A model generated the notes under the pieces. That model saw only the letters and a program-made list of their open reading frames with translations. It ran no database searches and was not told the DNA's origin. Positions 1-64,000 of a stretch of 64,000 nt of DNA are shown one piece after another. Origin of the DNA: Malacoraja senta. Its lineage: Eukaryota. Every line of letters starts with the position of its first letter. Positions within the stretch are counted from its first letter, which is position 1. The stretch is from contig CM075988.1 in assembly GCA_038087875.1 (NCBI GenBank), forward strand, positions 18,106,001-18,170,000, given 5' to 3'. A program made the position numbers and the translations under genes.

Positions 1-330
1 TCCCCCTCTGACCTTAAAGCTATGCCTTCTTGTCTTTCCCATTTCCATCCTGGGAAACAGGTTCTAACTGTCTCAACTACATGACTTCCTGACTCTTATA
101 CTCTGATGAAGGCATGCTTCCTTTTCCATTTGAGTCTATTTGAGCTGCTACTTTCTGGTAGTTATGGACTTGGAACCCAAAATCTCTGCATCAATGCTGT
201 AAAGGGTCATGCCATTAACTGTATACATTTCCCTTGCATTCGTCCTCTCGCACTTACTGATATTAAACTCACCTGCTATTTCTCAACTCAAAACTGATCT
301 ATGCTGTGCTGTATCCCTTCACAGCTTTCC
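1..330 (-). mobile_element. Decayed CR1-like LINE fragment
   Basis: Reverse complement of a CR1 ORF2 3' segment (ggcatagctttaaggtcagagggg), followed by degenerate CR1-like sequence. Confidence 0.6.
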
Positions 331-1115
331 TCGTAACTAGTTACTCAAACTAATTGCTTCAGTCTTGTGTCCCAGTGCATATACAAAATCCTATATGAAC
401 ATTTATATATTTTTTAAATAAACCCTCGTGGTTCAAATTTGTTCTTTTTGTTAAGAAGTTGAATTATCATTTAACTTAACAGGTGACCGAATTAAGAGAG
501 TCAACTAATCTTGATGCTTGATTTTTATTTGAAGTAATCAGACTTTATGCTTTTTATTTTTAAAAAGCCTAAATTTGAAATCACTGGGAAACAGTGAAAA
601 CTGAGGATTATACTCAAAATGTTGTTACTGTACTTGGAATGCACACGGCTTATTGTTCAGAAGTGCAGCTTTTATTAAAATTTCAGGCCAATTTTAAAAC
701 CACTGCTTTCCAACCAAAGTTTTGAAACTCTGCTCTGAATTGTCTTGCTAGAAGAGCTGGGTACCACACCAGATGTATGGCACCCTTTAGTCTTGCCTAT
801 TAAGTGAATCTAATGAAAAAATCATTGGTCAAGGATCCCGACTTAATGCGTCACCTGTCCATGTTCTCCAGAGATGCTGCCTGACCTGCTGAATTACTTC
901 ACTTTGTGCCCTTTTGTATATTAACCAGCATGTGCAGTTCTTTGTTTGTACTAATGAATGATGTATAGCCTTTTCTTTAACTGGATAGCATTCAAATAAA
1001 AGCTTTTCACTGTACCTCTGTACACTGATTATAATAACCTAAATTGAATTGAACAATTCATTAGTTTTTTTAATTATGCAGGAATTAAATAGTATTTTCT
1101 GAATTGATTGTTTAG

Positions 1116-1169
1116 ATGGGGCCACAGTGGCTACAAGGAACTTTACCCAGAAGAATTTGAATCTGAGAG
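1116..1169 (+). CDS. NKAPD1: NKAPD1 (C11orf57) internal coding exon, 54 nt
   Basis: Flanked by tttag and gtaagt. Translates (R)WGHSGYKELYPEEFESE(S), matching the conserved RWGHSGYKELYPEEFE motif of vertebrate NKAPD1. Its phase-2 end joins in frame to the exon at 3596. Confidence 0.93.
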
Positions 1170-1483
1170 GTAAGTTTTAAAACATATCAACATAGTTGGA
1201 AAGGTGGTAATTTAATGTAATCGTAATCCTGAGATTCTGCTCTGAATCAGGATGGGATTGATGTTATAACATATTTCCAATCTTAATCTGATTTTATTTG
1301 TGTGTGGTGGGACAATGCTAAACGGGCGGTGGATTGGACATGAAAAATCAAAGCAATCTAAGCCTGAGTGGACCATTCAGCCAATATTCTCTCAATATTT
1401 TCTAATCGTGGATCTGTCTTAAACATGAAATGTCTGGATCTCCACAACCCTTTGTGGAAGGGAATTCAAAAGTTCAATGCCAA

Positions 1484-1782
1484 GGGCGGCACAGTGGTGC
1501 CACTACCTCACAGCACCAGAAATCCAGATTTAAAACTGTCTGTGTGGAGTTTGCTCGTTCTCCCTGTGGCCCCACGGGTTTCCACCGGCCGCTCCGGTAT
1601 CCCCCCACATCCCAAAGGCGTGCGGGTTCGTAGGTTAATTGGCCTTTGTAAATTGCCCCTGGTGTGCAGGGAGTGGATGCGAAAGTGGGATAACGTAGAA
1701 CTAGTGTGAATGGGTGATCAGTGGTCGGCGTGAACTCGGTGGGCGGAAGGGCCTGTTTCCATGCTGTGTCTCTAAAAACTAA
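1484..1782 (+). mobile_element. HE1-type tRNA-derived (V-)SINE
   Basis: GGGCGGCACAGTGG tRNA-like head, central gtgtggagtttg...ctccggt..cccacatcccaaag core, CR1-like tail gaagggcctgtttcc...ctaaa. Confidence 0.85.
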
Positions 1783-2314
1783 GTGGGGGAATTTGCCCTG
1801 ATCTGTCCCTTCTTATCTAGATTGAGCCCTGGTCAGAGGCACCTCACTGCAGCTACCTGTGAGAGTGAGGTCATCAAATGTGTCTACCAAAGTGCAGCCC
1901 ACTGTTTAATCTCTCCTTGTGACAAGCCTGTCTTCCTGCAGAGTCAGTCTAGTGAAGAATCTCTGCATTCCTTCTGTCGCTAATAAATCCTCCCATAGGA
2001 TGATCCCTACACGATTGGAGAACATCTCTACACTTGTACCGTATAGGCCCACCACTGATATTCTGGCACCCTTGGTTCCAGAGCCATTCTGGATTGTCCG
2101 TTTTGCTAGACCAACAGAGGTCATGGCCACCGAGAGGAGTGTGACGGTACTAGAACGGTCCGCTGGGGGGACTTCTGGGGGAGGGATTTCAAGTGCGCTC
2201 TCATGATTTGGTCCAGATTAAAGGAGGTGCTGGACCACCAGTTGCCAGATAATCAGTGATGGTCCTGTACTTGAATCCTCTTGCAATATACTGGTTACTT
2301 TCCTATTGCTTGAC

Positions 2315-2540
2315 GGGCAACTTTGTTACACAAAGGGTGGTAGGTATATGGAACAAGCTACCGGAGGAGGTAGTTGAGGCAGGTCTATCACAATGTTTAA
2401 AAAAACATTTGGACAGGTACATGGATAGGATAAGGATATGGGCCAAATGCGGGCAAGTGGAACTATTATAGATGGGGCATGTTGGTCGAAATGGGCAAGT
2501 TGGGCCGAAGGGTCTGTTTTCATGTTCTATGACTCTATCG
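2315..2540 (+). mobile_element. CR1/HER1-like LINE 3' end
   Basis: Translates GNFVTQRVVGIWNKLPEEVVEAG. Tail ctatgactctat. Confidence 0.8.
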
Positions 2541-3073
2541 CTTGCATGTTAACGACATCGAATTGTCTGCATGGATATCCAGATCCCTACGAATCCTAAA
2601 CCATTCTTTCACTATTTAAAATGTACTCCAGATGGAAATCTTGCATTTTCCCACATTTTGTCCCATCAGCTACAATTACTATCAGTGCTCTGTAGGATAC
2701 AATAATGAGGAGCTGGGAGAGGTGTGAGGCAATTAAGGAGGGCACTAACTGGGTTGATGAAAGGAGTGAGGTGAATGTTATCTGTATGGATTTTAAAAGG
2801 GCATTAGACAGTGTCACTAAAGCATGTTAAGAAAGCTGAGGCCTTTCAGGGGTCACAAAGTCAGGAGAAGCTTTTATGGAAAATTGATTGAAGAGAAGGT
2901 GGTCGGAGCAGTACTTCCCAAGGATGCGTGCTAGAGGTGTTCATTTTTTTTTACATTGGACATTGGAGTATAGAGCGAGACGTGTAAAGTTCTAACGGTG
3001 TCTGTGTGGTAAACATTGAGGCCCAGGCCAGACCAGTGGTAACGGCTGTGAACTGACCAGAAACGATCAATGA

Positions 3074-3348
3074 TTTGGTTTAGTTTAGAGATACAGTGTA
3101 GAAACAGGCTTTTTGGCTCACTAAGTCCGAGCCAACCAGCAATCACACTAGCGGCAATTTACAGAAGCCAATGAACCTGCAAACCTACACGTCTTTGGAG
3201 TGTGGGAGAAAACCAGAGCACCTGGAGAAAACCCACGCAGCCACAGGGTGAACGTCAAACTCGGTACAGAAACACCTGTGGTCAGGTTTGAACTCGTGTC
3301 TCTGGCGCTCTAAAGCAGCAACTCGACTGCTGTGCCACTGTGCCGCCC
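3074..3348 (-). mobile_element. HE1-type SINE
   Basis: Reverse complement of the same head, core and (ctaaa)n tail as the copy at 1484. Confidence 0.85.
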
Positions 3349-3595
3349 TTAAACCTTGAAAAGAAAATTTGGATAGGCACTTGAGCGAAATAAACTAGAA
3401 GGAAGATGAGGCTAGAGCTGGTGAATGGGACTGAATCCGTGCGTAGAGGGTGATCACGGACTCGGTGGGCTGAATGGCCTCCTTGCCTGCCATAATAACT
3501 CAACGATCAGGCAGCCACAGGTTGTTCTGGTGTGCACCTCTGCTTGTAGACATTGCAGCTGTGTGTAAGAACTCATCTTTACTTTACATTTCCAG

Positions 3596-4106
3596 CGACC
3601 AGAAGGAGAGCGACGGGCAAGCTGCCAACGGGGAGAAACCCATGCACCCAGAGACCTTGAAACTGGCTTCACACAAGCGCAAGCGCTCGAGTAAAACTAG
3701 CAAGAAGAAACACAAGAAGAAATCTCGGAAGAAGGTGAGGCGGAAGCGAAGCCTGCAGTGTAGCGATTCTTCGAGCGACAGCGCGAGCTCGGTGGAGGAG
3801 GAGAATGGAAGGAAAAGGATGAAGGCAAAGAAACGGAGGGAGAAGGCAGCGGGGCAGCAGAAGGAACAGCCCTGCCAGCCCAGTGACAGTGGCTCGTCCA
3901 GCGCCCACCTCTCCGACACCAGCAGCAAGGACGGCAGCAGTTCCAGCGCTCGGCTGCAGAAAGAGAAGAAGAGAAGGAAAAAGAAAGAGCGGAGGAATGT
4001 TCCAATGGCAGAGGGCGACCGAGAAATCAGAAGCAAGAAACGCAAAAACTGGAAAATTGCACCCAACGATACCTCGGATGAGAGCAGAGACGAAGAGCTG
4101 AACTAG
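3596..4106 (+). CDS. NKAPD1: NKAPD1 last coding exon (Lys/Arg/Ser-rich C-terminus)
   Basis: Polypyrimidine tract plus ccag acceptor ending at 3595. The AG|C junction gives S-DQKE, as in NKAPD1 SDQ. K/R/S-rich tracts end in KRKNWKIA...SDES*, resembling the human KRTNWKVA...SAES terminus. TAG at 4104-4106. Confidence 0.92.
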
Positions 4107-4680
4107 AGGGGTGCTGAGGAGGTGCCTGTGCTCTCCCTAACCTGGGCTATGTGAACCCAGCACTGCGGTCAGGCCAAGTGCATCACTTGGCTTTACTGAC
4201 ACAGTCTGCAAGTGGTGCGGTGCTGGTTAACAGACCAGCCTTTCTCAGAGGTTGCATGGTGATATACTGTCTGGGGCAGCTGCTCCCAATCTGCTGCTGC
4301 CTTTCTCTCAATATTACACGCCATGTAACACCCTGTCTCTTGTGTGGTGAAGGAACCTTTGGGGGCTGGGTCAGTACAGATCCACACTCTGCATTGGATT
4401 GTTCATAAGTTGTAGGTGTGGAGTTAGGCCATTCGGCCCATTAAGTCTACTCCAACATTCAATCGTGGCTGATCAACAGCGCCTCCTTTAGAGTACAGTG
4501 ACGTACTGGAGATGAGGAGGAATTTCTTTAGACAGAGGGTGATGAATCTGTGGAATTCGTTGCCACAGAAGGATGTGGAGGCCAAGTAAAAGGATATTTT
4601 TAAGGTGGAGATTGATAGATTTTTGATTAGTGTGTTAGGGGTTATGGGGAGCCAGGAGAATGGGGTTGAGAGGGGAAGAA

Positions 4681-6276
4681 ACTGCCCTCCATAATGTTGG
4701 CGACAAAGACCCATTTATTTATTTGCCTCTGTACTCAATTTGAGATTTGTAATAGAAAAAATCACATGTGATTAAAGTGCACAGTCAGATTTTAATAAAG
4801 GCCATTTTTACACATTTTGGTTTCACCATGTCGAAATTGCAGCAGTCCCCCCCCCATTTCAGGGCACCATAATGTTTTGGACACAGCAATGTCATGTAAA
4901 TGAAAATAGTCATGTTTAGTATTTTGTTGCATAGCCTTTGCATGCAATGACTGCTTGAAGTCTGCGATTCATGGACATCACCTGTTGCTGGGTGTCTTCT
5001 CTGGTGATGCTCTGCCAGGCCTGTATTGCAGCCATCTTTAGCTTCTGCTTGTTTTGGGGGCTAGTCCCCTTCAGTTTTCTCTTCAGGATATAAAAGGCAT
5101 GCTCAATTGGGTTCAGATCGGGTGATTAACTTGGCCACTCAAGAATTGACCATTTTTTAGCTTTGAAAAACTCATTTGTTGCTTTAGCAGTATGTTTGGG
5201 ATCATTGTCTTGCTGTAGAATGAACCGCTGGGCAATGAGTTTTGAGACATTTGTTTGAACTTAAGCAGATAGGATGTGTCTATATACTTCAGAATTCATT
5301 ATGCTACTACCATCAGCAGTTGTATCATCAAATGATGATAAGTGAGCCAGTACCTTCAGCAGCCATACATGCCCAGGCCATAACACCCCCACCACTGTGT
5401 TTCACAGATGACGTGGTATGCTTTGGATCTTGGGCAGTTCCTTCTCTCCTCCATACTTTGCTCTTGCCATCACTCTGATGTAAGTTAATCTTAGTCTCAT
5501 CTGTCCACAAGACCTTTTTCCAGAACTGTGGTTGTTCTTTTAAGTACATCTTGGCAAACTGTAACCCGGCCATCCTATTTTTGCGGCTAACCAGTGGTTT
5601 GCATCTTGCAGTGCAGCCTCTGTATTTCTGTTCATGAAGTCTTCTGCAGATAGTGGTCATTGACAAATCCACACCTGACTCGTGAAGAGTGTTTCTGATG
5701 TGTTGGACAGGTGTTTGGGGATTTTTCTTATTATAGAGAGAATTCTTCTGTCATCAGCTGTGGAGGTCTTCCTTGGCCTGCCAGTCCCTTTGCAATAAGT
5801 AAGCTCACCAGTGCTCTCTTTCTTCTTAATGTTGCTCCAAACAGTTGACTTTGGTAAGCCTAAGGTTTGGCTGATGTCTCTAACAGTATTATTCTTGTTT
5901 CTCTGTCTCATAATGGCTTTGTTGACTTGGCACAACTTTGGTCCTCGTGTTGATCAAAGGTGATGGAAAGACTGGAGGAAAGACTAGGTGCTGAGAGCTC
6001 TCTGATACCTGCATTAAGGAAGCAATTAAACACACCTGAGCAATTACAAACACCTGTGAAACCATGTGTCCCAAACATTATGGTGTCCTGAAATGGGGAA
6101 CTATGTATAAACACAGCTGTAATGTATACATGGTGAAACCAAAATGTATAAAATTGGCCTTTATTAAAATCTGACAATGTGCACTTTAACCACATGTGAT
6201 TTTTTTCTATTACAAATCTCATATTGTGGAGTACAGAGGCAAATAAATAAATGATGGGTCTTTGTCGCCAACATTA
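4681..6276 (-). mobile_element. Tc1-family DNA transposon (IR/DR type), decayed
   Basis: ~200 bp terminal inverted repeats (4681-~4885 and ~6065-6276), each with outer and inner direct repeats (ccataatgtt...gaca), enclosing a transposase pseudogene. Confidence 0.93.
4916..5935 (-). pseudogene. Tc1 (DD34E-type) transposase, disrupted by a frameshift and stops
   Basis: HTH region with GRPRKT, then [41 protein letters not shown] and a KGYATKY* end. Frameshift near 5715 and in-frame stops. Confidence 0.93.
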
Positions 6277-6612
6277 TCTTTCCCTCTCAACCCCATTCTC
6301 CTGCCTCCCCATAACCCCTAATACACTAATCAAAAATCTATCAATCTCCACCTTAAAAATATCCTTTGACTTGGCCTCCACATCCTTCTGTGGCAATGAA
6401 TTCCACAGATTCATCACCCTATGTCTAAAAAAATTCCTCCATCTCCTTTCTAAAGGTACGTGCTTTTATTCTGAGGCCTCTGATCCTAGACTCCCACTAG
6501 TGGAAACATCCACTCTATCCAGGCCTTTCACTATTCTGTAAGTTTCAACGAGGACCCCCCTCATCCTTCTAAACTCTAGCGAGGAAGAGGCCCTATGCCG
6601 TCACACGCTCAT
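6277..6612 (-). mobile_element. CR1 3' fragment (host of the Tc1; its extreme 3' tail lies at 4402-4474)
   Basis: 4402-4474 (ends ggctgatc) and 6277 onward (tctttccctctcaacccc) are contiguous in uninterrupted copies such as 18252-18685. Confidence 0.8.
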
Positions 6613-8874
6613 TGTATCAGACGGCTCTCACCACCACTGCTGCCATGCACCGTGCCACTGTGGTGGAAACGTTCTGCCATTGGTCCCAATGCTCACTATG
6701 TGTAAGACACACACCCTGTGTAAGATTCTGCTTCTTAGAACACCTCAATCATTTTAAGCAGGCAAATGCAAAAGAGGGCCGCCTAGTTGAATCTGATATA
6801 GATTTCCATTGCTGTAGCTTTCTTTTCTCGACGCGCAGGTTGTTAATAATGAAGGTGATTTCTCCTCAGCTGTATGAATTTGTATTTTCTCAGTGCAGCG
6901 GGACTGAGTTTGTTGGCTTGAGAAGCGTGACGTGAAATTATGTTGACTAAGAGGGGACCTTGCCACCAGTGCCAAAATCAGTGCTCAAAGCTCCTTAAAT
7001 TACGTGTGATCCTATCAGTAAACACATCTCAAAGATGTGGGGGTTTGTGGGTTAATTGGCCTCTAAATCGCCAGAGGAAGAGGAAGGGAGAGGAAGAGAG
7101 GGTGGGATAACATAGAACTAGTGTAAATGGGTGATCGATGGTAGACGTGGATTCGTTGGGCCGAAGGCCTGTTTCCATGCTGTATCTCTAAACTAAACTC
7201 AGCTAAACATGTAACAGAGCTCATTTATTAGTTGCCTCCATCCTTAGATGCTTCATCCTAGCCTCGTTGTGTGATCCAATGATCACTATTAAGTTGATTG
7301 ATTCTTGACCTCTTCCCAGTTTAATTATTTATTATTTTTTGTTATAGAACTTTAAATATTCTTTACACAATCCAAAGATTCTTCATGGGGGGGTGAAACG
7401 TATTAAGGAAAATGTTAGCAATGCAGGGAGGAACTTTAAAAATACGTGTTGGATTATTGAAGGCACTATGATTCATTTTATCTTGATTTAGGACAAAATG
7501 GTGGCGTTTTACTTGACAGATTTTTTCTCGTTCACATCCTGCCATTCGGTGTCCAAGTGGCAATTTCTGCATCGGACAGCAAGACTGTAACAACGTATGT
7601 CCGCTCCGCCTGATTCACGCCCGGCTGATAAGTAACGTGCGTATCTTGTACAAGAGTCCATCAGGCTGAGAAATGCCGAACGTGGCTGCATTGATTCTCC
7701 AACAATTTGCTCCATTAAAACGAGCCAACTCAGCACAGGTTAACAACTGAGTTTAATTTTTTTTTTTTTTTGATTTAACATTAGCCTTCCCTGGAAATGC
7801 TCACACAACCTGTTCCTATCCTTGCACGCAATGGGATGTGGTTCTTCCCACCAGGCAGCTCCTAGGATCCACCTGTCCAGTGCCTGTTCTTTGCGTGAAT
7901 CTGGGCAGAAGTTGTCAACATGTTGAGCTGACCCGATGTGACATGGTGAGGCCCAACACTCCAGCCACTCACTGCTACAGCAAGTAGGCCGTAAGGTACG
8001 TGTGTCTCGGATCAATTAAAGTCAATGCCCTCTAACTATGTGAATGCTCCTGATTCATTCTTCTGAAATTATACTCGTGCAGTGAGTGGGTTGAGTAAAG
8101 CCCAGCCCAAACTTTGCCGGCTTTGGATGGAGAACGTATTAATCAGGCGATTTTTGATCATTAATTTAATGGGAAATCTGTCCCTTTAAATTAAAAACTA
8201 GTGCCATGTTTTTTGACGCAGCAGCTGAGAATATGCACCAACTGAACAGTATTATATACTATTTCACAGTGTGCAGTCAGGTTATATGCATGGTATCTTC
8301 CTACTCCCTGATGCTATTTACCAATAGATATTTTCTGCTCTGAAATGTCAAGGAATATGTCCTGAAACTTACATTCTGGTAAGCATTATTCTTGAAAGAG
8401 AGAAGCCTTTGTGACAATACTGCTTTATGTACAGCTGATGTTGTTTATGCCTTTGTTCTATAAATAGAACCATTGGAGGCGCTGCTTGATAAATACAAGT
8501 GTCTATATAAGACTTGCCTGCGATATATATCGGTTTGTCTTTCCCATGTTGCTAAGTGACGAAAGGTTTTTTAAAGAGATCCATTTTTTGTATTTGATCT
8601 TTAGAATATTAAAGCATGATTTTTTTTTTGCATAAATATTTTAACACTTCTTCGATTGTTGTTGCCTGAACGCTCACATCCACAAACTTTTAGTAATGCA
8701 GTTGCAGGTTTTGAAATCATGTACTATACTGCTCACTTGTCAGGTGCTGTGACGATTACAGAATAAATCCTGAGTGTATTTTTCAAATTTGGTTCTCTCT
8801 GCCGCTGTGATTGACTTCATTCCATGTTGGTTCTCCGTCACTCCATTTGGTGCAACAACATCGCACAACGGCAC

Positions 8875-9158
8875 GGGCCACACGGTGGCGCAACCTTTAC
8901 AGTCGCTGCCTGACAGCGCTTGCGGTGCCGGAGACCCGGGTTCGATCCCGACTACGGGTGCTGTCTACAGAGTTTCTCCCCGTGACTGCGTGGGTTTTCT
9001 CCCAGATCTTCAGTTTCCTCCCGCACAAGTTTGTAGGTTTAATTGGCTTGGTATAAGTGTAAATTGTCCCTAGTGTGTGTCGGGTAGCGTTAATGTGCTG
9101 GGATCGCTGGTGGGCGCGGACTCGGTGGACAGAAGGGCCTGTTTCCGCACTGTATTTC
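8875..9158 (+). mobile_element. HE1-type SINE
   Basis: cacggtggcgca A-box-like and gggttcgatccc B-box head, conserved core, gggcctgtttccgc tail. Confidence 0.88.
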
Positions 9159-9674
9159 TCCCAGATCTTCCAACTATATGGGGGCCAAGTTAAGGCAGAG
9201 ATAGATAGATTCTTGGTTAGTTCTGGTGTCAAGGGTTATGGGGAGAAGGCAGGAGAATGGGAGGGAGTGATAGATCAGCAATGGTTGAATGGTGGAGTAG
9301 ACTTGATGGGCCGAATGGCCTAATCTGCTCCTAGAGCTTATGAAGTCACAGCCCCAACCTTGCTCTGATCAATATGGCTGATGAGTGATTCAATTTCCTC
9401 CTTTCAGTTTCTTGCCTGTCCATCCCCTCCTCAACCCAGTGACCTGGTACTGGCCTGGAGTCTCCTCACCATCACTGCTCCTTTGGTGCACGGTGAGAAT
9501 CCATTTCCAGAGGTAGAAATATCAAAGACTAGTCGACATAGCTTTAAGGTGAGAGGGGCAGAGTTTAAAGGAGATGTGTGTGACGTGTTTTTTACGCAGT
9601 GGAAAGCCTGCCAGGGGTGTGGTGGAGGCAGATATAATAGTGTGCTTAAGAGTTGTTAATTAGGGACATGGATA

Positions 9675-10388
9675 TTAGATTAGATTAGATTAGATTTTAT
9701 TCTTGTCATTTGAACCTCAAAGAGGCTCAAACGAAACTCCGTTTCCACAGCCATACAAACAAAACAATTCCTACACGACACACAAACAATTCAATTTACA
9801 GAAAAACATCCATCACAGTGAATCTCCTCACTGTGATGGAAGGCAAAGTCTCCTCTCTCCCCTGCACCATTTTTCTCCCGATGTTGAAGCCCCCGGCGGG
9901 CGCTGGAATGTCCCGCGGCCATTAAAGCCGCGCCGGGCGATTTACGGCCCCGCTCCGGGTCGTTCCAACCCCGCGACACGGGCGGAAGAAGTTGCGTTGC
10001 GGGAGCTCCGGAAAGCGGTCTCTCACCCGGACCCGCGAGCTCCCGATATCATAGTCCACAGGTCTGCAGCTGGAGCTCCGGAGTCGGGCCGCAGCAGCGA
10101 GCCACCACCGCTCCTCACGCTCCGAGGCCAGCCAGCCCCACGATGGTAAGTCCGCAGCTCCGCAGGCTCCGCGACTGGAGCCCCCAGGTCGTCCCGGTCG
10201 GAGGCTGCTCCAGGGAAAAAGTCGGGTCTCCCGTACAGGGAAGAGATTTTTAAAGTTTCCCCCGCCCCCCACATATACACTGTTAGAAACAGTATAAAAA
10301 AACCCACAAACAACTACATTTAACGAGGCAAAAATAAAAAAAAAGACAAACGGACTGCAGTCGAGCCGCTGCCGTTAGGCGCCGCCAC
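9675..10388 (-). mobile_element. GC-rich non-autonomous retroelement, unclassified family, copy A
   Basis: On the minus strand: GGCGCC 5' end, T-rich tract, CpG-rich core, stem-loop ccatcacagtg/cactgtgatgg, then AATAAA and a (TCTAA)n tail. Same layout as copies B-E. Confidence 0.7.
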
Positions 10389-10661
10389 ACCCACAATATG
10401 CAGGGATGTGGATCAGGAGCAGGCAGAGACGGTTATTTTATCTTGGCATCTGTTTAGCACAGACATTTAGGTTGAAGGACCTGTTCCTGTTCTGTTCTAT
10501 CAAAGCAAAATCAGCATCCGAGTCCATCCGGCTAAACAGTTGTGGGTAGCTCCCTGCTCAGAACTAACTCCACATCTTTACTCCAGCACCTTTTTTATGC
10601 ACCTCTGTTTTATTTTGTAGCCATGTCCTGTTTTTCGTGACTTTCCCAAGAGTGAAGTGTG

Positions 10662-11023
10662 GTTTAGAGATACAGCACAGAAACAGGCCCCGAGTCCATG
10701 CCCACCAGTGATTCACACGCACGCACACGCACACACACACACACGCGCCCACACACACACGCTCGCACACACACACGCGCGCGCACACACGCGCACACAC
10801 ACACACACACACACCCCCGGACCGGACAATTTGCAATGTTTCCAAGCCAATTAACCTACAAACCTGTCTGTCTTTGGAGTGTGGGAGGAAAACGGAGATC
10901 CTGGAGAATACACATGCAGGGCACGGGGAGAACGGTCAAACTCCACACAGACAGCACCCTTGGTCAGGATTGAACCCGGGTGCCTTGCGCTGGAAGGCAG
11001 CAACTCTACCGCTGCGCCACCGT
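10662..11023 (-). mobile_element. HE1-type SINE with internal (CA/CG)n microsatellite expansion
   Basis: SINE head at 11023 and tail at 10662. 10715-10815 is a CA-rich array. Confidence 0.85.
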
Positions 11024-11074
11024 GTTGCCCATTCCCGTTCTCCTTTTCCAACTTATCAAGCACCCTTGTGTTTG

Positions 11075-11272
11075 AATGAGGTCACCTCTGGCATTCAATG
11101 GCCTGACGGTTGTTGGGAAGAAGCTGTTTCTGAATCTGGACGTTACAGTTTCAGACTTCAGCACCACCTTCCTGATGGTCGCAGCGAAATGAGAGTGTGG
11201 CCAGAGTGGTGTGGGTCTTTGATGATGCCGGCTCCCTTTTCGAGGCGGTGCCTCCTGCAGATTCCCCGCGAT
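11075..11272 (-). mobile_element. Rex1/Babar-like LINE 3' fragment
   Basis: Translates ...TVTSRFRNSFFPTTVRPLN, the same C-terminus as the copy at 48457-48957. Confidence 0.7.
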
Positions 11273-11369
11273 TGTGGGAATGATATCATTCCATTCTCCT
11301 TGCTTCATTTTGTATTTTGGTTTATACTCGCGTCAAACAATTTTTGAGTTATTGCAATTTCTTTAGACT

Positions 11370-11648
11370 AGGCCCTTCGGCCCAATGAGTCCGTGCTGAC
11401 CACCCAGTAAACTAGCACTGTCCTACACTCTAGGGACCATTAAAAAAAACAAATTATCAAAGCTAATTAACCTACAAACCTGCATGTCTTTGGAATGTGG
11501 GGGTGGGGGGGAGGGGGGGGGGGACCGGAGAACCCGGAGAAAACCCACAAAGTCAGAGAGAAACATACAAGCTCCATACAGATAGGATCAAACCCATGTC
11601 TCTGGTGCTGTAAGGCAGCAACTCCACCGCTGTGCCACTGTGCTGCCC
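11370..11648 (-). mobile_element. HE1-type SINE
   Basis: Reverse complement head (gggcagcacagtggcacagcggtggag) and core. Confidence 0.8.
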
Positions 11649-12256
11649 TGGTAAAGGTAAAGCAAACAATTCTCCTTACAGTCTCCCTGAGATGTTGGGT
11701 AGGTTTCATCCTGCTGACCAACGTTCCTGTGTGACCAGGTGTATTTATGACAATCCCAAGCTGTGTCAGTGGAGCTGCTTCCTCACCTCCCACCTTGTGC
11801 CATCCATTCCTTGATGAACTAAAAATAAACACTGGGCATTAATTTACTGGGCTGCAGACAGACTCGCACTGAACTGGACGAGTTCATGTTTTTCCATGTG
11901 CACTGTCACAGTGACAAGTCAAAATAGTTAATGAAAAACATGCTGAAAAGTTAAACAAAAGACACGTGCACTGGAGATCAGACGTCGAAGCAGAAGTGAT
12001 GAAAAGTTCTGACGACAGGTCATTGTACTGAACTATTAACTGTTTCCCTCTCCACAGTTACTGCCTGGCCTGCTGAGTATTTCCAGCATTTGTAATTTAT
12101 TTTTACAGCAACATGTGTATTCTAATATGAACAATATGGCCACATAAATGCTGCTGGTGATTGCAAGTCTATTCGTGCAAAAAGACACACAGTACTGGAG
12201 TAACTCAGCGGGCCAGGCAGCATCTCTGGAGAACATGGACCCATCTTTAGACTGAA

Positions 12257-12590
12257 GTCACAAGTCAAGTCAAGTCACATTTATTTATATAGCACATTTA
12301 AAAAACAACTCTCATTGGCCAAAGTGCTTTACATTTGTTATAAGAATAGTATAAACAAACAAACTACATACATATAGCCCTCGCTCAGAGGACGTCAAGA
12401 AAGGCTTGGGAGTATAGATAAGTTTTTAGTCTTGACTTAAAGGAGTCTGATGGGAAGGGGGATGCTGTTCCACAGTCTAGGAGCTGCAACCGCAAAGGCG
12501 CGGTCGCCCCTGAGCTTTATGCCTAGACCGCGGGATATTCAGCAACCCCAAGTCGGCCGATCTGAGGGACCTGGAGGTGGAGTGGTGGGT
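12257..12590 (-). mobile_element. L2-clade LINE 3' end
   Basis: RSLRSADLGLLNIPR...GDRAFAVAAPRLWNSIP-type C-terminus (frameshifted). Tail aaatgtgctatataaataaa plus (gactt)n. Confidence 0.75.
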
Positions 12591-15189
12591 GAGACCCGAA
12601 ACGTCACCTATCCATGTTCTCCAGTGATGCCACCTGTCCCGCTGACTTATCCCTGGTCTCTGGCGCTGTAAGGCTGCAAATGCACTGCTGTGCCTTGTGT
12701 TTGCAGAGCTCCTTTTATAAGCCCACGATACCTCAGATATGTCACAACCATGAGTACAACCAGCAGTTACTGGTATAATGTGGGGAACAGGACAGTCAGT
12801 TTGCAAACTGCCGTCTACAGTATGAAAATGACCAAATGATGAACTTGTGATATAGGTTAAGAGGTAACTGCTGTCCCCACACTGGGCTGAAGAAACATTC
12901 TCGCGTCACAGTGGTCAGGCTGCATTTGGAATATACTGTGTTCAGTTTAGGTCACCCTGCTACTTGAGGGATGCTGAAGATAGACACAAAATGCTGGAGT
13001 AACACAGCGGAACAGGCAGCATCTCTGGAGAGTTACTCCAGCATTTTGTGTCTATCTTCATGTAAATTAGCATCTGCAGTTCCTTTCTATACATACTGTA
13101 TGAAGGATCAAGGCAAGTGGGTCAAGAGTGCCATTTAGCTGGAAAAAGCCCAGAGAAGATTTACGAGGATGTTGCCAGGACTTGGGCTGCTCTATAGGGG
13201 GAGGTGTTGGGCAGGCTAGGATTTTATTTACAGAGGTGCATAAAATCATGAGGGGAATAGATAGGGTGAATGCAGTCTTTTTTACTCCACAGTAGGGGGA
13301 AATGAAGAACCAGAAGATGTGGCTTTAAGGTAAGTGGGGAAGATGTAATAGGAACCTGAGAAGCAACTTTTCCACACAGAAGGTGATGGGTGTATGGAAC
13401 GAGTGGACCGAGTTGGGGCAGGTAGAAGCTGGGTCGAAGGACCAGTTTCTGTGTTGTATGACTCTATGAATCACGATGGTGGTGCTGACCAGAGACCAGG
13501 GATGCAGGATTTCATTCTCCCGGCTGCTGCCTCCCTCTGCTGTACAGAGGAGTTGGCCAAACTTCCATTTCCTAGTGCCATTGACGCGGACCGGATTTTG
13601 GAACTTTGGAAATGGCGCCAAATCTGGCGACTCAAAACAATTTCACAGTGTTTTACACGTGACACCATTGAAGACGTGCAGCTTTTATTGGCTTCTGTAA
13701 ACCTTGAGTGTAGGATAGAACTAGTGTACATGTGATCGCTGGTGGGCGCGGACTCGGTGGGTCGAAGGGCCTGTTTCTGCGTCGTATCTCTAAACTAAAT
13801 TATAAGGTGAAACACTGGCTTCTGTCGTGAAGTGGGAGTCTGGGACTGGCAGGCATAGAGTCATACAGCCTGGGAACAGGCCCTTCGCCCCGACTTGTCC
13901 ATGCTGACCAATGATGCCCCATTCAAACCAGTCCAATTTACCCACATTTGGCCCAGATCCCTCCAAACCTTTCCTATCCATGTACCTGTCCAAACATCTG
14001 TTAAATGTTGAGGACTACCCAGCACAACTAAAGAATAGGTGACGTTTCGGGTCGAGACCCGACCTGAAACATCACCCATTCCTTCTTTCCAGAGCTGCTG
14101 CCTGTCCCGCTGACTTACTCCAGCATTTTGTGTCTATCTTTGGTAAACCAGCATCTGCAGTTCCTTCCTACACAAATAAACAACATCCTGACTCACCATC
14201 TGAAGAGGGAGAGGCAGAAGGCCTCATCGCGTCTACACGCTATTGGCATGTGGGTGCATGAAGAGCCATGTGCTGTGGTCACGGATCCAGTGCAGGCAGG
14301 TGGGATTGACTGAAGCAATGTTCAAGGGCCGAATGGCCTTCTGCAGTGATAGAATTTTTCTACCATGCCCAAATATCACATTATCTGCCTTTGTGTCAGC
14401 TTGTTTCCTTGCAAAGTACTTTGGGATGTTACAGGAGCTACAGAAATGAAATTTACACTGTGTTGTTCTGAATCAGGCCTGCTGTACCGAGAGCAGCCAG
14501 CTGGGGGTGCCACTGGCCTGGTCCAGCACCAGCTCGGCAGAGCCACCCACAGGTGATGCCCGGCATTTCAAAGAGTAGCAGCACAGGTTTGCAATACAGA
14601 AGGTGCACAGTCTGCTTTGGACTAGGGACATTATCCCAGCATGGAAAGCTCAGGAAATTCTGCACAACTAAATATAAATGATTTAGATGAAAACGCAGGT
14701 GGGCAGATTACTAGGTTTGCAGACAATATAAAATTTGGGGGAGCTGCGGAAAGAGAGAAAGGTTATCAAAGGTTACAGCAGGATATAGACCAGTTACAGA
14801 GTCATACAGAGTCTCTTTTCACTATCCGTTGTATGGATTGTATGCACTTATGTATGGGTTGTCACAGAATGAAAGGACATACCTTTAGAATGGAGATGAG
14901 GAGGAATTTCTCTAACCAGAGGGTGGTGAATCTGCAATTCATTGCCACAGATTGTGGTGGAGGTCAAATCAATGGGTATTTGTAAGGCAGAGATTGACAG
15001 ATTCTTGATTAATAACGCCATCAAAGATTATGGGGAGAAGGCAGAAGAACATAGATCAGCCATGATTGAATGGCAGAGTAGACCCGATGGGCTGAATGGC
15101 CTCATTCTGGCCCCATGATAGTACTTATTTTCTAATGTGATCTGACTGGATAGCAGGCAAATAAGGTTTTGTACTTATCTCGGTACATA

Positions 15190-15508
15190 GAGTCATAGTG
15201 TCATAGATTCATACAGCATAGAAACAGGCCCTTCAGCCAAATTTGCCCCCGCTGGCTAACATGTCCCATCTACACTGGTCCTACCTGCCTGCGCTTGGTC
15301 CGTATCCCTCTAAATCTGTCCTATCCATGTACCTGTCAAAATGTTTTTTTAAACGTTGCGATAATACCTGCCTTAACTACCCCCTCCGGCAGCTCAATCC
15401 ATACACCTACCACCCTTTGCGTGAAAAAGTTACCCCTCAGGTTCCTATTAAATCTTTTCCCCTTCACCTTAAACCTATGTCCTCTAGTTCTTGATTCCCC
15501 TACTCTTA
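15190..15508 (-). mobile_element. CR1/HER1-like 3' end
   Basis: Translates VGESRTRGHRFKVKGKRFNRNLRGNFFTQRVVGVW. Confidence 0.85.
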
Positions 15509-15510
15509 CA

Positions 15511-16340
15511 AGATACATGTATTTGTCACATGTGCCAGTTGGCACAATGAAATGTGTGATCACCATACAGCCATACAATAAAAATAAACAACACCACACA
15601 CGATAGAGTTCAACATAAAACATCCCCACACAGCAGAATCAAAAGTTTCCCACTGTGAGGGAAGGCACCAAAGTCAGTCATCTTCCTCTGATGTTCACCC
15701 GTGGTCGGGGCCTCCGGAGCCCTCCGCAGTTGCCGCCCAGGCCCGCTCGCCGGGATGATGGAACTCCGATGTCGGAACGGGAGGCCAACCTCAGCGGCGT
15801 GGACCTCCAAATCGGCCGCTTCCCACCGGAGTCCGGGGCTCCTGAAGTCCCCAGGCCGCGCCAGGCGGAGATTCACTCTGGCGGCCCTCGGCAAAGGGCC
15901 CCAGGGACTCCGCGATGTCGGTCAGCGCCGCCCGTGCTGGGAGCTCCGCGAACCACAGCCCCGCGATGTCGATGCTGCAGGCCCAACGCTCCGGAGCTTC
16001 AAACGGCGATCCAGGTAGGTATCGCCCGCTCCACGGTGAATCCTGCGCCGCGCCGCCGCTGCCGAAGCTCTGGTCCGGTCCCCGGTCTCTGGTAGGAAAG
16101 ACCGCGCGATCCAGTTGGTAGGCCGCGAGGAGGGGGGGCGAGGACGCGACACGGAGAAATAGTCGCATCCTCGCCAGGAAGTGACTGGGAAACAGTTTCC
16201 CCCCTTACCCTCCCTCCCTCCCCCACATAGAAAAACTAAAGAATCCCCCAAAACAAACTGTTTAGACAAACTAAAATTAAAAAAAGATGGAAAAAAACAG
16301 ACAGACTGTAGGCAGAGGCGCCTTCAATGCGGCGCCCTAG
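15511..16340 (-). mobile_element. GC-rich non-autonomous retroelement, copy B (inserted in a CR1 fragment)
   Basis: Same termini as copies A, C and E. Core closely similar to copy D. Possible 8-bp TSD agatacat at 15511 and 16339. Confidence 0.7.
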
Positions 16341-16947
16341 ATACATTGTGCATTTACCCAATCTATGGTGAGAGTAATAATCCAATACCAATGTCAATAG
16401 AATGGCGGAGTGGACTTGATGGACTGAATGGCCTATTTCTGCTCCGATGACTTATGAACTTATGAACAACCGGTAAAAAGGAGAGGCACTTGATTCACAG
16501 GGAACTTTGGTGAATTTTGAACACGAACTGCAAACAGCCTCTGCATTCTCAGCGGGTCTGAATTCCCAATCGCATTATCTATAAATGGTGGCCAACTCAA
16601 CATCGTTTCATCAGCTTAATTCCGATTTAATAGAAACAACTCATCAAAATAATAAACAGAATGATTGCTTGTTCATTTTTAATTTATGGACATTGTTATA
16701 TTCAGCTTAAATTATTTGCTAACAAACTGTAGAAGATGGCAGTTAATTAACTCCCCTCGATAACGGGATTTCAACGATTGAGTGGATTTGTTTTTAATTG
16801 CCTGATTTAACTGATTATGTTGCCTACTTTGCCCCTCCGCTCCTCCAACGCATGGGTAATCCTTATCAGGGTCTTTCATAACCTGCAGATCCAGCTGTGT
16901 GCAAAACCAACTCTGTCCCCTCCCATCTCCTGTGTTCTGCTCACTGG

Positions 16948-17320
16948 TTATAAGATTGTTAAGGGCTTGGACACACTAGAGGCAGGAAACATGTTCCCGA
17001 TGTTGGGGGAGTCCAGAACCGGGGGCCACAGTTTAAGAATAAGGGGTAAGCCATTTAGAACGGAGATGAGGAAACACTTTTTCTCACAGAGAGTGGTGAG
17101 TCTGTGGAATTCTCTGCCTCAGAGGGCGGAGGCAGCTTCTCTGGATGCTTTCAAGAGAGAGCTAGATAGGGCTCTTAAAAATAGCGGAGTCAGGGGATAT
17201 GGGGAGAAGGCAGGAACGGGGTACTGATTGGGGATGATCAGCCATGATCACATTGAATGGCGGTGCTGGCTCAAAGGGCCAAATGGCCTACTCCTGCACC
17301 TATTGTCTATTGTCTATTGT
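16948..17320 (+). mobile_element. Young CR1 3' end, (TATTGTC)n tail subfamily
   Basis: YKIVKGLDTLEAGNMFPMLGESRT...GYGEKAGTGY*. Near-identical to 23188-23726 and 56265-56656. Confidence 0.9.
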
Positions 17321-17324
17321 TTAT

Positions 17325-17655
17325 TGGTCTCATCTAAACACAAGTGGATGAGGAGAGGATGATTCCACTAGTGGGAGTCTCGGACTAGTGGTCATAGCCT
17401 CTGAATTAAAGGACGTTCCTTTAGGAGGGAGATGAAAAGGAATTTCTTTAGTCAGAGGGTGGGGAATCTGGAATCCTTTGCTACGGAATGCTGTGGAGGC
17501 CAGGTCAATGGATATTTTTAAAGCCGAGATAAATAGATTCTTGATTAGTACCGGTGTCAGGGGAATGGGGTTAGGAGGGAGAGATAGATCAGCCATGATT
17601 GAAGTACTGTAGATGATGGGCCGAATGACCTAATTCTGCTCCTATTACTCATGAC
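17325..17655 (+). mobile_element. CR1 3' fragment
   Basis: gggagtctcggactagtggtcatagcct...gggccgaatgacctaattctgctcct. Confidence 0.8.
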
Positions 17656-17814
17656 CTTAAGACAAAGTGCTGGAGGAACTCAGCAGGTCAGGAGGGAATG
17701 GACAAGACAACTTCAGTTCAGTTTAGTTTATTGTCACGTGTACCGAGTCAGCGGAAAGACAATACATAATTACAATTGGGCCATTCACAGTTTACAGATA
17801 CATGATAAGGGAAT

Positions 17815-17997
17815 GTGTCAGAAAGAACTGCAGATGCTGATTTAAATTGAAGGTAGGCACAAAATGCTGGAGTAACTCAGTGGGACAGGCAGCATCTCTG
17901 GAGAGAAGGAATGGTCTCGACCCGAAACGTCACCCACTCCTTCTCTCCAGAGATGCTGCCTGTCCTGCTGAGTTACTCCAGAATTGTGGGTCTACCA
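17815..17997. repeat. Penelope-derived terminal repeat, inverted pair
   Basis: cacaaaatgctggagtaactcag...ggagagaagga followed by its reverse complement, with gacccgaaacgtcaccc at the centre. Confidence 0.8.
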
Positions 17998-18251
17998 TTA
18001 TAATGGAATAACATTTAGTGCTAGGTAAAGCCAGCAAAGTCCGAACAATGATAGTCTGAGGGTCACTAATGAGGTAGTTTTGAGTTGCGACGCCCCTTCA
18101 AACACTCCGTTGTGTTTCTGAGGCAACCTTTGACACGTTCAGATTGGATTTTAAATTCTCAATCTGTCTCTCAAGTGATTGTCCAAGATTGCGTGACACT
18201 GTCGTGACGCAGATGCGGGAAGGTCCTTCCGGTGATGGTTTGTGTCCCATT

Positions 18252-18685
18252 CATAAGTTCAAGGAGCAGAATTAGGCCATTTGGCCCATCGAGTCCATTC
18301 AGCCATTCATTCATGGCTGATCTATCTTTTCCTCTCAACCCCGTTCTCCTGCCTTCTCCCCTTAAACCCTGACACCCGTACTAATCAAGAATCTGTCAAT
18401 CTACACCTTAACAATATCTACTGACTTGGCCTCCACAGCCGCCTGTGGCAATAAATTCCACAGATTCACCACCCTCTGACTAATAAAATTCTTCCTTATC
18501 TCCTTACCAAAGGTACTCCCTTTTATTCTGTGCCCCAGACTCTGGTCCTAGACTCTCCCACTAGTGGAAGCATCCTCTTTACATCCACTCTATCCAGGCC
18601 TTTCACTATTTGGTAAGTTTCAATGAGGTGCTCCCCTCATCCTTCTAAACTCCAGCGAGTACAGGCCCAGTGCCATCAAACGCTG
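18252..18685 (-). mobile_element. CR1 3' fragment
   Basis: Reverse complement of [10 protein letters not shown]...WNLLPQ plus 3' tail. Confidence 0.85.
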
Positions 18686-18696
18686 TCCTCTGGTTA

Positions 18697-19349
18697 TTCA
18701 AGGTTTCAAGGTCAGTTTATTGTCATGTGTACCAATTAAGGTATAGTGAAACTCGATTACCATACAGCCATACAAAAAAAAGCACCAAAAGTTAACATAA
18801 ACATCCACCACAGTGGATTCCCCACAGTCCTCACTGGGATGGAAGGCAATAAAGTCTAATCTTCTTCCCTCTTTATTCTCCCGCAGTCGGGGCAGTCGCA
18901 CCATCCGCAGTCAGGGCGATCGAAGCTCCCGTGTCTGGGTGGTCGAAGCTCCTGCGGCTTGGAGCTCCCGAAGTCGGTCCCTAACCAGGTACCGCGGACT
19001 TCGCGATGTTAAGTCCGCAGTCTCCCACGGTTGGAGCTTCCTAGGTCGATCCCTGACAAAGGGATCGCCAGCTCAAAGATGTTGCCCTGCAGGCTCCCGC
19101 GGTTGGAGCTCCAGGGAGTACCGTCAGCCAGCTCCTCCATGTTAGGCCGCAGTGTGGACGGAGATACGATGCCGAATGAAATCGCATCTCCGTCGAGGTA
19201 AGAGATTTAAATAAAATTTCCCCCACCCCCTTCACATAAAACAAGCTAAAGAACACTAAAACAGACATTTAACACATACTAAAAAACAACAAAGAAGGAA
19301 AAGGACGAGACAGACTGTTGGCGAGGCAGCCATTGTGGGCGCCACCCCC
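18697..19349 (-). mobile_element. GC-rich non-autonomous retroelement, copy C
   Basis: Minus strand starts gtggcgccc-acaatggctgcctcgccaacagtctgtc and ends ttcactataccttaattggtacacatgacaataaa plus (ccttgaaa)n. Confidence 0.7.
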
Positions 19350-19935
19350 TACTCTGGGCATTGATGACTCGGTACAACTGTTGCGCACTTGCAGGAAGTG
19401 GGAATTAGCAGGAGGGCACCGTGTTTTTTTGGGGGAAGGAATGGTCTTCAGAGCTGTAGATTAGACCTGTGGATATCAAGTGTGAGGGTGGTTTGTTGAC
19501 AGCAGCCCTTTTGTTCATGAATGGATGTCCTGAGCAGAGCAGGGTTGAGATCTCTGGTCAGGCTGCCAGCTCCCAGTCACCGCCATCAGACTAATTCATC
19601 CTGAGCGGAGCTTCATCTTTGACCTCTGGCTGGCAGAGGCACTGTCGGGGCAACCCGTTCTCCTGAGAAAATACAATAAATAAAAGAGAAATAGAATGGT
19701 TAAGCTCAGACCACTTGCCACGTGTCAGGAATAGGAGGTAAAATGGAGTCGAAACAGGAAACTGCAGATGCTGGTTAATACTCTGGGCCTGTACTCGCTG
19801 GTGTTTAGGATGGGGATCATTGAAAGTTACTGGATAGTTAAATGTTCTGGATAGAGTGGATGTGGAGAGGATGTTTCCAGTCGTGGGTGAGTCTACGACC
19901 AGAGTGTACAGCCTCAGAGTAGAAGGACGAACCTT

Positions 19936-20512
19936 TGATTTGATTTGATTTGATTCAACTTTACTGTCATTGTGCAGAGTACAAGTACAGAGACAACTAA
20001 ATGCTTTTCCACCAGACAGCCATACGAATAATAAAATAAATAAATAAGAACACAGAACACGATGGTCTATAACACAAACATCCCCACACAGCTGTATCAA
20101 AGTTTCCCACTGTGAGGGAAGGCACCAAAGTTCAGTCAACCTCCCCTTTGATGTCCTCCCGTGGTCGGGGCCTCCCGAACCCCCCGCAGTCGCCGCTACG
20201 GGAGGCCCGATGTCCAGGCCCTCTCGCCGGGATGATGGAACTCCGACGTCGGTACGGAAGAAGGTCCTCAGCGGCTTGGACCACTGAATCGGCCACTTCC
20301 TACCGGAGTCCACGGCTCCCGAAGTCCACAGGCCGAGCTGGGCGGAGATTCAACGCTGGCGGCCCTCGGCTAAGGGTTCCAGGACTCCGCGATGTTGGTC
20401 AGTGCCGCCCGCGCTGGGAGCTCCGCAAACCACAGCTCCGCGATGTTGATGCAGCAGGCCCAACACTCCGGAGCTTCAAACGGCGATCCCAGGTAAGGCA
20501 TCGCCCGCTCTG
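19936..20512 (-). mobile_element. GC-rich non-autonomous retroelement, copy D (5'-truncated, inside a CR1)
   Basis: Core aligns by eye to 15650-16030. (ATCAA)n tail. The host CR1 (19780-19935, 20515-20752) resumes after it. Confidence 0.7.
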
Positions 20513-21879
20513 GGCGAAAGGAGATGAGGAGGACTTTCTTTAGCCTGAAGGTTGATAATCTATTGCCACAGATGGCTGCGTAGGCCAAGTCCTGAGGTAT
20601 TTTTACAGCGGGGATTAGTAGATTCTTGATTAGTAAAGGCATCAAAGCTTAGAGGGAGAAGGCAGAGGAATGGGGTTGGGAGGGAAAGATAGATCAGCCA
20701 TGATTGAATGGCAAAGTAGACTGGATGCGCCAAATGGCCTAATTCTGCTCCTGTGCTGGGTGCTGCCTGACCTGCTGAGTAACTCCAGCTCTTTGTGTCC
20801 TTTTGGGGAATAAATTGAGCGCATGGAATTGAGTCTTTGTGATCTTTAAATTTGAAAAGATCAAACAATCTAAATTAAATTTCATGGCAATATTTCATTA
20901 ATTTGGATCTGTGGCTGGGTTGTCTGCCTGCCTGCCTGCCTGCCTGTCGCTGTAAGATACATGCCAGCATCCTCACTGACTCTCAGGATTAGCGAACCCA
21001 CAGCTGCCTCCACTGCCAAAGCAGTAGAAAGATTAAACTTTAAAATAATTGTCGTCTTTTGTTAATTATCCTTTAATTTCTAACGCAGTAATGCTAATGC
21101 TAAACGGTGCTGCAGCGTGATATGTGATTTATTATTTAGATGGATATTAGTGATGTATAATGTATAATGCTATTAAAATTTTAAACAGGGACATTTCATT
21201 GAAGGATCCCCTGCATGTGGGGACCAGGAAACATTTCAAAGGCACTTCTAATTTGTTACCGTTTAACACTTTCTGGGAGGTTCGGTGACCAGAAGATCAT
21301 AATTTAATACGATTGGCGAAAGTACATTTTGGGCCATAAGACCCTAGGAGTTGAATTAGGCCGTTTGGCCCATCGAATCTATTCTACCATTCAATCATGG
21401 CTGATCTATTTTTCTCTCTCAACCCCATTCTCCTGCATTCTCCCCAAAGCCCTTGACGTCCTTACTAATGAAGAGCCTGTCGACCTCCGCTTTAAAAATA
21501 CCCATTGACTTGGCCTCCACCGCTGTCTGTGGCAATGAATTCCACAGATTCACCACCCTTTGACACAAACAATAGTTTTATAGATCGCAGGTAGTAAGTC
21601 ATAGAATCATTGAGCAAAGCAGCACGGGAACAGGCCCTTCGGCCCACCATGTGCGTTCCTTTCTGCGCCAGCCTACCATGTGAGATCTTGTCAAATGGCT
21701 TACTGATGTCCACGTCGACATTGCCTCTCAACCTGCCTTCATCAATCTTCTCAGTTACCTCCTCAAACAATAATGAGTGAGGCAGGATTTCCCCGCACAA
21801 TGCCATCAGGCTCTGCTTTTCCAAATGTACATAAATTCCAACCATTGGGTAATTCCATCCATTTCCCGTATAATTAGGG

Positions 21880-22068
21880 CCTGGCACAGTGGTGCAGCTA
21901 GTAGTGCTGCTGCTTTACAGCGCCAGAGACCTGGGTTCGATCCTCACCTCAGCTACTCTCTGTGTGGAACTTGCATGTTCTCCCTGTGACCACGTGGGTT
22001 TTCTCCGGGTGCTCCGGTTTCCTCCCACATCTCAAAGATGTGTGGGTTTGTAGGTTGATTGGCCTGTG
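21880..22068 (+). mobile_element. HE1-type SINE (3'-truncated)
   Basis: ggcacagtggtgcagc head, gggttcgatcct B box, core. Confidence 0.8.
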
Positions 22069-22269
22069 AAAATGAAGCTCTGTGGGCAGAGGATAGACAT
22101 GGGATTGAACATTTTTGCCGTAGATATAGTACAATGTCCTCCTTGTATGCTGTGTTATTTAGAACCCAGGAAGAACCCTCGGTGTGAGAAGTCTTGCCCT
22201 GGTTTACAAGTCTGTCATTGCATCTATGACTATCCCACAGGCTCATTCTCCCCTAATTCATGGAGGCTT

Positions 22270-22600
22270 GTTTAGTTTAATTTAGTTTAGTTTAGAGATG
22301 CAGCATGGAAACGGGACCTTTGGCCCAAGTCTACACCAACCATCGATCACTCTCACACCATTTCTATGTCCTGCACAACTGGGGCAATTTACAGGGGCCA
22401 AGTAACCTGTAAACAAGCCCGCTCACACCTTTGGAGTGACTCCCGACATGTCCTGTCTGGGGTACTGGTTGCCTGGAGCACCCGGAGAAAACCCACAAGG
22501 TCGTGGGGTGAATGTACAGACAGCACCCATGGTCAGGATCGAACCCTGGTCTCTGGCGCTGTAAGGCAGCTGCTCTACCAGCTGCGCCAGTGTGCCGGTC
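22270..22600 (-). mobile_element. HE1-type SINE
   Basis: (tttag)n tail on the left, caggatcgaacc B-box complement on the right. Confidence 0.75.
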
Positions 22601-23187
22601 GCCCTGCTGACGGCCCCCGATTCCCTCACTCCACCACTGTAGACCGTGCCTTCAGGCTCATGAGTCCAACGCTCTGGAATTTCCTCCGCAGCGCTCCCTC
22701 TGCGCCTTTCACACGCTCCTTAAAACCGGCCACTTTGACCGAGCGACCCAAATGTCTTTGTGTGACTACTTGCTCGCTGCTGAGGTCGATTTTGTGGAGT
22801 CAAAGGTGCTACAGTACGTAATTGCAAATTGTTGGTGCAGGTTTAATGAATGCGTTTACAATCAGTGTTTATGAACAGCCCAGCAAAGAGTGCACGACTC
22901 CCTCCGTTTATGAATCCTACCCTTGTGTGCTCTCCTTCCACACCAGCACGTTGAGATGTGCAGCAATAGGAATATTAAAACTCAAGTAATTTTCTTTGTC
23001 TTGAAAGGTCCTGGGGCAGTGGTGGTGAAGTGAACTCCTCGAGCTGTCATGTTTAATGCCACCCACATCCTAGGCAAAGCTGCCACACGTGGCTCGCTGG
23101 CAATGATTCACCAGCCGTGGTGAGTGGAAAGAGCGCAGCGATCTGTCTGTCTGATTTCCTCTCTCTTCTCTGCCCTTCCACCCTTTC

Positions 23188-23726
23188 AATGCTAATTTGA
23201 GGAAGGACATTCTTGCTATTGAGGGAGTGCAGCGTAGGTTTACAAGGTTAATTCCCGGGATGGCGGGATGGGTTACATGCTGAGAGAATGGAGCAGCTGG
23301 GCTTGTACACTCTGGAGTTTAGAAGGATGAGAGGGTGTCTCATTGAAACATATAAGATTGTTAAGGGTTTGGACATGCTAGAGGCAGGAAACGTGTTCCC
23401 GATGTTGGGGGAATCCAGAACCAGGGGCCTCAGTTTAAGAATAAGGAGTAAGCCATTTAGAACAGTGACGAGAAAACACTTTTTCTCACAGAGAGTTGTC
23501 AGTCTGTGGAACTCTCTGCCTCGGAGGGCGGTGGAGGCAGGTTCTCTGGATGCTTTCAAGAGAGAGCTAGATAGGGCTCTTAAAAATAGCAGAGTCAGGG
23601 GATATGGGGAGAAGGCAGGAACGGGGTACTAATTGGGGATGATCAGCCATGATCACATTGAATGGCGGTGCTGGCTCGAAAGGCCGAATGGCCTACTCCT
23701 GCACCTATTGTCTATTGTCTATTGTC
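23188..23726 (+). mobile_element. Young CR1 3' end
   Basis: [22 protein letters not shown]...LGLYTLEFRRMRG...GTGY*. (TATTGTC)n tail. Confidence 0.9.
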
Positions 23727-24310
23727 TCTCAGCCCAAATCCGTCTCCACGCCAAAGGCATTTGTGTTTCCGATAAATGACATTTTGCTTCTGTTTATGGT
23801 AGGCAAACAAATCACAGCAATACTGCTTGTGTATTTTCTTGGGGATAAAAGTTGTTTATTAAATCCTACTGTTTCTAGACGGCCAAGGGCACCAAAAACA
23901 AATTGTTTTATCGAGTCCTCTGCCTGGTTTACTGGTTGTTGCATCGTGTCGGAATCAGGTGCCTTGTGGGCCCATTCCTCCTCGGTTCCCAGTCCAGTCC
24001 CAAACCCAACAAAACCTCCATCTCGCTCCTGCTCTCCCTCACACCCTGTCCCAAATCCTGCTCTCTCCAACTTCCAGTCCCACTCCAGTCCCAACGCCAG
24101 CTCCCAACCCAGGAGTCCTGGTCCAAGTCTTATTCCATATTCACCACATCCACTCGCTTACCCGACACCTCCCATCCCCATTCCGAATACTAGTCCAGCT
24201 CCAACCTCCTCCAGCCCAATCCCATTCCAGCTCCAGGATTTGGACTCCAGTTCCAAATCCTGCTCCATTTATTCCTGCTCCAGTTCCCTTCTGGCTCTCA
24301 ATCCTGTTTC

Positions 24311-24405
24311 GGGTCTGAAGAAGGGTCCTGACCTGAAACGCCACCCATTCCTTCTCTCCAGAGGTACTGCCTGTCCCGCTGAGTTACTCCAGCATGTTGT
24401 GTCTA
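24311..24405 (+). ncRNA. Minimal type I hammerhead-ribozyme-like motif in a Penelope-derived repeat
   Basis: GGGT-CTGAAGA-ag-ggtc-ct-gacc-t-GAAAC-GCC-ACCC. Stem I (GGGT/ACCC) and stem II are intact, but the cleavage triplet is GCC rather than GUC. Confidence 0.6.
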
Positions 24406-24723
24406 AGGTCAGTTTTTTTTCTCAGGTTAGGGTTCAAAACTAGATGGCAAAGGTTTAAGGTGAGAGGGGAAGGACTTAAAGTGGATCTGAGGGGCAACCT
24501 TTTCACACACAAGGTGGTGGGTATGTGGAACAAACTGCCAGAGAAAGCTTCCATTGACTCCATTTATACCTCATGCTGCCTCGGCAAGGCCAGCAGCATA
24601 ATCAAGGATGAGTCGCACCCTGGCCACTCCCCACTCCCCACTCCACTCTCCCATCGGGCATAAGGTATAGAAGTGTGAAAACGCACACCTCCAAATTCAG
24701 GGGCAGTTTCTTCCCAGCTGTTA

Positions 24724-26550
24724 CATAGAAACATAGAAAATAGGTGCAGGGGTAGGTCATTTGGCCCTTCGAGCCTGCACCGCCATTCAATATGATCATG
24801 GCTGATCATCCAACTCAGTATCCTGTACCTGCCTTCTCTCCATACCCCCTGATCCCTTTAGCCACAAGGGCCACATCTAAATCCCTCTTAAATATAGCCA
24901 ATGAACTGGCCTCAACTACCTTCTGTGGCAGAGAATTCCAGAGATTCACCACTCTCTGTGTGAAAAATGTTTTTCTCATCTCGGTCCTAAAAGATTTCCC
25001 CCTTATCCTTAAACTGTGACCCCTTGTTCTGGACTTCCCCAACATTGGGAACAATCTTCCTGCATCTAGCCTGTCCAACCCCTTAAGAATTTTGTAAGTT
25101 TCTATAAGATCCCCCCTCAATCTTCTAAATTCTAGCGAGTACAAGCCGAGTCTATCCAGTCTTTCTTCATATGAAAGTCCTGACATCCCAAGAATCAGTC
25201 TGGTGAACCTTCTCTGTACTCCCTCTATGGCAAGAATGTATTTCCTCAGATTAGGAGACCAAAACTGTACGCAATACTCCAGGTGTTGTCTCACCAAGAC
25301 CCTGTACAACTGCAGTAGAACCTCCCTGTTCCTATACTCAAATCCTTTTACTATGAGTGCTAACATACCATTCGCTTTCTTCACTGCCTGCTGCACCTGC
25401 ATGCCTACTTTCAATGACTGGTGTACCATGACACCCAGGTCTCGTTGCATCTCCCCTTTTCCTAATCGGCCACCATTCAGATAATAGTCTACTTTCCTGT
25501 TTTTGCCACCAAAGTGGATAACCTCACATTTATCCACATTATACTGCATCTGCCATGCATTTGCCCACTCACCCAGCCTATCCAAGTCACCTTGCAGCCT
25601 CCTAGCATCCTCCTCACAGCTAACACTGCCCCCCAGCTTCATGTCATCCGCAAACTTGGAGATGTTGCATTCAATTCCCTCGTCCAAATCATTAATATAT
25701 ATTGTAAATAGCTGGGGTCCCAGCACTGAGCCTTGCGGTACCCCACTAGTCACTGCCTGCCATTCTGAAAAGGACCCGTTTACTCCTACTCTTTGCTTCC
25801 TGTCTGACAGCCAGTTTTCATTAATACTGTACCCCCAATACCGTGTGCTTTAAGTTTGTATACTAATCTCTTATGTGGGACCTTGTCGAAAGCCTTCTGA
25901 AAGTCCAGATATAACACATCCACTGGTTCTCCCTTATCCACTCTACTAGTTACCTCAAAAAATTCTATATGATTTATCTTTCATAAATCCATGCTGACTT
26001 TGTCCAATGATTTCACCACTTTCCAAATGTGCTGCTATCCCATCTTTAATAACTGACTCTAGCAGTTTCCCCACTACCGATGTTAGACTAACTGGTCTGT
26101 AATTCCCTGTTTTCTCTATCCCTCCATTTTAAAAAAGTGGGGTCACATTAGCTACCCTCCAATCCTCAGGAACTACTCCAGAATCTAAAGAGTTTTGAAA
26201 AATTATCACTAATGCATCCACTATTTCTGGGGCTACTTCCTTAAGTACTCTGGGATGCAGCCTATCTGGCCCTGTGGATTTATCGGTATTTAATCCATTC
26301 AATTTACCTAACACCACTTCCCGGCTAACCTGGATTTCACTCAGTTCCTCCATCTCATTTGACCCCCGGTCCCCTGCTATTTCTGGCAGATTATTTATGT
26401 CTTCCATAGTGAAGACAGAACCTAAGTAGTTATTCAATTGGTCTGCCATGTCCTTGTTCCCCATGATCAATTCACCTGTTTCTGACTGCAAGGGACCTAC
26501 ATTTGTTTTAACTAATCTTTTTCTCTTCACATATCTATAACAACTTTTGC
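24724..26550 (-). mobile_element. CR1 LINE, 5'-truncated, 1.8 kb, RT domain with frameshifts
   Basis: ORF 24815-25753 has GVPQGSVLGP, FADD and LVRQHLEYCVQFWSP. ORF 26129-26530 has GPDRLHPRVLKE and VPEDWRVANVTPLF. (TTCTATGT)n tail. Confidence 0.95.
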
Positions 26551-26732
26551 AGATATGTGAAGAGAAAAAGATTAGTTATCAGACAACTGAATCATCTTAC
26601 CACAACCAGAGAGCAATGCTGCACTACTATCTACCTCTTTGGTGACCCTCGGACAATCCTTGATCGGACTTTGCTGGCTTTACCTTGTACTAAACGTTAT
26701 TCCCTTATCATTGTACCATACACTGTAAATTA

Positions 26733-27262
26733 ATGAATAAGTTTATTGGCCAAGTATTCACATACAAGGAATTTGCCTTGGTGCTCCGCCCGCAAGTGAC
26801 AACGACATACAGTGACAGTTAGGAATGACACATTAAACATTAAACATTAATAATGAAACATTATTGATTAAACATGTGAATTAAATAAAATACCAGAGCA
26901 AAAGGAGGCTACAGGTTTTTGGTTATTGAGTAGAGCTACTACTCATGGAAAAAATATGTTTTTATGTCTGGCTATGGCAGCTTTGACAGACCGGAGTCGC
27001 CTTCCAGAGGGAAGTGAATCAAAGAGTTTGTGGCCAGGGTGAGAGGGATCAGAGATGATCTTACCCGCTCGATTCCTGGCCCTTGCAGTGTATATTTCAT
27101 CAATGGAGGGAAGGTTGCAGCCAATAACCTTTTCAGCTGATCGGACGATTCGCTGCAGCCTCCAGGTGTCGTGCTTGGTGGCTGAGCCAAACCAGACCAT
27201 GATGGAGAAGGTGAGGACAGACTCTACGATGGCCGTATAGAATTGAACCATCATTGCCTGTG
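26733..27262 (-). mobile_element. Rex1/Babar-like LINE 3' end (nested)
   Basis: QFYTAIVESVLTFSIMVWFG...LQRIVRSAEKVIG...DPSHPGHKLF..LPSGRRLRS. Confidence 0.85.
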
Positions 27263-27385
27263 GCTCGATTGTAAATGGCTCGATTGTAATCATGTATTGT
27301 CTTTCCGCTGACTGGATAGCACACAACAAAAGCCTTTCACTGTACCTCGGTACACGTGACAATAAACTAAACCGAACTCAGTAGA

Positions 27386-27614
27386 TAGAAACGAAATGCT
27401 GGAGTAACTCAGCGGAACAGGCAGCATCTCTGGGGAGAAGGAATGGGTGACGTTTCAGGGTCGAGACCCTTCGTCAGTCTGAAGAAGGGTCTCGCTCCGA
27501 AACTCATTCATCACCCATTCCTTCTCTCCATAGATGCTACCTGTCCCGCTGAGTTACTCCAGCATTTTGTGTCTATCTTCGGTTTAAACCAGCATCTGCA
27601 GTTCCTTCCTACAC
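27386..27614. repeat. Penelope-derived inverted pair with an intact hammerhead core on the minus strand (27445-27477)
   Basis: The minus strand reads CTGACGA-agggtctcgaccct-GAAAC-GTC-accc. The plus-strand partner begins ctgaagaagggtctcg at 27478-27479. Confidence 0.75.
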
Positions 27615-28664
27615 ATGAGCTCCTTGGAGGCGGGCACTCTGTGGACACCATCCATTGATCTTTAAGTGTGGCGTCGGATGCAGTTGTTTGCGTGGAGAAG
27701 CACTGTGTTTGTTTCAGCAGTGGGGGGAGCTCCCTGCAAACAGACCCACCGCGTCAGGCAACGCACGCACTCCGGTGTTTACCATTTTCACAAAATACCA
27801 ACCCTTTTATGAAAAGTCATGTTCAAAGAAAAACAAATTGATGACATCACTTTAAGTGCCCGTGGATTAATTTAATGCAGAATAATCATTCGTCTCTTCT
27901 GACAACAGCTCCATTTGTCTGGGATTTCAACTAATGCAGAAATCCCAGAGCACAAGGCAGGTTCAATTGCACCAGCACTCCAGTCTCTCATCTCTACTTC
28001 ATAAGGTCATATGTTCTGGGGGCAGAATTAGGCCATTCGGCCCATCAAGTCTACTCTGCCATTCAATCATGACTGATCTATGCCTGATCTATCTTTTCCT
28101 CTCAAGTCCATTCTCCTGCCTTCGCCCCATAACCTCCGACACCCGTACTAATCAAGAATTTGTCAATCTCCACCTTAAAAATATCCATTGATGGCCTCCA
28201 TCTACACTTCCGGCTGCCTCAGGAAAGCAGCCAACATAATCATGCACAAAATTATGTGAGGAATAGATCGGGTAGACACATACAGAATCTCTTGCCACAG
28301 CGTAGAGGAATCGAGGACCAGAGGACATTGGTTTAGGTGAGGGGGGAACGATACACCAGAAACGTGAGGGGCAACTTTTTCACACAAAGGGTGGTGGGTG
28401 TATGGAATGAGCTGCCGGAGGAAGTGGTTGAGGCAGGGACTAACACAACATTTAAGAAACGTTTAGACTGGTACATGGATAGGACAGGTTTAGAGAGATA
28501 TGGGCCAAACGCATTGTAGATGGGACATGTTGGTTGGTGTCGGCAAGTTTGGCCGAAGGGCCTATTTCCACGCTGTATAACTCTATGACTCTAATCAAGG
28601 ACCACTCACCCGCTGGTCATTCCCTCTTCTCCCCGCTCCCGTCAGGCAGAACATACAAAGGTTC

Positions 28665-29370
28665 TAAAGCATGTTGGAACGCATAGACAAGAGAAACTAT
28701 GGCAGTCAACGGGAGTCCAGGTTGGTGTGTTGCCTCTGTGGCGCCGGGGTCAAGGAAGTCTCGGAGCAGCTGCAGAACATTCCCAAGGGGGAGGGGGAGT
28801 CATTGTGTGCGTTGGCACAAATGACAAAGTTAGGAAAAGGGATGAGGTCCCACGGAGTGAATACAGGGAGTTAGGCAAAAGATGAAAATAATATTACCTC
28901 CAGATTATTCCGTGTCATATGCTAGTGTGGATAGGAATAGGAAGATTAGGGAATGGAATGAGGAGTGTGTGTAGGATAGTGTTACTATGTGGGGATCGCT
29001 GATCGGTGCAGACTCGATGGGCCAAAGGGCCTGTTTCCAGGCTTTATCTCTAAACTAAACTAAAGTAAAAGTTGGTGCAGGGGAAGGCCAACTTGGTATT
29101 AGACATGCACTTGCTAAAGTTGATTGGAGTAGATCGTTTGCAGTAAAGGAATGTCTGGAAAGTGGGATGCTTTTAAAAGCATGATGACATGGGATCAGGA
29201 TATGCATGGTAGGGTGAAGGGCAAAGCAGGTGGGAGTAAGGAAGCTTGGATGACAAGAAAAGTGAGGCCCTGGTCAGCAAAAGGAGGCATGGGACAGGTA
29301 TAGGCAGCTGGGATCATGTCTTGGAGGAGTTTTAGGAACTCGGGAACATACACAAGGACATCAGGAGGAA
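28665..29370 (+). mobile_element. Decayed CR1 5' portion (ORF1 esterase-like region plus ORF2 remnants)
   Basis: DKRNYGSQRESRLVCCLCGAGVKEVSEQLQNIPKGEGE matches the CR1 ORF1 SGNH-type motif (R.VCCLPGA.V.DV.E.L..IL). A SINE tail is inserted at ~28965-29065. Confidence 0.7.
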
Positions 29371-29984
29371 GATAGGCCAAATGCGGGCAGGTGGGACTAG
29401 CGTAGATGGGACATCTTGGTCCGCATCAGCAAGTTGGGTCAAAAGTCCTATTTCCATGCTGTATGACTATCACTCCATGAAGTGTAACATGACCATGCGG
29501 CAATCATGTATTCTGCACTCTGGCACTTTTCTCATTGCACTACCTGCTGTGACTATGTATGGGTGATTGTACTCGTGTCTAGTCTGATTGGATTTGACTG
29601 GATAACGCACACAAAGCTTTTCACTGTATCTCGGTAATAATGAACCAATACCAAGACCTATACGAAGGCGAAACCTTCCAGGGCCAATTAACCTGCCCGC
29701 GGGCTTTGGGATGTGGGAGGTAACTAGAGCAGCCGGAGGAAACCCACGCGGTCACAGGGAGAACATGCAAACTCCACATAGGTCAGCAATGACCCCAGTC
29801 CCTGGAGCTGAGAGGCAGCAACACCACCAAAACAATGCAGCTCACTTGATCTCTTTATTTCCTCATTCACCTACTACGATGCAGTAATGAGCAGTGTACT
29901 GGCGTTTAGTGTTGATCCACGACTGATGGGCAGTGGGCAGGTGCTATAGACCTGCACGGGAAGGTAGACGCTCCCGCCCCCACG

Positions 29985-30320
29985 AGTCTCGGGCAGATGG
30001 GGCTCGTCAACCTGGGAAGGCAGTGCATCTAGGAGAGGGAAAATTGATTTAAAACCTCCACTGCCTTGTGGCCATATCCAGTCATGGAAAAGGCTCCTGG
30101 AGTAAACCTCAAGAAAATCCGGAGTCGGAGCCCCTAAGGCAGTTTGTCGTTGTCTACAACCTCGCTCTGGCAGCTCCTGCAAAGGCGCTGGTGCCAAACT
30201 GTAACAGCCCTGCTGTTCCTTTGGATCGTTCAGCGACGTGGAGAGGGGGGACGCGCTGCATGGGCAACAGCCTGTCCTCCATATGATATCGCCCAGACTT
30301 GCATCCGACCACACAAACCG
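29985..30320 (+). mobile_element. Possible RTE-clade 5' UTR-derived fragment
   Basis: gggcagatggggctcgtc..ctgggaaggcag..catctaggagagggaaaa..gatttaaaacctccactgccttgtggc resembles RTE 5' UTR sequence as I recall it. Not verified. Confidence 0.35.
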
Positions 30321-31734
30321 GCAAACTAGGATGCATCACCCAGGGTCACTCTGTGTCAGACTGAGCCCAGGTCTGATAGTGAGCTGAAGAAGGGTCTCGA
30401 CCCAAAACGTCACCAATTCCTTTTCACCAGAGATGCTGCCTGAGCCGCTGAGTTACTCCAGCGTAGTGTGTCTATCTGGTAGTGAGCCAGGAAGGCTTTC
30501 CAACTAAAAAACACCAGCAGTTGCTGAGACTAACATTTAAAAAAAAATTCTGATTTATTGAATTACCTGAATTTAAATTGCGCTGTGGGATTTGAACTCA
30601 GATCTCTGGATCAATGACGAAGACCAGTGGCTGCTGGCCCTGTGATTTAACCACTACACCGCTGAATATGGTGGATGCCTGGTGACCTATTCTCATTGAA
30701 CCCTGTCCATGTTCTCCAACAATACACTGCTATTTCTCCAACATCCTTCACAATGACTTGCATTTCCAGCGCTCCAATACACCGTCCTTGCAAGAAGATT
30801 AGTTTTGTCAAAAAAAGGTATTTGTTAATTAAATTTCATTCTGCCTTTTAAAACATCGGGAGTTTATGCAAATGCTACAACCCCACAGAAACCAAGTTCT
30901 CAGCCTATTGCTGTGTAATGTCACAATCATTTCCTCTGGGTTGATTTGACAAACCATTCTGAATTTTTTAAAAGAATTTAGTGACAAAGATCGGGATGAA
31001 AATCCAGAGCTTACTTTTAGCAAGAAATCTTAATTGAACATGACACTAAAACGCTGTCTCTGCATTAAAACAAATTAGCAAGTCCCATGCACTTAAAAAT
31101 GGGTTTGCATTAAATATTTCATTTGCTGCGCTGAGGCACAAGATGGCTGAACTGTAGCACTTAATTAATGGAAGGGTCAGTGCCTGAACATCCCCTCTCA
31201 CTCCTCCACCTTCCTTTAATTTACTGGAGGTGGGATACAGTTAATACTGAATCCCGAAACAAGGGAAACAATTAAAGATTGTCACATCTTTCCCGGGCTG
31301 GCCAGAGTTTGCTGTGCCATCAGAGGTTCTGAGTCAAGAGTTTTATTGTCATGTGTCCCAGTTAGAACAATGAAATTCTTACTTGCAGCAGCACAACAGA
31401 ATATGTAAACATAGTACACTGTAAACAAAATAATAAACAAGAAAAAAAATTCAATGTATATATCTATCTATATTTAAAACTCTGTGTGTGTGTGTGTTTC
31501 TGCCTGTGTGTGTTTCTGCCTGTCTTGTGGGTGCCAGCCTTCCTTTGATTCGTTGTTACGCCAACACCACACGCAGAAACGCCGAGATTGTTTCCATTTC
31601 GGTAGAGATTTCACTTTTCATTCCAAGTATCCACTCCTGATTAAATGTTGTCATGTTTATGTACACATTTTTAATAAAATCCTTCTCCACCCCCCCTCCC
31701 CCACACTCATTTTGTCTCCTCCTGCTGGCCAGCC

Positions 31735-31863
31735 ACCATAACGGCTGCTGCCGACCGGCTCTGCTCCAAAAACGACGCCATTTTTTTTCTTTCGCTAGCG
31801 ATTTTCGCCCCGGGGTCTGAAGCACGTTCGGGGTCCAGACCCAACGGGTCTGCTCTTGGTCTA

Positions 31864-31864
<1 letters not shown>
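31735..31864 (+). mobile_element. Helitron-like 3' terminus
   Basis: Hairpin agaccc-aac-gggtct about 9 nt before a CTAG end, followed by T. 5' boundary uncertain. Confidence 0.5.

Positions 31865-31913
<49 letters not shown>
31865..31913. repeat. (TA)n(TG)n compound microsatellite
   Basis: Directly visible. Confidence 0.95.
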
Positions 31914-32796
31914 ACACATGCATACACATAAAAAACAAACAATAATAGTATAAAAAGTGAAAATTGCGATGAGGACTTGATCATACAACGTGTGAGTGGA
32001 AGTATTAATCTCCAGTGGTTCAAGGCTACGGGATTACAGCTCTGAGAGAAACTGGGTTCTCCTGGGAGCAACGAACATGGTGAGCAGATGTGAAAGTGGA
32101 GGGCAAGGCTGGGACAGGGTAAGTGGCGATGTGAACTCAGCAGGCAGGACTGCACTGAAGGAGAAGATTGTGCCCACTGTAAATGATGCCCAATATACCA
32201 TGGACGTGGGGTCAGGGGAGGCAGGGGAGGCAGAGCCTCACCTGTCATACTCCCAATGAAAATAGCTGTTAAGAAAAGCAAAGAAAAATAATAATAAAAT
32301 AAAATAAATATAAAGATTTTTCCACTGATCTGTTATAAATGTCATTTCTATATGAATCCAATCATTTTTTATAGTCAAAATCGCCAAATTTGCGCAGCTC
32401 CGCTGCAAATATAGGGAGAGATGAGAGGTGAGGCAGCGGCGAGCTGAGCCTCCCCTCTGATTGCGCAACCCCTCAGAAAATGTATGGAGCGCGGGCAATA
32501 AGTGTGTGCCTGTTACTATCTCTCTGTATGTCACCAATGTAATGTTTGTAAACCCCTTCATTACATGTCCTCACCTTCCATAGTCCAGGTAACTTATTTC
32601 ACATATAAAGATATTAAATTTAGGCTCGCTGGTCTCGTCATAAAACTGCAATGAAAAAGCACCAGGGGAGGCAGCGATCACGTCTGCCTCACTGAGGGGG
32701 CGTGCCTTGAGCCCAGTGGAGGGAGAGCGAGCATCAATTACGTAGGCTCATGTAATTGATGCTGCCTCGCTCTCCCTCCACGTTAGCTAGCTTCAG

Positions 32797-33333
32797 CAAT
32801 TTGAGGAAGGACATCCTTGTGATTGAGGCAGTGCAGCGTAGGTTCACGAGATTGATCCCTGGGATGGAGGGACTGTCATATGAGGAAAGATTGAAAAGAC
32901 TAGGCTTGTATTCACTGGAGTTTTGAAGGATGAGGGGGGATCTTATAGAAACATATAAAATTATAAAAGGATTGGACAAGCTAGATGCAGGAAAAATGTT
33001 CCCAATGTTGGGCAAGTCCAGAACCAGGGGCCACAGTCTTAGAATAAAGGGGAGATCATTTAAGACTGAGGTGAGAAAAAACTTTTTCACCCAGAGAGTT
33101 GTGAATTTATGGAATTCCCTGCCTCAGAGGGCAGTGGAGGCCAAATCACTGGATGGATTTAAGAGAGAGTTAGATAGAGCTGTAGGGGCTGGTGGAGTCA
33201 AGGGATATGGGGAGAAGGCAGGCACGGGTTATTGATAGGGGACGATCAGCCATGGTCACAATGAATAGCGGTGCTGGTTCGAAGGGCCGAATGGCCTCCT
33301 CCTGCACCTATTTTCTATGTTTCTATGTTTCTA
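32797..33333 (+). mobile_element. Young CR1 3' end
   Basis: [22 protein letters not shown]...RGDLIETYKIIKGLD...GTGY*. (TTCTATGT)n tail. Confidence 0.9.
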
Positions 33334-33494
33334 GCACTGGGTTCCACCACGGGCGGCGCTGACTAGTAGGTTGATTCGTTGATTTGTAGCAGTCGATTCA
33401 CAGGTTCTGGGCCGCTGAGAGCTCCCAATTGGGCCCCCCCGCTGGAGTAATCAACTCTCGGCTCGGGACCCCGGCATCCACTCCCGCCGCCGGC

Positions 33495-33675
33495 CCTCTC
33501 CCTCCCTTCTCCCCTTCCCTACCCTCCCTCCCTTCTCTTCTTCCCTCCCTCCCTTCTCTTCTTCCCTCCCTCCTTCCTCTCTCTCATTTCCCTTCTCTCC
33601 TTCCCTCCCTTCTTTCTCTCCTTCCCTCCATCCCTCCCTTCTCTCCTTCCCTCCCTCCCTTCTCTCCTTTCCTCC
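33495..33675. repeat. Polypyrimidine (CCCT/CCTT-type) tract
   Basis: ~180 nt almost purely C/T on the + strand. Confidence 0.9.
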
Positions 33676-34089
33676 CAGACACATCATGCACAGACAACTA
33701 ACACACACACACACAACTAACACACACACACAACTAAGTTAGGATGGGGTAGAAGCCAGTGCCACCCCAGCCATTGACCTCACCGCACGTCATTGCAATA
33801 TACATGGCATCCGTTATATACTGTGCCCTCTGTACATGGACCACACTACTCATTGGCAACTGTACACAGTGCCCGTCACACACAGTACTTATGGAACCCC
33901 GCTGTACACTGTGTGTACATCAACGTCTACAAATTCTGCAAAATGCAAACTATTTCTTAAACGAAAAGCCAGGACCTGTTTTTCTACCACATTCAAAGGG
34001 CAAGTACTGCATGTTGAGAAAGGGTATCGCAATATTCATGCAAAATGTGGCATTTGCTGCAGTTATGGTGTTCATGTCCTACGTCGGAA

Positions 34090-34292
34090 CGCAGTGTGTG
34101 TGCATGTCTGTGTGTGAAAGTGCGTACATGTGTGTTTGCTCGTGTGAGTGTGTATGTGCATTGTGTGTCTTTGTGCGTGCCTGAGTGTGTATGCATTGAT
34201 TGTGCATGCATGCATGCATGCGTACATTGTGTCTGCTCGTGTGGGTGTGTGCGTGTGTATGTGTGTGCGTGCATCGTGTGCATGTGTGTGCA
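34090..34292. repeat. Degenerate (TG)n/(TGCA)n microsatellite
   Basis: Directly visible alternating purine-pyrimidine sequence. Confidence 0.9.
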
Positions 34293-34599
34293 CCAGGTTG
34301 GTGCTGGTGTGCATAATGACGTACCTGGGGGTAGTGCGGTGTTGTCAACTGGCACAACAGTTGTTATCTTGTTCATTCGAGCTGTGCCGCAGTGTAAAGG
34401 CCGGCATGGAGAGTCCACCCGTGGCTGCCCGGCACTGAACTGATGCTTCACTGGGCACAGAGTCACTGCATGAAAACAGGCCATTCAGCCCAACCTCGCC
34501 TGTACCGACCAAGCTGTCCCATCTAAACCAGTCCTATTTGCCTGCGTTTGATCCTTCTAAACATTCCTATCCATGTGCCTGTCCATGTGCTAAAGAGGC

Positions 34600-34858
34600 A
34601 ACAGCAAGGCTCGGTGGGCCTGCAGTCACATGTAGCCAGGCTGGTTCAGTCTTCACTCCCTGAAGGCCATTAGTGAATCAGCCGTGTTCTCACTGCAATC
34701 TGGTGGTTTCATGGTCAGCATCACTGATAATGGCTTTTTAATTCCAGAATCTATTTAATTAACTGAACGTAAATTGTGCAGTAGCCCCAATGGGATTGAA
34801 ACTCATCTCTTCCGATATGTCTGGCTTGTTCGTCTGGCAATTTAACCACTTTGCTGCT
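34600..34858 (-). mobile_element. Old tRNA-derived SINE of a second family (related piece at ~30500-30660)
   Basis: Both loci share ttaattccaga...ttaactgaa..taaatt...tgggatt(t)gaa(a)ctca...tttaaccact, the complement of a tRNA-like head (agtggttaaa...tgagttcaaatccca). Confidence 0.55.
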
Positions 34859-35053
34859 GTTCAGTTGTACGTGCCTAAGCTCTTTCTGTATCATTTCTAA
34901 TTATTCGAGTGTTTCAAACATTTACATGTTTTGGTTGTTGTTTAAGATTTGTGTTCTTTTTTGCTTTTAGCTGGTTTTAGCATTTCTTTGCCAGTTTTGA
35001 ATGTCAGGAGCATTGCGGGGGCACGATAGCTGACTGAAACCAAGTATGTGGGT

Positions 35054-35634
35054 GAGACCACACCTGGAGACCACACTTGGACAACACACCTGGAGACCAC
35101 ACCTGGACAACACACCTGGAGACCACACCTGGACAACACACCTGGATACCACACCTGGAGACCACACCTGGACAACACACCTGGAGACCACACCTGGAGA
35201 CCACATCTGACCACATCCAGAGACCTCACTTGGAGACTATACCTGGAGACCACACCTGGAGACCACACCTGGAGACCACATCTGACCACATCCAGAGACC
35301 TCACTTGGAGACCACACCTGGAGACTATACCTGGAGACCACACCTGGAGACCACACCTGGACAACACACCTGGAGACCACACCTGGACAACACACCTGGA
35401 TACCACACCTGGAGACCACACCTGGACAACACACCTGGAGACCACACCTGGAGACCACATCTGACCACATCCAGAGACCTCACTTGGAGACTATACCTGG
35501 AGACCACACCTGGAGACCACATCTGACCACATCCAGAGACCTCACTTGGAGACCACACCTGGAGACTATACCTGGAGACCACACCTGGAGACCGCATCTG
35601 ACCACATCCAGAAACCACACTTGGAGACCACACC
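35054..35634 (+). repeat. 13-bp minisatellite (CCACACCTGGAGA)n with higher-order variant blocks
   Basis: About 45 units. A recurring cassette ccacatctgaccacatccagagacctcacttggaga appears about 5 times. Confidence 0.95.
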
Positions 35635-36160
35635 AGTAGACTGTGGGCAGTCCTGGTCACCCAGCTACAGGGGTGATGGCATTAAGTTGGAAAGGATGCA
35701 GAAGAAATTCACCAGGATGCTACCCGGGCTTGTGGGCTAGAGTTATAGGGAGAGGTTGGATAGGTTGGAACTTTTTTCTTTGGAGTGCAGGAGATTGTGG
35801 GGTGAGCTTATTGAGGTGTACAAGATCACGAGAGGCATGGATAAGGTGAACACTAACAGTCTTTTCCACAGGGTAGAGGATTCTTAAGGCACAGGCTTAA
35901 GGCGAGAAAGGAGAGATGTAAGAGGGATGTCATGGGCAACTTTTCACACAGAGGGTAGTCCTTATCTGGAGCCACCCGAGGAAATTATGAAAGTGAATAC
36001 AATTATAACGTTTAGAAAGACAGTTGGCAGGTGCAGTATATGGAGAGGAAGGGTTTAGAGTGACATGGGGCAAATGCAGGCAAATGTGAGTTGCCCATCA
36101 TGCCAACTTGGTCGACATTGACAAGATGGGCTGAAGGGCTTTTATCCCTGCTGTTCAGCT
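35635..36160 (+). mobile_element. CR1 3' fragment continuing from the minisatellite
   Basis: DCGQSWSPSYRGDGIKLERMQKKFTRMLPG corresponds to CR1 YCVQFWSP...LERVQKRFTRMLPG. Confidence 0.85.
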
Positions 36161-36939
36161 CTTGGGCTAAAAAAAATTGATAGAGGTCCAAATTTTACTT
36201 AACTCAGAAAATTAGTTGAAAAGGTTAAAAATTGGTAAATGTTAATTTTTAAATCTAGCCTCGAGTACAGAGCTCCAGCGGCTTAGAGAAAGGAATGAAA
36301 ACGTTGGCAGAAAATGCTGATTGGATTTATTGATGGTAATTGTTCAGCGTGTTGAACGCGCTGGGAAAATACCACGGACGTTCTGAGGGTGTATTTTGAC
36401 TGCATGATGAGGAGGCAAATTAAAATGTTTACATGAACAACGAACAGGCTGCGCATCTGTAAAGATAAGGCCAGGCAAGGACAACAGCCATTAATCCTTT
36501 GCTTAAGTGCACATCTTGTATCTGTGCTGATAAACCAAGCGGATGAGTGTGAAATCCACCAAGTGCCATCCATTTAATGGCTCTCTCCTCTCAATCACTG
36601 TCCTTGGGTGCAATGCATTCTTCACCACCAGTCTCAGCACCAATCCCCCCCCGTATTACTCTGCATGCAGGACAGAGAAAACACACACAAACGGTGGTGG
36701 GTGCATGGAACGAGCAGCCGGAGGAGGTAGTTGAGGCAGGGGCTATCGCAATGTTTAAGAAACATTTAGACAAGTTACATGGATAGGATGGGTTTAGAGG
36801 GATGTAGCCAGACGCAGGCAGATGGGACCAGTGTAGATGGGACATGTTGGCCGGTGTGGGCAAGTTTCCATGCTGTATGACTCTATGACTCGAACAATGA
36901 AACTAATTGTAGAAATATTCAATGAAGCTAACAACTAAA

Positions 36940-37458
36940 GGAGGTCCAACTGCAGTTGTACAGGGCCCTGGTGATACCACACCTGGAGTATTGTGTGCAG
37001 AAGGACGCTCTTGCTATTGAGGGAGTGCAGCGTCAGTTCACCAGGTTATTTCCCGGGATGGCGGGACTGACATATGATGAACGAATGGATCGACTGGGCT
37101 TATATTCACTAGAATTTAGAAAGATGAGAGGGGATCTTACAGAAACATATACAATTCTTAAGGGATTGGACAGGCTAGATGCAGGAAAAAAATGCTCCCA
37201 ATGTTGGGGGAGTCCAGAACCAGGGGTACAGTTTCAGAATAAGGGGTAAGCCATTTAGGACTGAGATGAGGAAATACTTTTTCACCCAGAGAGTTGTGAA
37301 TCTGTGGAATTCTTTGCCACAGAAGGCAGCGGAGGCCAATTCACTGGATGTTTTCAAAAGAGAGTTAGATATAGCTTTTAGGGCTAATGGAATCAAGGTA
37401 TATGGGGAAAAAGCAGGAACGGGGTACTGATTTTGGATGATCAGCCATGATCATATTG
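36940..37458 (+). mobile_element. CR1 3' end
   Basis: LYRALVIPHLEYCVQ...[15 protein letters not shown]...GTGY*. Confidence 0.9.
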
Positions 37459-37830
37459 AGAAATCAGCAGAAAAGGAATAGGTGACATTCTGGGTCGAGA
37501 CCCTTCATCAGACTGAGAGTCGGGACAAATAAAGACAAAATGTTCCATGCCTGGAATGTTTCATCTGGACCATAGTGGACAACCGTAACTCAGCGAGTCC
37601 TGACTCAAAACATCACCTACATTTCTCCAGAAATGCTGCCTGAACCGCTGAGTTACTCCAGCTTTATGTGTCTATGTTTGTTTTAAACCGGCATCTGCAG
37701 TTCCTACATAGATTATTCTACCATTTGTATTTCCATTTATTCATTTTGTTTACTCGTGATCGGATTTGGAAATGCTAATGCTGGTTTAGGCAACAGTATT
37801 TTCAACATGGATCATAGCAAGGTTGTGCCT

Positions 37831-38114
37831 TTTAGTTTAGTCCAGTTTAGTTTAGTTTAGTTTGGAGAAACAATGTGGAAACAGGCCCATAGGGGCACTT
37901 TACACTTAGGGACAATTTACATTTATACCAAGCCAATTAACCTACAAACCTGTACGTCTTTGGAGTGTGGGAGGAAACCGAAGATATCGGAGAAAACCCA
38001 TGTGGTCACGGGGAGAACGTATAAACTCCCTACAGACAGCACCCGCAGTTGGGATCGAACCCGGGTCTCTGGCGCTGCAAGCGCCGTTAGGCTGCAACTC
38101 TACCGCTGCGCCAC
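37831..38114 (-). mobile_element. HE1-type SINE
   Basis: (tttag)n tail, gggatcgaacccggg B-box complement, ctctaccgctgcgccacc head. Confidence 0.88.
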
Positions 38115-38454
38115 CTTTCTCAAAGTGCCAGCTGTATGTGATGCCCTCTGTACTTAAAGAGCCAGATATCGGTAACACTGTTTTCCTGTTTATTAATTAA
38201 TCTGCATCGAGCTTGCCAAAATTCTCATCAACGTGAGGCTAATGTGTGAGGAACTTGCTGACTCGGCAAGCACAAACAAATACGAGGCAGGCCATGTCTG
38301 AGCTAATGATTTATGCCAATCTGAGGCTTCTAATTAAGTTCCTGCAATATATTTAGTGGCTCCCCTCTTCCCACAGGCCGTGGATTGATGATCTTGCCAG
38401 CAAATTCTAGTGCACACATGATCTGCCCGAAGTAGGAGACATTTTATAAAGAGT

Positions 38455-38718
38455 TACTTTACTTTAGTAACTTTAGAGATACAGCGTGGAAACAGCGATC
38501 GACTGGCGATTCCCGCACAATTTACAATTTTACCAAATCCAATCAACCTACAAACCTGTACATCTTTGGAGTGATGGAGGAAACCAGAGCACCCGGAAAA
38601 AGCCCACGCGGTCACAGGGAGAACGAACAAACTCCGTACAGAAAGCACCCGTAGTCTGGATCGAACTGGGCGTCTGGCGCTGGAAGGCAGAGGAGCTCTA
38701 CCGCTGCGCCACTGTGCC
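38455..38718 (-). mobile_element. HE1-type SINE
   Basis: Same head and core as the other copies. Confidence 0.85.
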
Positions 38719-38738
38719 TGCTCTTTAGGTGAGATGTT

Positions 38739-38875
38739 GGGGTGGAAGATTGCAACCTTCACGTGGTCCGCCCTGTTTCGACTAATGCAATCAACTCGAC
38801 GTGCACAAACAGAAGATCAAATAGAACAAGTTGTCCAACAACTTTAGGCTGTGCACGCCACACGAAAGAAGAAGA
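38739..38875 (+). mobile_element. 137-bp retroposed insertion with (GAA)n tail and 12-bp TSD (RTE-type)
   Basis: aggtgagatgtt at 38727-38738 and 38876-38887. Ends ggctgtgcacgccacacgaaagaagaag. Confidence 0.75.
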
Positions 38876-41485
38876 AGGTGAGATGTTAAAGCAAGGGTCC
38901 ACCAAGCGATGAGACAAGGCTAGGTCGCACCTCCCATCCTTGATGGACCACATCTCCCGTGGTCCTCACCTCCGTGACCTCCGCAAAGTGCCACAACTGC
39001 TGCAGACCCACAGAGGCCAAGGTGTAATAGTGCCCTCACTCTGATGAGTGTGCACTTACAGTATTTCAACCGACATCTCTCCTCAGCGGGGATGTGCGTT
39101 TCCACGGTAACCTTGCTATTGGTTAACCCTTCACCCACACACGGCCTATATTTAGGCGAGAACAAGTTGTGCTGCAGATGGTGTTAACGTGCGTGTGAAG
39201 GTTTCCTTTGTAGTCGGTGAGATGTTTGGAGCCGCAGTATGTGGCACTCCGTCGGTACAGCCAGGTGCCGCACAGCAGGCTGCAGAGGGAGACCTACATT
39301 ATTAATGATTAACCGCGCAAAGATAATTCAAGGAGTCGGCTTACAATAAACACGACTGCTACATTGAAGGCTGCGTTTCTATGCAACATCAATGCTGGAA
39401 TGTTACAGCCCGTGACATCGTGCTGGCGAGGATTGATCTCCTAAATCCTCATCTATAACATCATGAGAGCAATAGATAGGGTTGATTGATTGATTTATTG
39501 ATTCATAGATTCATTATTATCACATGATCATGAGCGGAATAGATCGGGTGGATGCACAGTCTCTTGCCCAGAGTAGGGGAATCGAGGACCAGAGGACACA
39601 GCTTTAAGGTGGAGGGGGGAATTAATTTATAGGAATCTGACGGGTGACTTTTCCACGCCAAGGTATGGACGAGGTGACCGGAGGAAGTAGTTGAGGCTGG
39701 GACTATGGTAAGGTTTAATAAGCAATTAGACAGGTACATGGATAGGACAGGTTTAGAGGGATACGGGCCAAATGCAGGCAGGTAGGAATAGCGTAGAAGG
39801 AACATATTGGTCGATGTGAGCAAGTGGGGTCGAGGGGCCTGTTTCCACGCTGTATCACTCTATGACTATGTACTCAGTACAGTGAAATTCTTAGTTTTGT
39901 ATTCAATACATACGCAAGTATGCAAAGAGTCGCCTTATATTGGGAGCTGACAAAGTTACAAGTAAATGCACAGAATAAAGAACCAGGAGGACATAGGTTT
40001 ATGGTGGGTAGGGGGGGAGGGATGATGATTTGGAGCCGAAGGGCCAGTTTCTACGCTGTTTCTCTCAACTAAACTAAACTAAACTAAACTGGGTAGATGA
40101 CATTTGGGGCAGGGACCATTTTTTCAGACTCCTGCCATCCAGCTTTGGTAAGTGGCTGCTGTGCACGCAGCAACAGAGTATTTGGGGTTTCACACATTGA
40201 AAGAGGTAAATGAGTGATGGAGCCACGACTGGTTTAGCAGATTTAGACATTGCCTCCAACGTAAGGGGAACTGAACTATGCTTAATTGTACAATGATATT
40301 AACGGTGCACTGGGACTGGTGTGGAGGGATCTTCGTTCTCTCTGCTCTGCTGATCTCTGGATGAGACACTGGGCTGCAGCCTTGTCTGACCTTGCAGCAG
40401 AAGGGCAACGACCTTGCAGCAGAAGGGCAACGAAATGGCAAAGAGTTAGCAGCTGAGGATAAAGGCCCTCGCACGTGGTGATGTCCACGCATCTGCTCCC
40501 TGTTTCCCACCACAGTGGCCGCACTTCAAGTCTATTGGCTGCAACTGTCGTGTGTTATCCCAGAATCATGAACAAAGCCAGGCAGCTGTTGAGTTTTTTT
40601 TTGTTTTAACAATCAAGGAAAGAAGTTATTAAACGCTGTCACCATTTCATACCTTCATAAGTGATAGGAACAGAATTAGGCCATTCGGCCCATCAAGTTA
40701 ATCATGGCTGATCTATCTTTCCCTCTCAACCCCATAACCTCTGACACACGCACTACTCAAGAATCTATCAATCGCCACCTTCAAAATATCCATTGACTTG
40801 GTCTCCACAGCCTTCTGGAGCAATGAATTCCACCCTCTGACTAAAGAAATTCCCCTTCCTCTCCTTCCCAAAGATATGTCTTTATAATCTGAGGCTGTGG
40901 TCTCTGGTGCTCTATTTCCCATTTATTGGCCCTTAAATTTCTAACGAGATTTAAAACACACTCATTTCTGGCATACATTGCAAGGCTCCCTATTCTGCCT
41001 GGCATTGGTAGCATTACAGAATCTGGGATAAATACAAGGACCGACCATTTATTAACTAATAGTATTTTTGAATGTGGTTTACATTTGAAAGTGTTGTATG
41101 TTACACACTGAGGGATCTGTGCTGGCCTTTGAGAAGCAGAACCCACTGACTGTCAGTGCACTGACCAAAAAAAAAAATAGACAGATGGGTGAATAAAGTA
41201 GAAGACAGAGATTTTAACACCTCCACTAATTTTTCTCACACAACAACCCATAAATAGAGAGGAGCATTCGCAACGGGCCCTGAAGGAGTTACGTAAAAGA
41301 TCGTCCATTTGTGACGGAGATAAGGAAGAATGTCATTAGCCAGAGAGTCACGAATCCTTGGAAATCAAGCCCCAGAGAATTGGCGTCGAGTCGTGCAGCA
41401 TGGAAACAGGCCCTTCGGCCCAACCCGTCCATGCCGGCCATCAGCTACCTATCCAATCCCAGCAGGTGGTCCATAGGCTTCAATG

Positions 41486-41698
41486 TGTGTTGGAAAGAAC
41501 TGCAGATGCCGGTTTAAATTGAAGGTAGACACAAAATGTTGGAGTAACTCAGCGGGACAGGCAGCATCTCTGGAGAGAAGGAATGGGTGACGCTTCGGGT
41601 CGAGACCCTTCTTCAGTCTTGACCCGAAACGTCACCCATTCCTTCTCTCCAGAGATGCTGCCTGTCCCGCTGAGTTGCTCCAGCATTTTGTGTCTACC
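41486..41698. repeat. Penelope-derived inverted pair (near-perfect ~80-bp arms)
   Basis: ggtagacacaaaatg...gggtgacgcttcgggtc and gacccgaaacgtcaccc...cattttgtgtctacc. Confidence 0.85.
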
Positions 41699-43182
41699 AT
41701 AGCCTTCAATCCCTGGCTGATTCAAGGATCGTTTAGATGCCACTGAAATGTTCTGAGAGTTTCTGCCTCTCCCTTTCCTCAGGCACTGCGTTCAAGTTTG
41801 CAGCCAACCTCTGGGTAAAATTGTTCACATCTTCTCACAGCCTCTCCCCGCTGGTTTTGGACACCGCTGCAATGGGGAAAATGTTCCTCCTATCTACCCT
41901 ATCCGAACCCATACCCCTCATAATTTTATCACACCTCAATCAGCTCCCCCTGGTTCAAGAAAATCACTTCCAGCCTCTCCAGTCTCCCCACATAACCCAA
42001 ATGCCCCATCTCAGGTAATATCCAGGTGAATCTCCTTTGCACCATCTCCAGTGTAGTCATGTCTCTCCTATGGTGTGTACAGTACTCCATCTGTGCCATG
42101 CCATTGTTTTAGGAAGCTGTCCCATAAATTCATAAGTTTATGTTTATTAGTCATTGGAGCAGAATTAGGCCACTCGGCCCATCGGGTCTCCTCGGACATT
42201 TAATCATGGCCTGATCAATCTTTCCCTCTCAACCCCATTCTCTTGCCTTCTTGCCATAACCCCTGACACCCTTACTAATCAAGAATCTGTTCATCTCCAC
42301 CTTTAAAATATGCATTGGCTTGGCCTCCACAGCTTTATTATTCTGTTGCTGCTAGATGTGACAATGAAACACCCTTGCCGTGACTCTTGACTTTAGACTT
42401 AAGAGATACAGCACGGAAACAGGCCCTTCGGCCCACCGAGACTGCTACGACCAGCGATCACCCCGTACACTAGCACCACCCTACGCACCAGGGACAATTT
42501 ACAATTGTACCAAAGCCAGTTTACTGCCGCCCTGATTTGCAGTATGGATTTTGGCTTCGCAGAATTGTGGTCTGGTTAGCCGATAATACTGTTTATTAAT
42601 TGTTTGTATTATTAATTATGCTCCGTTTATTTGCGTGTTCTTGCATCAATGGGCCTGCATAGCTGCAAGTAGGAATTCTGTTGTTCTGTTGCTGGTAGAG
42701 GTGACAATCAAACACCCTTGACTTGACTCTTGAGACCTTTTTCAGGACCCTGACGTAAGCCTCTGTCCCATCCGTGAGCATCTATCCTCTGTCAGCACAA
42801 AGACACCTGGTCTTCTTACTTCATTACCTCTTCCAGTGAGCCGGCCTCCTCTCATTAGTTCACTCTGTTTTCAAATTATAGAGAGTGACCTTCTACATAT
42901 GATGGCAAATTTGAAACAGGCTCTTTATATTTATTTCCTGGGACTTTTTAATTAAAAATTGATTTTTGTGGGAGCATAGTTAATGAAATCCTCTTTCCTG
43001 CAAGTTTAGTGAACCAACAGCACCAGATATTTGTGAAAAATAGAGACCTTTAATAGGCCATAACTTTGCCGTAGAGTATCCAATTCAGGTGATTCATATT
43101 TTGAAACGACACATAGAAGGAACAAATATATAAAAAGTATATTTTATTGATCAACAAAACTATTGTTTTGTTACTTAATCAT

Positions 43183-43470
43183 TTAGTTTAGTTGAGAGAT
43201 ACAGCACGGAAACAGGTGGTTCAACTCACCAAGTCCATGCTGACCAACGATCACCGGTTCACAGTATCCCACTTTCTCATTCACTCTCGACACACTGGGG
43301 ACAATTTACAGTGGGCCAATTAACCTGAAAACGTGTACGTCTTTGGAATGTGGTAGGAAACCAGAGCACCCTGCGGAAACCCACGTGGTCACAGAGAGAA
43401 CGTGCAAACTCCACACAAACAGCGCCTGAGGTCAATATCGAACCCAGGGCTCTGGCGCCATGAGGCAGTG
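43183..43470 (-). mobile_element. HE1-type SINE
   Basis: Tail, core and B-box complement are present. Confidence 0.8.
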
Positions 43471-43565
43471 GTTGCATCAAGTTCTGAATGCTATTTGTCC
43501 TTTTTTCCTCGGGCAGCTGATTGCCATGAAGGGTGTCATACTGTGTGCAGCAGCAGCAGGCAAAA

Positions 43566-43777
43566 TGTGTAGGAAGGAAAAGCAGATGCTGGTTTATACT
43601 GGAGACAGCACACAAAGTGCTGGGGTAACCCAGCGTGGTCAGGCAGCATCTCTGGAGAAAAAGGACGGGTGACGTTTCGTGTCTGAAGAAGGGTTCCGAC
43701 CCGAAACGTCACCTGTCCTTTTTCTCCAGAGATGCTGCCTAGCCTGTTGAGTTGCTCCAGCACTTTGTGTCTATCTG
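43566..43777. repeat. Penelope-derived inverted pair with an intact hammerhead core on the plus strand (43683-43710)
   Basis: gt-CTGAAGA-agggttccgaccc-GAAAC-GTC-ac. Confidence 0.78.
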
Positions 43778-43931
43778 TCAGCAGCAGACCCAGGCTGTGG
43801 GACGGGTCCGCGGCGGACGAAGACTATGGATGGGAAGTCGATCTCCATCACAGCCACGCAGAGTCTCGGCGTTCCCAGGCTAAAGCAACGACACCGCTTC
43901 AGAACCTGCATGCACTTAGAAAGATGCGAAA

Positions 43932-46210
43932 TGGCCATACCTTTATAAAGTATTGCAAAAATTTAACATGGGAGAGAATTTCGTTTCATGGGTTAAATTA
44001 CTATATGATAAGCCGACAGCTAGAATACTGACTAATAATATGTTATCTTTAAAATTTCATTTAACAAGGGGCAATAGACAGGGGTGTGCACTATCACCCC
44101 TACTATTTGCACTTGTGATAGAGCCTTTAGCAGAAAGTATAAGAAGCCATCCGAATATTCGGGGATATAATACCAAAGATTCAAATAATAAAATCTCACT
44201 ATACGCAGACGACGTATTATTATACATCACAAATTCGCAAATTAGTATACCAAACATACTAAATGTAATAGAGGAATTTGGCTCCTTTTCACGATATAGA
44301 ATAAATTGGAAGAAAAGCGAGATTATGACGTTAAAACCACAAGACTCGACACATCTGTTAAAATTTCCCTTTAAAATTGCAACAGAAAAATTTAAGTATT
44401 TGGGTATCCAAATCACTAGAAAATATAAATCATGATTTAAGGCAAATGTTATGCCTTTACTAACTAAACTGAATGGGTTGATTAAATTCTGTAAAACCTT
44501 GCAGATGTCTTATAGGTAGAATAAATGCTATAAAAATGATTTTTCTACCACAAATATTATACCTATTTCAATCTATTCCAATATACTTACCAAAAAACTT
44601 CTTTAAAAAATTAGATTCTAGTATTACTAATTTCATATGGGACTATAGAGCGGATAGAATCCAAAGAAAACATTTGTGTAAACCTAAAGAACTTGGGGGA
44701 CTGACACTCCCAAACTTTTTAATCTACTACTGGGCAGTACATATTAAAAACATAATTAATTGGTTGGACAGCTCTCCACAACAGGTAGAATGGATAAGAA
44801 TGGAGAAAGAGGATTGTTCTCCTTTTAATATAGGAGCGATCCTCTTCTCCCCGATAAAATTAAACAATACAATATATAAGAAGAACCCAATTATTCACAA
44901 CACAATTCGAATTTGGAAACAAATAAAACTAACTTTGAAAGTAAGAAATTTATCGCTTTTAACTCCAATAGTAAATAACCCCTCATTCAAGCCATCTCTT
45001 ATTGATAAAGCGTATACCTTTTGGGAAAGATTAGGAATTAAAAGCTTTGGAGATTTGTATGAAGTGGGAATCTTTTTATAATTTCAACAACTACAATTAA
45101 AATACAACTTGAAAAATAATCAATACTTTAAATACTTTCAAATCAGAGATTATTTGAAACAACACATACAAGGATACCAAAATATAACTTTAGATCCACT
45201 AGAGGAAGCGATGAATATTAAAGCAGATTCAAGCAATTTAATATCATACTTATATAATATTATTTTAAATATAGAAATTCCATCGACAGAGGCAATTAGA
45301 GAAAATTGGGAACAAGAATTACAGATGAAAATTGCGAAAGAAGCATGGGAAAAATACCTGATATATATACATAAATGTTCGATTAATGCAAAACATAATT
45401 TAATCCAATTCAAAATTTTACATAGACTATATTACTCGAAAACTAGATTGAATACATTTTATCCAAATATCTCACCAATATGTGATAAAAAGCTTAGCTG
45501 AGACACACTATTTTGTCTCCTGTATAAAACTTCATAAATTCTGGAATGAAATTTTTGAAATTTTTACAAAATTATTTAATAGAAGACTGGAACTGAATAC
45601 AGAATTGATTATCTTTGGATCAATGGAAGATGGGAATACGCTAAATACGTATTAAAAATCCTTACTTAATTACGGTTTAATAATGGCAATAAAACTCATA
45701 CTTAAATTTAAAAATTCGCCAACACCAACGGTGAAAATGTGGATTTCAAATCTGTCAGAAATGGCATATCTTGAAGAAATAAGACTCCTTCTAGTAGGTA
45801 AGGTAGACCTCTTCTTATTGATATGGTCTCCCTTTAACGGCTTTCTACAAGCATATGGTGCAACACAATGATAGGAATATAATGGTTCAGAAATAGGTGA
45901 CTGGGGGTAGGATTATCAATTAGATATATCGCTTTCAATCTCCTTTCCTCTTCTCTTTTGTTTCTCTTTTCTTTCTTCTCTTTGTTTCTCTTTTTTTTTT
46001 TTCTAGGGCTATTTTGCTATCTCTCGCAACACTTCATCTCAATCTTTCCTTTTGTAATCTTTCATTTCTTATTTTGCTTCATTATTAAATTAAAAATAAG
46101 AAGTTGTATATGAAATGTAATATGTCAATAAGTATTAGGTACTTTGGTACCACATTATTGTACTTACTTCTAAAAAATAAATTAAAAAAATTTGAGAAAC
46201 AAAAAAGAAA
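43932..46210 (+). mobile_element. L1-clade LINE, 5'-truncated 2.3 kb, disrupted ORF2
   Basis: TRGNRQGCALSPLLFALVIEPLA, SLYADD, LGGLTLPN and a Cys-rich C-terminal remnant. T-rich 3' UTR and A-rich tail. 14-bp TSD agaaagatgcgaaa at 43918-43931 and 46211-46224, at a TT/AGAA site. Confidence 0.95.
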
Positions 46211-46224
46211 AGAAAGATGCGAAA

Positions 46225-46553
46225 AGGGAGGCAGGGTGGCGCAGCGGTAGAGTTGCTACCTTACAGTGCTTGCAGCGTCGGAGACCCGGGTTCGATCCCG
46301 GCTACGGGTGCTGTCTGTACGGAGTTTGTACGCTCTCCCCGTGACCTGCGTGGGTTTTCTCCGAGATCTTCGGTTTCCTCCCACACTCCAAAGATGTACA
46401 GAGTTGTAGGTTAATTGGCTTGGTATAAATGTAAAATTGTCCCTAGTGTGTGTCGGGTAGTGTTAATGTGCAGGGATCACTGGTCGGAGCGGGCTCGGTG
46501 GGCCGAAGGGCCTGTTCCCGCGCTGTATCTCCAAACTAAACTAAACTAAACTG
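46225..46553 (+). mobile_element. HE1-type SINE, full length
   Basis: ggtggcgcagcggtagag A box, gggttcgatccc B box, core, (ctaaa)n tail. Confidence 0.92.
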
Positions 46554-46587
46554 AAGTAAAATTATCAGAATGGACTGGTAAATGTAA

Positions 46588-46822
46588 CAGAAACATAGAA
46601 GCATAGAAAATAGGTGCAGGAGTAGGCCATTCGGCCCTTTGAGCCAGCACCGCCATTCAATATGATCATCCAAAATCAGTACCCCGTTCCTGCTTTCTCC
46701 CCATGTCCATTGATTCCGTTAGCTCTAAGATCTATATCTAACTCTCTCTTGAAAACATCCTGTGAATTGGCCTCCACAGCCTTCTGTGGCAGAGAATTCC
46801 ACAGATTCACAACTCTCTGGGT
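46588..46822 (-). mobile_element. CR1 3' end
   Basis: TQRVVNLWNSLPQKAVEA...GTGY*. Confidence 0.88.
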
Positions 46823-47730
46823 GTAATCTACTGTCTTAATTTGTGAACCATAAAGCAAACGGCAAGTTTCATGACCGGAGCCTTGCCGGAGAAGAGCTGT
46901 CTGTGGCAAGGAATTGTTAATTGCTCAATTTCCGAGAACAAGAATTAAGAACAGACCATCAGACAACAGCACACCGCAGCCCCAGGGAGTATATGATCTT
47001 TAAAGAGAATTATGCTAATCCCCCGCAACCTCTTCTGTGCATCTGTTCTGGCATTATCTATGGCAGAATTAGCAGGTCGAAGGAATGCTGATATAATAGA
47101 GGCAGTCTGGTGCCTACAGCCCTGTTCACGGATCATTCTACACCTTGCGCACGCTGCTCTCGGTACATGTTTATATATACAGTAAGTATACATTATATGT
47201 AGTTCTATATAATTATATTATACATATGTACCTCACAATGTGCACACCTGTATTTGATCGATTGATACTTTATTATCACATGTGACATGTCCCAGTGAAA
47301 TTCTTTGTGTTGCAGACCATACACAAGGTATGCAAAGAGTCGCCATGTATAGGGCACCGACAATGTTACAAAGTGTTCAATGTAGTCCCCAATGTTCCCT
47401 CGGTGGCATGTCCTCGACGGACCTCCGGCACCCACCGTGGGCCCGACCGACTCTGGCGGCCACCGTGGGCCCGACGACTCCGCCACCCACGCGGCCCCTC
47501 TCTCGCTGTGTGTTCAGTATTGTGAGAGGTTTGCTCGTGTACACTGGAGATTCTCCAAACAATGACAGCAGCATGTTGTTTGGCCTGTCCCCAGATAACA
47601 AGTGTGTGTGGACTGCAGTGTGGACAGCACGAGCTCTCTCACGGCTAGACCTACCTGTGTCCCTGACCCACTTGCTGCTGTAAGGGAACAATTGGTTACA
47701 CTTCAGACTGCACAGGAAAGTGCGCAGAGG

Positions 47731-47950
47731 GCTGGCAGGGTGGCACGGCTGGTAGAGCCACTGCCTCACAGCGTCGGGGACCCGGGTTCGATCCTGATCT
47801 CGGGTGCTGCCTGTGTGGAGTTAGCATGTTCTCCCTGTGACCGCGTGGTTTCCCCCGGGTCCTCCGGTTTACTCCCACACCACAAAGATGTGCCAGTTTG
47901 TAGGTTAATCGTCCCTCTGTAAATTGTCCTCAGTGTGTAGGGAGTGGAGG
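47731..47950 (+). mobile_element. HE1-type SINE
   Basis: gggttcgatcct B box and core. Confidence 0.82.
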
Positions 47951-48065
47951 AAAAAGTGAGAAACTGAGGGGTAATCTTTTTACACAAAGGGTGGTAGGTG
48001 TATAGAATGAGCTGCCAGAGGAGGTAGTTGAGGCAGGTGCTATCACAATGTTTAAAAATACATTT

Positions 48066-48192
48066 GTGTGGGAAGGAACTGCAGATGCTGGTTTATTCCG
48101 TAAGATAGACACAAAATGCTGGAGTAAGTTCAGGCAGCATCTCGGGAGAAAGGGAATAGGTGACGTTTCGGGTCGGAACCCTTCTTCAGACT
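48066..48192 (-). ncRNA. Penelope-derived repeat with an intact hammerhead core (48158-48192), inserted in a CR1 fragment
   Basis: Minus strand: cagt-CTGAAGA-agggttccgaccc-GAAAC-GTC-acct. The host CR1 (47960-48065, 48215-48345) flanks it. Confidence 0.65.
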
Positions 48193-48454
48193 GGTCTATC
48201 TAAAAAATAAAAATCTGGACAGTACATGGATAGGACAGGTTTAGAGGGATATGGGCCAAATGCAGGCAGGTGGGACTAGGGTCAATATGGGCATGTTGGG
48301 TCAAAGGGCCGGTTTCCACACTGTATCATTCTATGACTCTAATCTACACGATGACTAATCTATGACTCTATCAAACACAAGCATGTTTAAAATAAAATAT
48401 TCAGTGCAACCAGCAAGATTTGAAGTGTCTGAAGTCCCATTTATATCAATGGGT

Positions 48455-49135
48455 CGATGGTGGAAAGGGTCAAGAGCTTCAAATTCCTGGGTGTGCACAT
48501 CTCTGAAGATCTCTCCTGGTCCGAGAACACTGATGCAATCATAAAGAAAGCACATCAGCGCCTCTACTTCCTGAGAAGTTTACGGAGTGTCGGTATGTCA
48601 AGGAGGACTCTCTCTAACTTCTACAGGTGCACAGTAGAGAGCATGTTGACCGGTTGCATCGTGGCTTGGTTCAGCAACTTGAGTGCCCAGGAGCGGAAAA
48701 GACTACAAGAAGTAGTAAACACTGCCCAGTCCATCATCGGCTCTGACCTCCCTACCATCGAGGGGATCTATCGCAGTCGCTGCCTCAAAAAGGCTGGCAG
48801 CATCATCAAGGACCCACACCATCCTGGCCACACACTCATCTCCCCACTACCTTCAGGTAGAAGGTACAGGAGCCTGAAGACTGCAACATCCAGGTTCAGG
48901 AATAGCTACTTCCCCACAGCCATCAGGCTATTAAACTCAACTCATACAAAACTCTGAACATTAATAGCCCATTATCTGTATATTTGCACTTTATCAGTTT
49001 ATTTATTCATGTGTGTATATATTTATATAATGGTATATGGACACACTGATCTGTTCTGTAGTCATGCCTACCATATTCTGTTGTGCTGAAGCAAAGCAAG
49101 AATTTCATTGTCCTATCTGAATCTTGAATCTTGAA
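48455..49135 (+). mobile_element. Rex1/Babar-like LINE 3' end (open 166-aa C-terminus)
   Basis: VERVKSFKFLGVHISEDLSWS...KKAHQRLYFLR...FYRCTVESMLT...LPSGRRYRS...SYFPTAIRLLN. (aatcttg)n tail. Confidence 0.9.
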
Positions 49136-49193
49136 GTCACGCAGTTGTTTCTTGTTTCTTTATAACTGGCTTGTAACTTTATAATTGACAAGA

Positions 49194-49207
49194 CCACCAG
49201 GGGGCGC
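49194..49207 (+). promoter_or_regulatory. CTCF core consensus match
   Basis: CCACCAGGGGGCGC matches the vertebrate CTCF core. Occupancy is unknown. Confidence 0.5.
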
Positions 49208-49968
49208 CGGGGAGATGGAAGCCCTGCCGGCAGTCAGTCTGTTCGTCTTTTCACTCTTTTGTTATTTTTTTATTTTGTTAAAAGTTTTGTTTTAATGTTC
49301 TTTGGTTTGTTTTATGTGGGGGGAGGGGGGAGGGGATCGGGGAAAACTTTTTTTTTCAAGTTCCTACTTTGCCGGAGATGTGATTATTTTTCGGATCACA
49401 TTCTCCGGCGGCTCTGCGGCCTTCCGTCGCTGGAGCTGGAGGCATCCTCGGACTGTCGTGAGCCCCACCGCGGGGCGCGGACTTAACATCGGAGCTGATC
49501 CCTTGCCTGGGATCGCTCCCACTGCGACCACCGCGGAACTAACACCAAGGTCTCGCAGTCTTCGGATGAGGTTGAGTCGGGAGCTCCAACGTAGTGGTAG
49601 GTTCGACCAGCCCCGACGCGAGGTTCGATCGCCTGGCACGGGGGAGCTGACATCCCCCCGATGTGGGAGCTTGATCGCCTCGACGGAGAAGGCCCGAACG
49701 CCGCCGGCTATGGGAGTTAGATCGTCCCGTCAACGGGGGCTCGAGGCCCACGACCGAGGAAGAACTAAGGGGAAGGACTTGAACTTTATTTCGCCTTCCA
49801 TCACAGTGAGGAATGTGTAGGAGTCACTGTGGTGGATGTTCATGTTAAAATATGTTTTTGAGTGATCTGTTACTTTTAATTGTATGACTGACCCGGCCAA
49901 TGAAATTCCTCGTATGTTGCAAAACATACTTGGCGAATAAAGTGTGATTCTGATTCTGATTCTGATTG
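49200..49968 (+). mobile_element. GC-rich non-autonomous retroelement, copy E
   Basis: ggggcgcc...cagtctgttcgtcttttc 5' end, CpG-rich core, ccatcacagtga...tcactgtggtgg stem-loop, then AATAAA and a (GATTCT)n tail. Confidence 0.7.
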
Positions 49969-52015
49969 TTGTGGACTGGGTTCCTGTTCACACCCACTGT
50001 AACATCAAATGGTCTTCCTTGATTCAATGTGTGTGATACCTCACTGTCCCTGTAATGTTTGGCCAATAAATTGCTTCCCTTTTGAAACAAAAAAACCTTC
50101 AAACAGTTAATGTATTTTTCAGCTGACGGGGCTACTTTTAAAACATTCACCTTACCTTTCTGTCAGATGTGAAATAACCTGCACAGCCTTTCCAGAGTTT
50201 GAAGACAGACACAAAATTCTGGAGTAACTCAGCGGGGCAGGCCGCATCTCTGGAGAAAAAGAATTTTGATTCGAGACTTTCCCCCTCCCTATCTCTCGGT
50301 CCGACGAAGGGTATCGCTGAGTCTCCAGCATTTTGTGTCTGGCTTCAGTGTAAACCAGCATCTGTAGTTCCTTCCTACACATTTCCTGAGCTTGGTTGAG
50401 TTTCATATCTCCTTTACAACTGAGCTTGTGGCTTCACTGTGTGACACAGAGTTTCACCCTTTCACAGATATCAGTGAGTACGATGCATGGTGATGACTGC
50501 TTTCATCACGTGAGTTAAGCCCACACTCTGCACCTTTGGCACCCTTTGCTAACCAGGAGAAAAGGAGCCAAGTGCAAAGCTATTCTGGACTAATTATACA
50601 TTTCATTTGCAAATAATTGGATGGCACAATCACTTCCTCACCTTTCCTACAGCTGTCCTCTTTGATAAACCAAATTCTCCTTATGTTTTTTCTGAGAACA
50701 TAAATTAGCAGAGACACCAGCAAACTGCAGGTGCTGGAAACGTGAGCAAAAAACAAAGTGCTGGAGGAACTCAGCGGGTGGGGCAGCATCTGTGGATGAA
50801 GTGGACTGACCATGATATGGGTCGGGACAACTTCTTCACACTGATCAGTTGTCTGTCCATTCCCTCCGCAGATGCTGCCTGACCTGCCGAGTTCTTCCAG
50901 CACTTTGTATTTCTGCATTTATTAATTGCTGTTTTTCACACAAGCTAATGCTAAGCTGTATTTCTCCATTCTAGCCACGGTGGAAGCGCCTGTGAGAGGG
51001 GACTACAGCCGCAGATTTTAATTATCTATAGATAGAAGATAGACACAAAATGCTGGGGAGAGGAAAACTAGCGGTATGAATGACACGATACGATATGATA
51101 TGATAGAACTTTATTGATCCCAGGAGGGAAATTGGTCTGGCAATATAAACACAAGATACATGAAACATGAAATTAAAGTGTCGAGTGGAAAGTCCAGGAT
51201 TGGGGATGTGTGAAGATTGGGGAGGGGGGTGACGGGGGGGAGGGGGTTATGGGGAAGGGGAGTCAGTCTACCCCCGACAGGAGGGGGAGGAGTTGTACAG
51301 TTAGATAGCCTCGGGGAAAAAGGATCTCCTGTGGCGTTCTATGCTACACAGAATAGGTACAAAGAACAAAATGGGAACAACAATAGATAACGAAATAATC
51401 TCTGTTTACTTCCCCTAACTTAATTGTCATATTTATTGGTTTTCACACACTTGGCTCTTTATGTTCCTCATCATATGCTCTCATTAAGTGGAACGGGACT
51501 TGCATTCTCTGTAAATGTTTTTGCCATGCAATCCACAATGTTATTTGCCTTGAATGTCTATCCTTTGCACAGACATTTAACATCTCAATCAGAGCGGCAG
51601 CAGCTGTCTATTTACTTGTGAAATAATATATGAGGTTGAAATGTAATTTTTTGGGTCTCATGAATACTGATCAAACAGCTAAGACCACCATCTATTTCTA
51701 GAGGTGTTCTTTCAACACTCGATGTATTAACAACATCTGTGGTTTTCCTTTGAATGGATTTAGTGGAAAGCATTTTTAATATCTTGCCATTTGAAAACAT
51801 CGGGTACGTTTTCATAATGTCTGTTCCAGCGTCCCTTGAAATATCAACATCTGTTGTCGGGGACACAAGCTCAGTAATTGCTATTTGTGATATTAATGGC
51901 TCATCAGTTAATTAATTAATTTATAAGGTTGTTTCTAGGGAATGAGGGTCTTGCTTTCTGGCTGAGAAAGCGTGAGACTGGTCTGCATTGACCGGAGTTG
52001 GGATGAATAGGGATC

Positions 52016-52240
52016 AGCGGCACAGTGGTGCAGTGGGTGGAGCTGCTGCTTCACAGCGCCAGAGACCGACCGGGGTTCGATCCTGACCTCGGGGTGTTGT
52101 CTGTGTGGAGTTTGTGCATTCTCTCCATGACTGCATGGGTTTCAGTCTCAAAGACGTGCGGGTTTGTGGGTGAAATTGACCCTCTGTAAATTGCCCCGAG
52201 TGTGTAGGGTGTGGATGGGAAAGTGGGATAGGATAGAGTG
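52016..52240 (+). mobile_element. HE1-type SINE
   Basis: gcggcacagtggtgcag head, gggttcgatcct B box. Confidence 0.8.
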
Positions 52241-53667
52241 GGTCGACCAAGGAGGCCCCGCAGCAGCCTGGGGTTTGCCTGAATTGAGCACCGCTCATAA
52301 CAACTGGAGCTTGGACTGGACTTGGAAAATGGCGGCAAAAACATGGCGCCTCTTGCATGCAGGCTTGGTCGACCATGTGTGTACAGTTGCTAATCGTGGG
52401 GTGGTATGCCGATACTCTACTGGACTGTTTGTGAGAAAATAATTTCCCTGTGCGTTTCTTTTGATCATAATAAAAGCACCATTGAACCATTAATGGTATA
52501 TCAAGAAATATGAATGCTGAGCAAACACTCTGCTTCATAAAACTCTTTCAAATATGCAGATTACATTTTCTTCAGATAAATATTTTGAAAACAAAATACA
52601 TCCCCAATATTAAAAAAAATCTTTCAAGTGATGAAATGACTTTTATGCCTCAAATCTTCATACTCAGTGTATATTACAAACTTTATTCCTCATTCGGTAC
52701 AAAAGGCAACCCATGCAAACTCCATCTTGGTGGCATTCTAATTTATTTTTTTATTTTTGTAAATTGTAAAACATCAAGATTTTAATTCAAACAGTCAAAA
52801 GTAAAATAGAACACCATCAAATTCCTGCCTCGCGCACCTATCCTAACAGATATGGGTAATGTTCTGTGCTATTGCAAGTAGATACGAAGGAAAGAATGGA
52901 CAATCCATACAACCTGTGCAGTGAATCCTTTCAAATGTTGTGTTATTAAATTATACAATTATTCATATTGATTGTACAATTGCTATTTAATGGCTTATTC
53001 TATTTCTGTTACAAAACACAATTTCGTGTTAATCTATCTTACTGAGGGCATGCAAGATTGTATTTTTGTGCTCAGAATCTTGCTAACAAAACAAGTTAAC
53101 AAGGTGATTTTATTCACTGCTTGAAAATAATAGCTGACAAAGGTTCGATGTGCCCAATGTGTAGTGTCGAAAACATTCACCATAATCTCTCCATCCCATC
53201 AAAATTAAATGTCGACGCCTTGGGGCATTTTGGGGAGAAGAGATTCCATGGTTACTTGATAATATTTTTTATTAGAAGTCACTGGTTGAGTAAGAGAATG
53301 CAAAATGGGATTACGTGCAAGTAAGACTTGAACTATCTCATATATATTAATGTGTACACTTGCTTTAGCTGTACGTCGTGACACTGGCTGGCTGGATGTG
53401 TGGCTAATTCCTTGTCAGTCAAGTTAAGCACCACACTGCTGTAATCAGCCGAGATTCATGCAAATTATGTTCAATTATTCTTGGTTTAAAACTCAGGAAA
53501 AATAACTCAGCAAACTTTTTTTTTCAAGATAAAATTCAATCTGACGTTAATTGTCAACCTCATCGAGTCCAAAAGTTGAACCTTGTGTGCTGTATTTCTG
53601 AAGGGCTGTTGAGAATGGGCAATGTATTCTGGTCAAAGACATCCAGGATAATTATTAAAAATAATCG

Positions 53668-54713
53668 CATTGGATGTTCTGATGTGTGGATGAAGTATTC
53701 AACAAAAACTTTGTGCATTCTCTCAGGGGACTAAAGCTGCCATGACGCTATCTTGTAGAGTGAAGAGTTTATCTGTCTGTTATCCAGTTGTTACCATATA
53801 GTTCATACGTTCACAAGTCCTAGGAACAGAATTAGGCCATTCTGCCCATCTAGACTATTCCGCCATTCAATCAGGGCTGATCTATTTTTCACTCTCAACC
53901 CCATTTTCCTGCAATAAGCAACCTTTTCTTCAAAGTGTACCCATGGGGTGTTTTTATATTCACCTTGTGTCCTCCCGCACTGCTCCTTAGATTATCCCTT
54001 TAAACCTTTCTATATAATTTCAGTGAGATTTTCCTTTAAGGGTAAGGATTTATATCCTGTCAAGTGACTATATATATCATTAAGAATTGGTTTGAAGTAT
54101 GTTAATTTTGGCTTTCTCCATCGTCTCCAGTGTCTGGAATCTCTGAGGCTCGGTAACAGGTAAGGGCAGATTGAGTCCTCTTTGGTGCAGGAATTTGGAC
54201 TGCTACATGCCGGGGCTTGGTCATCATTTTCTCTGCTTCAAGTATGTACCCACCTTGTCTCTCACACTCTGAGTCTCTCTATCTAAATAAGCACAAACAT
54301 TTCAGCTGACACTTCAATGTTGCACCATTGGATGCTCTAACGTTTAGATGAAGTGGTCAACAGAAACGTTGTGCATTCTCTCAGGGGACGAAAGCTGCCA
54401 TTGTGGTATTTAGAAGAGTGCAGAGATCTACCGGGAAACTGCAACAAAGCCTCTCAGCCAGGACATAGATGGACGCAGGATGAAAATAGCAGGACGTGTA
54501 CTCAGAATGTCACCAGAACGTGCACCTAAGATAGCAATGACATGGCAAGCTGACAGAAGAAGGAAAAGAGGCCGACCAAAACTCACATGGAGGCGAACAT
54601 TCTAGAAAGATTTGGAAGTCTGGGGCGCAAGCCTATCGAGGGTGGAAGACGTCGCACATAACCGAACAGAATGGCAAAAGCTTGCTGCCCAATGCACTCA
54701 ACAGTGTGGGAGG

Positions 54714-54749
<36 letters not shown>

Positions 54750-54750
54750 G

Positions 54751-54788
<38 letters not shown>

Positions 54789-55019
54789 AGCAGAGTGTAT
54801 TTTCTATCTGTTATCCAGTTGTTATATAAGTTCATAAGTTCACAAGTCATAGGGGCAGAATTAGGCCATTCGGCCCATCCAGTCTGTTGCGCCGTTCAAT
54901 CATGGCCGATCTATTTTTTTCCTCTCAACATTCTCCTGCAATAAAGGGCCTTCTCTTCAAAGTGGAGCCACGGGGTGTTTAATGTCCACATTGTGCCCTC
55001 CCTCACTGCTCCTTAGATT
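53668..55019 (+). repeat. Local direct duplication of ~325 bp (53668-53993 and 54326-55019)
   Basis: Shared unique anchors cattggatg, ttgtgcattctctcaggggac, tctgttatccagttgtta and cactgctccttagatt, plus the same embedded CR1 tail. Confidence 0.85.
54426..54789 (+). mobile_element. RTE-clade LINE 3' end with (TAAC)n tail
   Basis: RRMKIAGRVLRMSPERAPKIAMTW...RKRGRPKLTWRRT...AHNRTEWQKL is a typical RTE C-terminus. TSD gcagag at 54420 and 54790. Confidence 0.85.
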
Positions 55020-55099
55020 GTGTGTTGAGAGCACTTGGCATTTTGCTCCAGAGACATACTCAATGTACACTGTCGGTGTGGGGATGGAGGGGGGGATGG

Positions 55100-55300
55100 A
55101 CCTGCGTGGGTTTTCTCCGGGCGCTCCGGTTTCCTCCCACACGCCAAAGACGTGCAGGTGTGTATGTTAATTGGCGCGGGTAAAAATTGTAACTTTGTCC
55201 CTTGTGTGGATAGTGCTAGTGTACGGAGATCGCTGGTCGGCACGGACTCAGTGGGCTGAAGGGCCTGTTTCCGCACTGTATTTCTGAAAACCATACTAAA
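55100..55300 (+). mobile_element. HE1-type SINE, 5'-truncated
   Basis: Core and tail only. Confidence 0.82.
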
Positions 55301-56101
55301 CAAAGTTTTGAGGAGATGCACTAACTGATCACGGCACCATCTCTGAGAGGAGAGAAAACAACTGTGATGTGATTTATTCTTATCCACTCTTCCTCGTTCA
55401 TTTGATTCCTTTGGATAATGTGAAAAATATATAGCAATTCTTCACCACACTGCTAATGTCTTCAGTTTATAAAGTTTCATTTGATTCAGGCGAGCGTTAT
55501 CTCATCTCAGAAAGAGAAGTGGTGAGATTTCTGGCTGCCTTCCAAGCAAGGGACTATTATAAAGGCACAAGGTAGTGCGAATCTCCAGAATGCATTGAAT
55601 CTGTAACACAATTGCAGGGTTCAGTCTATGTTAATAAACTGTCTCAGCTCTGCTCCGGCATTTTATGATGTAATTCAAAGCTATCGATTGTTTTTAACTT
55701 TGTAATGGAGTTCTGGGCATATATTCTGCAGGTTCATTAAAATAACATGATCATTTTCCAGCGGCTTCATAAATCTAATACAATGATACTAAGACAAATA
55801 AAAGCTAAAGAGGAGAAGGCAATCACACATTAAAATACAAGCCGCACAGTGGTCTGCCAGAATTGCAACAATAAGCTAATATTTGCATTGCTTGCTCTAA
55901 TTGTGTCAGGTAAAAGTAGTCAATGAGTCTGTGTCTATTGCCAGTTAATCTGTGAGTTTGTTTGTTCAAAGGACAGGGAGGTAGATATTCATCACCAGTC
56001 TCCAGCAAGGAGGAGACCTGTGGTATTGACCGCTGTTTGTGTGCTCTGCCTGGTCACTGGCACTCCGACACGGGGTGGTGAGGGCAGTGACTGGTGTTTA
56101 A

Positions 56102-56842
56102 ACACACACACGCATGCGCACACTCACACGCGTGCACGTGCACACACACACACACACACGTGCGCGCACACACACACACACACACACGTGCACGCACACA
56201 CACACACAAACAGAGGAACACACACGCGCGCGCACACACACTCATGCACACAAACTCATACTCCGGGATCTCATTGAAACATATAAGATTGTTAAGGGCT
56301 TGGACACACTAGAGGCAGGAAACATGTTCCCGATGTTGGGGGAGTCCAGAACCAGCGGCCACAGTTTAAGAATAAGGAGTAAGCCATTTAGAACGGAGAC
56401 GAGGAAACACTTTTTCTCACAGAGAGTGGTGAGTCTGTGGAATTCTCTGCCTCAGAGGGCGGTGGAGGCTGGTTCTCTGGATGCTGTCAAGAGAGAGCTA
56501 GATAGGGCTCTTAAAAATAGCGGAGTCAGGGGATATGGGGAGAAGGCAGGAACGGGGTACTGATTGGGGATGATCAGCCATGATCACATTGAATGGTGGT
56601 GCTGGCTCGAAGGGCCAAATGGCCTACTCCTGCACCTATTGTCTATTGTCTATTGTCATACCCACACACACTAATGCACATGCACACGCGCACACAGGCA
56701 TACACATGCACACGCACACATAAGCACAGACGCGCACATACACACACACGCACACACACTAACGCACATGCACACGCGCACACAGGCATACACATGCATA
56801 CGCACACACAAGCACAGACGCGTGCATACACGCACACACAAC
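56102..56842. repeat. (CA)n-type microsatellite split by a young CR1 3' end (+, 56265-56656)
   Basis: CA-rich arrays at 56102-56260 and 56660-56842 flank DLIETYKIVKGLD...GTGY* and a (TATTGTC)n tail. Confidence 0.9.
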
Positions 56843-57471
56843 CAGGAGAACCAACATTTCTATTCTCTGGTCCACACTGAAACTACAGCAGCACCTCCCA
56901 ATGAGGGCAGGGTGGTGTTACCAGAATACAGAAGAGTACAGCCTCACAGAAACGATACACATAAAATCACTATCATTTAGAGCAAAATACTGGGTTGATG
57001 GATAGGTGACCTGCCAATCCTCCCTTTCTCTATTTAGGATTAACAATATCACGATTCATAGTTTGATGCTTCAACTCATCGTCGAGTCAGGAAACCTGTG
57101 CTGCATTTCGATGAATGACGAGATGTCGCCCCTCAGGCGTACAATGCCTTGCACATGAAACGTTCACCTGAGATGTAACCCTGCTTCCCTTCCACTTGCT
57201 GAGGGCAGCCAGCGTCTCCTGATTGTTCACCATCACACGCACCAACACGCACAACAATCTTGATTGAAATAACAGTGATTTTATGTGTATAATTTCTATG
57301 AATCCGTCCTCTTCTGTATCCTCCTGGTAACACCAGCCTGCTCTCATTGGGAAGTGTTGCTGTCGTGCCAGTGTGTAGAGGGGGGGGGGGAGCTTTGAAA
57401 GGACGAGGAATGGTTGTCCATCCTTGGCAAAAGTAGTGTGAAGAAGGGATCCGACCCGAAATGTCACCCAT

Positions 57472-58072
57472 GCTAACCAGTCAGCGGAAAGACTAGACAT
57501 GATCACAATCGAGCCGTCCACAGTGTGTGCAGATATATGATAACGGGAATGGCGTTTAGTGCAAGTTGAAGTCCAGTAAAGTCCAATTGAAGATAGCCCG
57601 AGGTTCTCCACTGAGATAGACAGTAGCTCAGGACTGCTCTCTTGTTGTAGATAGGATGGTTCAATTGCTGATAAAGCTGGCAAGAAACTGTCCGTGAATC
57701 TGGAGGTGTGCGTTTTCACACTTCTGTACCTGAGAGGGGAGAAGAGGGAGTGACTGGGTTGAGAATCGTCCTTCATAATGCTGAGGCAGCGAGACGTGTA
57801 GATGGAGTCAATGGAAGGGAGGTTGGTTTGTGTGATGGTCTGGTCTGCGTCCACAATTCTCTGCAATTTCTTGCGGTCTTGGATGGAGCTGTTCCCAAAC
57901 CACGTGGTGATGCCCCCCGATCAAATGCTTTCTACAGCATATCTGTAGAAGTTGGTGAGAGTTATTGGAGAAATGCCAAACTTCCTACGCCTTCTAAGGA
58001 AGTAGAGGCGTCAGTGTGCTTTCTCAGCCATTGCTTCGATACGGGTGTCCAGGATATAAGTTGCTGGTGATA
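57472..58072 (-). mobile_element. Rex1/Babar-like LINE 3' end
   Basis: LQRIVDADQTITQTNLPSIDSIYTSRCL...HTSRFTDSFLPA. Confidence 0.85.
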
Positions 58073-58377
58073 TTTACTCAAATATTAATAAATGTAGCTG
58101 AATTTTTAATTGTACGCATTCTGGCACCTTTTTGGTCAATAAAACACCCAATGCTTGCAACAATTTCCTCTGGGAAAATTGGTGCTTGAAAACAGAAAGA
58201 CAGGTCCAGGTGTCAGAAGCATTTGCAGCTTCAGTAACACTGAGAAGTTTGTGAATAAGATGGTACAATTGTCACCCTGCCCCCTTCATTATCACAGGGT
58301 ATTGTCAGAGGTTCATCTTTCTGTTCCAAGGAGCGATTTGTGGGGAAAGGAACTGCAGATGCTGGTTTACACCGAAG

Positions 58378-58735
58378 ATAAAATCATGAGAGGAATGGAT
58401 CAGGTAGGTGCACAGAGTCTCCTGCCCAGAATAGGTGAATCGAGGACCTGAAGACATAGGTTTAAGGTGAAGGGGAAAAGATTGAATAGGAATCTGAGGG
58501 GTAACTTTTTCACACAAATGGTGGTGGGTGTATTGAACAAGCTGCCAGAGGAAGTAGTTGAGGCTGGGACTATCCCGACATTTAAGAAACAGTTAGACAG
58601 GTACATGGTGTTTGGAGGGATATGGACCAAACGCGGGCAGGTGGGACTAGTGTAGCTGGGACATGTTGGCCGGTGCGGGCAAGTTAGGCTGAAGGGCCTG
58701 TTTCCACGCTGTATCACTATGATTCTATAACTCTA
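58378..58735 (+). mobile_element. CR1/HER1-like 3' end
   Basis: KIMRGMDQV...RNLRGNFFTQMVVGVLNKLPEEVVEAG. Confidence 0.85.
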
Positions 58736-59693
58736 TAGACACAAAATGCTGGAGTAACTCAGCGGGTCAGGCAGCTTCTCTGGATAGAAGGAATGGGTGA
58801 CGTTTTGGGTCGGGACCCTCCTTCAGACTGAGAGTCAGGGGAGAAGGAGACACAGAGCTATGGAAGGGAACAGGTTAAAGTTACCTGGAGAAAGGCAGCA
58901 GACTCGGCATTGGGGAGAGGCTTCCCCATCGCTGACGGCTCTTTCACGCGCCCATTGTCCCACACAAGAGCTTCAGGTGTGACACTCCTTCCTGTTGATT
59001 CCTGCAGATAGAAGAATAATGAGTGATCGGAATTACATTTCAGACCCAGTGCAGGGAGAGAATGGAAGCCTAGAGAGGCAGGATGAATGAAAGCTTTGTG
59101 CTGCCACAGCGCAAGGTGGAATAATAGCGACAGGAGAATTGCAAAGTAGAAATTCAATCACCTTAAACAAAGACAGAATTGGAGAGTTTTATGGATCTAA
59201 TTTGAACCCTGAGATTAGATAATTTGGTGGTTGTTAGTAACATTATGTGAGCAGGTCGGACCAGAGATGTTATTGGGACATGGAACAGTACGGCACAGAC
59301 ACAGGCCCTTCAGCTCACAATGCTTGTGCCATACACGATGCCTAGCAGAAATGATCTCATCTGCATGCACATGGTCCATATCCCTCTATTCCCTGCACTT
59401 CCATGCGCCTATCTAAAAGCCTCTTAAACGCCACTATCGCATGTGCCTCCAGCACCACCCCTGGCAATGCATTCCAGGCCCCCACCACTCTCCGAGTAAA
59501 CAAGTTGCCCCACACATCTTCTTTAAACTCTCCTGGACCAGGCAGGCTGGAGGACCCGTTTGGCACGAACCAGACCTTCCATTCCAATACTCACATTTAC
59601 CTATAACTTAGGAGGCCGTTCACCCATCAGATCGATGCTGGCTCTCCCTTGCCAGTTCCAATTTACTTCCCTGCAACTTGCGGGGCGACGTAT

Positions 59694-59920
59694 GGGGCGG
59701 CATAGTGGCGCAGCGGTAGAGTTGTTTTTTCCGAGTGCTCTTATTTCCTCCCACATTCCAAAGACATCCGAGTTTGAAGGTTAATTGGCCTTGGTAAAGA
59801 TTGTAAATCGGCCCTGGTGTGTAGGATAGTGCTAGTGTACAGGATGATCGCTGGTCACTCGATGGGCCGAAGGGCCTGTTTCCTTCCGCCCTGTATCTCT
59901 AAAGTCTAAAACTAAACTCT
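59694..59920 (+). mobile_element. HE1-type SINE with an internal deletion
   Basis: The head ggggcggcatagtggcgcagcggtagag is joined directly to the core. Tail present. Confidence 0.8.
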
Positions 59921-60749
59921 AACCCTATCCCTGTATTTTTCACTAACTGTGGCCAGGTAATAATCCCATTGTTCTCTGTGTCCTTCCAATCCCCTCATCA
60001 ACCTGATGAAAGGTCCCGGCCTGAAAGGTCGTCAGGCACTACTCCCTCCACAGACGTTGCCTGACCTGCTGAGTTACTCCAGCACTCCGTGTCTTTTGTT
60101 CCCTTCCTCAGAAATGACTTGGATTTGGACGTGAGGTGATGCGGTGACCAGCTCTTCCATGCGGGACAACCGAATGTGAAAATGTTACGAAACACCTCTC
60201 TGCGATAATCTAGCTGAAACCTAAAACACAGAATATGGAATTAGAGGCTGAGGAGGTCCTTATAGTTGTGTACAAGAGGGGAATAGAGAAGTATATTTTC
60301 TTTGTGTTGGATACTTGTCTTTCACTTTGATCGTCACCCAGACTTATGTTGACACATTTTCACCTGTAATCGATACTTGCTTTTTGACAACTTCCCTCTG
60401 TGTTCTGCAGCAGATATTGAATCTGTAGTTGGTATAATACATGACATCAGTGAGGTGCCACACTCTCTTCTGCCCAGCTCCACTGTGTGTCTCATTTATC
60501 ACCTCCACATTTGTGGCCCAGTCCCCTATTTGTCATGATAACTTTCAATGAGGATCTGAGTTAGCGGCGGCCTTATATCCCGAGGGTCTTGCATGCCAGC
60601 CCCTTGGTCTGTCCCCTCTCACTCCCATTAGCAGCCTACGTTCTTCCTCAGTGGTCAGGTTTACGGACTGACCACGGACTAAATATCCGGGGTTCAATTT
60701 AAGAACTCCCACTTGAGAAATCTGTTTGATCTGAATTTTGAATCCCATT

Positions 60750-61072
60750 CTGTCTGTCCTGGGCCTCCTCCATGGCCAGAGTGAGGACCACCATAAATTG
60801 GAGGAGCAGCACCTCATATTTCGCTTGGGCAGTTTGCACCCCAGCGGTATGAACATAGACTTCTCTAATTTCAGGTAGACCCTACTTTCTCCTCCCCTTC
60901 TCAACTCTCCCTCAGCCCATTGGCTCCACCTCTTCCTTTCTTCATCCCGCACCCCCCCCCCCACCCTCACATCAGTCTGAAGAAGGGTTTTGACCTGAAA
61001 CGTTGCCTATTTCCTTCGCTCCATAGATGCTGCCTCACCTGCTGAGTTTCTCCAGCATTTTTGTCTACCTTC
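60750..61072 (+). mobile_element. Penelope-like element 3' end: ORF C-terminus (GIY-YIG end) plus terminal repeat with hammerhead motif
   Basis: 60750-60878 translates LSVLGLLHGQSEDHHKLEEQHLIFRLGSLHPSGMNIDFSNFR*, the R..LE...I..L.TL.P.GLN pattern of Penelope GIY-YIG ends. Then comes cagt-CTGAAGA-agggttttgacct-GAAAC-GTT and the gatgctgcc...gctgagtt tail. Confidence 0.85.
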
Positions 61073-61099
61073 TTGCTACAGCGATGGACCATACAGCTT

Positions 61100-62310
61100 C
61101 CCTGAGATTGATTAAGGTAGGGTCTCTGTTCTAATTAACTCCACATAGAGAGTCCTAGAGAGCTCCTGTCCCCCAGACCTGGAAGTGAAGTGTCATCTCT
61201 ACTACCTGCTGCACTCTTCGTCCACTCCTGACAGCGGTCCATATCCCACTCCAGGCCAATGCTAAGCTTGTACTTGAGGAACTACACAGTGCTACCGGTA
61301 GCCTTGAACCGAGACATTGTCCATAATGGTCAATGGGGATTTCAATCAGGCCAACCTCAAGAGTGAGTTGGCAAACTACTATCAGTACATCTCCTGCTCA
61401 AACACCCTTGACAACTGCTACACAACCATCAAAGACACCAACCGCTCCATCCCCCCACCGCACCTTGGTAAATCAGACTATGGCCATGCTTCCGCTCTCT
61501 GCTCACAAACAGAAACTGAAGCAGGAGGATCCGGGACAGAAAGTCGTACAGCGCTGGTCTGAGGAAATGGGTGAATCTTCTGCGAGTGTGTTGAGATGAA
61601 TATGTCACACACTTCATCAGCATGTGTGTAGAGGACAGTGTGCCGATTACCGATGAAGAGAATGTGTATCTTCCCCAGATACACCTTGAGGTCCACTCGC
61701 AGTGAAGTCCATGTCTGCAGCATTCAAGTCAAACAATCCCGAGTGGTGCAAGAAATCTATCTGTAACCTTCGCAGCGCCATGAAGGAGGCCAAGAAGGAA
61801 TTCTGGACTAAATTGGCGTCTGGAGGCAATTAAGGCGAGCAGTATCACTGGTAACGATGGATCCATCCCTGATGAACCCCACGCCCCCATTGCCTTGCCG
61901 TTCCAAAGCAGGTGTATCTTCGAACGGCCGCTGTAGATACTTTGGTGAACCGGTTTTCCATCAACGGTTTCAAGCTTCAAATCCGAAGAAATGTCAAGAA
62001 ATTTTCTCGACTATTCTGGCCTCAGACGTGTCGGAGTGAGCTCAGGTCCCAGGTGTGAAATGGCCCTGGGATTCAGACACGGTGCAAGCCCTACCACAAC
62101 TAGGGAGCAGTGCCTCTTTGATGACCTCTTTGATGACCCTCAGACTATCCTTGATCGGACTTTGCACTAAACGCATCATGTCCTCAAGTGATCTGTAACT
62201 TACATTTACAGTGTAAATGTAATCATGCATTGTCTTTCTGCTGACTGGATAACACGCAACAAAAGCTTTTCACTGTACCTCGGTACACATGACAATAAAC
62301 CAAACTGACT
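61100..62310 (+). mobile_element. Decayed, internally deleted Rex1/Babar-like LINE (endonuclease region to 3' tail)
   Basis: GDFNQANLK...TLDNCYTTIKD...PHLGKSD are APE endonuclease motifs. Tail ttcactgtacctcggtacacatgacaataaac. Confidence 0.75.
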
Positions 62311-63264
62311 CCATCTTGGTGTAAATAAAGTAGGTGCTTTTTTAAAAGTCCCAGGGCGGGCAGGAGCACCGAGTGCCATGACCTGCCCCTGGTAGTGTTA
62401 CCCCGCCAGTTGTACCTCCCACTCTATCATCTGCCACTCCATATGGACTGTTACCCATATAGTTGGTGCATCATGTTCAACGATGCACTGTCAAATGGTG
62501 GAGAAGTAGATAACCATGGATACTTTTAACTAGACTGAAGTGTGAAATCCCATTAGGGAGAATCACGTCTTGCTGCATAGACACCCCCCCCCCCCCCAAG
62601 AGGGGGATTTAATCAGCCAGCTATTACAGATACACTCGCTAAACCTAAAACTCTAGTGAAATTATTCAGATCACTTGGAGATTTGTGGCAGAAAAATACC
62701 CTGAAGAAATAATTGACCCTCTTACAAATCCTAAGCATGGAGCATCTTGTGAGAGTCAGTGCTGGACTTTGTAGAAGAATGTTCCCGCTCTCGGGATTAG
62801 CTCAGTATCGTAGGGTTCAGCTCGCTCAAGGTGCCAGGGGAAGGGCCTCAGCTGTTTACATCGGCTCCTCAATTGAAAAATACGTGGTCGGTATTATCTG
62901 GTACAGAGAAGACGTTGGCTCAGAGATCCCAGCCATCCCTGGGCACGCCAGCACATCATTAGTCAAGAGTCAGGAGTGTTTTATTGTTATATGTCCCAGA
63001 CAGAACAATGACGTTCTTACTTGCGGCAGCACAACAGAATAAATAAACATAGTACTCTGTAAACAACATAATAAATGTAAAAAATGTTATATATAGAGAG
63101 AGAGAGAGAGAGAGACATTGAACTTTTTAACAATTATTTTTTGCTTGTGCACACACATGCATACATGCGTATTAAAAATAAGCAAACAATAATAGTGCAA
63201 AAAGACAAACCCAATGCCCCCAGGTCTATGTAGTTCAAAGCTTAATGGAGGTTAGGCCTACAGG

Positions 63265-63855
63265 TCATGTGATAGGAGCAGAATTAGGCCATTCGGCCCA
63301 TCAAGTCTACTCCACCATTCAATCACTGCTGATCTATATCTCTCTCCACAGAAGCTGGCTTTCATAAACATAGAAACATAGAAAATAGGTGCAGGAGTAG
63401 GCCACTCGGTCCTTCAAGGCAGCACCACCATTCAATATGATCATGGCTGATCATCCAAAATCAGAACCCTGTTCTGGCTATTCCCCCATATCCCTTGATT
63501 CCCTTAGCCCTCAGAGCTGAATCTAACTCTAGAATAAATTCTAGGAGTAGAAATAGGCCATTCGGCCCACCAGGTCTACTCGGTCATTCAATCATGGCTA
63601 ATCTATCAGCCGTCTGTGGCAATGAATTCCACAGATTCACCACCCTCTGACTAAAGAAATTCCTCCTCATCCCCTTTCTAAATGTACGTCCTTTTATTCT
63701 GAGGCTATGGCCTCTGGTCCTAGATGCTTCCACTGGTGGAAACATCCTCTCCACATCCACTCTATCCAGGACTTTCACTTTTCGGTAAGATTCAATGAGG
63801 TGCCCACTCATCCTTCTAAACTCCAGCGAGTACAGGCCCAGTGCCTTCAAACGCA
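63265..63855 (-). mobile_element. Cluster of CR1 3' fragments
   Basis: [19 protein letters not shown]...QRVVNLWNSLPQ and three CR1 tails. Confidence 0.85.
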
Positions 63856-64000
63856 GTTTTTTGTTTTTTGTTTTTTGTTTATTTCAGATTTCCAGCACCT
63901 GCATTTTCTAATGTTATGTGAAAGTCAAGGATCAATGATGACTTATTTACTTGTATATTGTGCAGTTTCTGGTAAAACATGCAGCTTGTTCATCTTTGAG

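Follow-up and report, generated by a model that had tools for sequence, protein, structure and literature searches.

What are the short repeats with a hammerhead ribozyme motif that recur throughout a 64,000-nt stretch of Malacoraja senta DNA (the window, contig CM075988.1), and how did they arrive there? The first-pass annotation took them for a separate retrozyme- or SINE-like family, possibly mobilised by a Penelope reverse transcriptase (RT). Our results identify the repeat as the pseudo-LTR (pLTR), hammerhead included, of a Neptune-type Penelope-like element (PLE). The Penelope RT as mover is thereby upheld and the separate family is not, as the repeat is an autonomous element's own pLTR.

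To search the window and a 760-kb genomic sample, we used a profile HMM that was built from 31 copies located elsewhere in the genome. The window contained 33 pLTR arms in 25 loci, while the reversed window and the reversed sample gave no match. All 21 coordinates of the first-pass annotation were recovered, along with additional matches at 17660, 37595, 50991 and 58342 and partner arms. The coordinates below rest on this search (strand in brackets; a dot marks a head-to-head pair).

831..943 (+): solo pLTR, subfamily C, damaged core
12005..12113 (+): decayed old-family pLTR, stem I of 4 bp (AGUU/AACU)
12180..12239 (-): coreless pLTR fragment
12593..12650 (+): pLTR fragment
12971..13093 (.): head-to-head pair, no core, junction downstream of the ribozyme
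14030..14174 (.): head-to-head pair, junction in stem II
17660..17692 (-): short pLTR fragment
17814..18000 (.): head-to-head pair, long arm and short arm
20760..20827 (+): pLTR fragment without core
24306..24416 (+): pLTR with inverted-arm stub, mutated triplet (GCC)
27379..27615 (.): head-to-head pair, junction a TCAG-T-CTGA palindrome, minus arm short and plus arm long
30384..30485 (+): solo pLTR from the core onward, 8-nt target-site duplication
37466..37515 (-): pLTR head fragment
37595..37712 (+): pLTR with long tail, core missing
41486..41709 (.): head-to-head pair, long and short arm, direct repeat at the flanks
43566..43778 (.): head-to-head pair, 9-nt flanking direct repeat, full motif in the plus arm (43680-43778)
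48065..48193 (-): solo pLTR, long tail, full motif, first letters CAGT
50198..50381 (.): head-to-head pair, rearranged
50722..50911 (.): head-to-head pair, older subfamily D
50991..51058 (-): tail fragment
57435..57473 (+): pLTR head fragment
58342..58381 (-): tail fragment, weak match (E 0.005)
58735..58830 (-): pLTR, subfamily B1, plus some 37 nt of 3' UTR
60000..60095 (+): older pLTR copy (CUGAUGA)
60750..60878 (+): C-terminus of a Neptune-type GIY-YIG endonuclease (EN), 42 codons and stop, 5'-truncated copy (translation, tblastn)
60879..60972 (+): pyrimidine-rich element 3' UTR, common to the ORF-bearing copies among the matches listed
60973..61076 (+): pLTR, subfamily A, intact motif (GUU triplet), short 3' end

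In the 760-kb sample the density was 0.34 loci per kb, roughly 4% of the sampled DNA, which extrapolates to about 420,000-650,000 loci genome-wide and bears out the very high copy number first proposed. A complete hammerhead motif was kept in 26 of 328 sampled arms (an estimated 40,000-66,000 in the genome), and the copies could be divided into six young subfamilies and an older family.

The identity of the repeat is given by what it adjoins. The copy at 60973 comes after a GIY-YIG C-terminus, and the translation of 60750..60878 was 100% identical over 42 aa to a natural ORF with RT thumb, Zn-finger and GIY-YIG (tblastn). At other loci the same repeat flanks an RT, Zn-finger, GIY-YIG ORF on both sides, thus occupying two places, one after the 3' UTR and one directly before the ORF start. 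We observed a pLTR within 300 nt of 17 of 23 EN ends (sample and window, judged by eye) and directly upstream of the ORF start in 23 of 25 loci (the 25 include duplicates and a partial tandem, L130, ordered EN end-pLTR-ORF-pLTR); in five of these 23 the pLTR begins at the ribozyme edge. The pLTR measures about 98 nt with an optional 35-nt tail; subfamilies differ in the reading frame that runs through it, and the ORF probably starts at an ATG some 35 nt past the tail. The single ORF encodes RT followed by a C-terminal GIY-YIG domain; every copy seen was interrupted or partial, and none of the 19 long copies examined had an uninterrupted full-length frame. Pfam matches to RVT_1 (E 1.4e-5) and GIY-YIG (E 0.044) were both under the curated cut-offs, and the top Atlas cluster (0.98) carries RVT_1, GIY-YIG and HTH_animal. 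The linker that joins RT to EN reads CX4CxxC (CNRRKCYTC), and a Zn-finger-like CX2-5CxxC at this place marks Neptune/Nematis (PMC8557442). Placement in the Neptune clade is putative, made from the linker and not from a tree, and the element family may already have a name.

The pLTR starts with a minimal hammerhead motif, CUGANGA-A-stem II-GAAAC-GUH, with an extra A before stem II, a palindromic ACGU and no stem III loop. Column counts gave CUGANGA...GAAA, a UH triplet, G10.1-C11.1 and a palindromic 15.2-16.2. All core nucleotides are kept in 6 of the 14 core-covering window arms, and core plus stems in three (43680+, 48193- and 60973+). Intact cores with GUC had been proposed for three copies; those at 43683 and 48158 stood, and the one at 27445-27477 did not, as it has an extra T before GAAA and a stem I that is broken because the arm shares the junction palindrome. 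At 24311 the triplet reads GCC and not GUC, and the GGGT taken for stem I belongs to TTTCGGGT. This is the reverse complement of the element's own ACCCGAAA, hence the GGGT is an inverted-arm stub rather than a stem that covaries. The AGTT/AACT stem I at 12005 is genuine and typical of the older family, which has 4 bp there, one added U-A pair in stem I and an A-U variant at 10.1-11.1; the 2-bp stem I noted for most copies holds for the young families. Position N7, first described as A, T or C, is A in most arms (199 of 228, against T 19, C 4 and G 6), where T is partly a genuine old-family trait and C and G are sporadic.

Cleavage by the ribozyme is predicted to require dimer formation or the help of protein. 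None of four natural copies adopted the active ribozyme as minimum-energy fold, GAAGAAGGG pairing instead with downstream pyrimidines, and a partial dimer fold (stems II and III) reached -12.7 vs -17.5 kcal/mol for the best cofold; both calculations are uninformative on activity. Poly(A) reads of RNA run X22, an insensitive test, showed no pile-up of ends at the cleavage site.

Most of the apparent stem covariation first noted is CpG decay or inverted-junction chimeras. The stem II change gaccc to gacct is CpG decay, and in columns 23-24 we counted CG 144, CA 57 and TG 56. Covariation among copies was weak, with an excess of double changes at one of nine stem pairs (phylogeny uncorrected), and the young families differ by one-sided wobble changes. 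Between the six subfamily consensuses the core does not change at the rate of its flanks, as 0 of 11 core columns vs 27 of 85 others vary (p=0.02). Among copies, whole-core changes numbered 110/2008 vs 730/10088, and 29 observed vs 51.5 expected in a second count, but this apparent conservation is unreliable because the 5' half of the core is biased by where alignments start. The interior core columns showed no excess conservation (A 0.058 vs 0.062, T 0.076 vs 0.051). Inserted copies thus decay neutrally and constraint is seen only between subfamily consensuses; selection on inserted copies is not supported, since the interior core mutates like downstream bases, though it may still act.

How the copies arose can be read from their ends. 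Among 165 unpaired arms, 89 begin at the ribozyme edge and 32 inside, while 44 run on into the UTR. The edge-starting copies begin mostly 1-4 nt ahead of the core, at TC/AGT, a site that we take to be initiator-like. In 100 abrupt solos the base frequencies were T-1 0.81, G-2 0.64, A-3 0.61 and C-4 0.34, and further upstream near background, with T still 0.48 at -5 and 0.44 at -6. The edge is spread over 3-4 nt, blurred by microhomology because AGT lies within the target duplication in several copies. Target-site duplications (TSDs) of at least 7 nt flank 26 of 59 solos (null 2.3%) and 27 of 62 head-to-head pairs (null 3.3%). Reads of RNA run X22 reproduced the 5' edge, with 469 and 473 loose ends at A-3 and G-2 and no upstream consensus. 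Reads over the pLTR came equally from both strands and 91% extended into unrelated sequence, indicating passive transcription rather than source RNA.

Head-to-head pairs, absent from the first-pass annotation, account for 16 of the 33 window arms and 112 of 328 sampled arms, an estimated 90,000-140,000 inverted pairs genome-wide. Both arms come from the same family in 60 of 64 pairs, and 57 of 64 pair rows (56 of 63 without one duplicate) combine a long with a short arm (p 8e-11 against 50:50). The two 3' ends, about 35 nt apart, lie at about positions 94 and 129 in family A and at 96-98 and 133-134 in family B. Junction positions vary from pair to pair, which rules out a MITE-like fixed palindrome unit, and many junctions have no overlap or have extra bases, so that palindrome annealing explains only part of them. 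A recurring CTGACGA junction was an effect of the query chosen.

Taken together, the repeats are probably Neptune-type pLTRs present as TSD-flanked solos and pairs that arose by RT priming inside uncleaved RNA and running off its 5' end. Transcription would start at TC/AGT, so that the RNA would open with the ribozyme, which would take up its first 30 nt or so. The RT-endonuclease would nick AT-rich DNA and prime at one or the other of two internal sites. From the 5' pLTR this would yield the commonest insertion, a strong-stop-like cDNA 100-135 nt long, and from the 3' pLTR the ordinary 5'-truncated copies that include UTR or ORF. For the pairs, both nicked strands would be extended, one per start site, and the cDNAs joined head to head, in many cases at short palindromes. 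For such pairs Arkhipova 2013 (PMC3846280) proposed self-priming on an antisense template, which may also fit the present data. The ribozyme would matter in source elements and not in decaying copies.

A less likely origin, nearest to the first-pass reading and able to coexist with priming inside uncleaved RNA, is that solo pLTRs propagate themselves in the manner of SINEs, from an internal Pol II promoter giving TC/AGT transcripts that the Neptune protein re-inserts in trans. The sharp 5' edge and the TSDs agree with this, as do the excess of solos over ORF-linked arms (an ORF end adjoins 17 of 361), the finding that in Adineta a pLTR in cis suffices for mobilisation (PMC3846280) and the internal promoter of D. 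virilis Penelope (PMC2377424). However, no allele separated 104 solos from 53 UTR-joined arms (55 tests, best p=0.034; low power), copies still joined to the 3' UTR occur in all six young subfamilies, in a sample small enough to miss minor solo lineages, and interior core positions decay at the background rate. Nor was a SINE-type head from tRNA, 7SL or 5S RNA found, as solos start at the ribozyme with random flank. In the window Rfam gave no match at gathering score and ARAGORN none; in E-value mode, Rfam returned for 43540-43800 only miRNA-hairpin look-alikes, produced by the inverted pair.

Ordinary 5' truncation, in which no RNA end is involved and the RT stalls just past the ribozyme, for example at a C-rich tract (G-rich cDNA), is unlikely. 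PLE insertions are usually 5'-truncated and every UTR holds a C-rich tract just upstream, but the stops cluster before the tract, about 25 times denser than inside the pLTR (a rough rate), the same edge is common to different UTRs, and stops do not pile up at the 3' foot of stem II.

A non-LTR retrozyme, in which tandem units would be released by ribozyme cleavage, closed into circles and reverse-transcribed, is very unlikely. PLE pLTRs are the source of animal retrozymes, which were found in one chondrichthyan (bioRxiv 10.64898/2026.07.22.740005), and our arms include 27 same-strand neighbours within 300 nt. These 27 are irregular fragments with unlike ends, the window holds no tandem array of the repeat, and head-to-tail units each with a canonical type I hammerhead were absent from window and 760-kb sample. 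The motif is minimal rather than canonical type I, and copies end away from the cleavage site (model positions 31-37), where 6 of 361 arms start and 2 of 361 end.

Recombination between direct pLTRs, to which Adineta solos without TSDs were ascribed (PMC3846280), and retroposition of host exons spliced onto a CAG acceptor, which the pyrimidine tract plus CAG resembles, just as bases -4 to -2 resemble an exon end, are both largely ruled out as origins of the solos: TSDs abut the solo 5' edge, so that the upstream flank is local target DNA, and few full-length elements are there to recombine.

Much of this is familiar from other PLEs. Neptune-clade EN+ elements (Arkhipova 2006, via PMC8557442) share the RT, the CX2-5CxxC linker, the C-terminal GIY-YIG, pLTRs with hammerheads, partial tandems, inverted 5' copies and a 30-40 bp tail at one end, but here pLTR-only insertions dominate. 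Cervera & de la Pena 2014 (PMC4209133) describe minimal hammerheads in metazoan PLEs, fish Neptune, Xena and Poseidon among them, with the same core, extra nucleotide before helix II, G10.1-C11.1 and palindromic 15.2-16.2, no helix III loop, and mostly single dispersed motifs with some opposite-strand pairs. Their helix I has 4-5 bp; in our copies it has 4 bp in the old family and 2 bp in the young ones, a length also reported for D. virilis. Complete motifs number 4,000 in coelacanth and 9,000 in Xenopus, far below our estimate, although the descriptors differ. In the searched supplement files of that paper neither shark nor skate is mentioned.

For Poseidon PAc of Anolis carolinensis (Frangieh 2024, PMC11167929), two RT start sites about 100-130 nt past the ribozyme define the tail, and our two 3' ends match these two in vitro sites. 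The PAc enzyme cuts and extends both strands, ribozyme cleavage is not needed, and genomic copies are likewise not cut at the ribozyme site; PAc belongs to another clade and its ORF starts inside the ribozyme, unlike the ATG likely used here. Adineta vaga Penelope (Arkhipova 2013, PMC3846280) also has head-to-head pLTRs, junction palindromes, a tail on one arm, TSDs (8-10 bp) and an Inr-like site, but few copies and several solos without TSDs, against an estimated hundreds of thousands of copies and solos with TSDs here. Animal non-LTR retrozymes (PMC7229834; bioRxiv 10.64898/2026.07.22.740005) are likewise hammerhead repeats related to pLTRs, with a comparable total in axolotl (126,247 motifs), but with head-to-tail arrays, canonical type I ribozymes and circRNAs, whereas our copies are dispersed or inverted.

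Penelope pLTRs are already known to carry hammerheads, and the findings show neither a new ribozyme class nor a new element class; we found no published account of the scale and statistics given here. At issue in the Penelope insertion pathway are one-end tails, the origin of inverted pLTRs and the role of the ribozyme. An estimated 10^5-10^6 insertions, whose ends and target duplications can be read, are enough for statistical tests of insertion models, and the sharp 5' edge, the TSD-flanked solos and the one-long-one-short arms give exact predictions on mechanism. Hammerhead searches in elasmobranch genomes will yield dead pLTR motifs by the tens of thousands. We tentatively suggest, as a possibility short of even odds, that a 100-135 nt Pol II RNA with a leading hammerhead is the element's main insert, strong-stop-like or as a self-propagating, Penelope-dependent equivalent of a SINE, and makes up ~4% of an elasmobranch genome. 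If true, there would be several hundred thousand copies, whose inverted pairs would form long RNA hairpins, and the one-long-one-short rule would count as genomic evidence for a Penelope dimer that primes each target strand from a different RNA site.

The dispersed repeat that begins with the hammerhead motif is the pseudo-LTR (pLTR; about 98 nt plus an optional 35-nt tail) of a new member of the Neptune-type Penelope-like elements (PLEs), with the minimal hammerhead motif expected there; the kind is known, and it is very abundant. Upstream of the copy at 60973 lie the 42 C-terminal codons of a GIY-YIG endonuclease (EN) and then a pyrimidine-rich UTR, and longer copies carry, in order, reverse transcriptase (RT; GVAMGTRMGPSYA, YIDD), thumb, a CNRRKCYTC linker, GIY-YIG and the repeat. 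A linker of this type is described as marking Neptune/Nematis (PMC8557442). Locus L130, outside the window, consists of an EN end followed by the repeat, the ORF and the repeat again; L138 begins at the core and continues into the ORF, and the repeat lies directly upstream of the ORF start in 23 of the 25 loci found with an ORF start. Since the repeat stands both after EN/UTR and directly before the ORF, it is the pLTR of the element. Pfam scores of the ORF were under the cut-off, but RVT_1, GIY-YIG and HTH_animal are the domains of its best Atlas cluster (0.98). Among named proteins its nearest homologues come from elasmobranchs: Amblyraja (77% over 55% of the query) and, at 58-69%, Hypanus, Mobula, Rhincodon, Chiloscyllium and Stegostoma, which makes a skate or ray the likely host. 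First-look candidates in the genome, which are not copy numbers, were 65,571 for the 42-codon EN peptide and 11,037 for the RT piece. In all 19 long copies examined the ORF was interrupted or incomplete. The N-terminal part holds a long Pro/Thr-rich repeat region that is unlike between subfamilies (L130:2770-3600; L134:3784-3900) and recalls the low-complexity inserts of Adineta Penelope ORFs. The ORF was also seen inside ray and skate proteins that carry host names (matches P0003, P0014 and P0103, annotated as divergent protein kinase domain 1C, as chitinase domain-containing 1 and as nicotinamide riboside kinase 1 isoforms), as either exonisation or an annotation artefact. In a random sample, several 3' UTRs that look unrelated to one another (95 to >240 nt) lie between the same EN end and pLTR start, so the UTR turns over faster than the ribozyme.

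In the window the repeat was recovered by a core scan and self-BLAST. A profile built from 31 copies, all outside the window, was then run on the window and on 76 ten-kb stretches at fixed round positions of contigs C1-C16. In the window it matched 33 arms (single pLTR copies) at 25 loci, among which are all 21 sites named in the first-pass annotation, and 328 arms at 255 loci in the sample; reversed sequences gave no matches. The density is 0.336 loci/kb (bootstrap 0.288-0.384; 4.2% of bases), which makes the window typical. Extrapolation gives about 417,000 loci in the 1.244 Gb of sampled contigs, and about 652,000 assuming that unsampled contigs are alike. The core was covered in 180 of the 328 sampled arms, with all core nucleotides kept in 76 and core plus stems in 26; complete motifs genome-wide extrapolate to roughly 43,000-66,000. 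The same repeat was present in sequencing runs from four organisms. Nine near-identical loci (L002-L005, L007, L008, L011, L012, L014) share flanks, so pLTR copies have also multiplied within larger duplicated or satellite units. Overall, 35% of the window is self-similar, and other repeat families of 200-600 bp, probably SINE and CR1-type LINE ends, adjoin pLTR copies. Two further features were observed:

35054-35642: about 46 tandem copies of a 13-bp unit
about 5430-5720 (-): translation similar to a transposase fragment, presumably Tc1/mariner

The motif agrees with the minimal hammerhead described by Cervera and de la Pena (PMC4209133), with an extra A before helix II, G10.1-C11.1 and a palindromic ACGU replacing helix III; its helix I has 2 bp. 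In an older family stem I has 4 bp (AGUU/AACU), the core frequently reads CUGAUGA, and the basal pair of stem II is often A-U. Stem covariation, as proposed from the sequence at first, was mostly unsupported: one of nine pairs showed excess compensatory change among copies (7 against 1.9 after shuffling, p 0.001 with no correction for relatedness or test number), and CpG decay was the most frequent kind of stem change. Interior core bases mutated as downstream bases did, and the 5' core appears more conserved than the rest, a comparison biased by alignment edges. Between the consensuses of the six young subfamilies 0 of 11 core columns varied, against 27 of the remaining 85 (p 0.02, one-sided), and the helix changes that distinguish the two largest families (U-A to U-G or C-G to U-G) kept pairing. 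With the core invariant between consensuses while copies decay, the motif is kept in source elements and degenerates in inserted copies, where its decay is neutral. Published metazoan hammerheads of this sort are described as cleaving poorly, as dimers or with protein (PMC4209133, PMC11167929). In folded copies, GAAGAAGGG of the core (pLTR columns 7-14) can pair with a pyrimidine tract immediately beyond the predicted cleavage site (columns 37-46), which may be an off-switch fold.

The 3' ends of arms are bimodal, about 35 nt apart; this is the tail signature of PLEs, attributed in earlier work to a pair of internal start sites for RT (PMC11167929). The 5' edge is sharp: of 165 unpaired arms, 89 begin at the ribozyme edge, 32 within the pLTR and 44 run on into a UTR. 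Among 100 abrupt solos (unpaired, pLTR-only copies) the match fades across T-1, G-2, A-3 and C-4 and is near background beyond, except for extra T at -5 and -6. Direct repeats of at least 7 nt, as target-site duplications (TSDs), border 26 of the 59 abrupt solos (null 2.3%) and 27 of the 62 head-to-head pairs (null 3.3%), so both are primary insertions. At the cleavage site 6 of 361 arms start and 2 end, a scarcity which argues that the template is uncleaved RNA. In RNA run X22, reads over the pLTR show the same 5' edge, and the bases upstream of it are unrelated. The reads cover the two strands equally deeply and their ends do not accumulate at the cleavage site, a pattern that reflects copies embedded in host transcripts. 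Over ORF parts (L130:1560-1830 and 2028-2460) the reads were about 2:1 or more first-mate-plus, with the pLTR balanced; if the library is of the usual stranded type, ORF RNA is mostly antisense.

Transcription would start at TC|AGT, the 5' edge just before the CUGA core, a sequence that resembles an initiator. An internal promoter has been demonstrated for D. virilis Penelope (PMC2377424). Short run-off cDNAs would then come from priming in the 5' pLTR, copies bearing UTR or ORF from priming in the 3' pLTR, and the pairs from priming of both target strands. Head-to-head arms made up 112 of the 328 sampled. Of 64 rows of pairs, 57 (or 56 of 63 distinct ones) combine a long-tailed arm with one that lacks the tail, whereas abrupt solos are 27 long and 32 short; both arms come from one family group in 60 of 64. 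Junctions vary: a minority lie on the TCAG-T-CTGA palindrome or on that of stem II, and extra bases are present at many. The same architecture was described by Arkhipova in 2013 with self-priming on antisense RNA as the proposed origin (PMC3846280), and our data do not decide between this and two-ended priming. We favour two-ended priming, as suggested by the Anolis enzyme, which is reported to cut and extend both strands and is predicted to be a dimer (PMC11167929). A SINE-like second round of spread from solo copies is possible. No allele was found that distinguishes the 104 abrupt arms from the 53 UTR-linked ones, and UTR-linked members occur in all six young subfamilies. A separate retrozyme or SINE, as the first-pass annotation had it, is mostly unsupported, since the repeat is the element's own pLTR and every young subfamily has UTR-linked copies.

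A 2014 study (PMC4209133) had already reported hammerheads in fish Neptune pLTRs, together with motifs dispersed singly and pairs on opposite strands; a Penelope expansion was noted in whale shark introns (bioRxiv 10.1101/443036), pLTR-derived retrozymes were found in one chondrichthyan (bioRxiv 10.64898/2026.07.22.740005), and 126,247 canonical motifs are given for axolotl (PMC7229834). A literature search, with Repbase, Dfam and subscription journals outside its reach, found no paper on this elasmobranch family, no report of TSD-flanked solos starting at the ribozyme and no count of the long/short pair rule. The value of the family lies in its scale and end statistics, with which the PLE insertion pathway becomes testable.

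Follow-up and report, generated by a model that had tools for sequence, protein, structure and literature searches.

A 5′-truncated Neptune-type Penelope-like element copy with a minimal hammerhead motif in Malacoraja senta

In a 64,000-nt stretch of the Malacoraja senta genome (contig CM075988.1 of assembly GCA_038087875.1, positions 18,106,001 to 18,170,000; hereafter the window), the end of an open reading frame (ORF) is joined through a pyrimidine-rich spacer to a hammerhead ribozyme motif and to a tail that recurs across the window. Is this join a true unit of a retrotransposon, is the hammerhead genuine, and is this copy the parent of the repeat around it? We find that segment 60740–61072 is very probably the 5′-truncated pLTR 3′ end of a Neptune-type Penelope-like element (PLE) with a minimal type I hammerhead motif, likely inert in place, a confidence that covers the origin proposed below as well. 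It is one decayed copy of an already described arrangement, real but ordinary.

The copy and the element it derives from

The features are collected in Table 1. A frame of 42 codons (60750–60875) ends in ...SGMNIDFSNFR and is closed by a TAG stop at 60876–60878. This ORF end shares 93–98% identity with the end of longer copies. The genome search covered 1.94 Gb and gave 3,394 candidate matches to the segment, of which the 40 that were scored are 92–95% identical to it. ORF end, spacer, hammerhead and tail are joined in the same way in 30 of 30 fetched copies. At these loci the common sequence extends 5 to about 1,400 nt further 5′, where the window copy stops short, so the latter is simply more 5′-truncated. 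Its 5′ junction is blurred (about 60740–60752), the optional tail extension of ~34 nt is missing, and no target-site duplication is found (the flanks have no word of 6 or more nt in common). The initial annotation had placed ORF end, spacer, core and tail here, and all of them are located there by sequence. Its parse of the hammerhead holds for the core, but one A (60984) had been omitted and stem II was mis-parsed.

Table 1. Features of the 60740–61072 copy and related palindromes in the window
Feature	Position	Strand	Evidence
Neptune-type Penelope-like element copy, subfamily A, 5′-truncated, most of one pLTR	60740..61072	+	Similarity to genomic relatives
Terminal 42 codons plus stop of the RT-GIY-YIG ORF, at the endonuclease C-terminus; cannot be expressed here	60750..60878	+	Longer copies
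Pyrimidine-rich spacer, 101 nt; GT at stop codon, CAG against helix I; candidate retained intron/promoter region	60875..60975	+	
Minimal type I hammerhead	60975..61006	+	Sequence and independent covariance model, 19.7 bits, E 0.0036
pLTR body 3′ of hammerhead, up to proximal of two preferred 3′ ends	61005..61072	+	
Pairs of pLTR stubs (subfamily B or older) in head-to-head palindromes, with the centre close to the hammerhead start	12973-13107, 17811-18004, 27372-27626, 41476-41705, 43556-43782, 50164-50394, 50720-50915		

In the longer copies of the family a reverse transcriptase (RT) is followed by a Cys linker and a GIY-YIG endonuclease (EN) in a single ORF, the hallmark of EN+ PLEs. The linker has the form C-X4-C-X2-C, and a Y-IGE endonuclease motif is readable. 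Pfam matches of longer copies to GIY-YIG lie just under the cut-off (E 3.5e-4 and 1.1e-3), two RT pieces give one weak RVT_1 match below the cut-off, and the 47-residue frame of the window gives no Pfam match. Protein matches of the longer copies are RT plus GIY-YIG proteins of sharks, rays and invertebrates, the best named relatives being those of sharks and rays. A relative of 902 residues matches both RVT_1 (8.5e-11) and GIY-YIG (1.2e-7) in Pfam, and tblastn aligns its residues 157–889 to a long family copy (E 2e-119 and 2e-33). By these matches the peptide, initially called Penelope, is identified as the GIY-YIG C-terminus of a Penelope-like element. A zinc-finger-like linker, CX2-5CxxC, between RT and EN is described as a mark of Neptune or Nematis (PMC8557442). 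The Cys linker, which does not separate Neptune from Nematis, together with the protein matches suggests assignment of the family as Neptune-type.

The segment formed by ORF end, spacer, hammerhead and tail directly precedes 12 of 30 ORF-start loci, several of the 12 being duplicates on two contigs. The segment is thus a pLTR, in the partial-tandem arrangement that is a further hallmark of EN+ PLEs. In these tandems the tail runs into the next unit, with the ATG 163 nt after C3. The optional 30–40-nt tail and the inverted 5′-truncated copies typical of EN+ PLEs are found as well, as bimodal 3′ ends and as head-to-head pairs (68 of 221 copies). A coding frame through the tail into the ORF, open in subfamily A, was considered and rejected, as in subfamily B this stretch is broken by frame-shifting indels and a stop.

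Several neighbouring or related sequences were observed along the way. Long subfamily-A copies (L104/L077 and L105/L070) have a variable array of ~27-nt tandem repeats between the N-terminus and RT, in the N-terminal third of the ORF, reminiscent of the low-complexity inserts in rotifer Penelope ORFs. A skate neuromedin-U receptor 1 model (P0020) ends in the same endonuclease C-terminus, either by PLE exonisation or as an annotation artefact. The read-through frame of a zebra shark protein (P0003) ends in residues that this hammerhead, with U at N7, could encode, a hint that sharks may keep the motif at the same place. Beside Penelope fragments, a 340-residue open frame (L063:4303–5322, minus-strand numbering) is presumably a Tc1/mariner-like transposase by its motifs. 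A degraded frame at about 61300–61800 (+) of the window, just 3′ of the Penelope fragment, gives no Pfam match; we take it to resemble the apurinic-endonuclease region of a LINE.

The hammerhead motif and its likely activity

The spacer reaches 60975, where helix I begins with 2 bp (60975–76 with 61005–06). C3 to A9 (CTGAAGA, 60977–60983) are followed by an unpaired extra A at 60984, between A9 and G10.1, and by helix II (60985–88/60993–96, GGGT/ACCT) with the 4-nt loop TTTG. After G12 to A15.1 (GAAA, 60997–61000) comes C-G-T-T (61001–61004), with the ACGU palindrome at 61000–61003, and the tail runs to 61072. Cleavage is predicted after U17, between 61004 and 61005, where U16.1 precedes U17 (GUU). 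The minimal PLE core (C3-U4-G5-A6-N7-G8-A9, G12-A13-A14, A15.1-U16.1, H17) is complete in this copy and in every subfamily majority. The extra unpaired base 9/10.1, typical of PLE minimal hammerheads (PMC4209133), and their palindromic 15.2–16.2 are both present at 60975–61006. The closing pair of helix II is G10.1-U11.1 in this copy and G10.1-C11.1 in the family (C in 93 of 132), whose loop is TTCG; the G-U pair and the TTTG loop are CpG decay from the family G-C and TTCG. Helix I has 2 bp throughout the fish family (U-G or U-A, G-C) and 3–5 covarying bp in invertebrate relatives.

A genome-wide count of the exact core pattern gives 34,872 occurrences, compared with 0 for the reversed control. 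Among 25 Rfam matches at E ≤ 10 in the whole window no hammerhead family is present, which we read as a limit of these models because our own covariance model finds the motif. A metagenome scan with a single protein query gave no relatives. An alignment-based scan gave 80 loci at 29–50% protein identity, and 49 of them have the ORF end plus 150 or more nt beyond. The motif is found on the sense strand in 24 of these 49 distant invertebrate-type loci and on the antisense strand in none. It lies 99–158 nt after the stop in the 23 relatives with a located stop, and 101 nt after it in the window copy. Eighteen of the 24 were used further, leaving out four duplicates or near-duplicates, one that is cut off and one with a longer stem. 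In these motifs 98% of cells pair, helix II being part of the selection. Helix I is independent of the selection; it is 96% paired, and each of its 3 pairs shows two-sided changes, in about six lineages whose counts are not independent. The covariance model built from the 18 alone ranks the window copy third in the window (Table 1), and its ten best matches are all family copies. As far as sequence comparison goes, the hammerhead motif is genuine, and the PLE minimal hammerhead with ACGU palindrome proposed in the initial annotation is borne out by the core features, the relatives, the covarying stems and the independent model.

Conservation was measured on the 134 sampled copies, of 221 scored, that include the core; the other copies begin within the core or later. 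Non-CpG core positions are 86–96% constant. CpG positions decay (G12, 71%), a loss that is neutral and follows insertion. The core is preferentially conserved when compared with loop 2 and with the linker beyond the cleavage site; two tail blocks (+42..+57 and +64..+83), however, are as constant as the core. Core and helix II are common to the subfamily majorities, which diverge in loop 2, at H17 (C or U) and at position 1.1 (A or G).

The probability that helix II pairs is 0.03 in the window copy as monomer and 0.05 in an intact A copy, against 0.92–0.99 in two invertebrate motifs; even an intact fish motif faces a competing fold. The monomer fold of the window copy is no better than those of shuffles (z +1.1 and +1.0). 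The nearest same-strand motif, 974 nt upstream (60003), is degenerate and has no ACGU, and all hammerhead features occur together in only 10 of the 134 sampled copies. Minimal PLE hammerheads are described as having no activity in monomers and little in dimers (PMC4209133), and the Anolis PLE hammerhead is described as requiring protein (PMC11167929). Because of its G10.1-U11.1 pair, its 2-bp helix I and its lack of a partner, the hammerhead of the window copy is predicted by folding to be a likely non-cleaving one.

In these fishes the motif could go one step further and be a relic that has lost cleavage altogether and persists in another role, as promoter, protein-binding site or RT-recognition sequence. 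The 2-bp helix I and the competing hairpins would fit a relic, and so would copy ends that are unrelated to the cleavage site (see below) and the report that cleavage is unnecessary for insertion in vitro (PMC11167929). However, the differences between subfamilies spare the core and obey the rules of a hammerhead: H17 is a C or a U, with G in 1 of 128, position 1.1 has A or G facing U2.1, and 11.4 has A or G facing U. We consider a relic unlikely, if well worth keeping in mind, and the conservation of the fish motif across subfamilies might reflect another function.

Stub ends, proposed origin and the spacer as candidate intron

The tail profile has 30 matches in the window, in line with the recurrence noticed at first, and 242 in an evenly spaced 600-kb sample, which extrapolates to roughly 0.7 million genome-wide. 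From this sample 221 copies were studied, whose 5′ ends were placed by local alignment and are good to a few bases only. Relative to C3, 72 of the 221 start at −5..0, five start at +25..+30, around the cut site, and only 20 reach beyond −90. Since the stub 5′ ends lie at the core and not at the cleavage site, cleavage does not set them. The 3′ ends fall in two preferred groups of 104 and 81 copies; in subfamily A, the range +91..+97 from C3 holds the ends of 14 of 30 copies, and +123..+134 those of 12.

For the flank analysis, 97 stubs starting at −10..+2 were taken. An adjacent target-site duplication of 9–15 bp is found in 10 of them (9 distinct), compared with 0 of 242 in the control. An inverted partner is present in 28, and 56 have neither partner, duplication nor pyrimidine-rich upstream sequence. 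Unrecognised spacers were rejected as the cause of the 5′ pile-up, as the upstream sequence is pyrimidine-rich in only 3 of the 97. Among all 221 copies a head-to-head partner is seen far more often than a tail-to-tail partner (68 versus 12), and 14 of 27 copies in the window are head-to-head. The palindrome junctions, in a set chosen for likeness to one palindrome, have 1–3 nt of microhomology, compatible with snap-back priming. The stub 5′ ends are most likely due to an RNA whose own 5′ end lies immediately upstream of the core. The TCAGTC context at this place resembles what we take to be the initiator consensus. An Inr-like site in a pLTR has been described (PMC3846280).

We propose two roles for the pLTR RNA of an active tandem element: it would form the 5′ UTR of the following unit and provide the start site for RT. 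Its hammerhead would cleave after GUH, but only in dimeric form or if assisted by the element protein. Core-start stubs would be cDNAs that have run to the end of an RNA whose 5′ terminus lies immediately before CUGA, likely owing to internal transcription initiation, and the head-to-head palindromes would come from snap-back of such a cDNA. The 60740–61072 copy likely arose by reverse transcription from the proximal internal start site in the tail, with a halt about 330 nt later, and the window-wide repeat consists of core-start stubs, mostly from sister subfamily B. In the Anolis element the optional tail is tied to two internal RT starts (PMC11167929). Furthermore, hundreds of insertions with 5′ ends before the core agree in vivo with the in vitro dispensability of cleavage for PLE insertion.

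Two minor observations concern individual stubs. A solo stub at about 30384–30490 (+) starts at the core and has an apparent 13-bp target-site duplication with one mismatch. In two others (L095 and L097) G replaces C3 right after the target-site duplication; this could be an untemplated, cap-copied G, although two cases are too few.

An added layer, compatible with the proposed origin, would be that the spacer is a retained spliceosomal intron whose acceptor AG contributes the 5′ side of helix I, an arrangement seen in Drosophila virilis Penelope. Among the ORF-linked copies GT is found at the stop codon in 44 of 53 and AG at helix I in 50 of 53, although the spacers fall in ten groups that differ in sequence and in length (95–255 nt). 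The sequence before the AG is 71–93% pyrimidine. An intron end at helix I has a described precedent (PMC4209133; also PMC2377424 and PMC8557442), and the D. virilis intron is spliced yet retained in copies (PMC2377424). However, the GT is explicable as the last codon base plus the stop, and the G of the AG is fixed by helix I pairing. GT is mostly missing in 3 of the 10 groups and also in two further copies, 38 of the 53 copies represent one subfamily, and in invertebrate relatives the spacer is not conserved and both ends are missing. The genome search for spliced copies gave one pattern match, which is a deleted subfamily-B spacer, and no spliced DNA copy. Contigs of four runs that are not on record as RNA cover the element, and the exact splice junction is not among 15 of 40 joints, a result that weighs neither way. 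The papers searched make no mention of introns in the pLTRs of vertebrate Neptune elements. On balance we find the intron doubtful. Rather doubtful, too, is the wider claim that in shark and ray Neptune elements its splicing remodels the ORF end and the 5′ arm of the ribozyme, while an RNA end at the acceptor/start region, not cleavage, defines several hundred thousand SINE-like stubs of 100–130 nt starting with CUGA. If the spacer were a true intron, vertebrate Neptune elements would share with Drosophila Penelope the layout in which an intron ends at helix I, and a simple system would be at hand for asking why PLEs keep introns.

Parentage of the window-wide repeat and comparison with known systems

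The other tails in the window are only about 78–88% identical to that of the 60740–61072 copy. Among the 27 window copies scored, subfamily B is the nearer one for 24 and A for one (the 60740–61072 copy itself), while two tie. The 600-kb sample shows the same bias, with 190 copies closer to B versus 30 to A, and older subfamilies fall with B. Subfamily B has its own ORF-linked copies, with a spacer of 185–196 nt. Judged by this similarity, the window-wide repeat is a set of pLTR-derived stubs, mostly of sister subfamily B. The initial annotation had taken it for the terminal repeat of this family, which is right for the pLTR origin but not for subfamily A as parent.

Direct parentage by subfamily A, with a dimeric hammerhead that cuts out the spreading RNA units, is very unlikely. 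The repeat is homologous to the tail of the 60740–61072 copy and has the core in common with it, and subfamily A does yield solo and palindromic stubs elsewhere, with 18,843 A-type motifs in the genome pattern counts. Against this, the window copies lie nearer to subfamily B with its own ORF-linked parent, and the same counts give 40,832 B/C-type motifs. Excision by cleavage is further opposed by the stubs themselves, which retain the complete core on the 5′ side of the cut and rarely start around it. These comparisons largely refute the A parentage. To be noted, most of the A-type motifs listed have G at 11.4 (U-G wobble), and the window copy has A; since G is commoner among the motifs listed, the window copy falls outside the larger A sub-branch.

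Finally, an independent retrozyme or SINE that lies behind a Penelope fragment by chance is hardly credible: most copies are short and have no ORF sequence, but the fixed join, which continues into the next ORF, refutes it, and tandem array and canonical hammerhead are both absent here.

The segment is a member of the EN+ Penelope-like elements with minimal pLTR hammerhead and not a retrozyme array. With the metazoan PLE minimal hammerheads, including those of fish Xena, Poseidon and Neptune (Cervera and De la Pena 2014, PMC4209133), it shares, as they are described, the CUGANGA/GAAA/UH core, the extra base before G10.1, the G10.1-C11.1 pair (here in the family), the palindromic 15.2–16.2 and the pLTR location. 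Mostly dispersed single copies from truncated elements are described there, as found here. In contrast to them, helix I has only 2 bp and helix II 4 bp, and the window copy has G10.1-U11.1. The 34,872 exact cores compare with about 4,000 in coelacanth and 9,000 in Xenopus (PMC4209133), counts from differing search methods. Two supplementary files of that paper contain no cartilaginous fish terms; its file 1 and the supplements of the retrozyme preprint (bioRxiv 10.64898/2026.07.22.740005) may list such motifs.

The Poseidon element PAc of Anolis carolinensis (Frangieh et al. 2024, PMC11167929) is described with the same tandem pLTR layout and a minimal hammerhead, with two preferred 3′ ends 30–40 nt apart and with no sign of ends at the cleavage site, as here. 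It differs from the present family, which has the Cys linker of Neptune/Nematis type and its first ATG 163 nt after C3, whereas the PAc ORF starts at helix II. The insertion units described for EN+ PLEs (PMC3846280, PMC8557442) have head-to-head palindromes, an optional 30–40-nt tail, heavy 5′ truncation and target-site duplications of about 9–15 bp, all as found here; the units here are only 100–250 nt long, however, and very numerous, at about 0.4 per kb in the 600 kb sampled. The pLTR of D. virilis Penelope (PMC2377424; PMC4209133) also has a 2-bp helix I, and its intron ends at helix I as the GT...AG spacer does here, but splicing and start site are reported as proven there and only suggested here, and the clade differs. 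Non-LTR retrozymes (PMC7229834; bioRxiv 10.64898/2026.07.22.740005) likewise have a type I hammerhead in a small PLE-related repeat, and retrozymes are reported in one cartilaginous fish in the latter source. Theirs are tandem repeats, each with a hammerhead, in arrays with mostly canonical motifs and circular RNA, whereas a single ORF-linked pLTR fragment is present here. In addition, an older diverged stub is found in the window at 59997–60096 (+), with CTGATGA, a varied helix II and no ACGU, which scores 13.3 bits on the invertebrate-only model.
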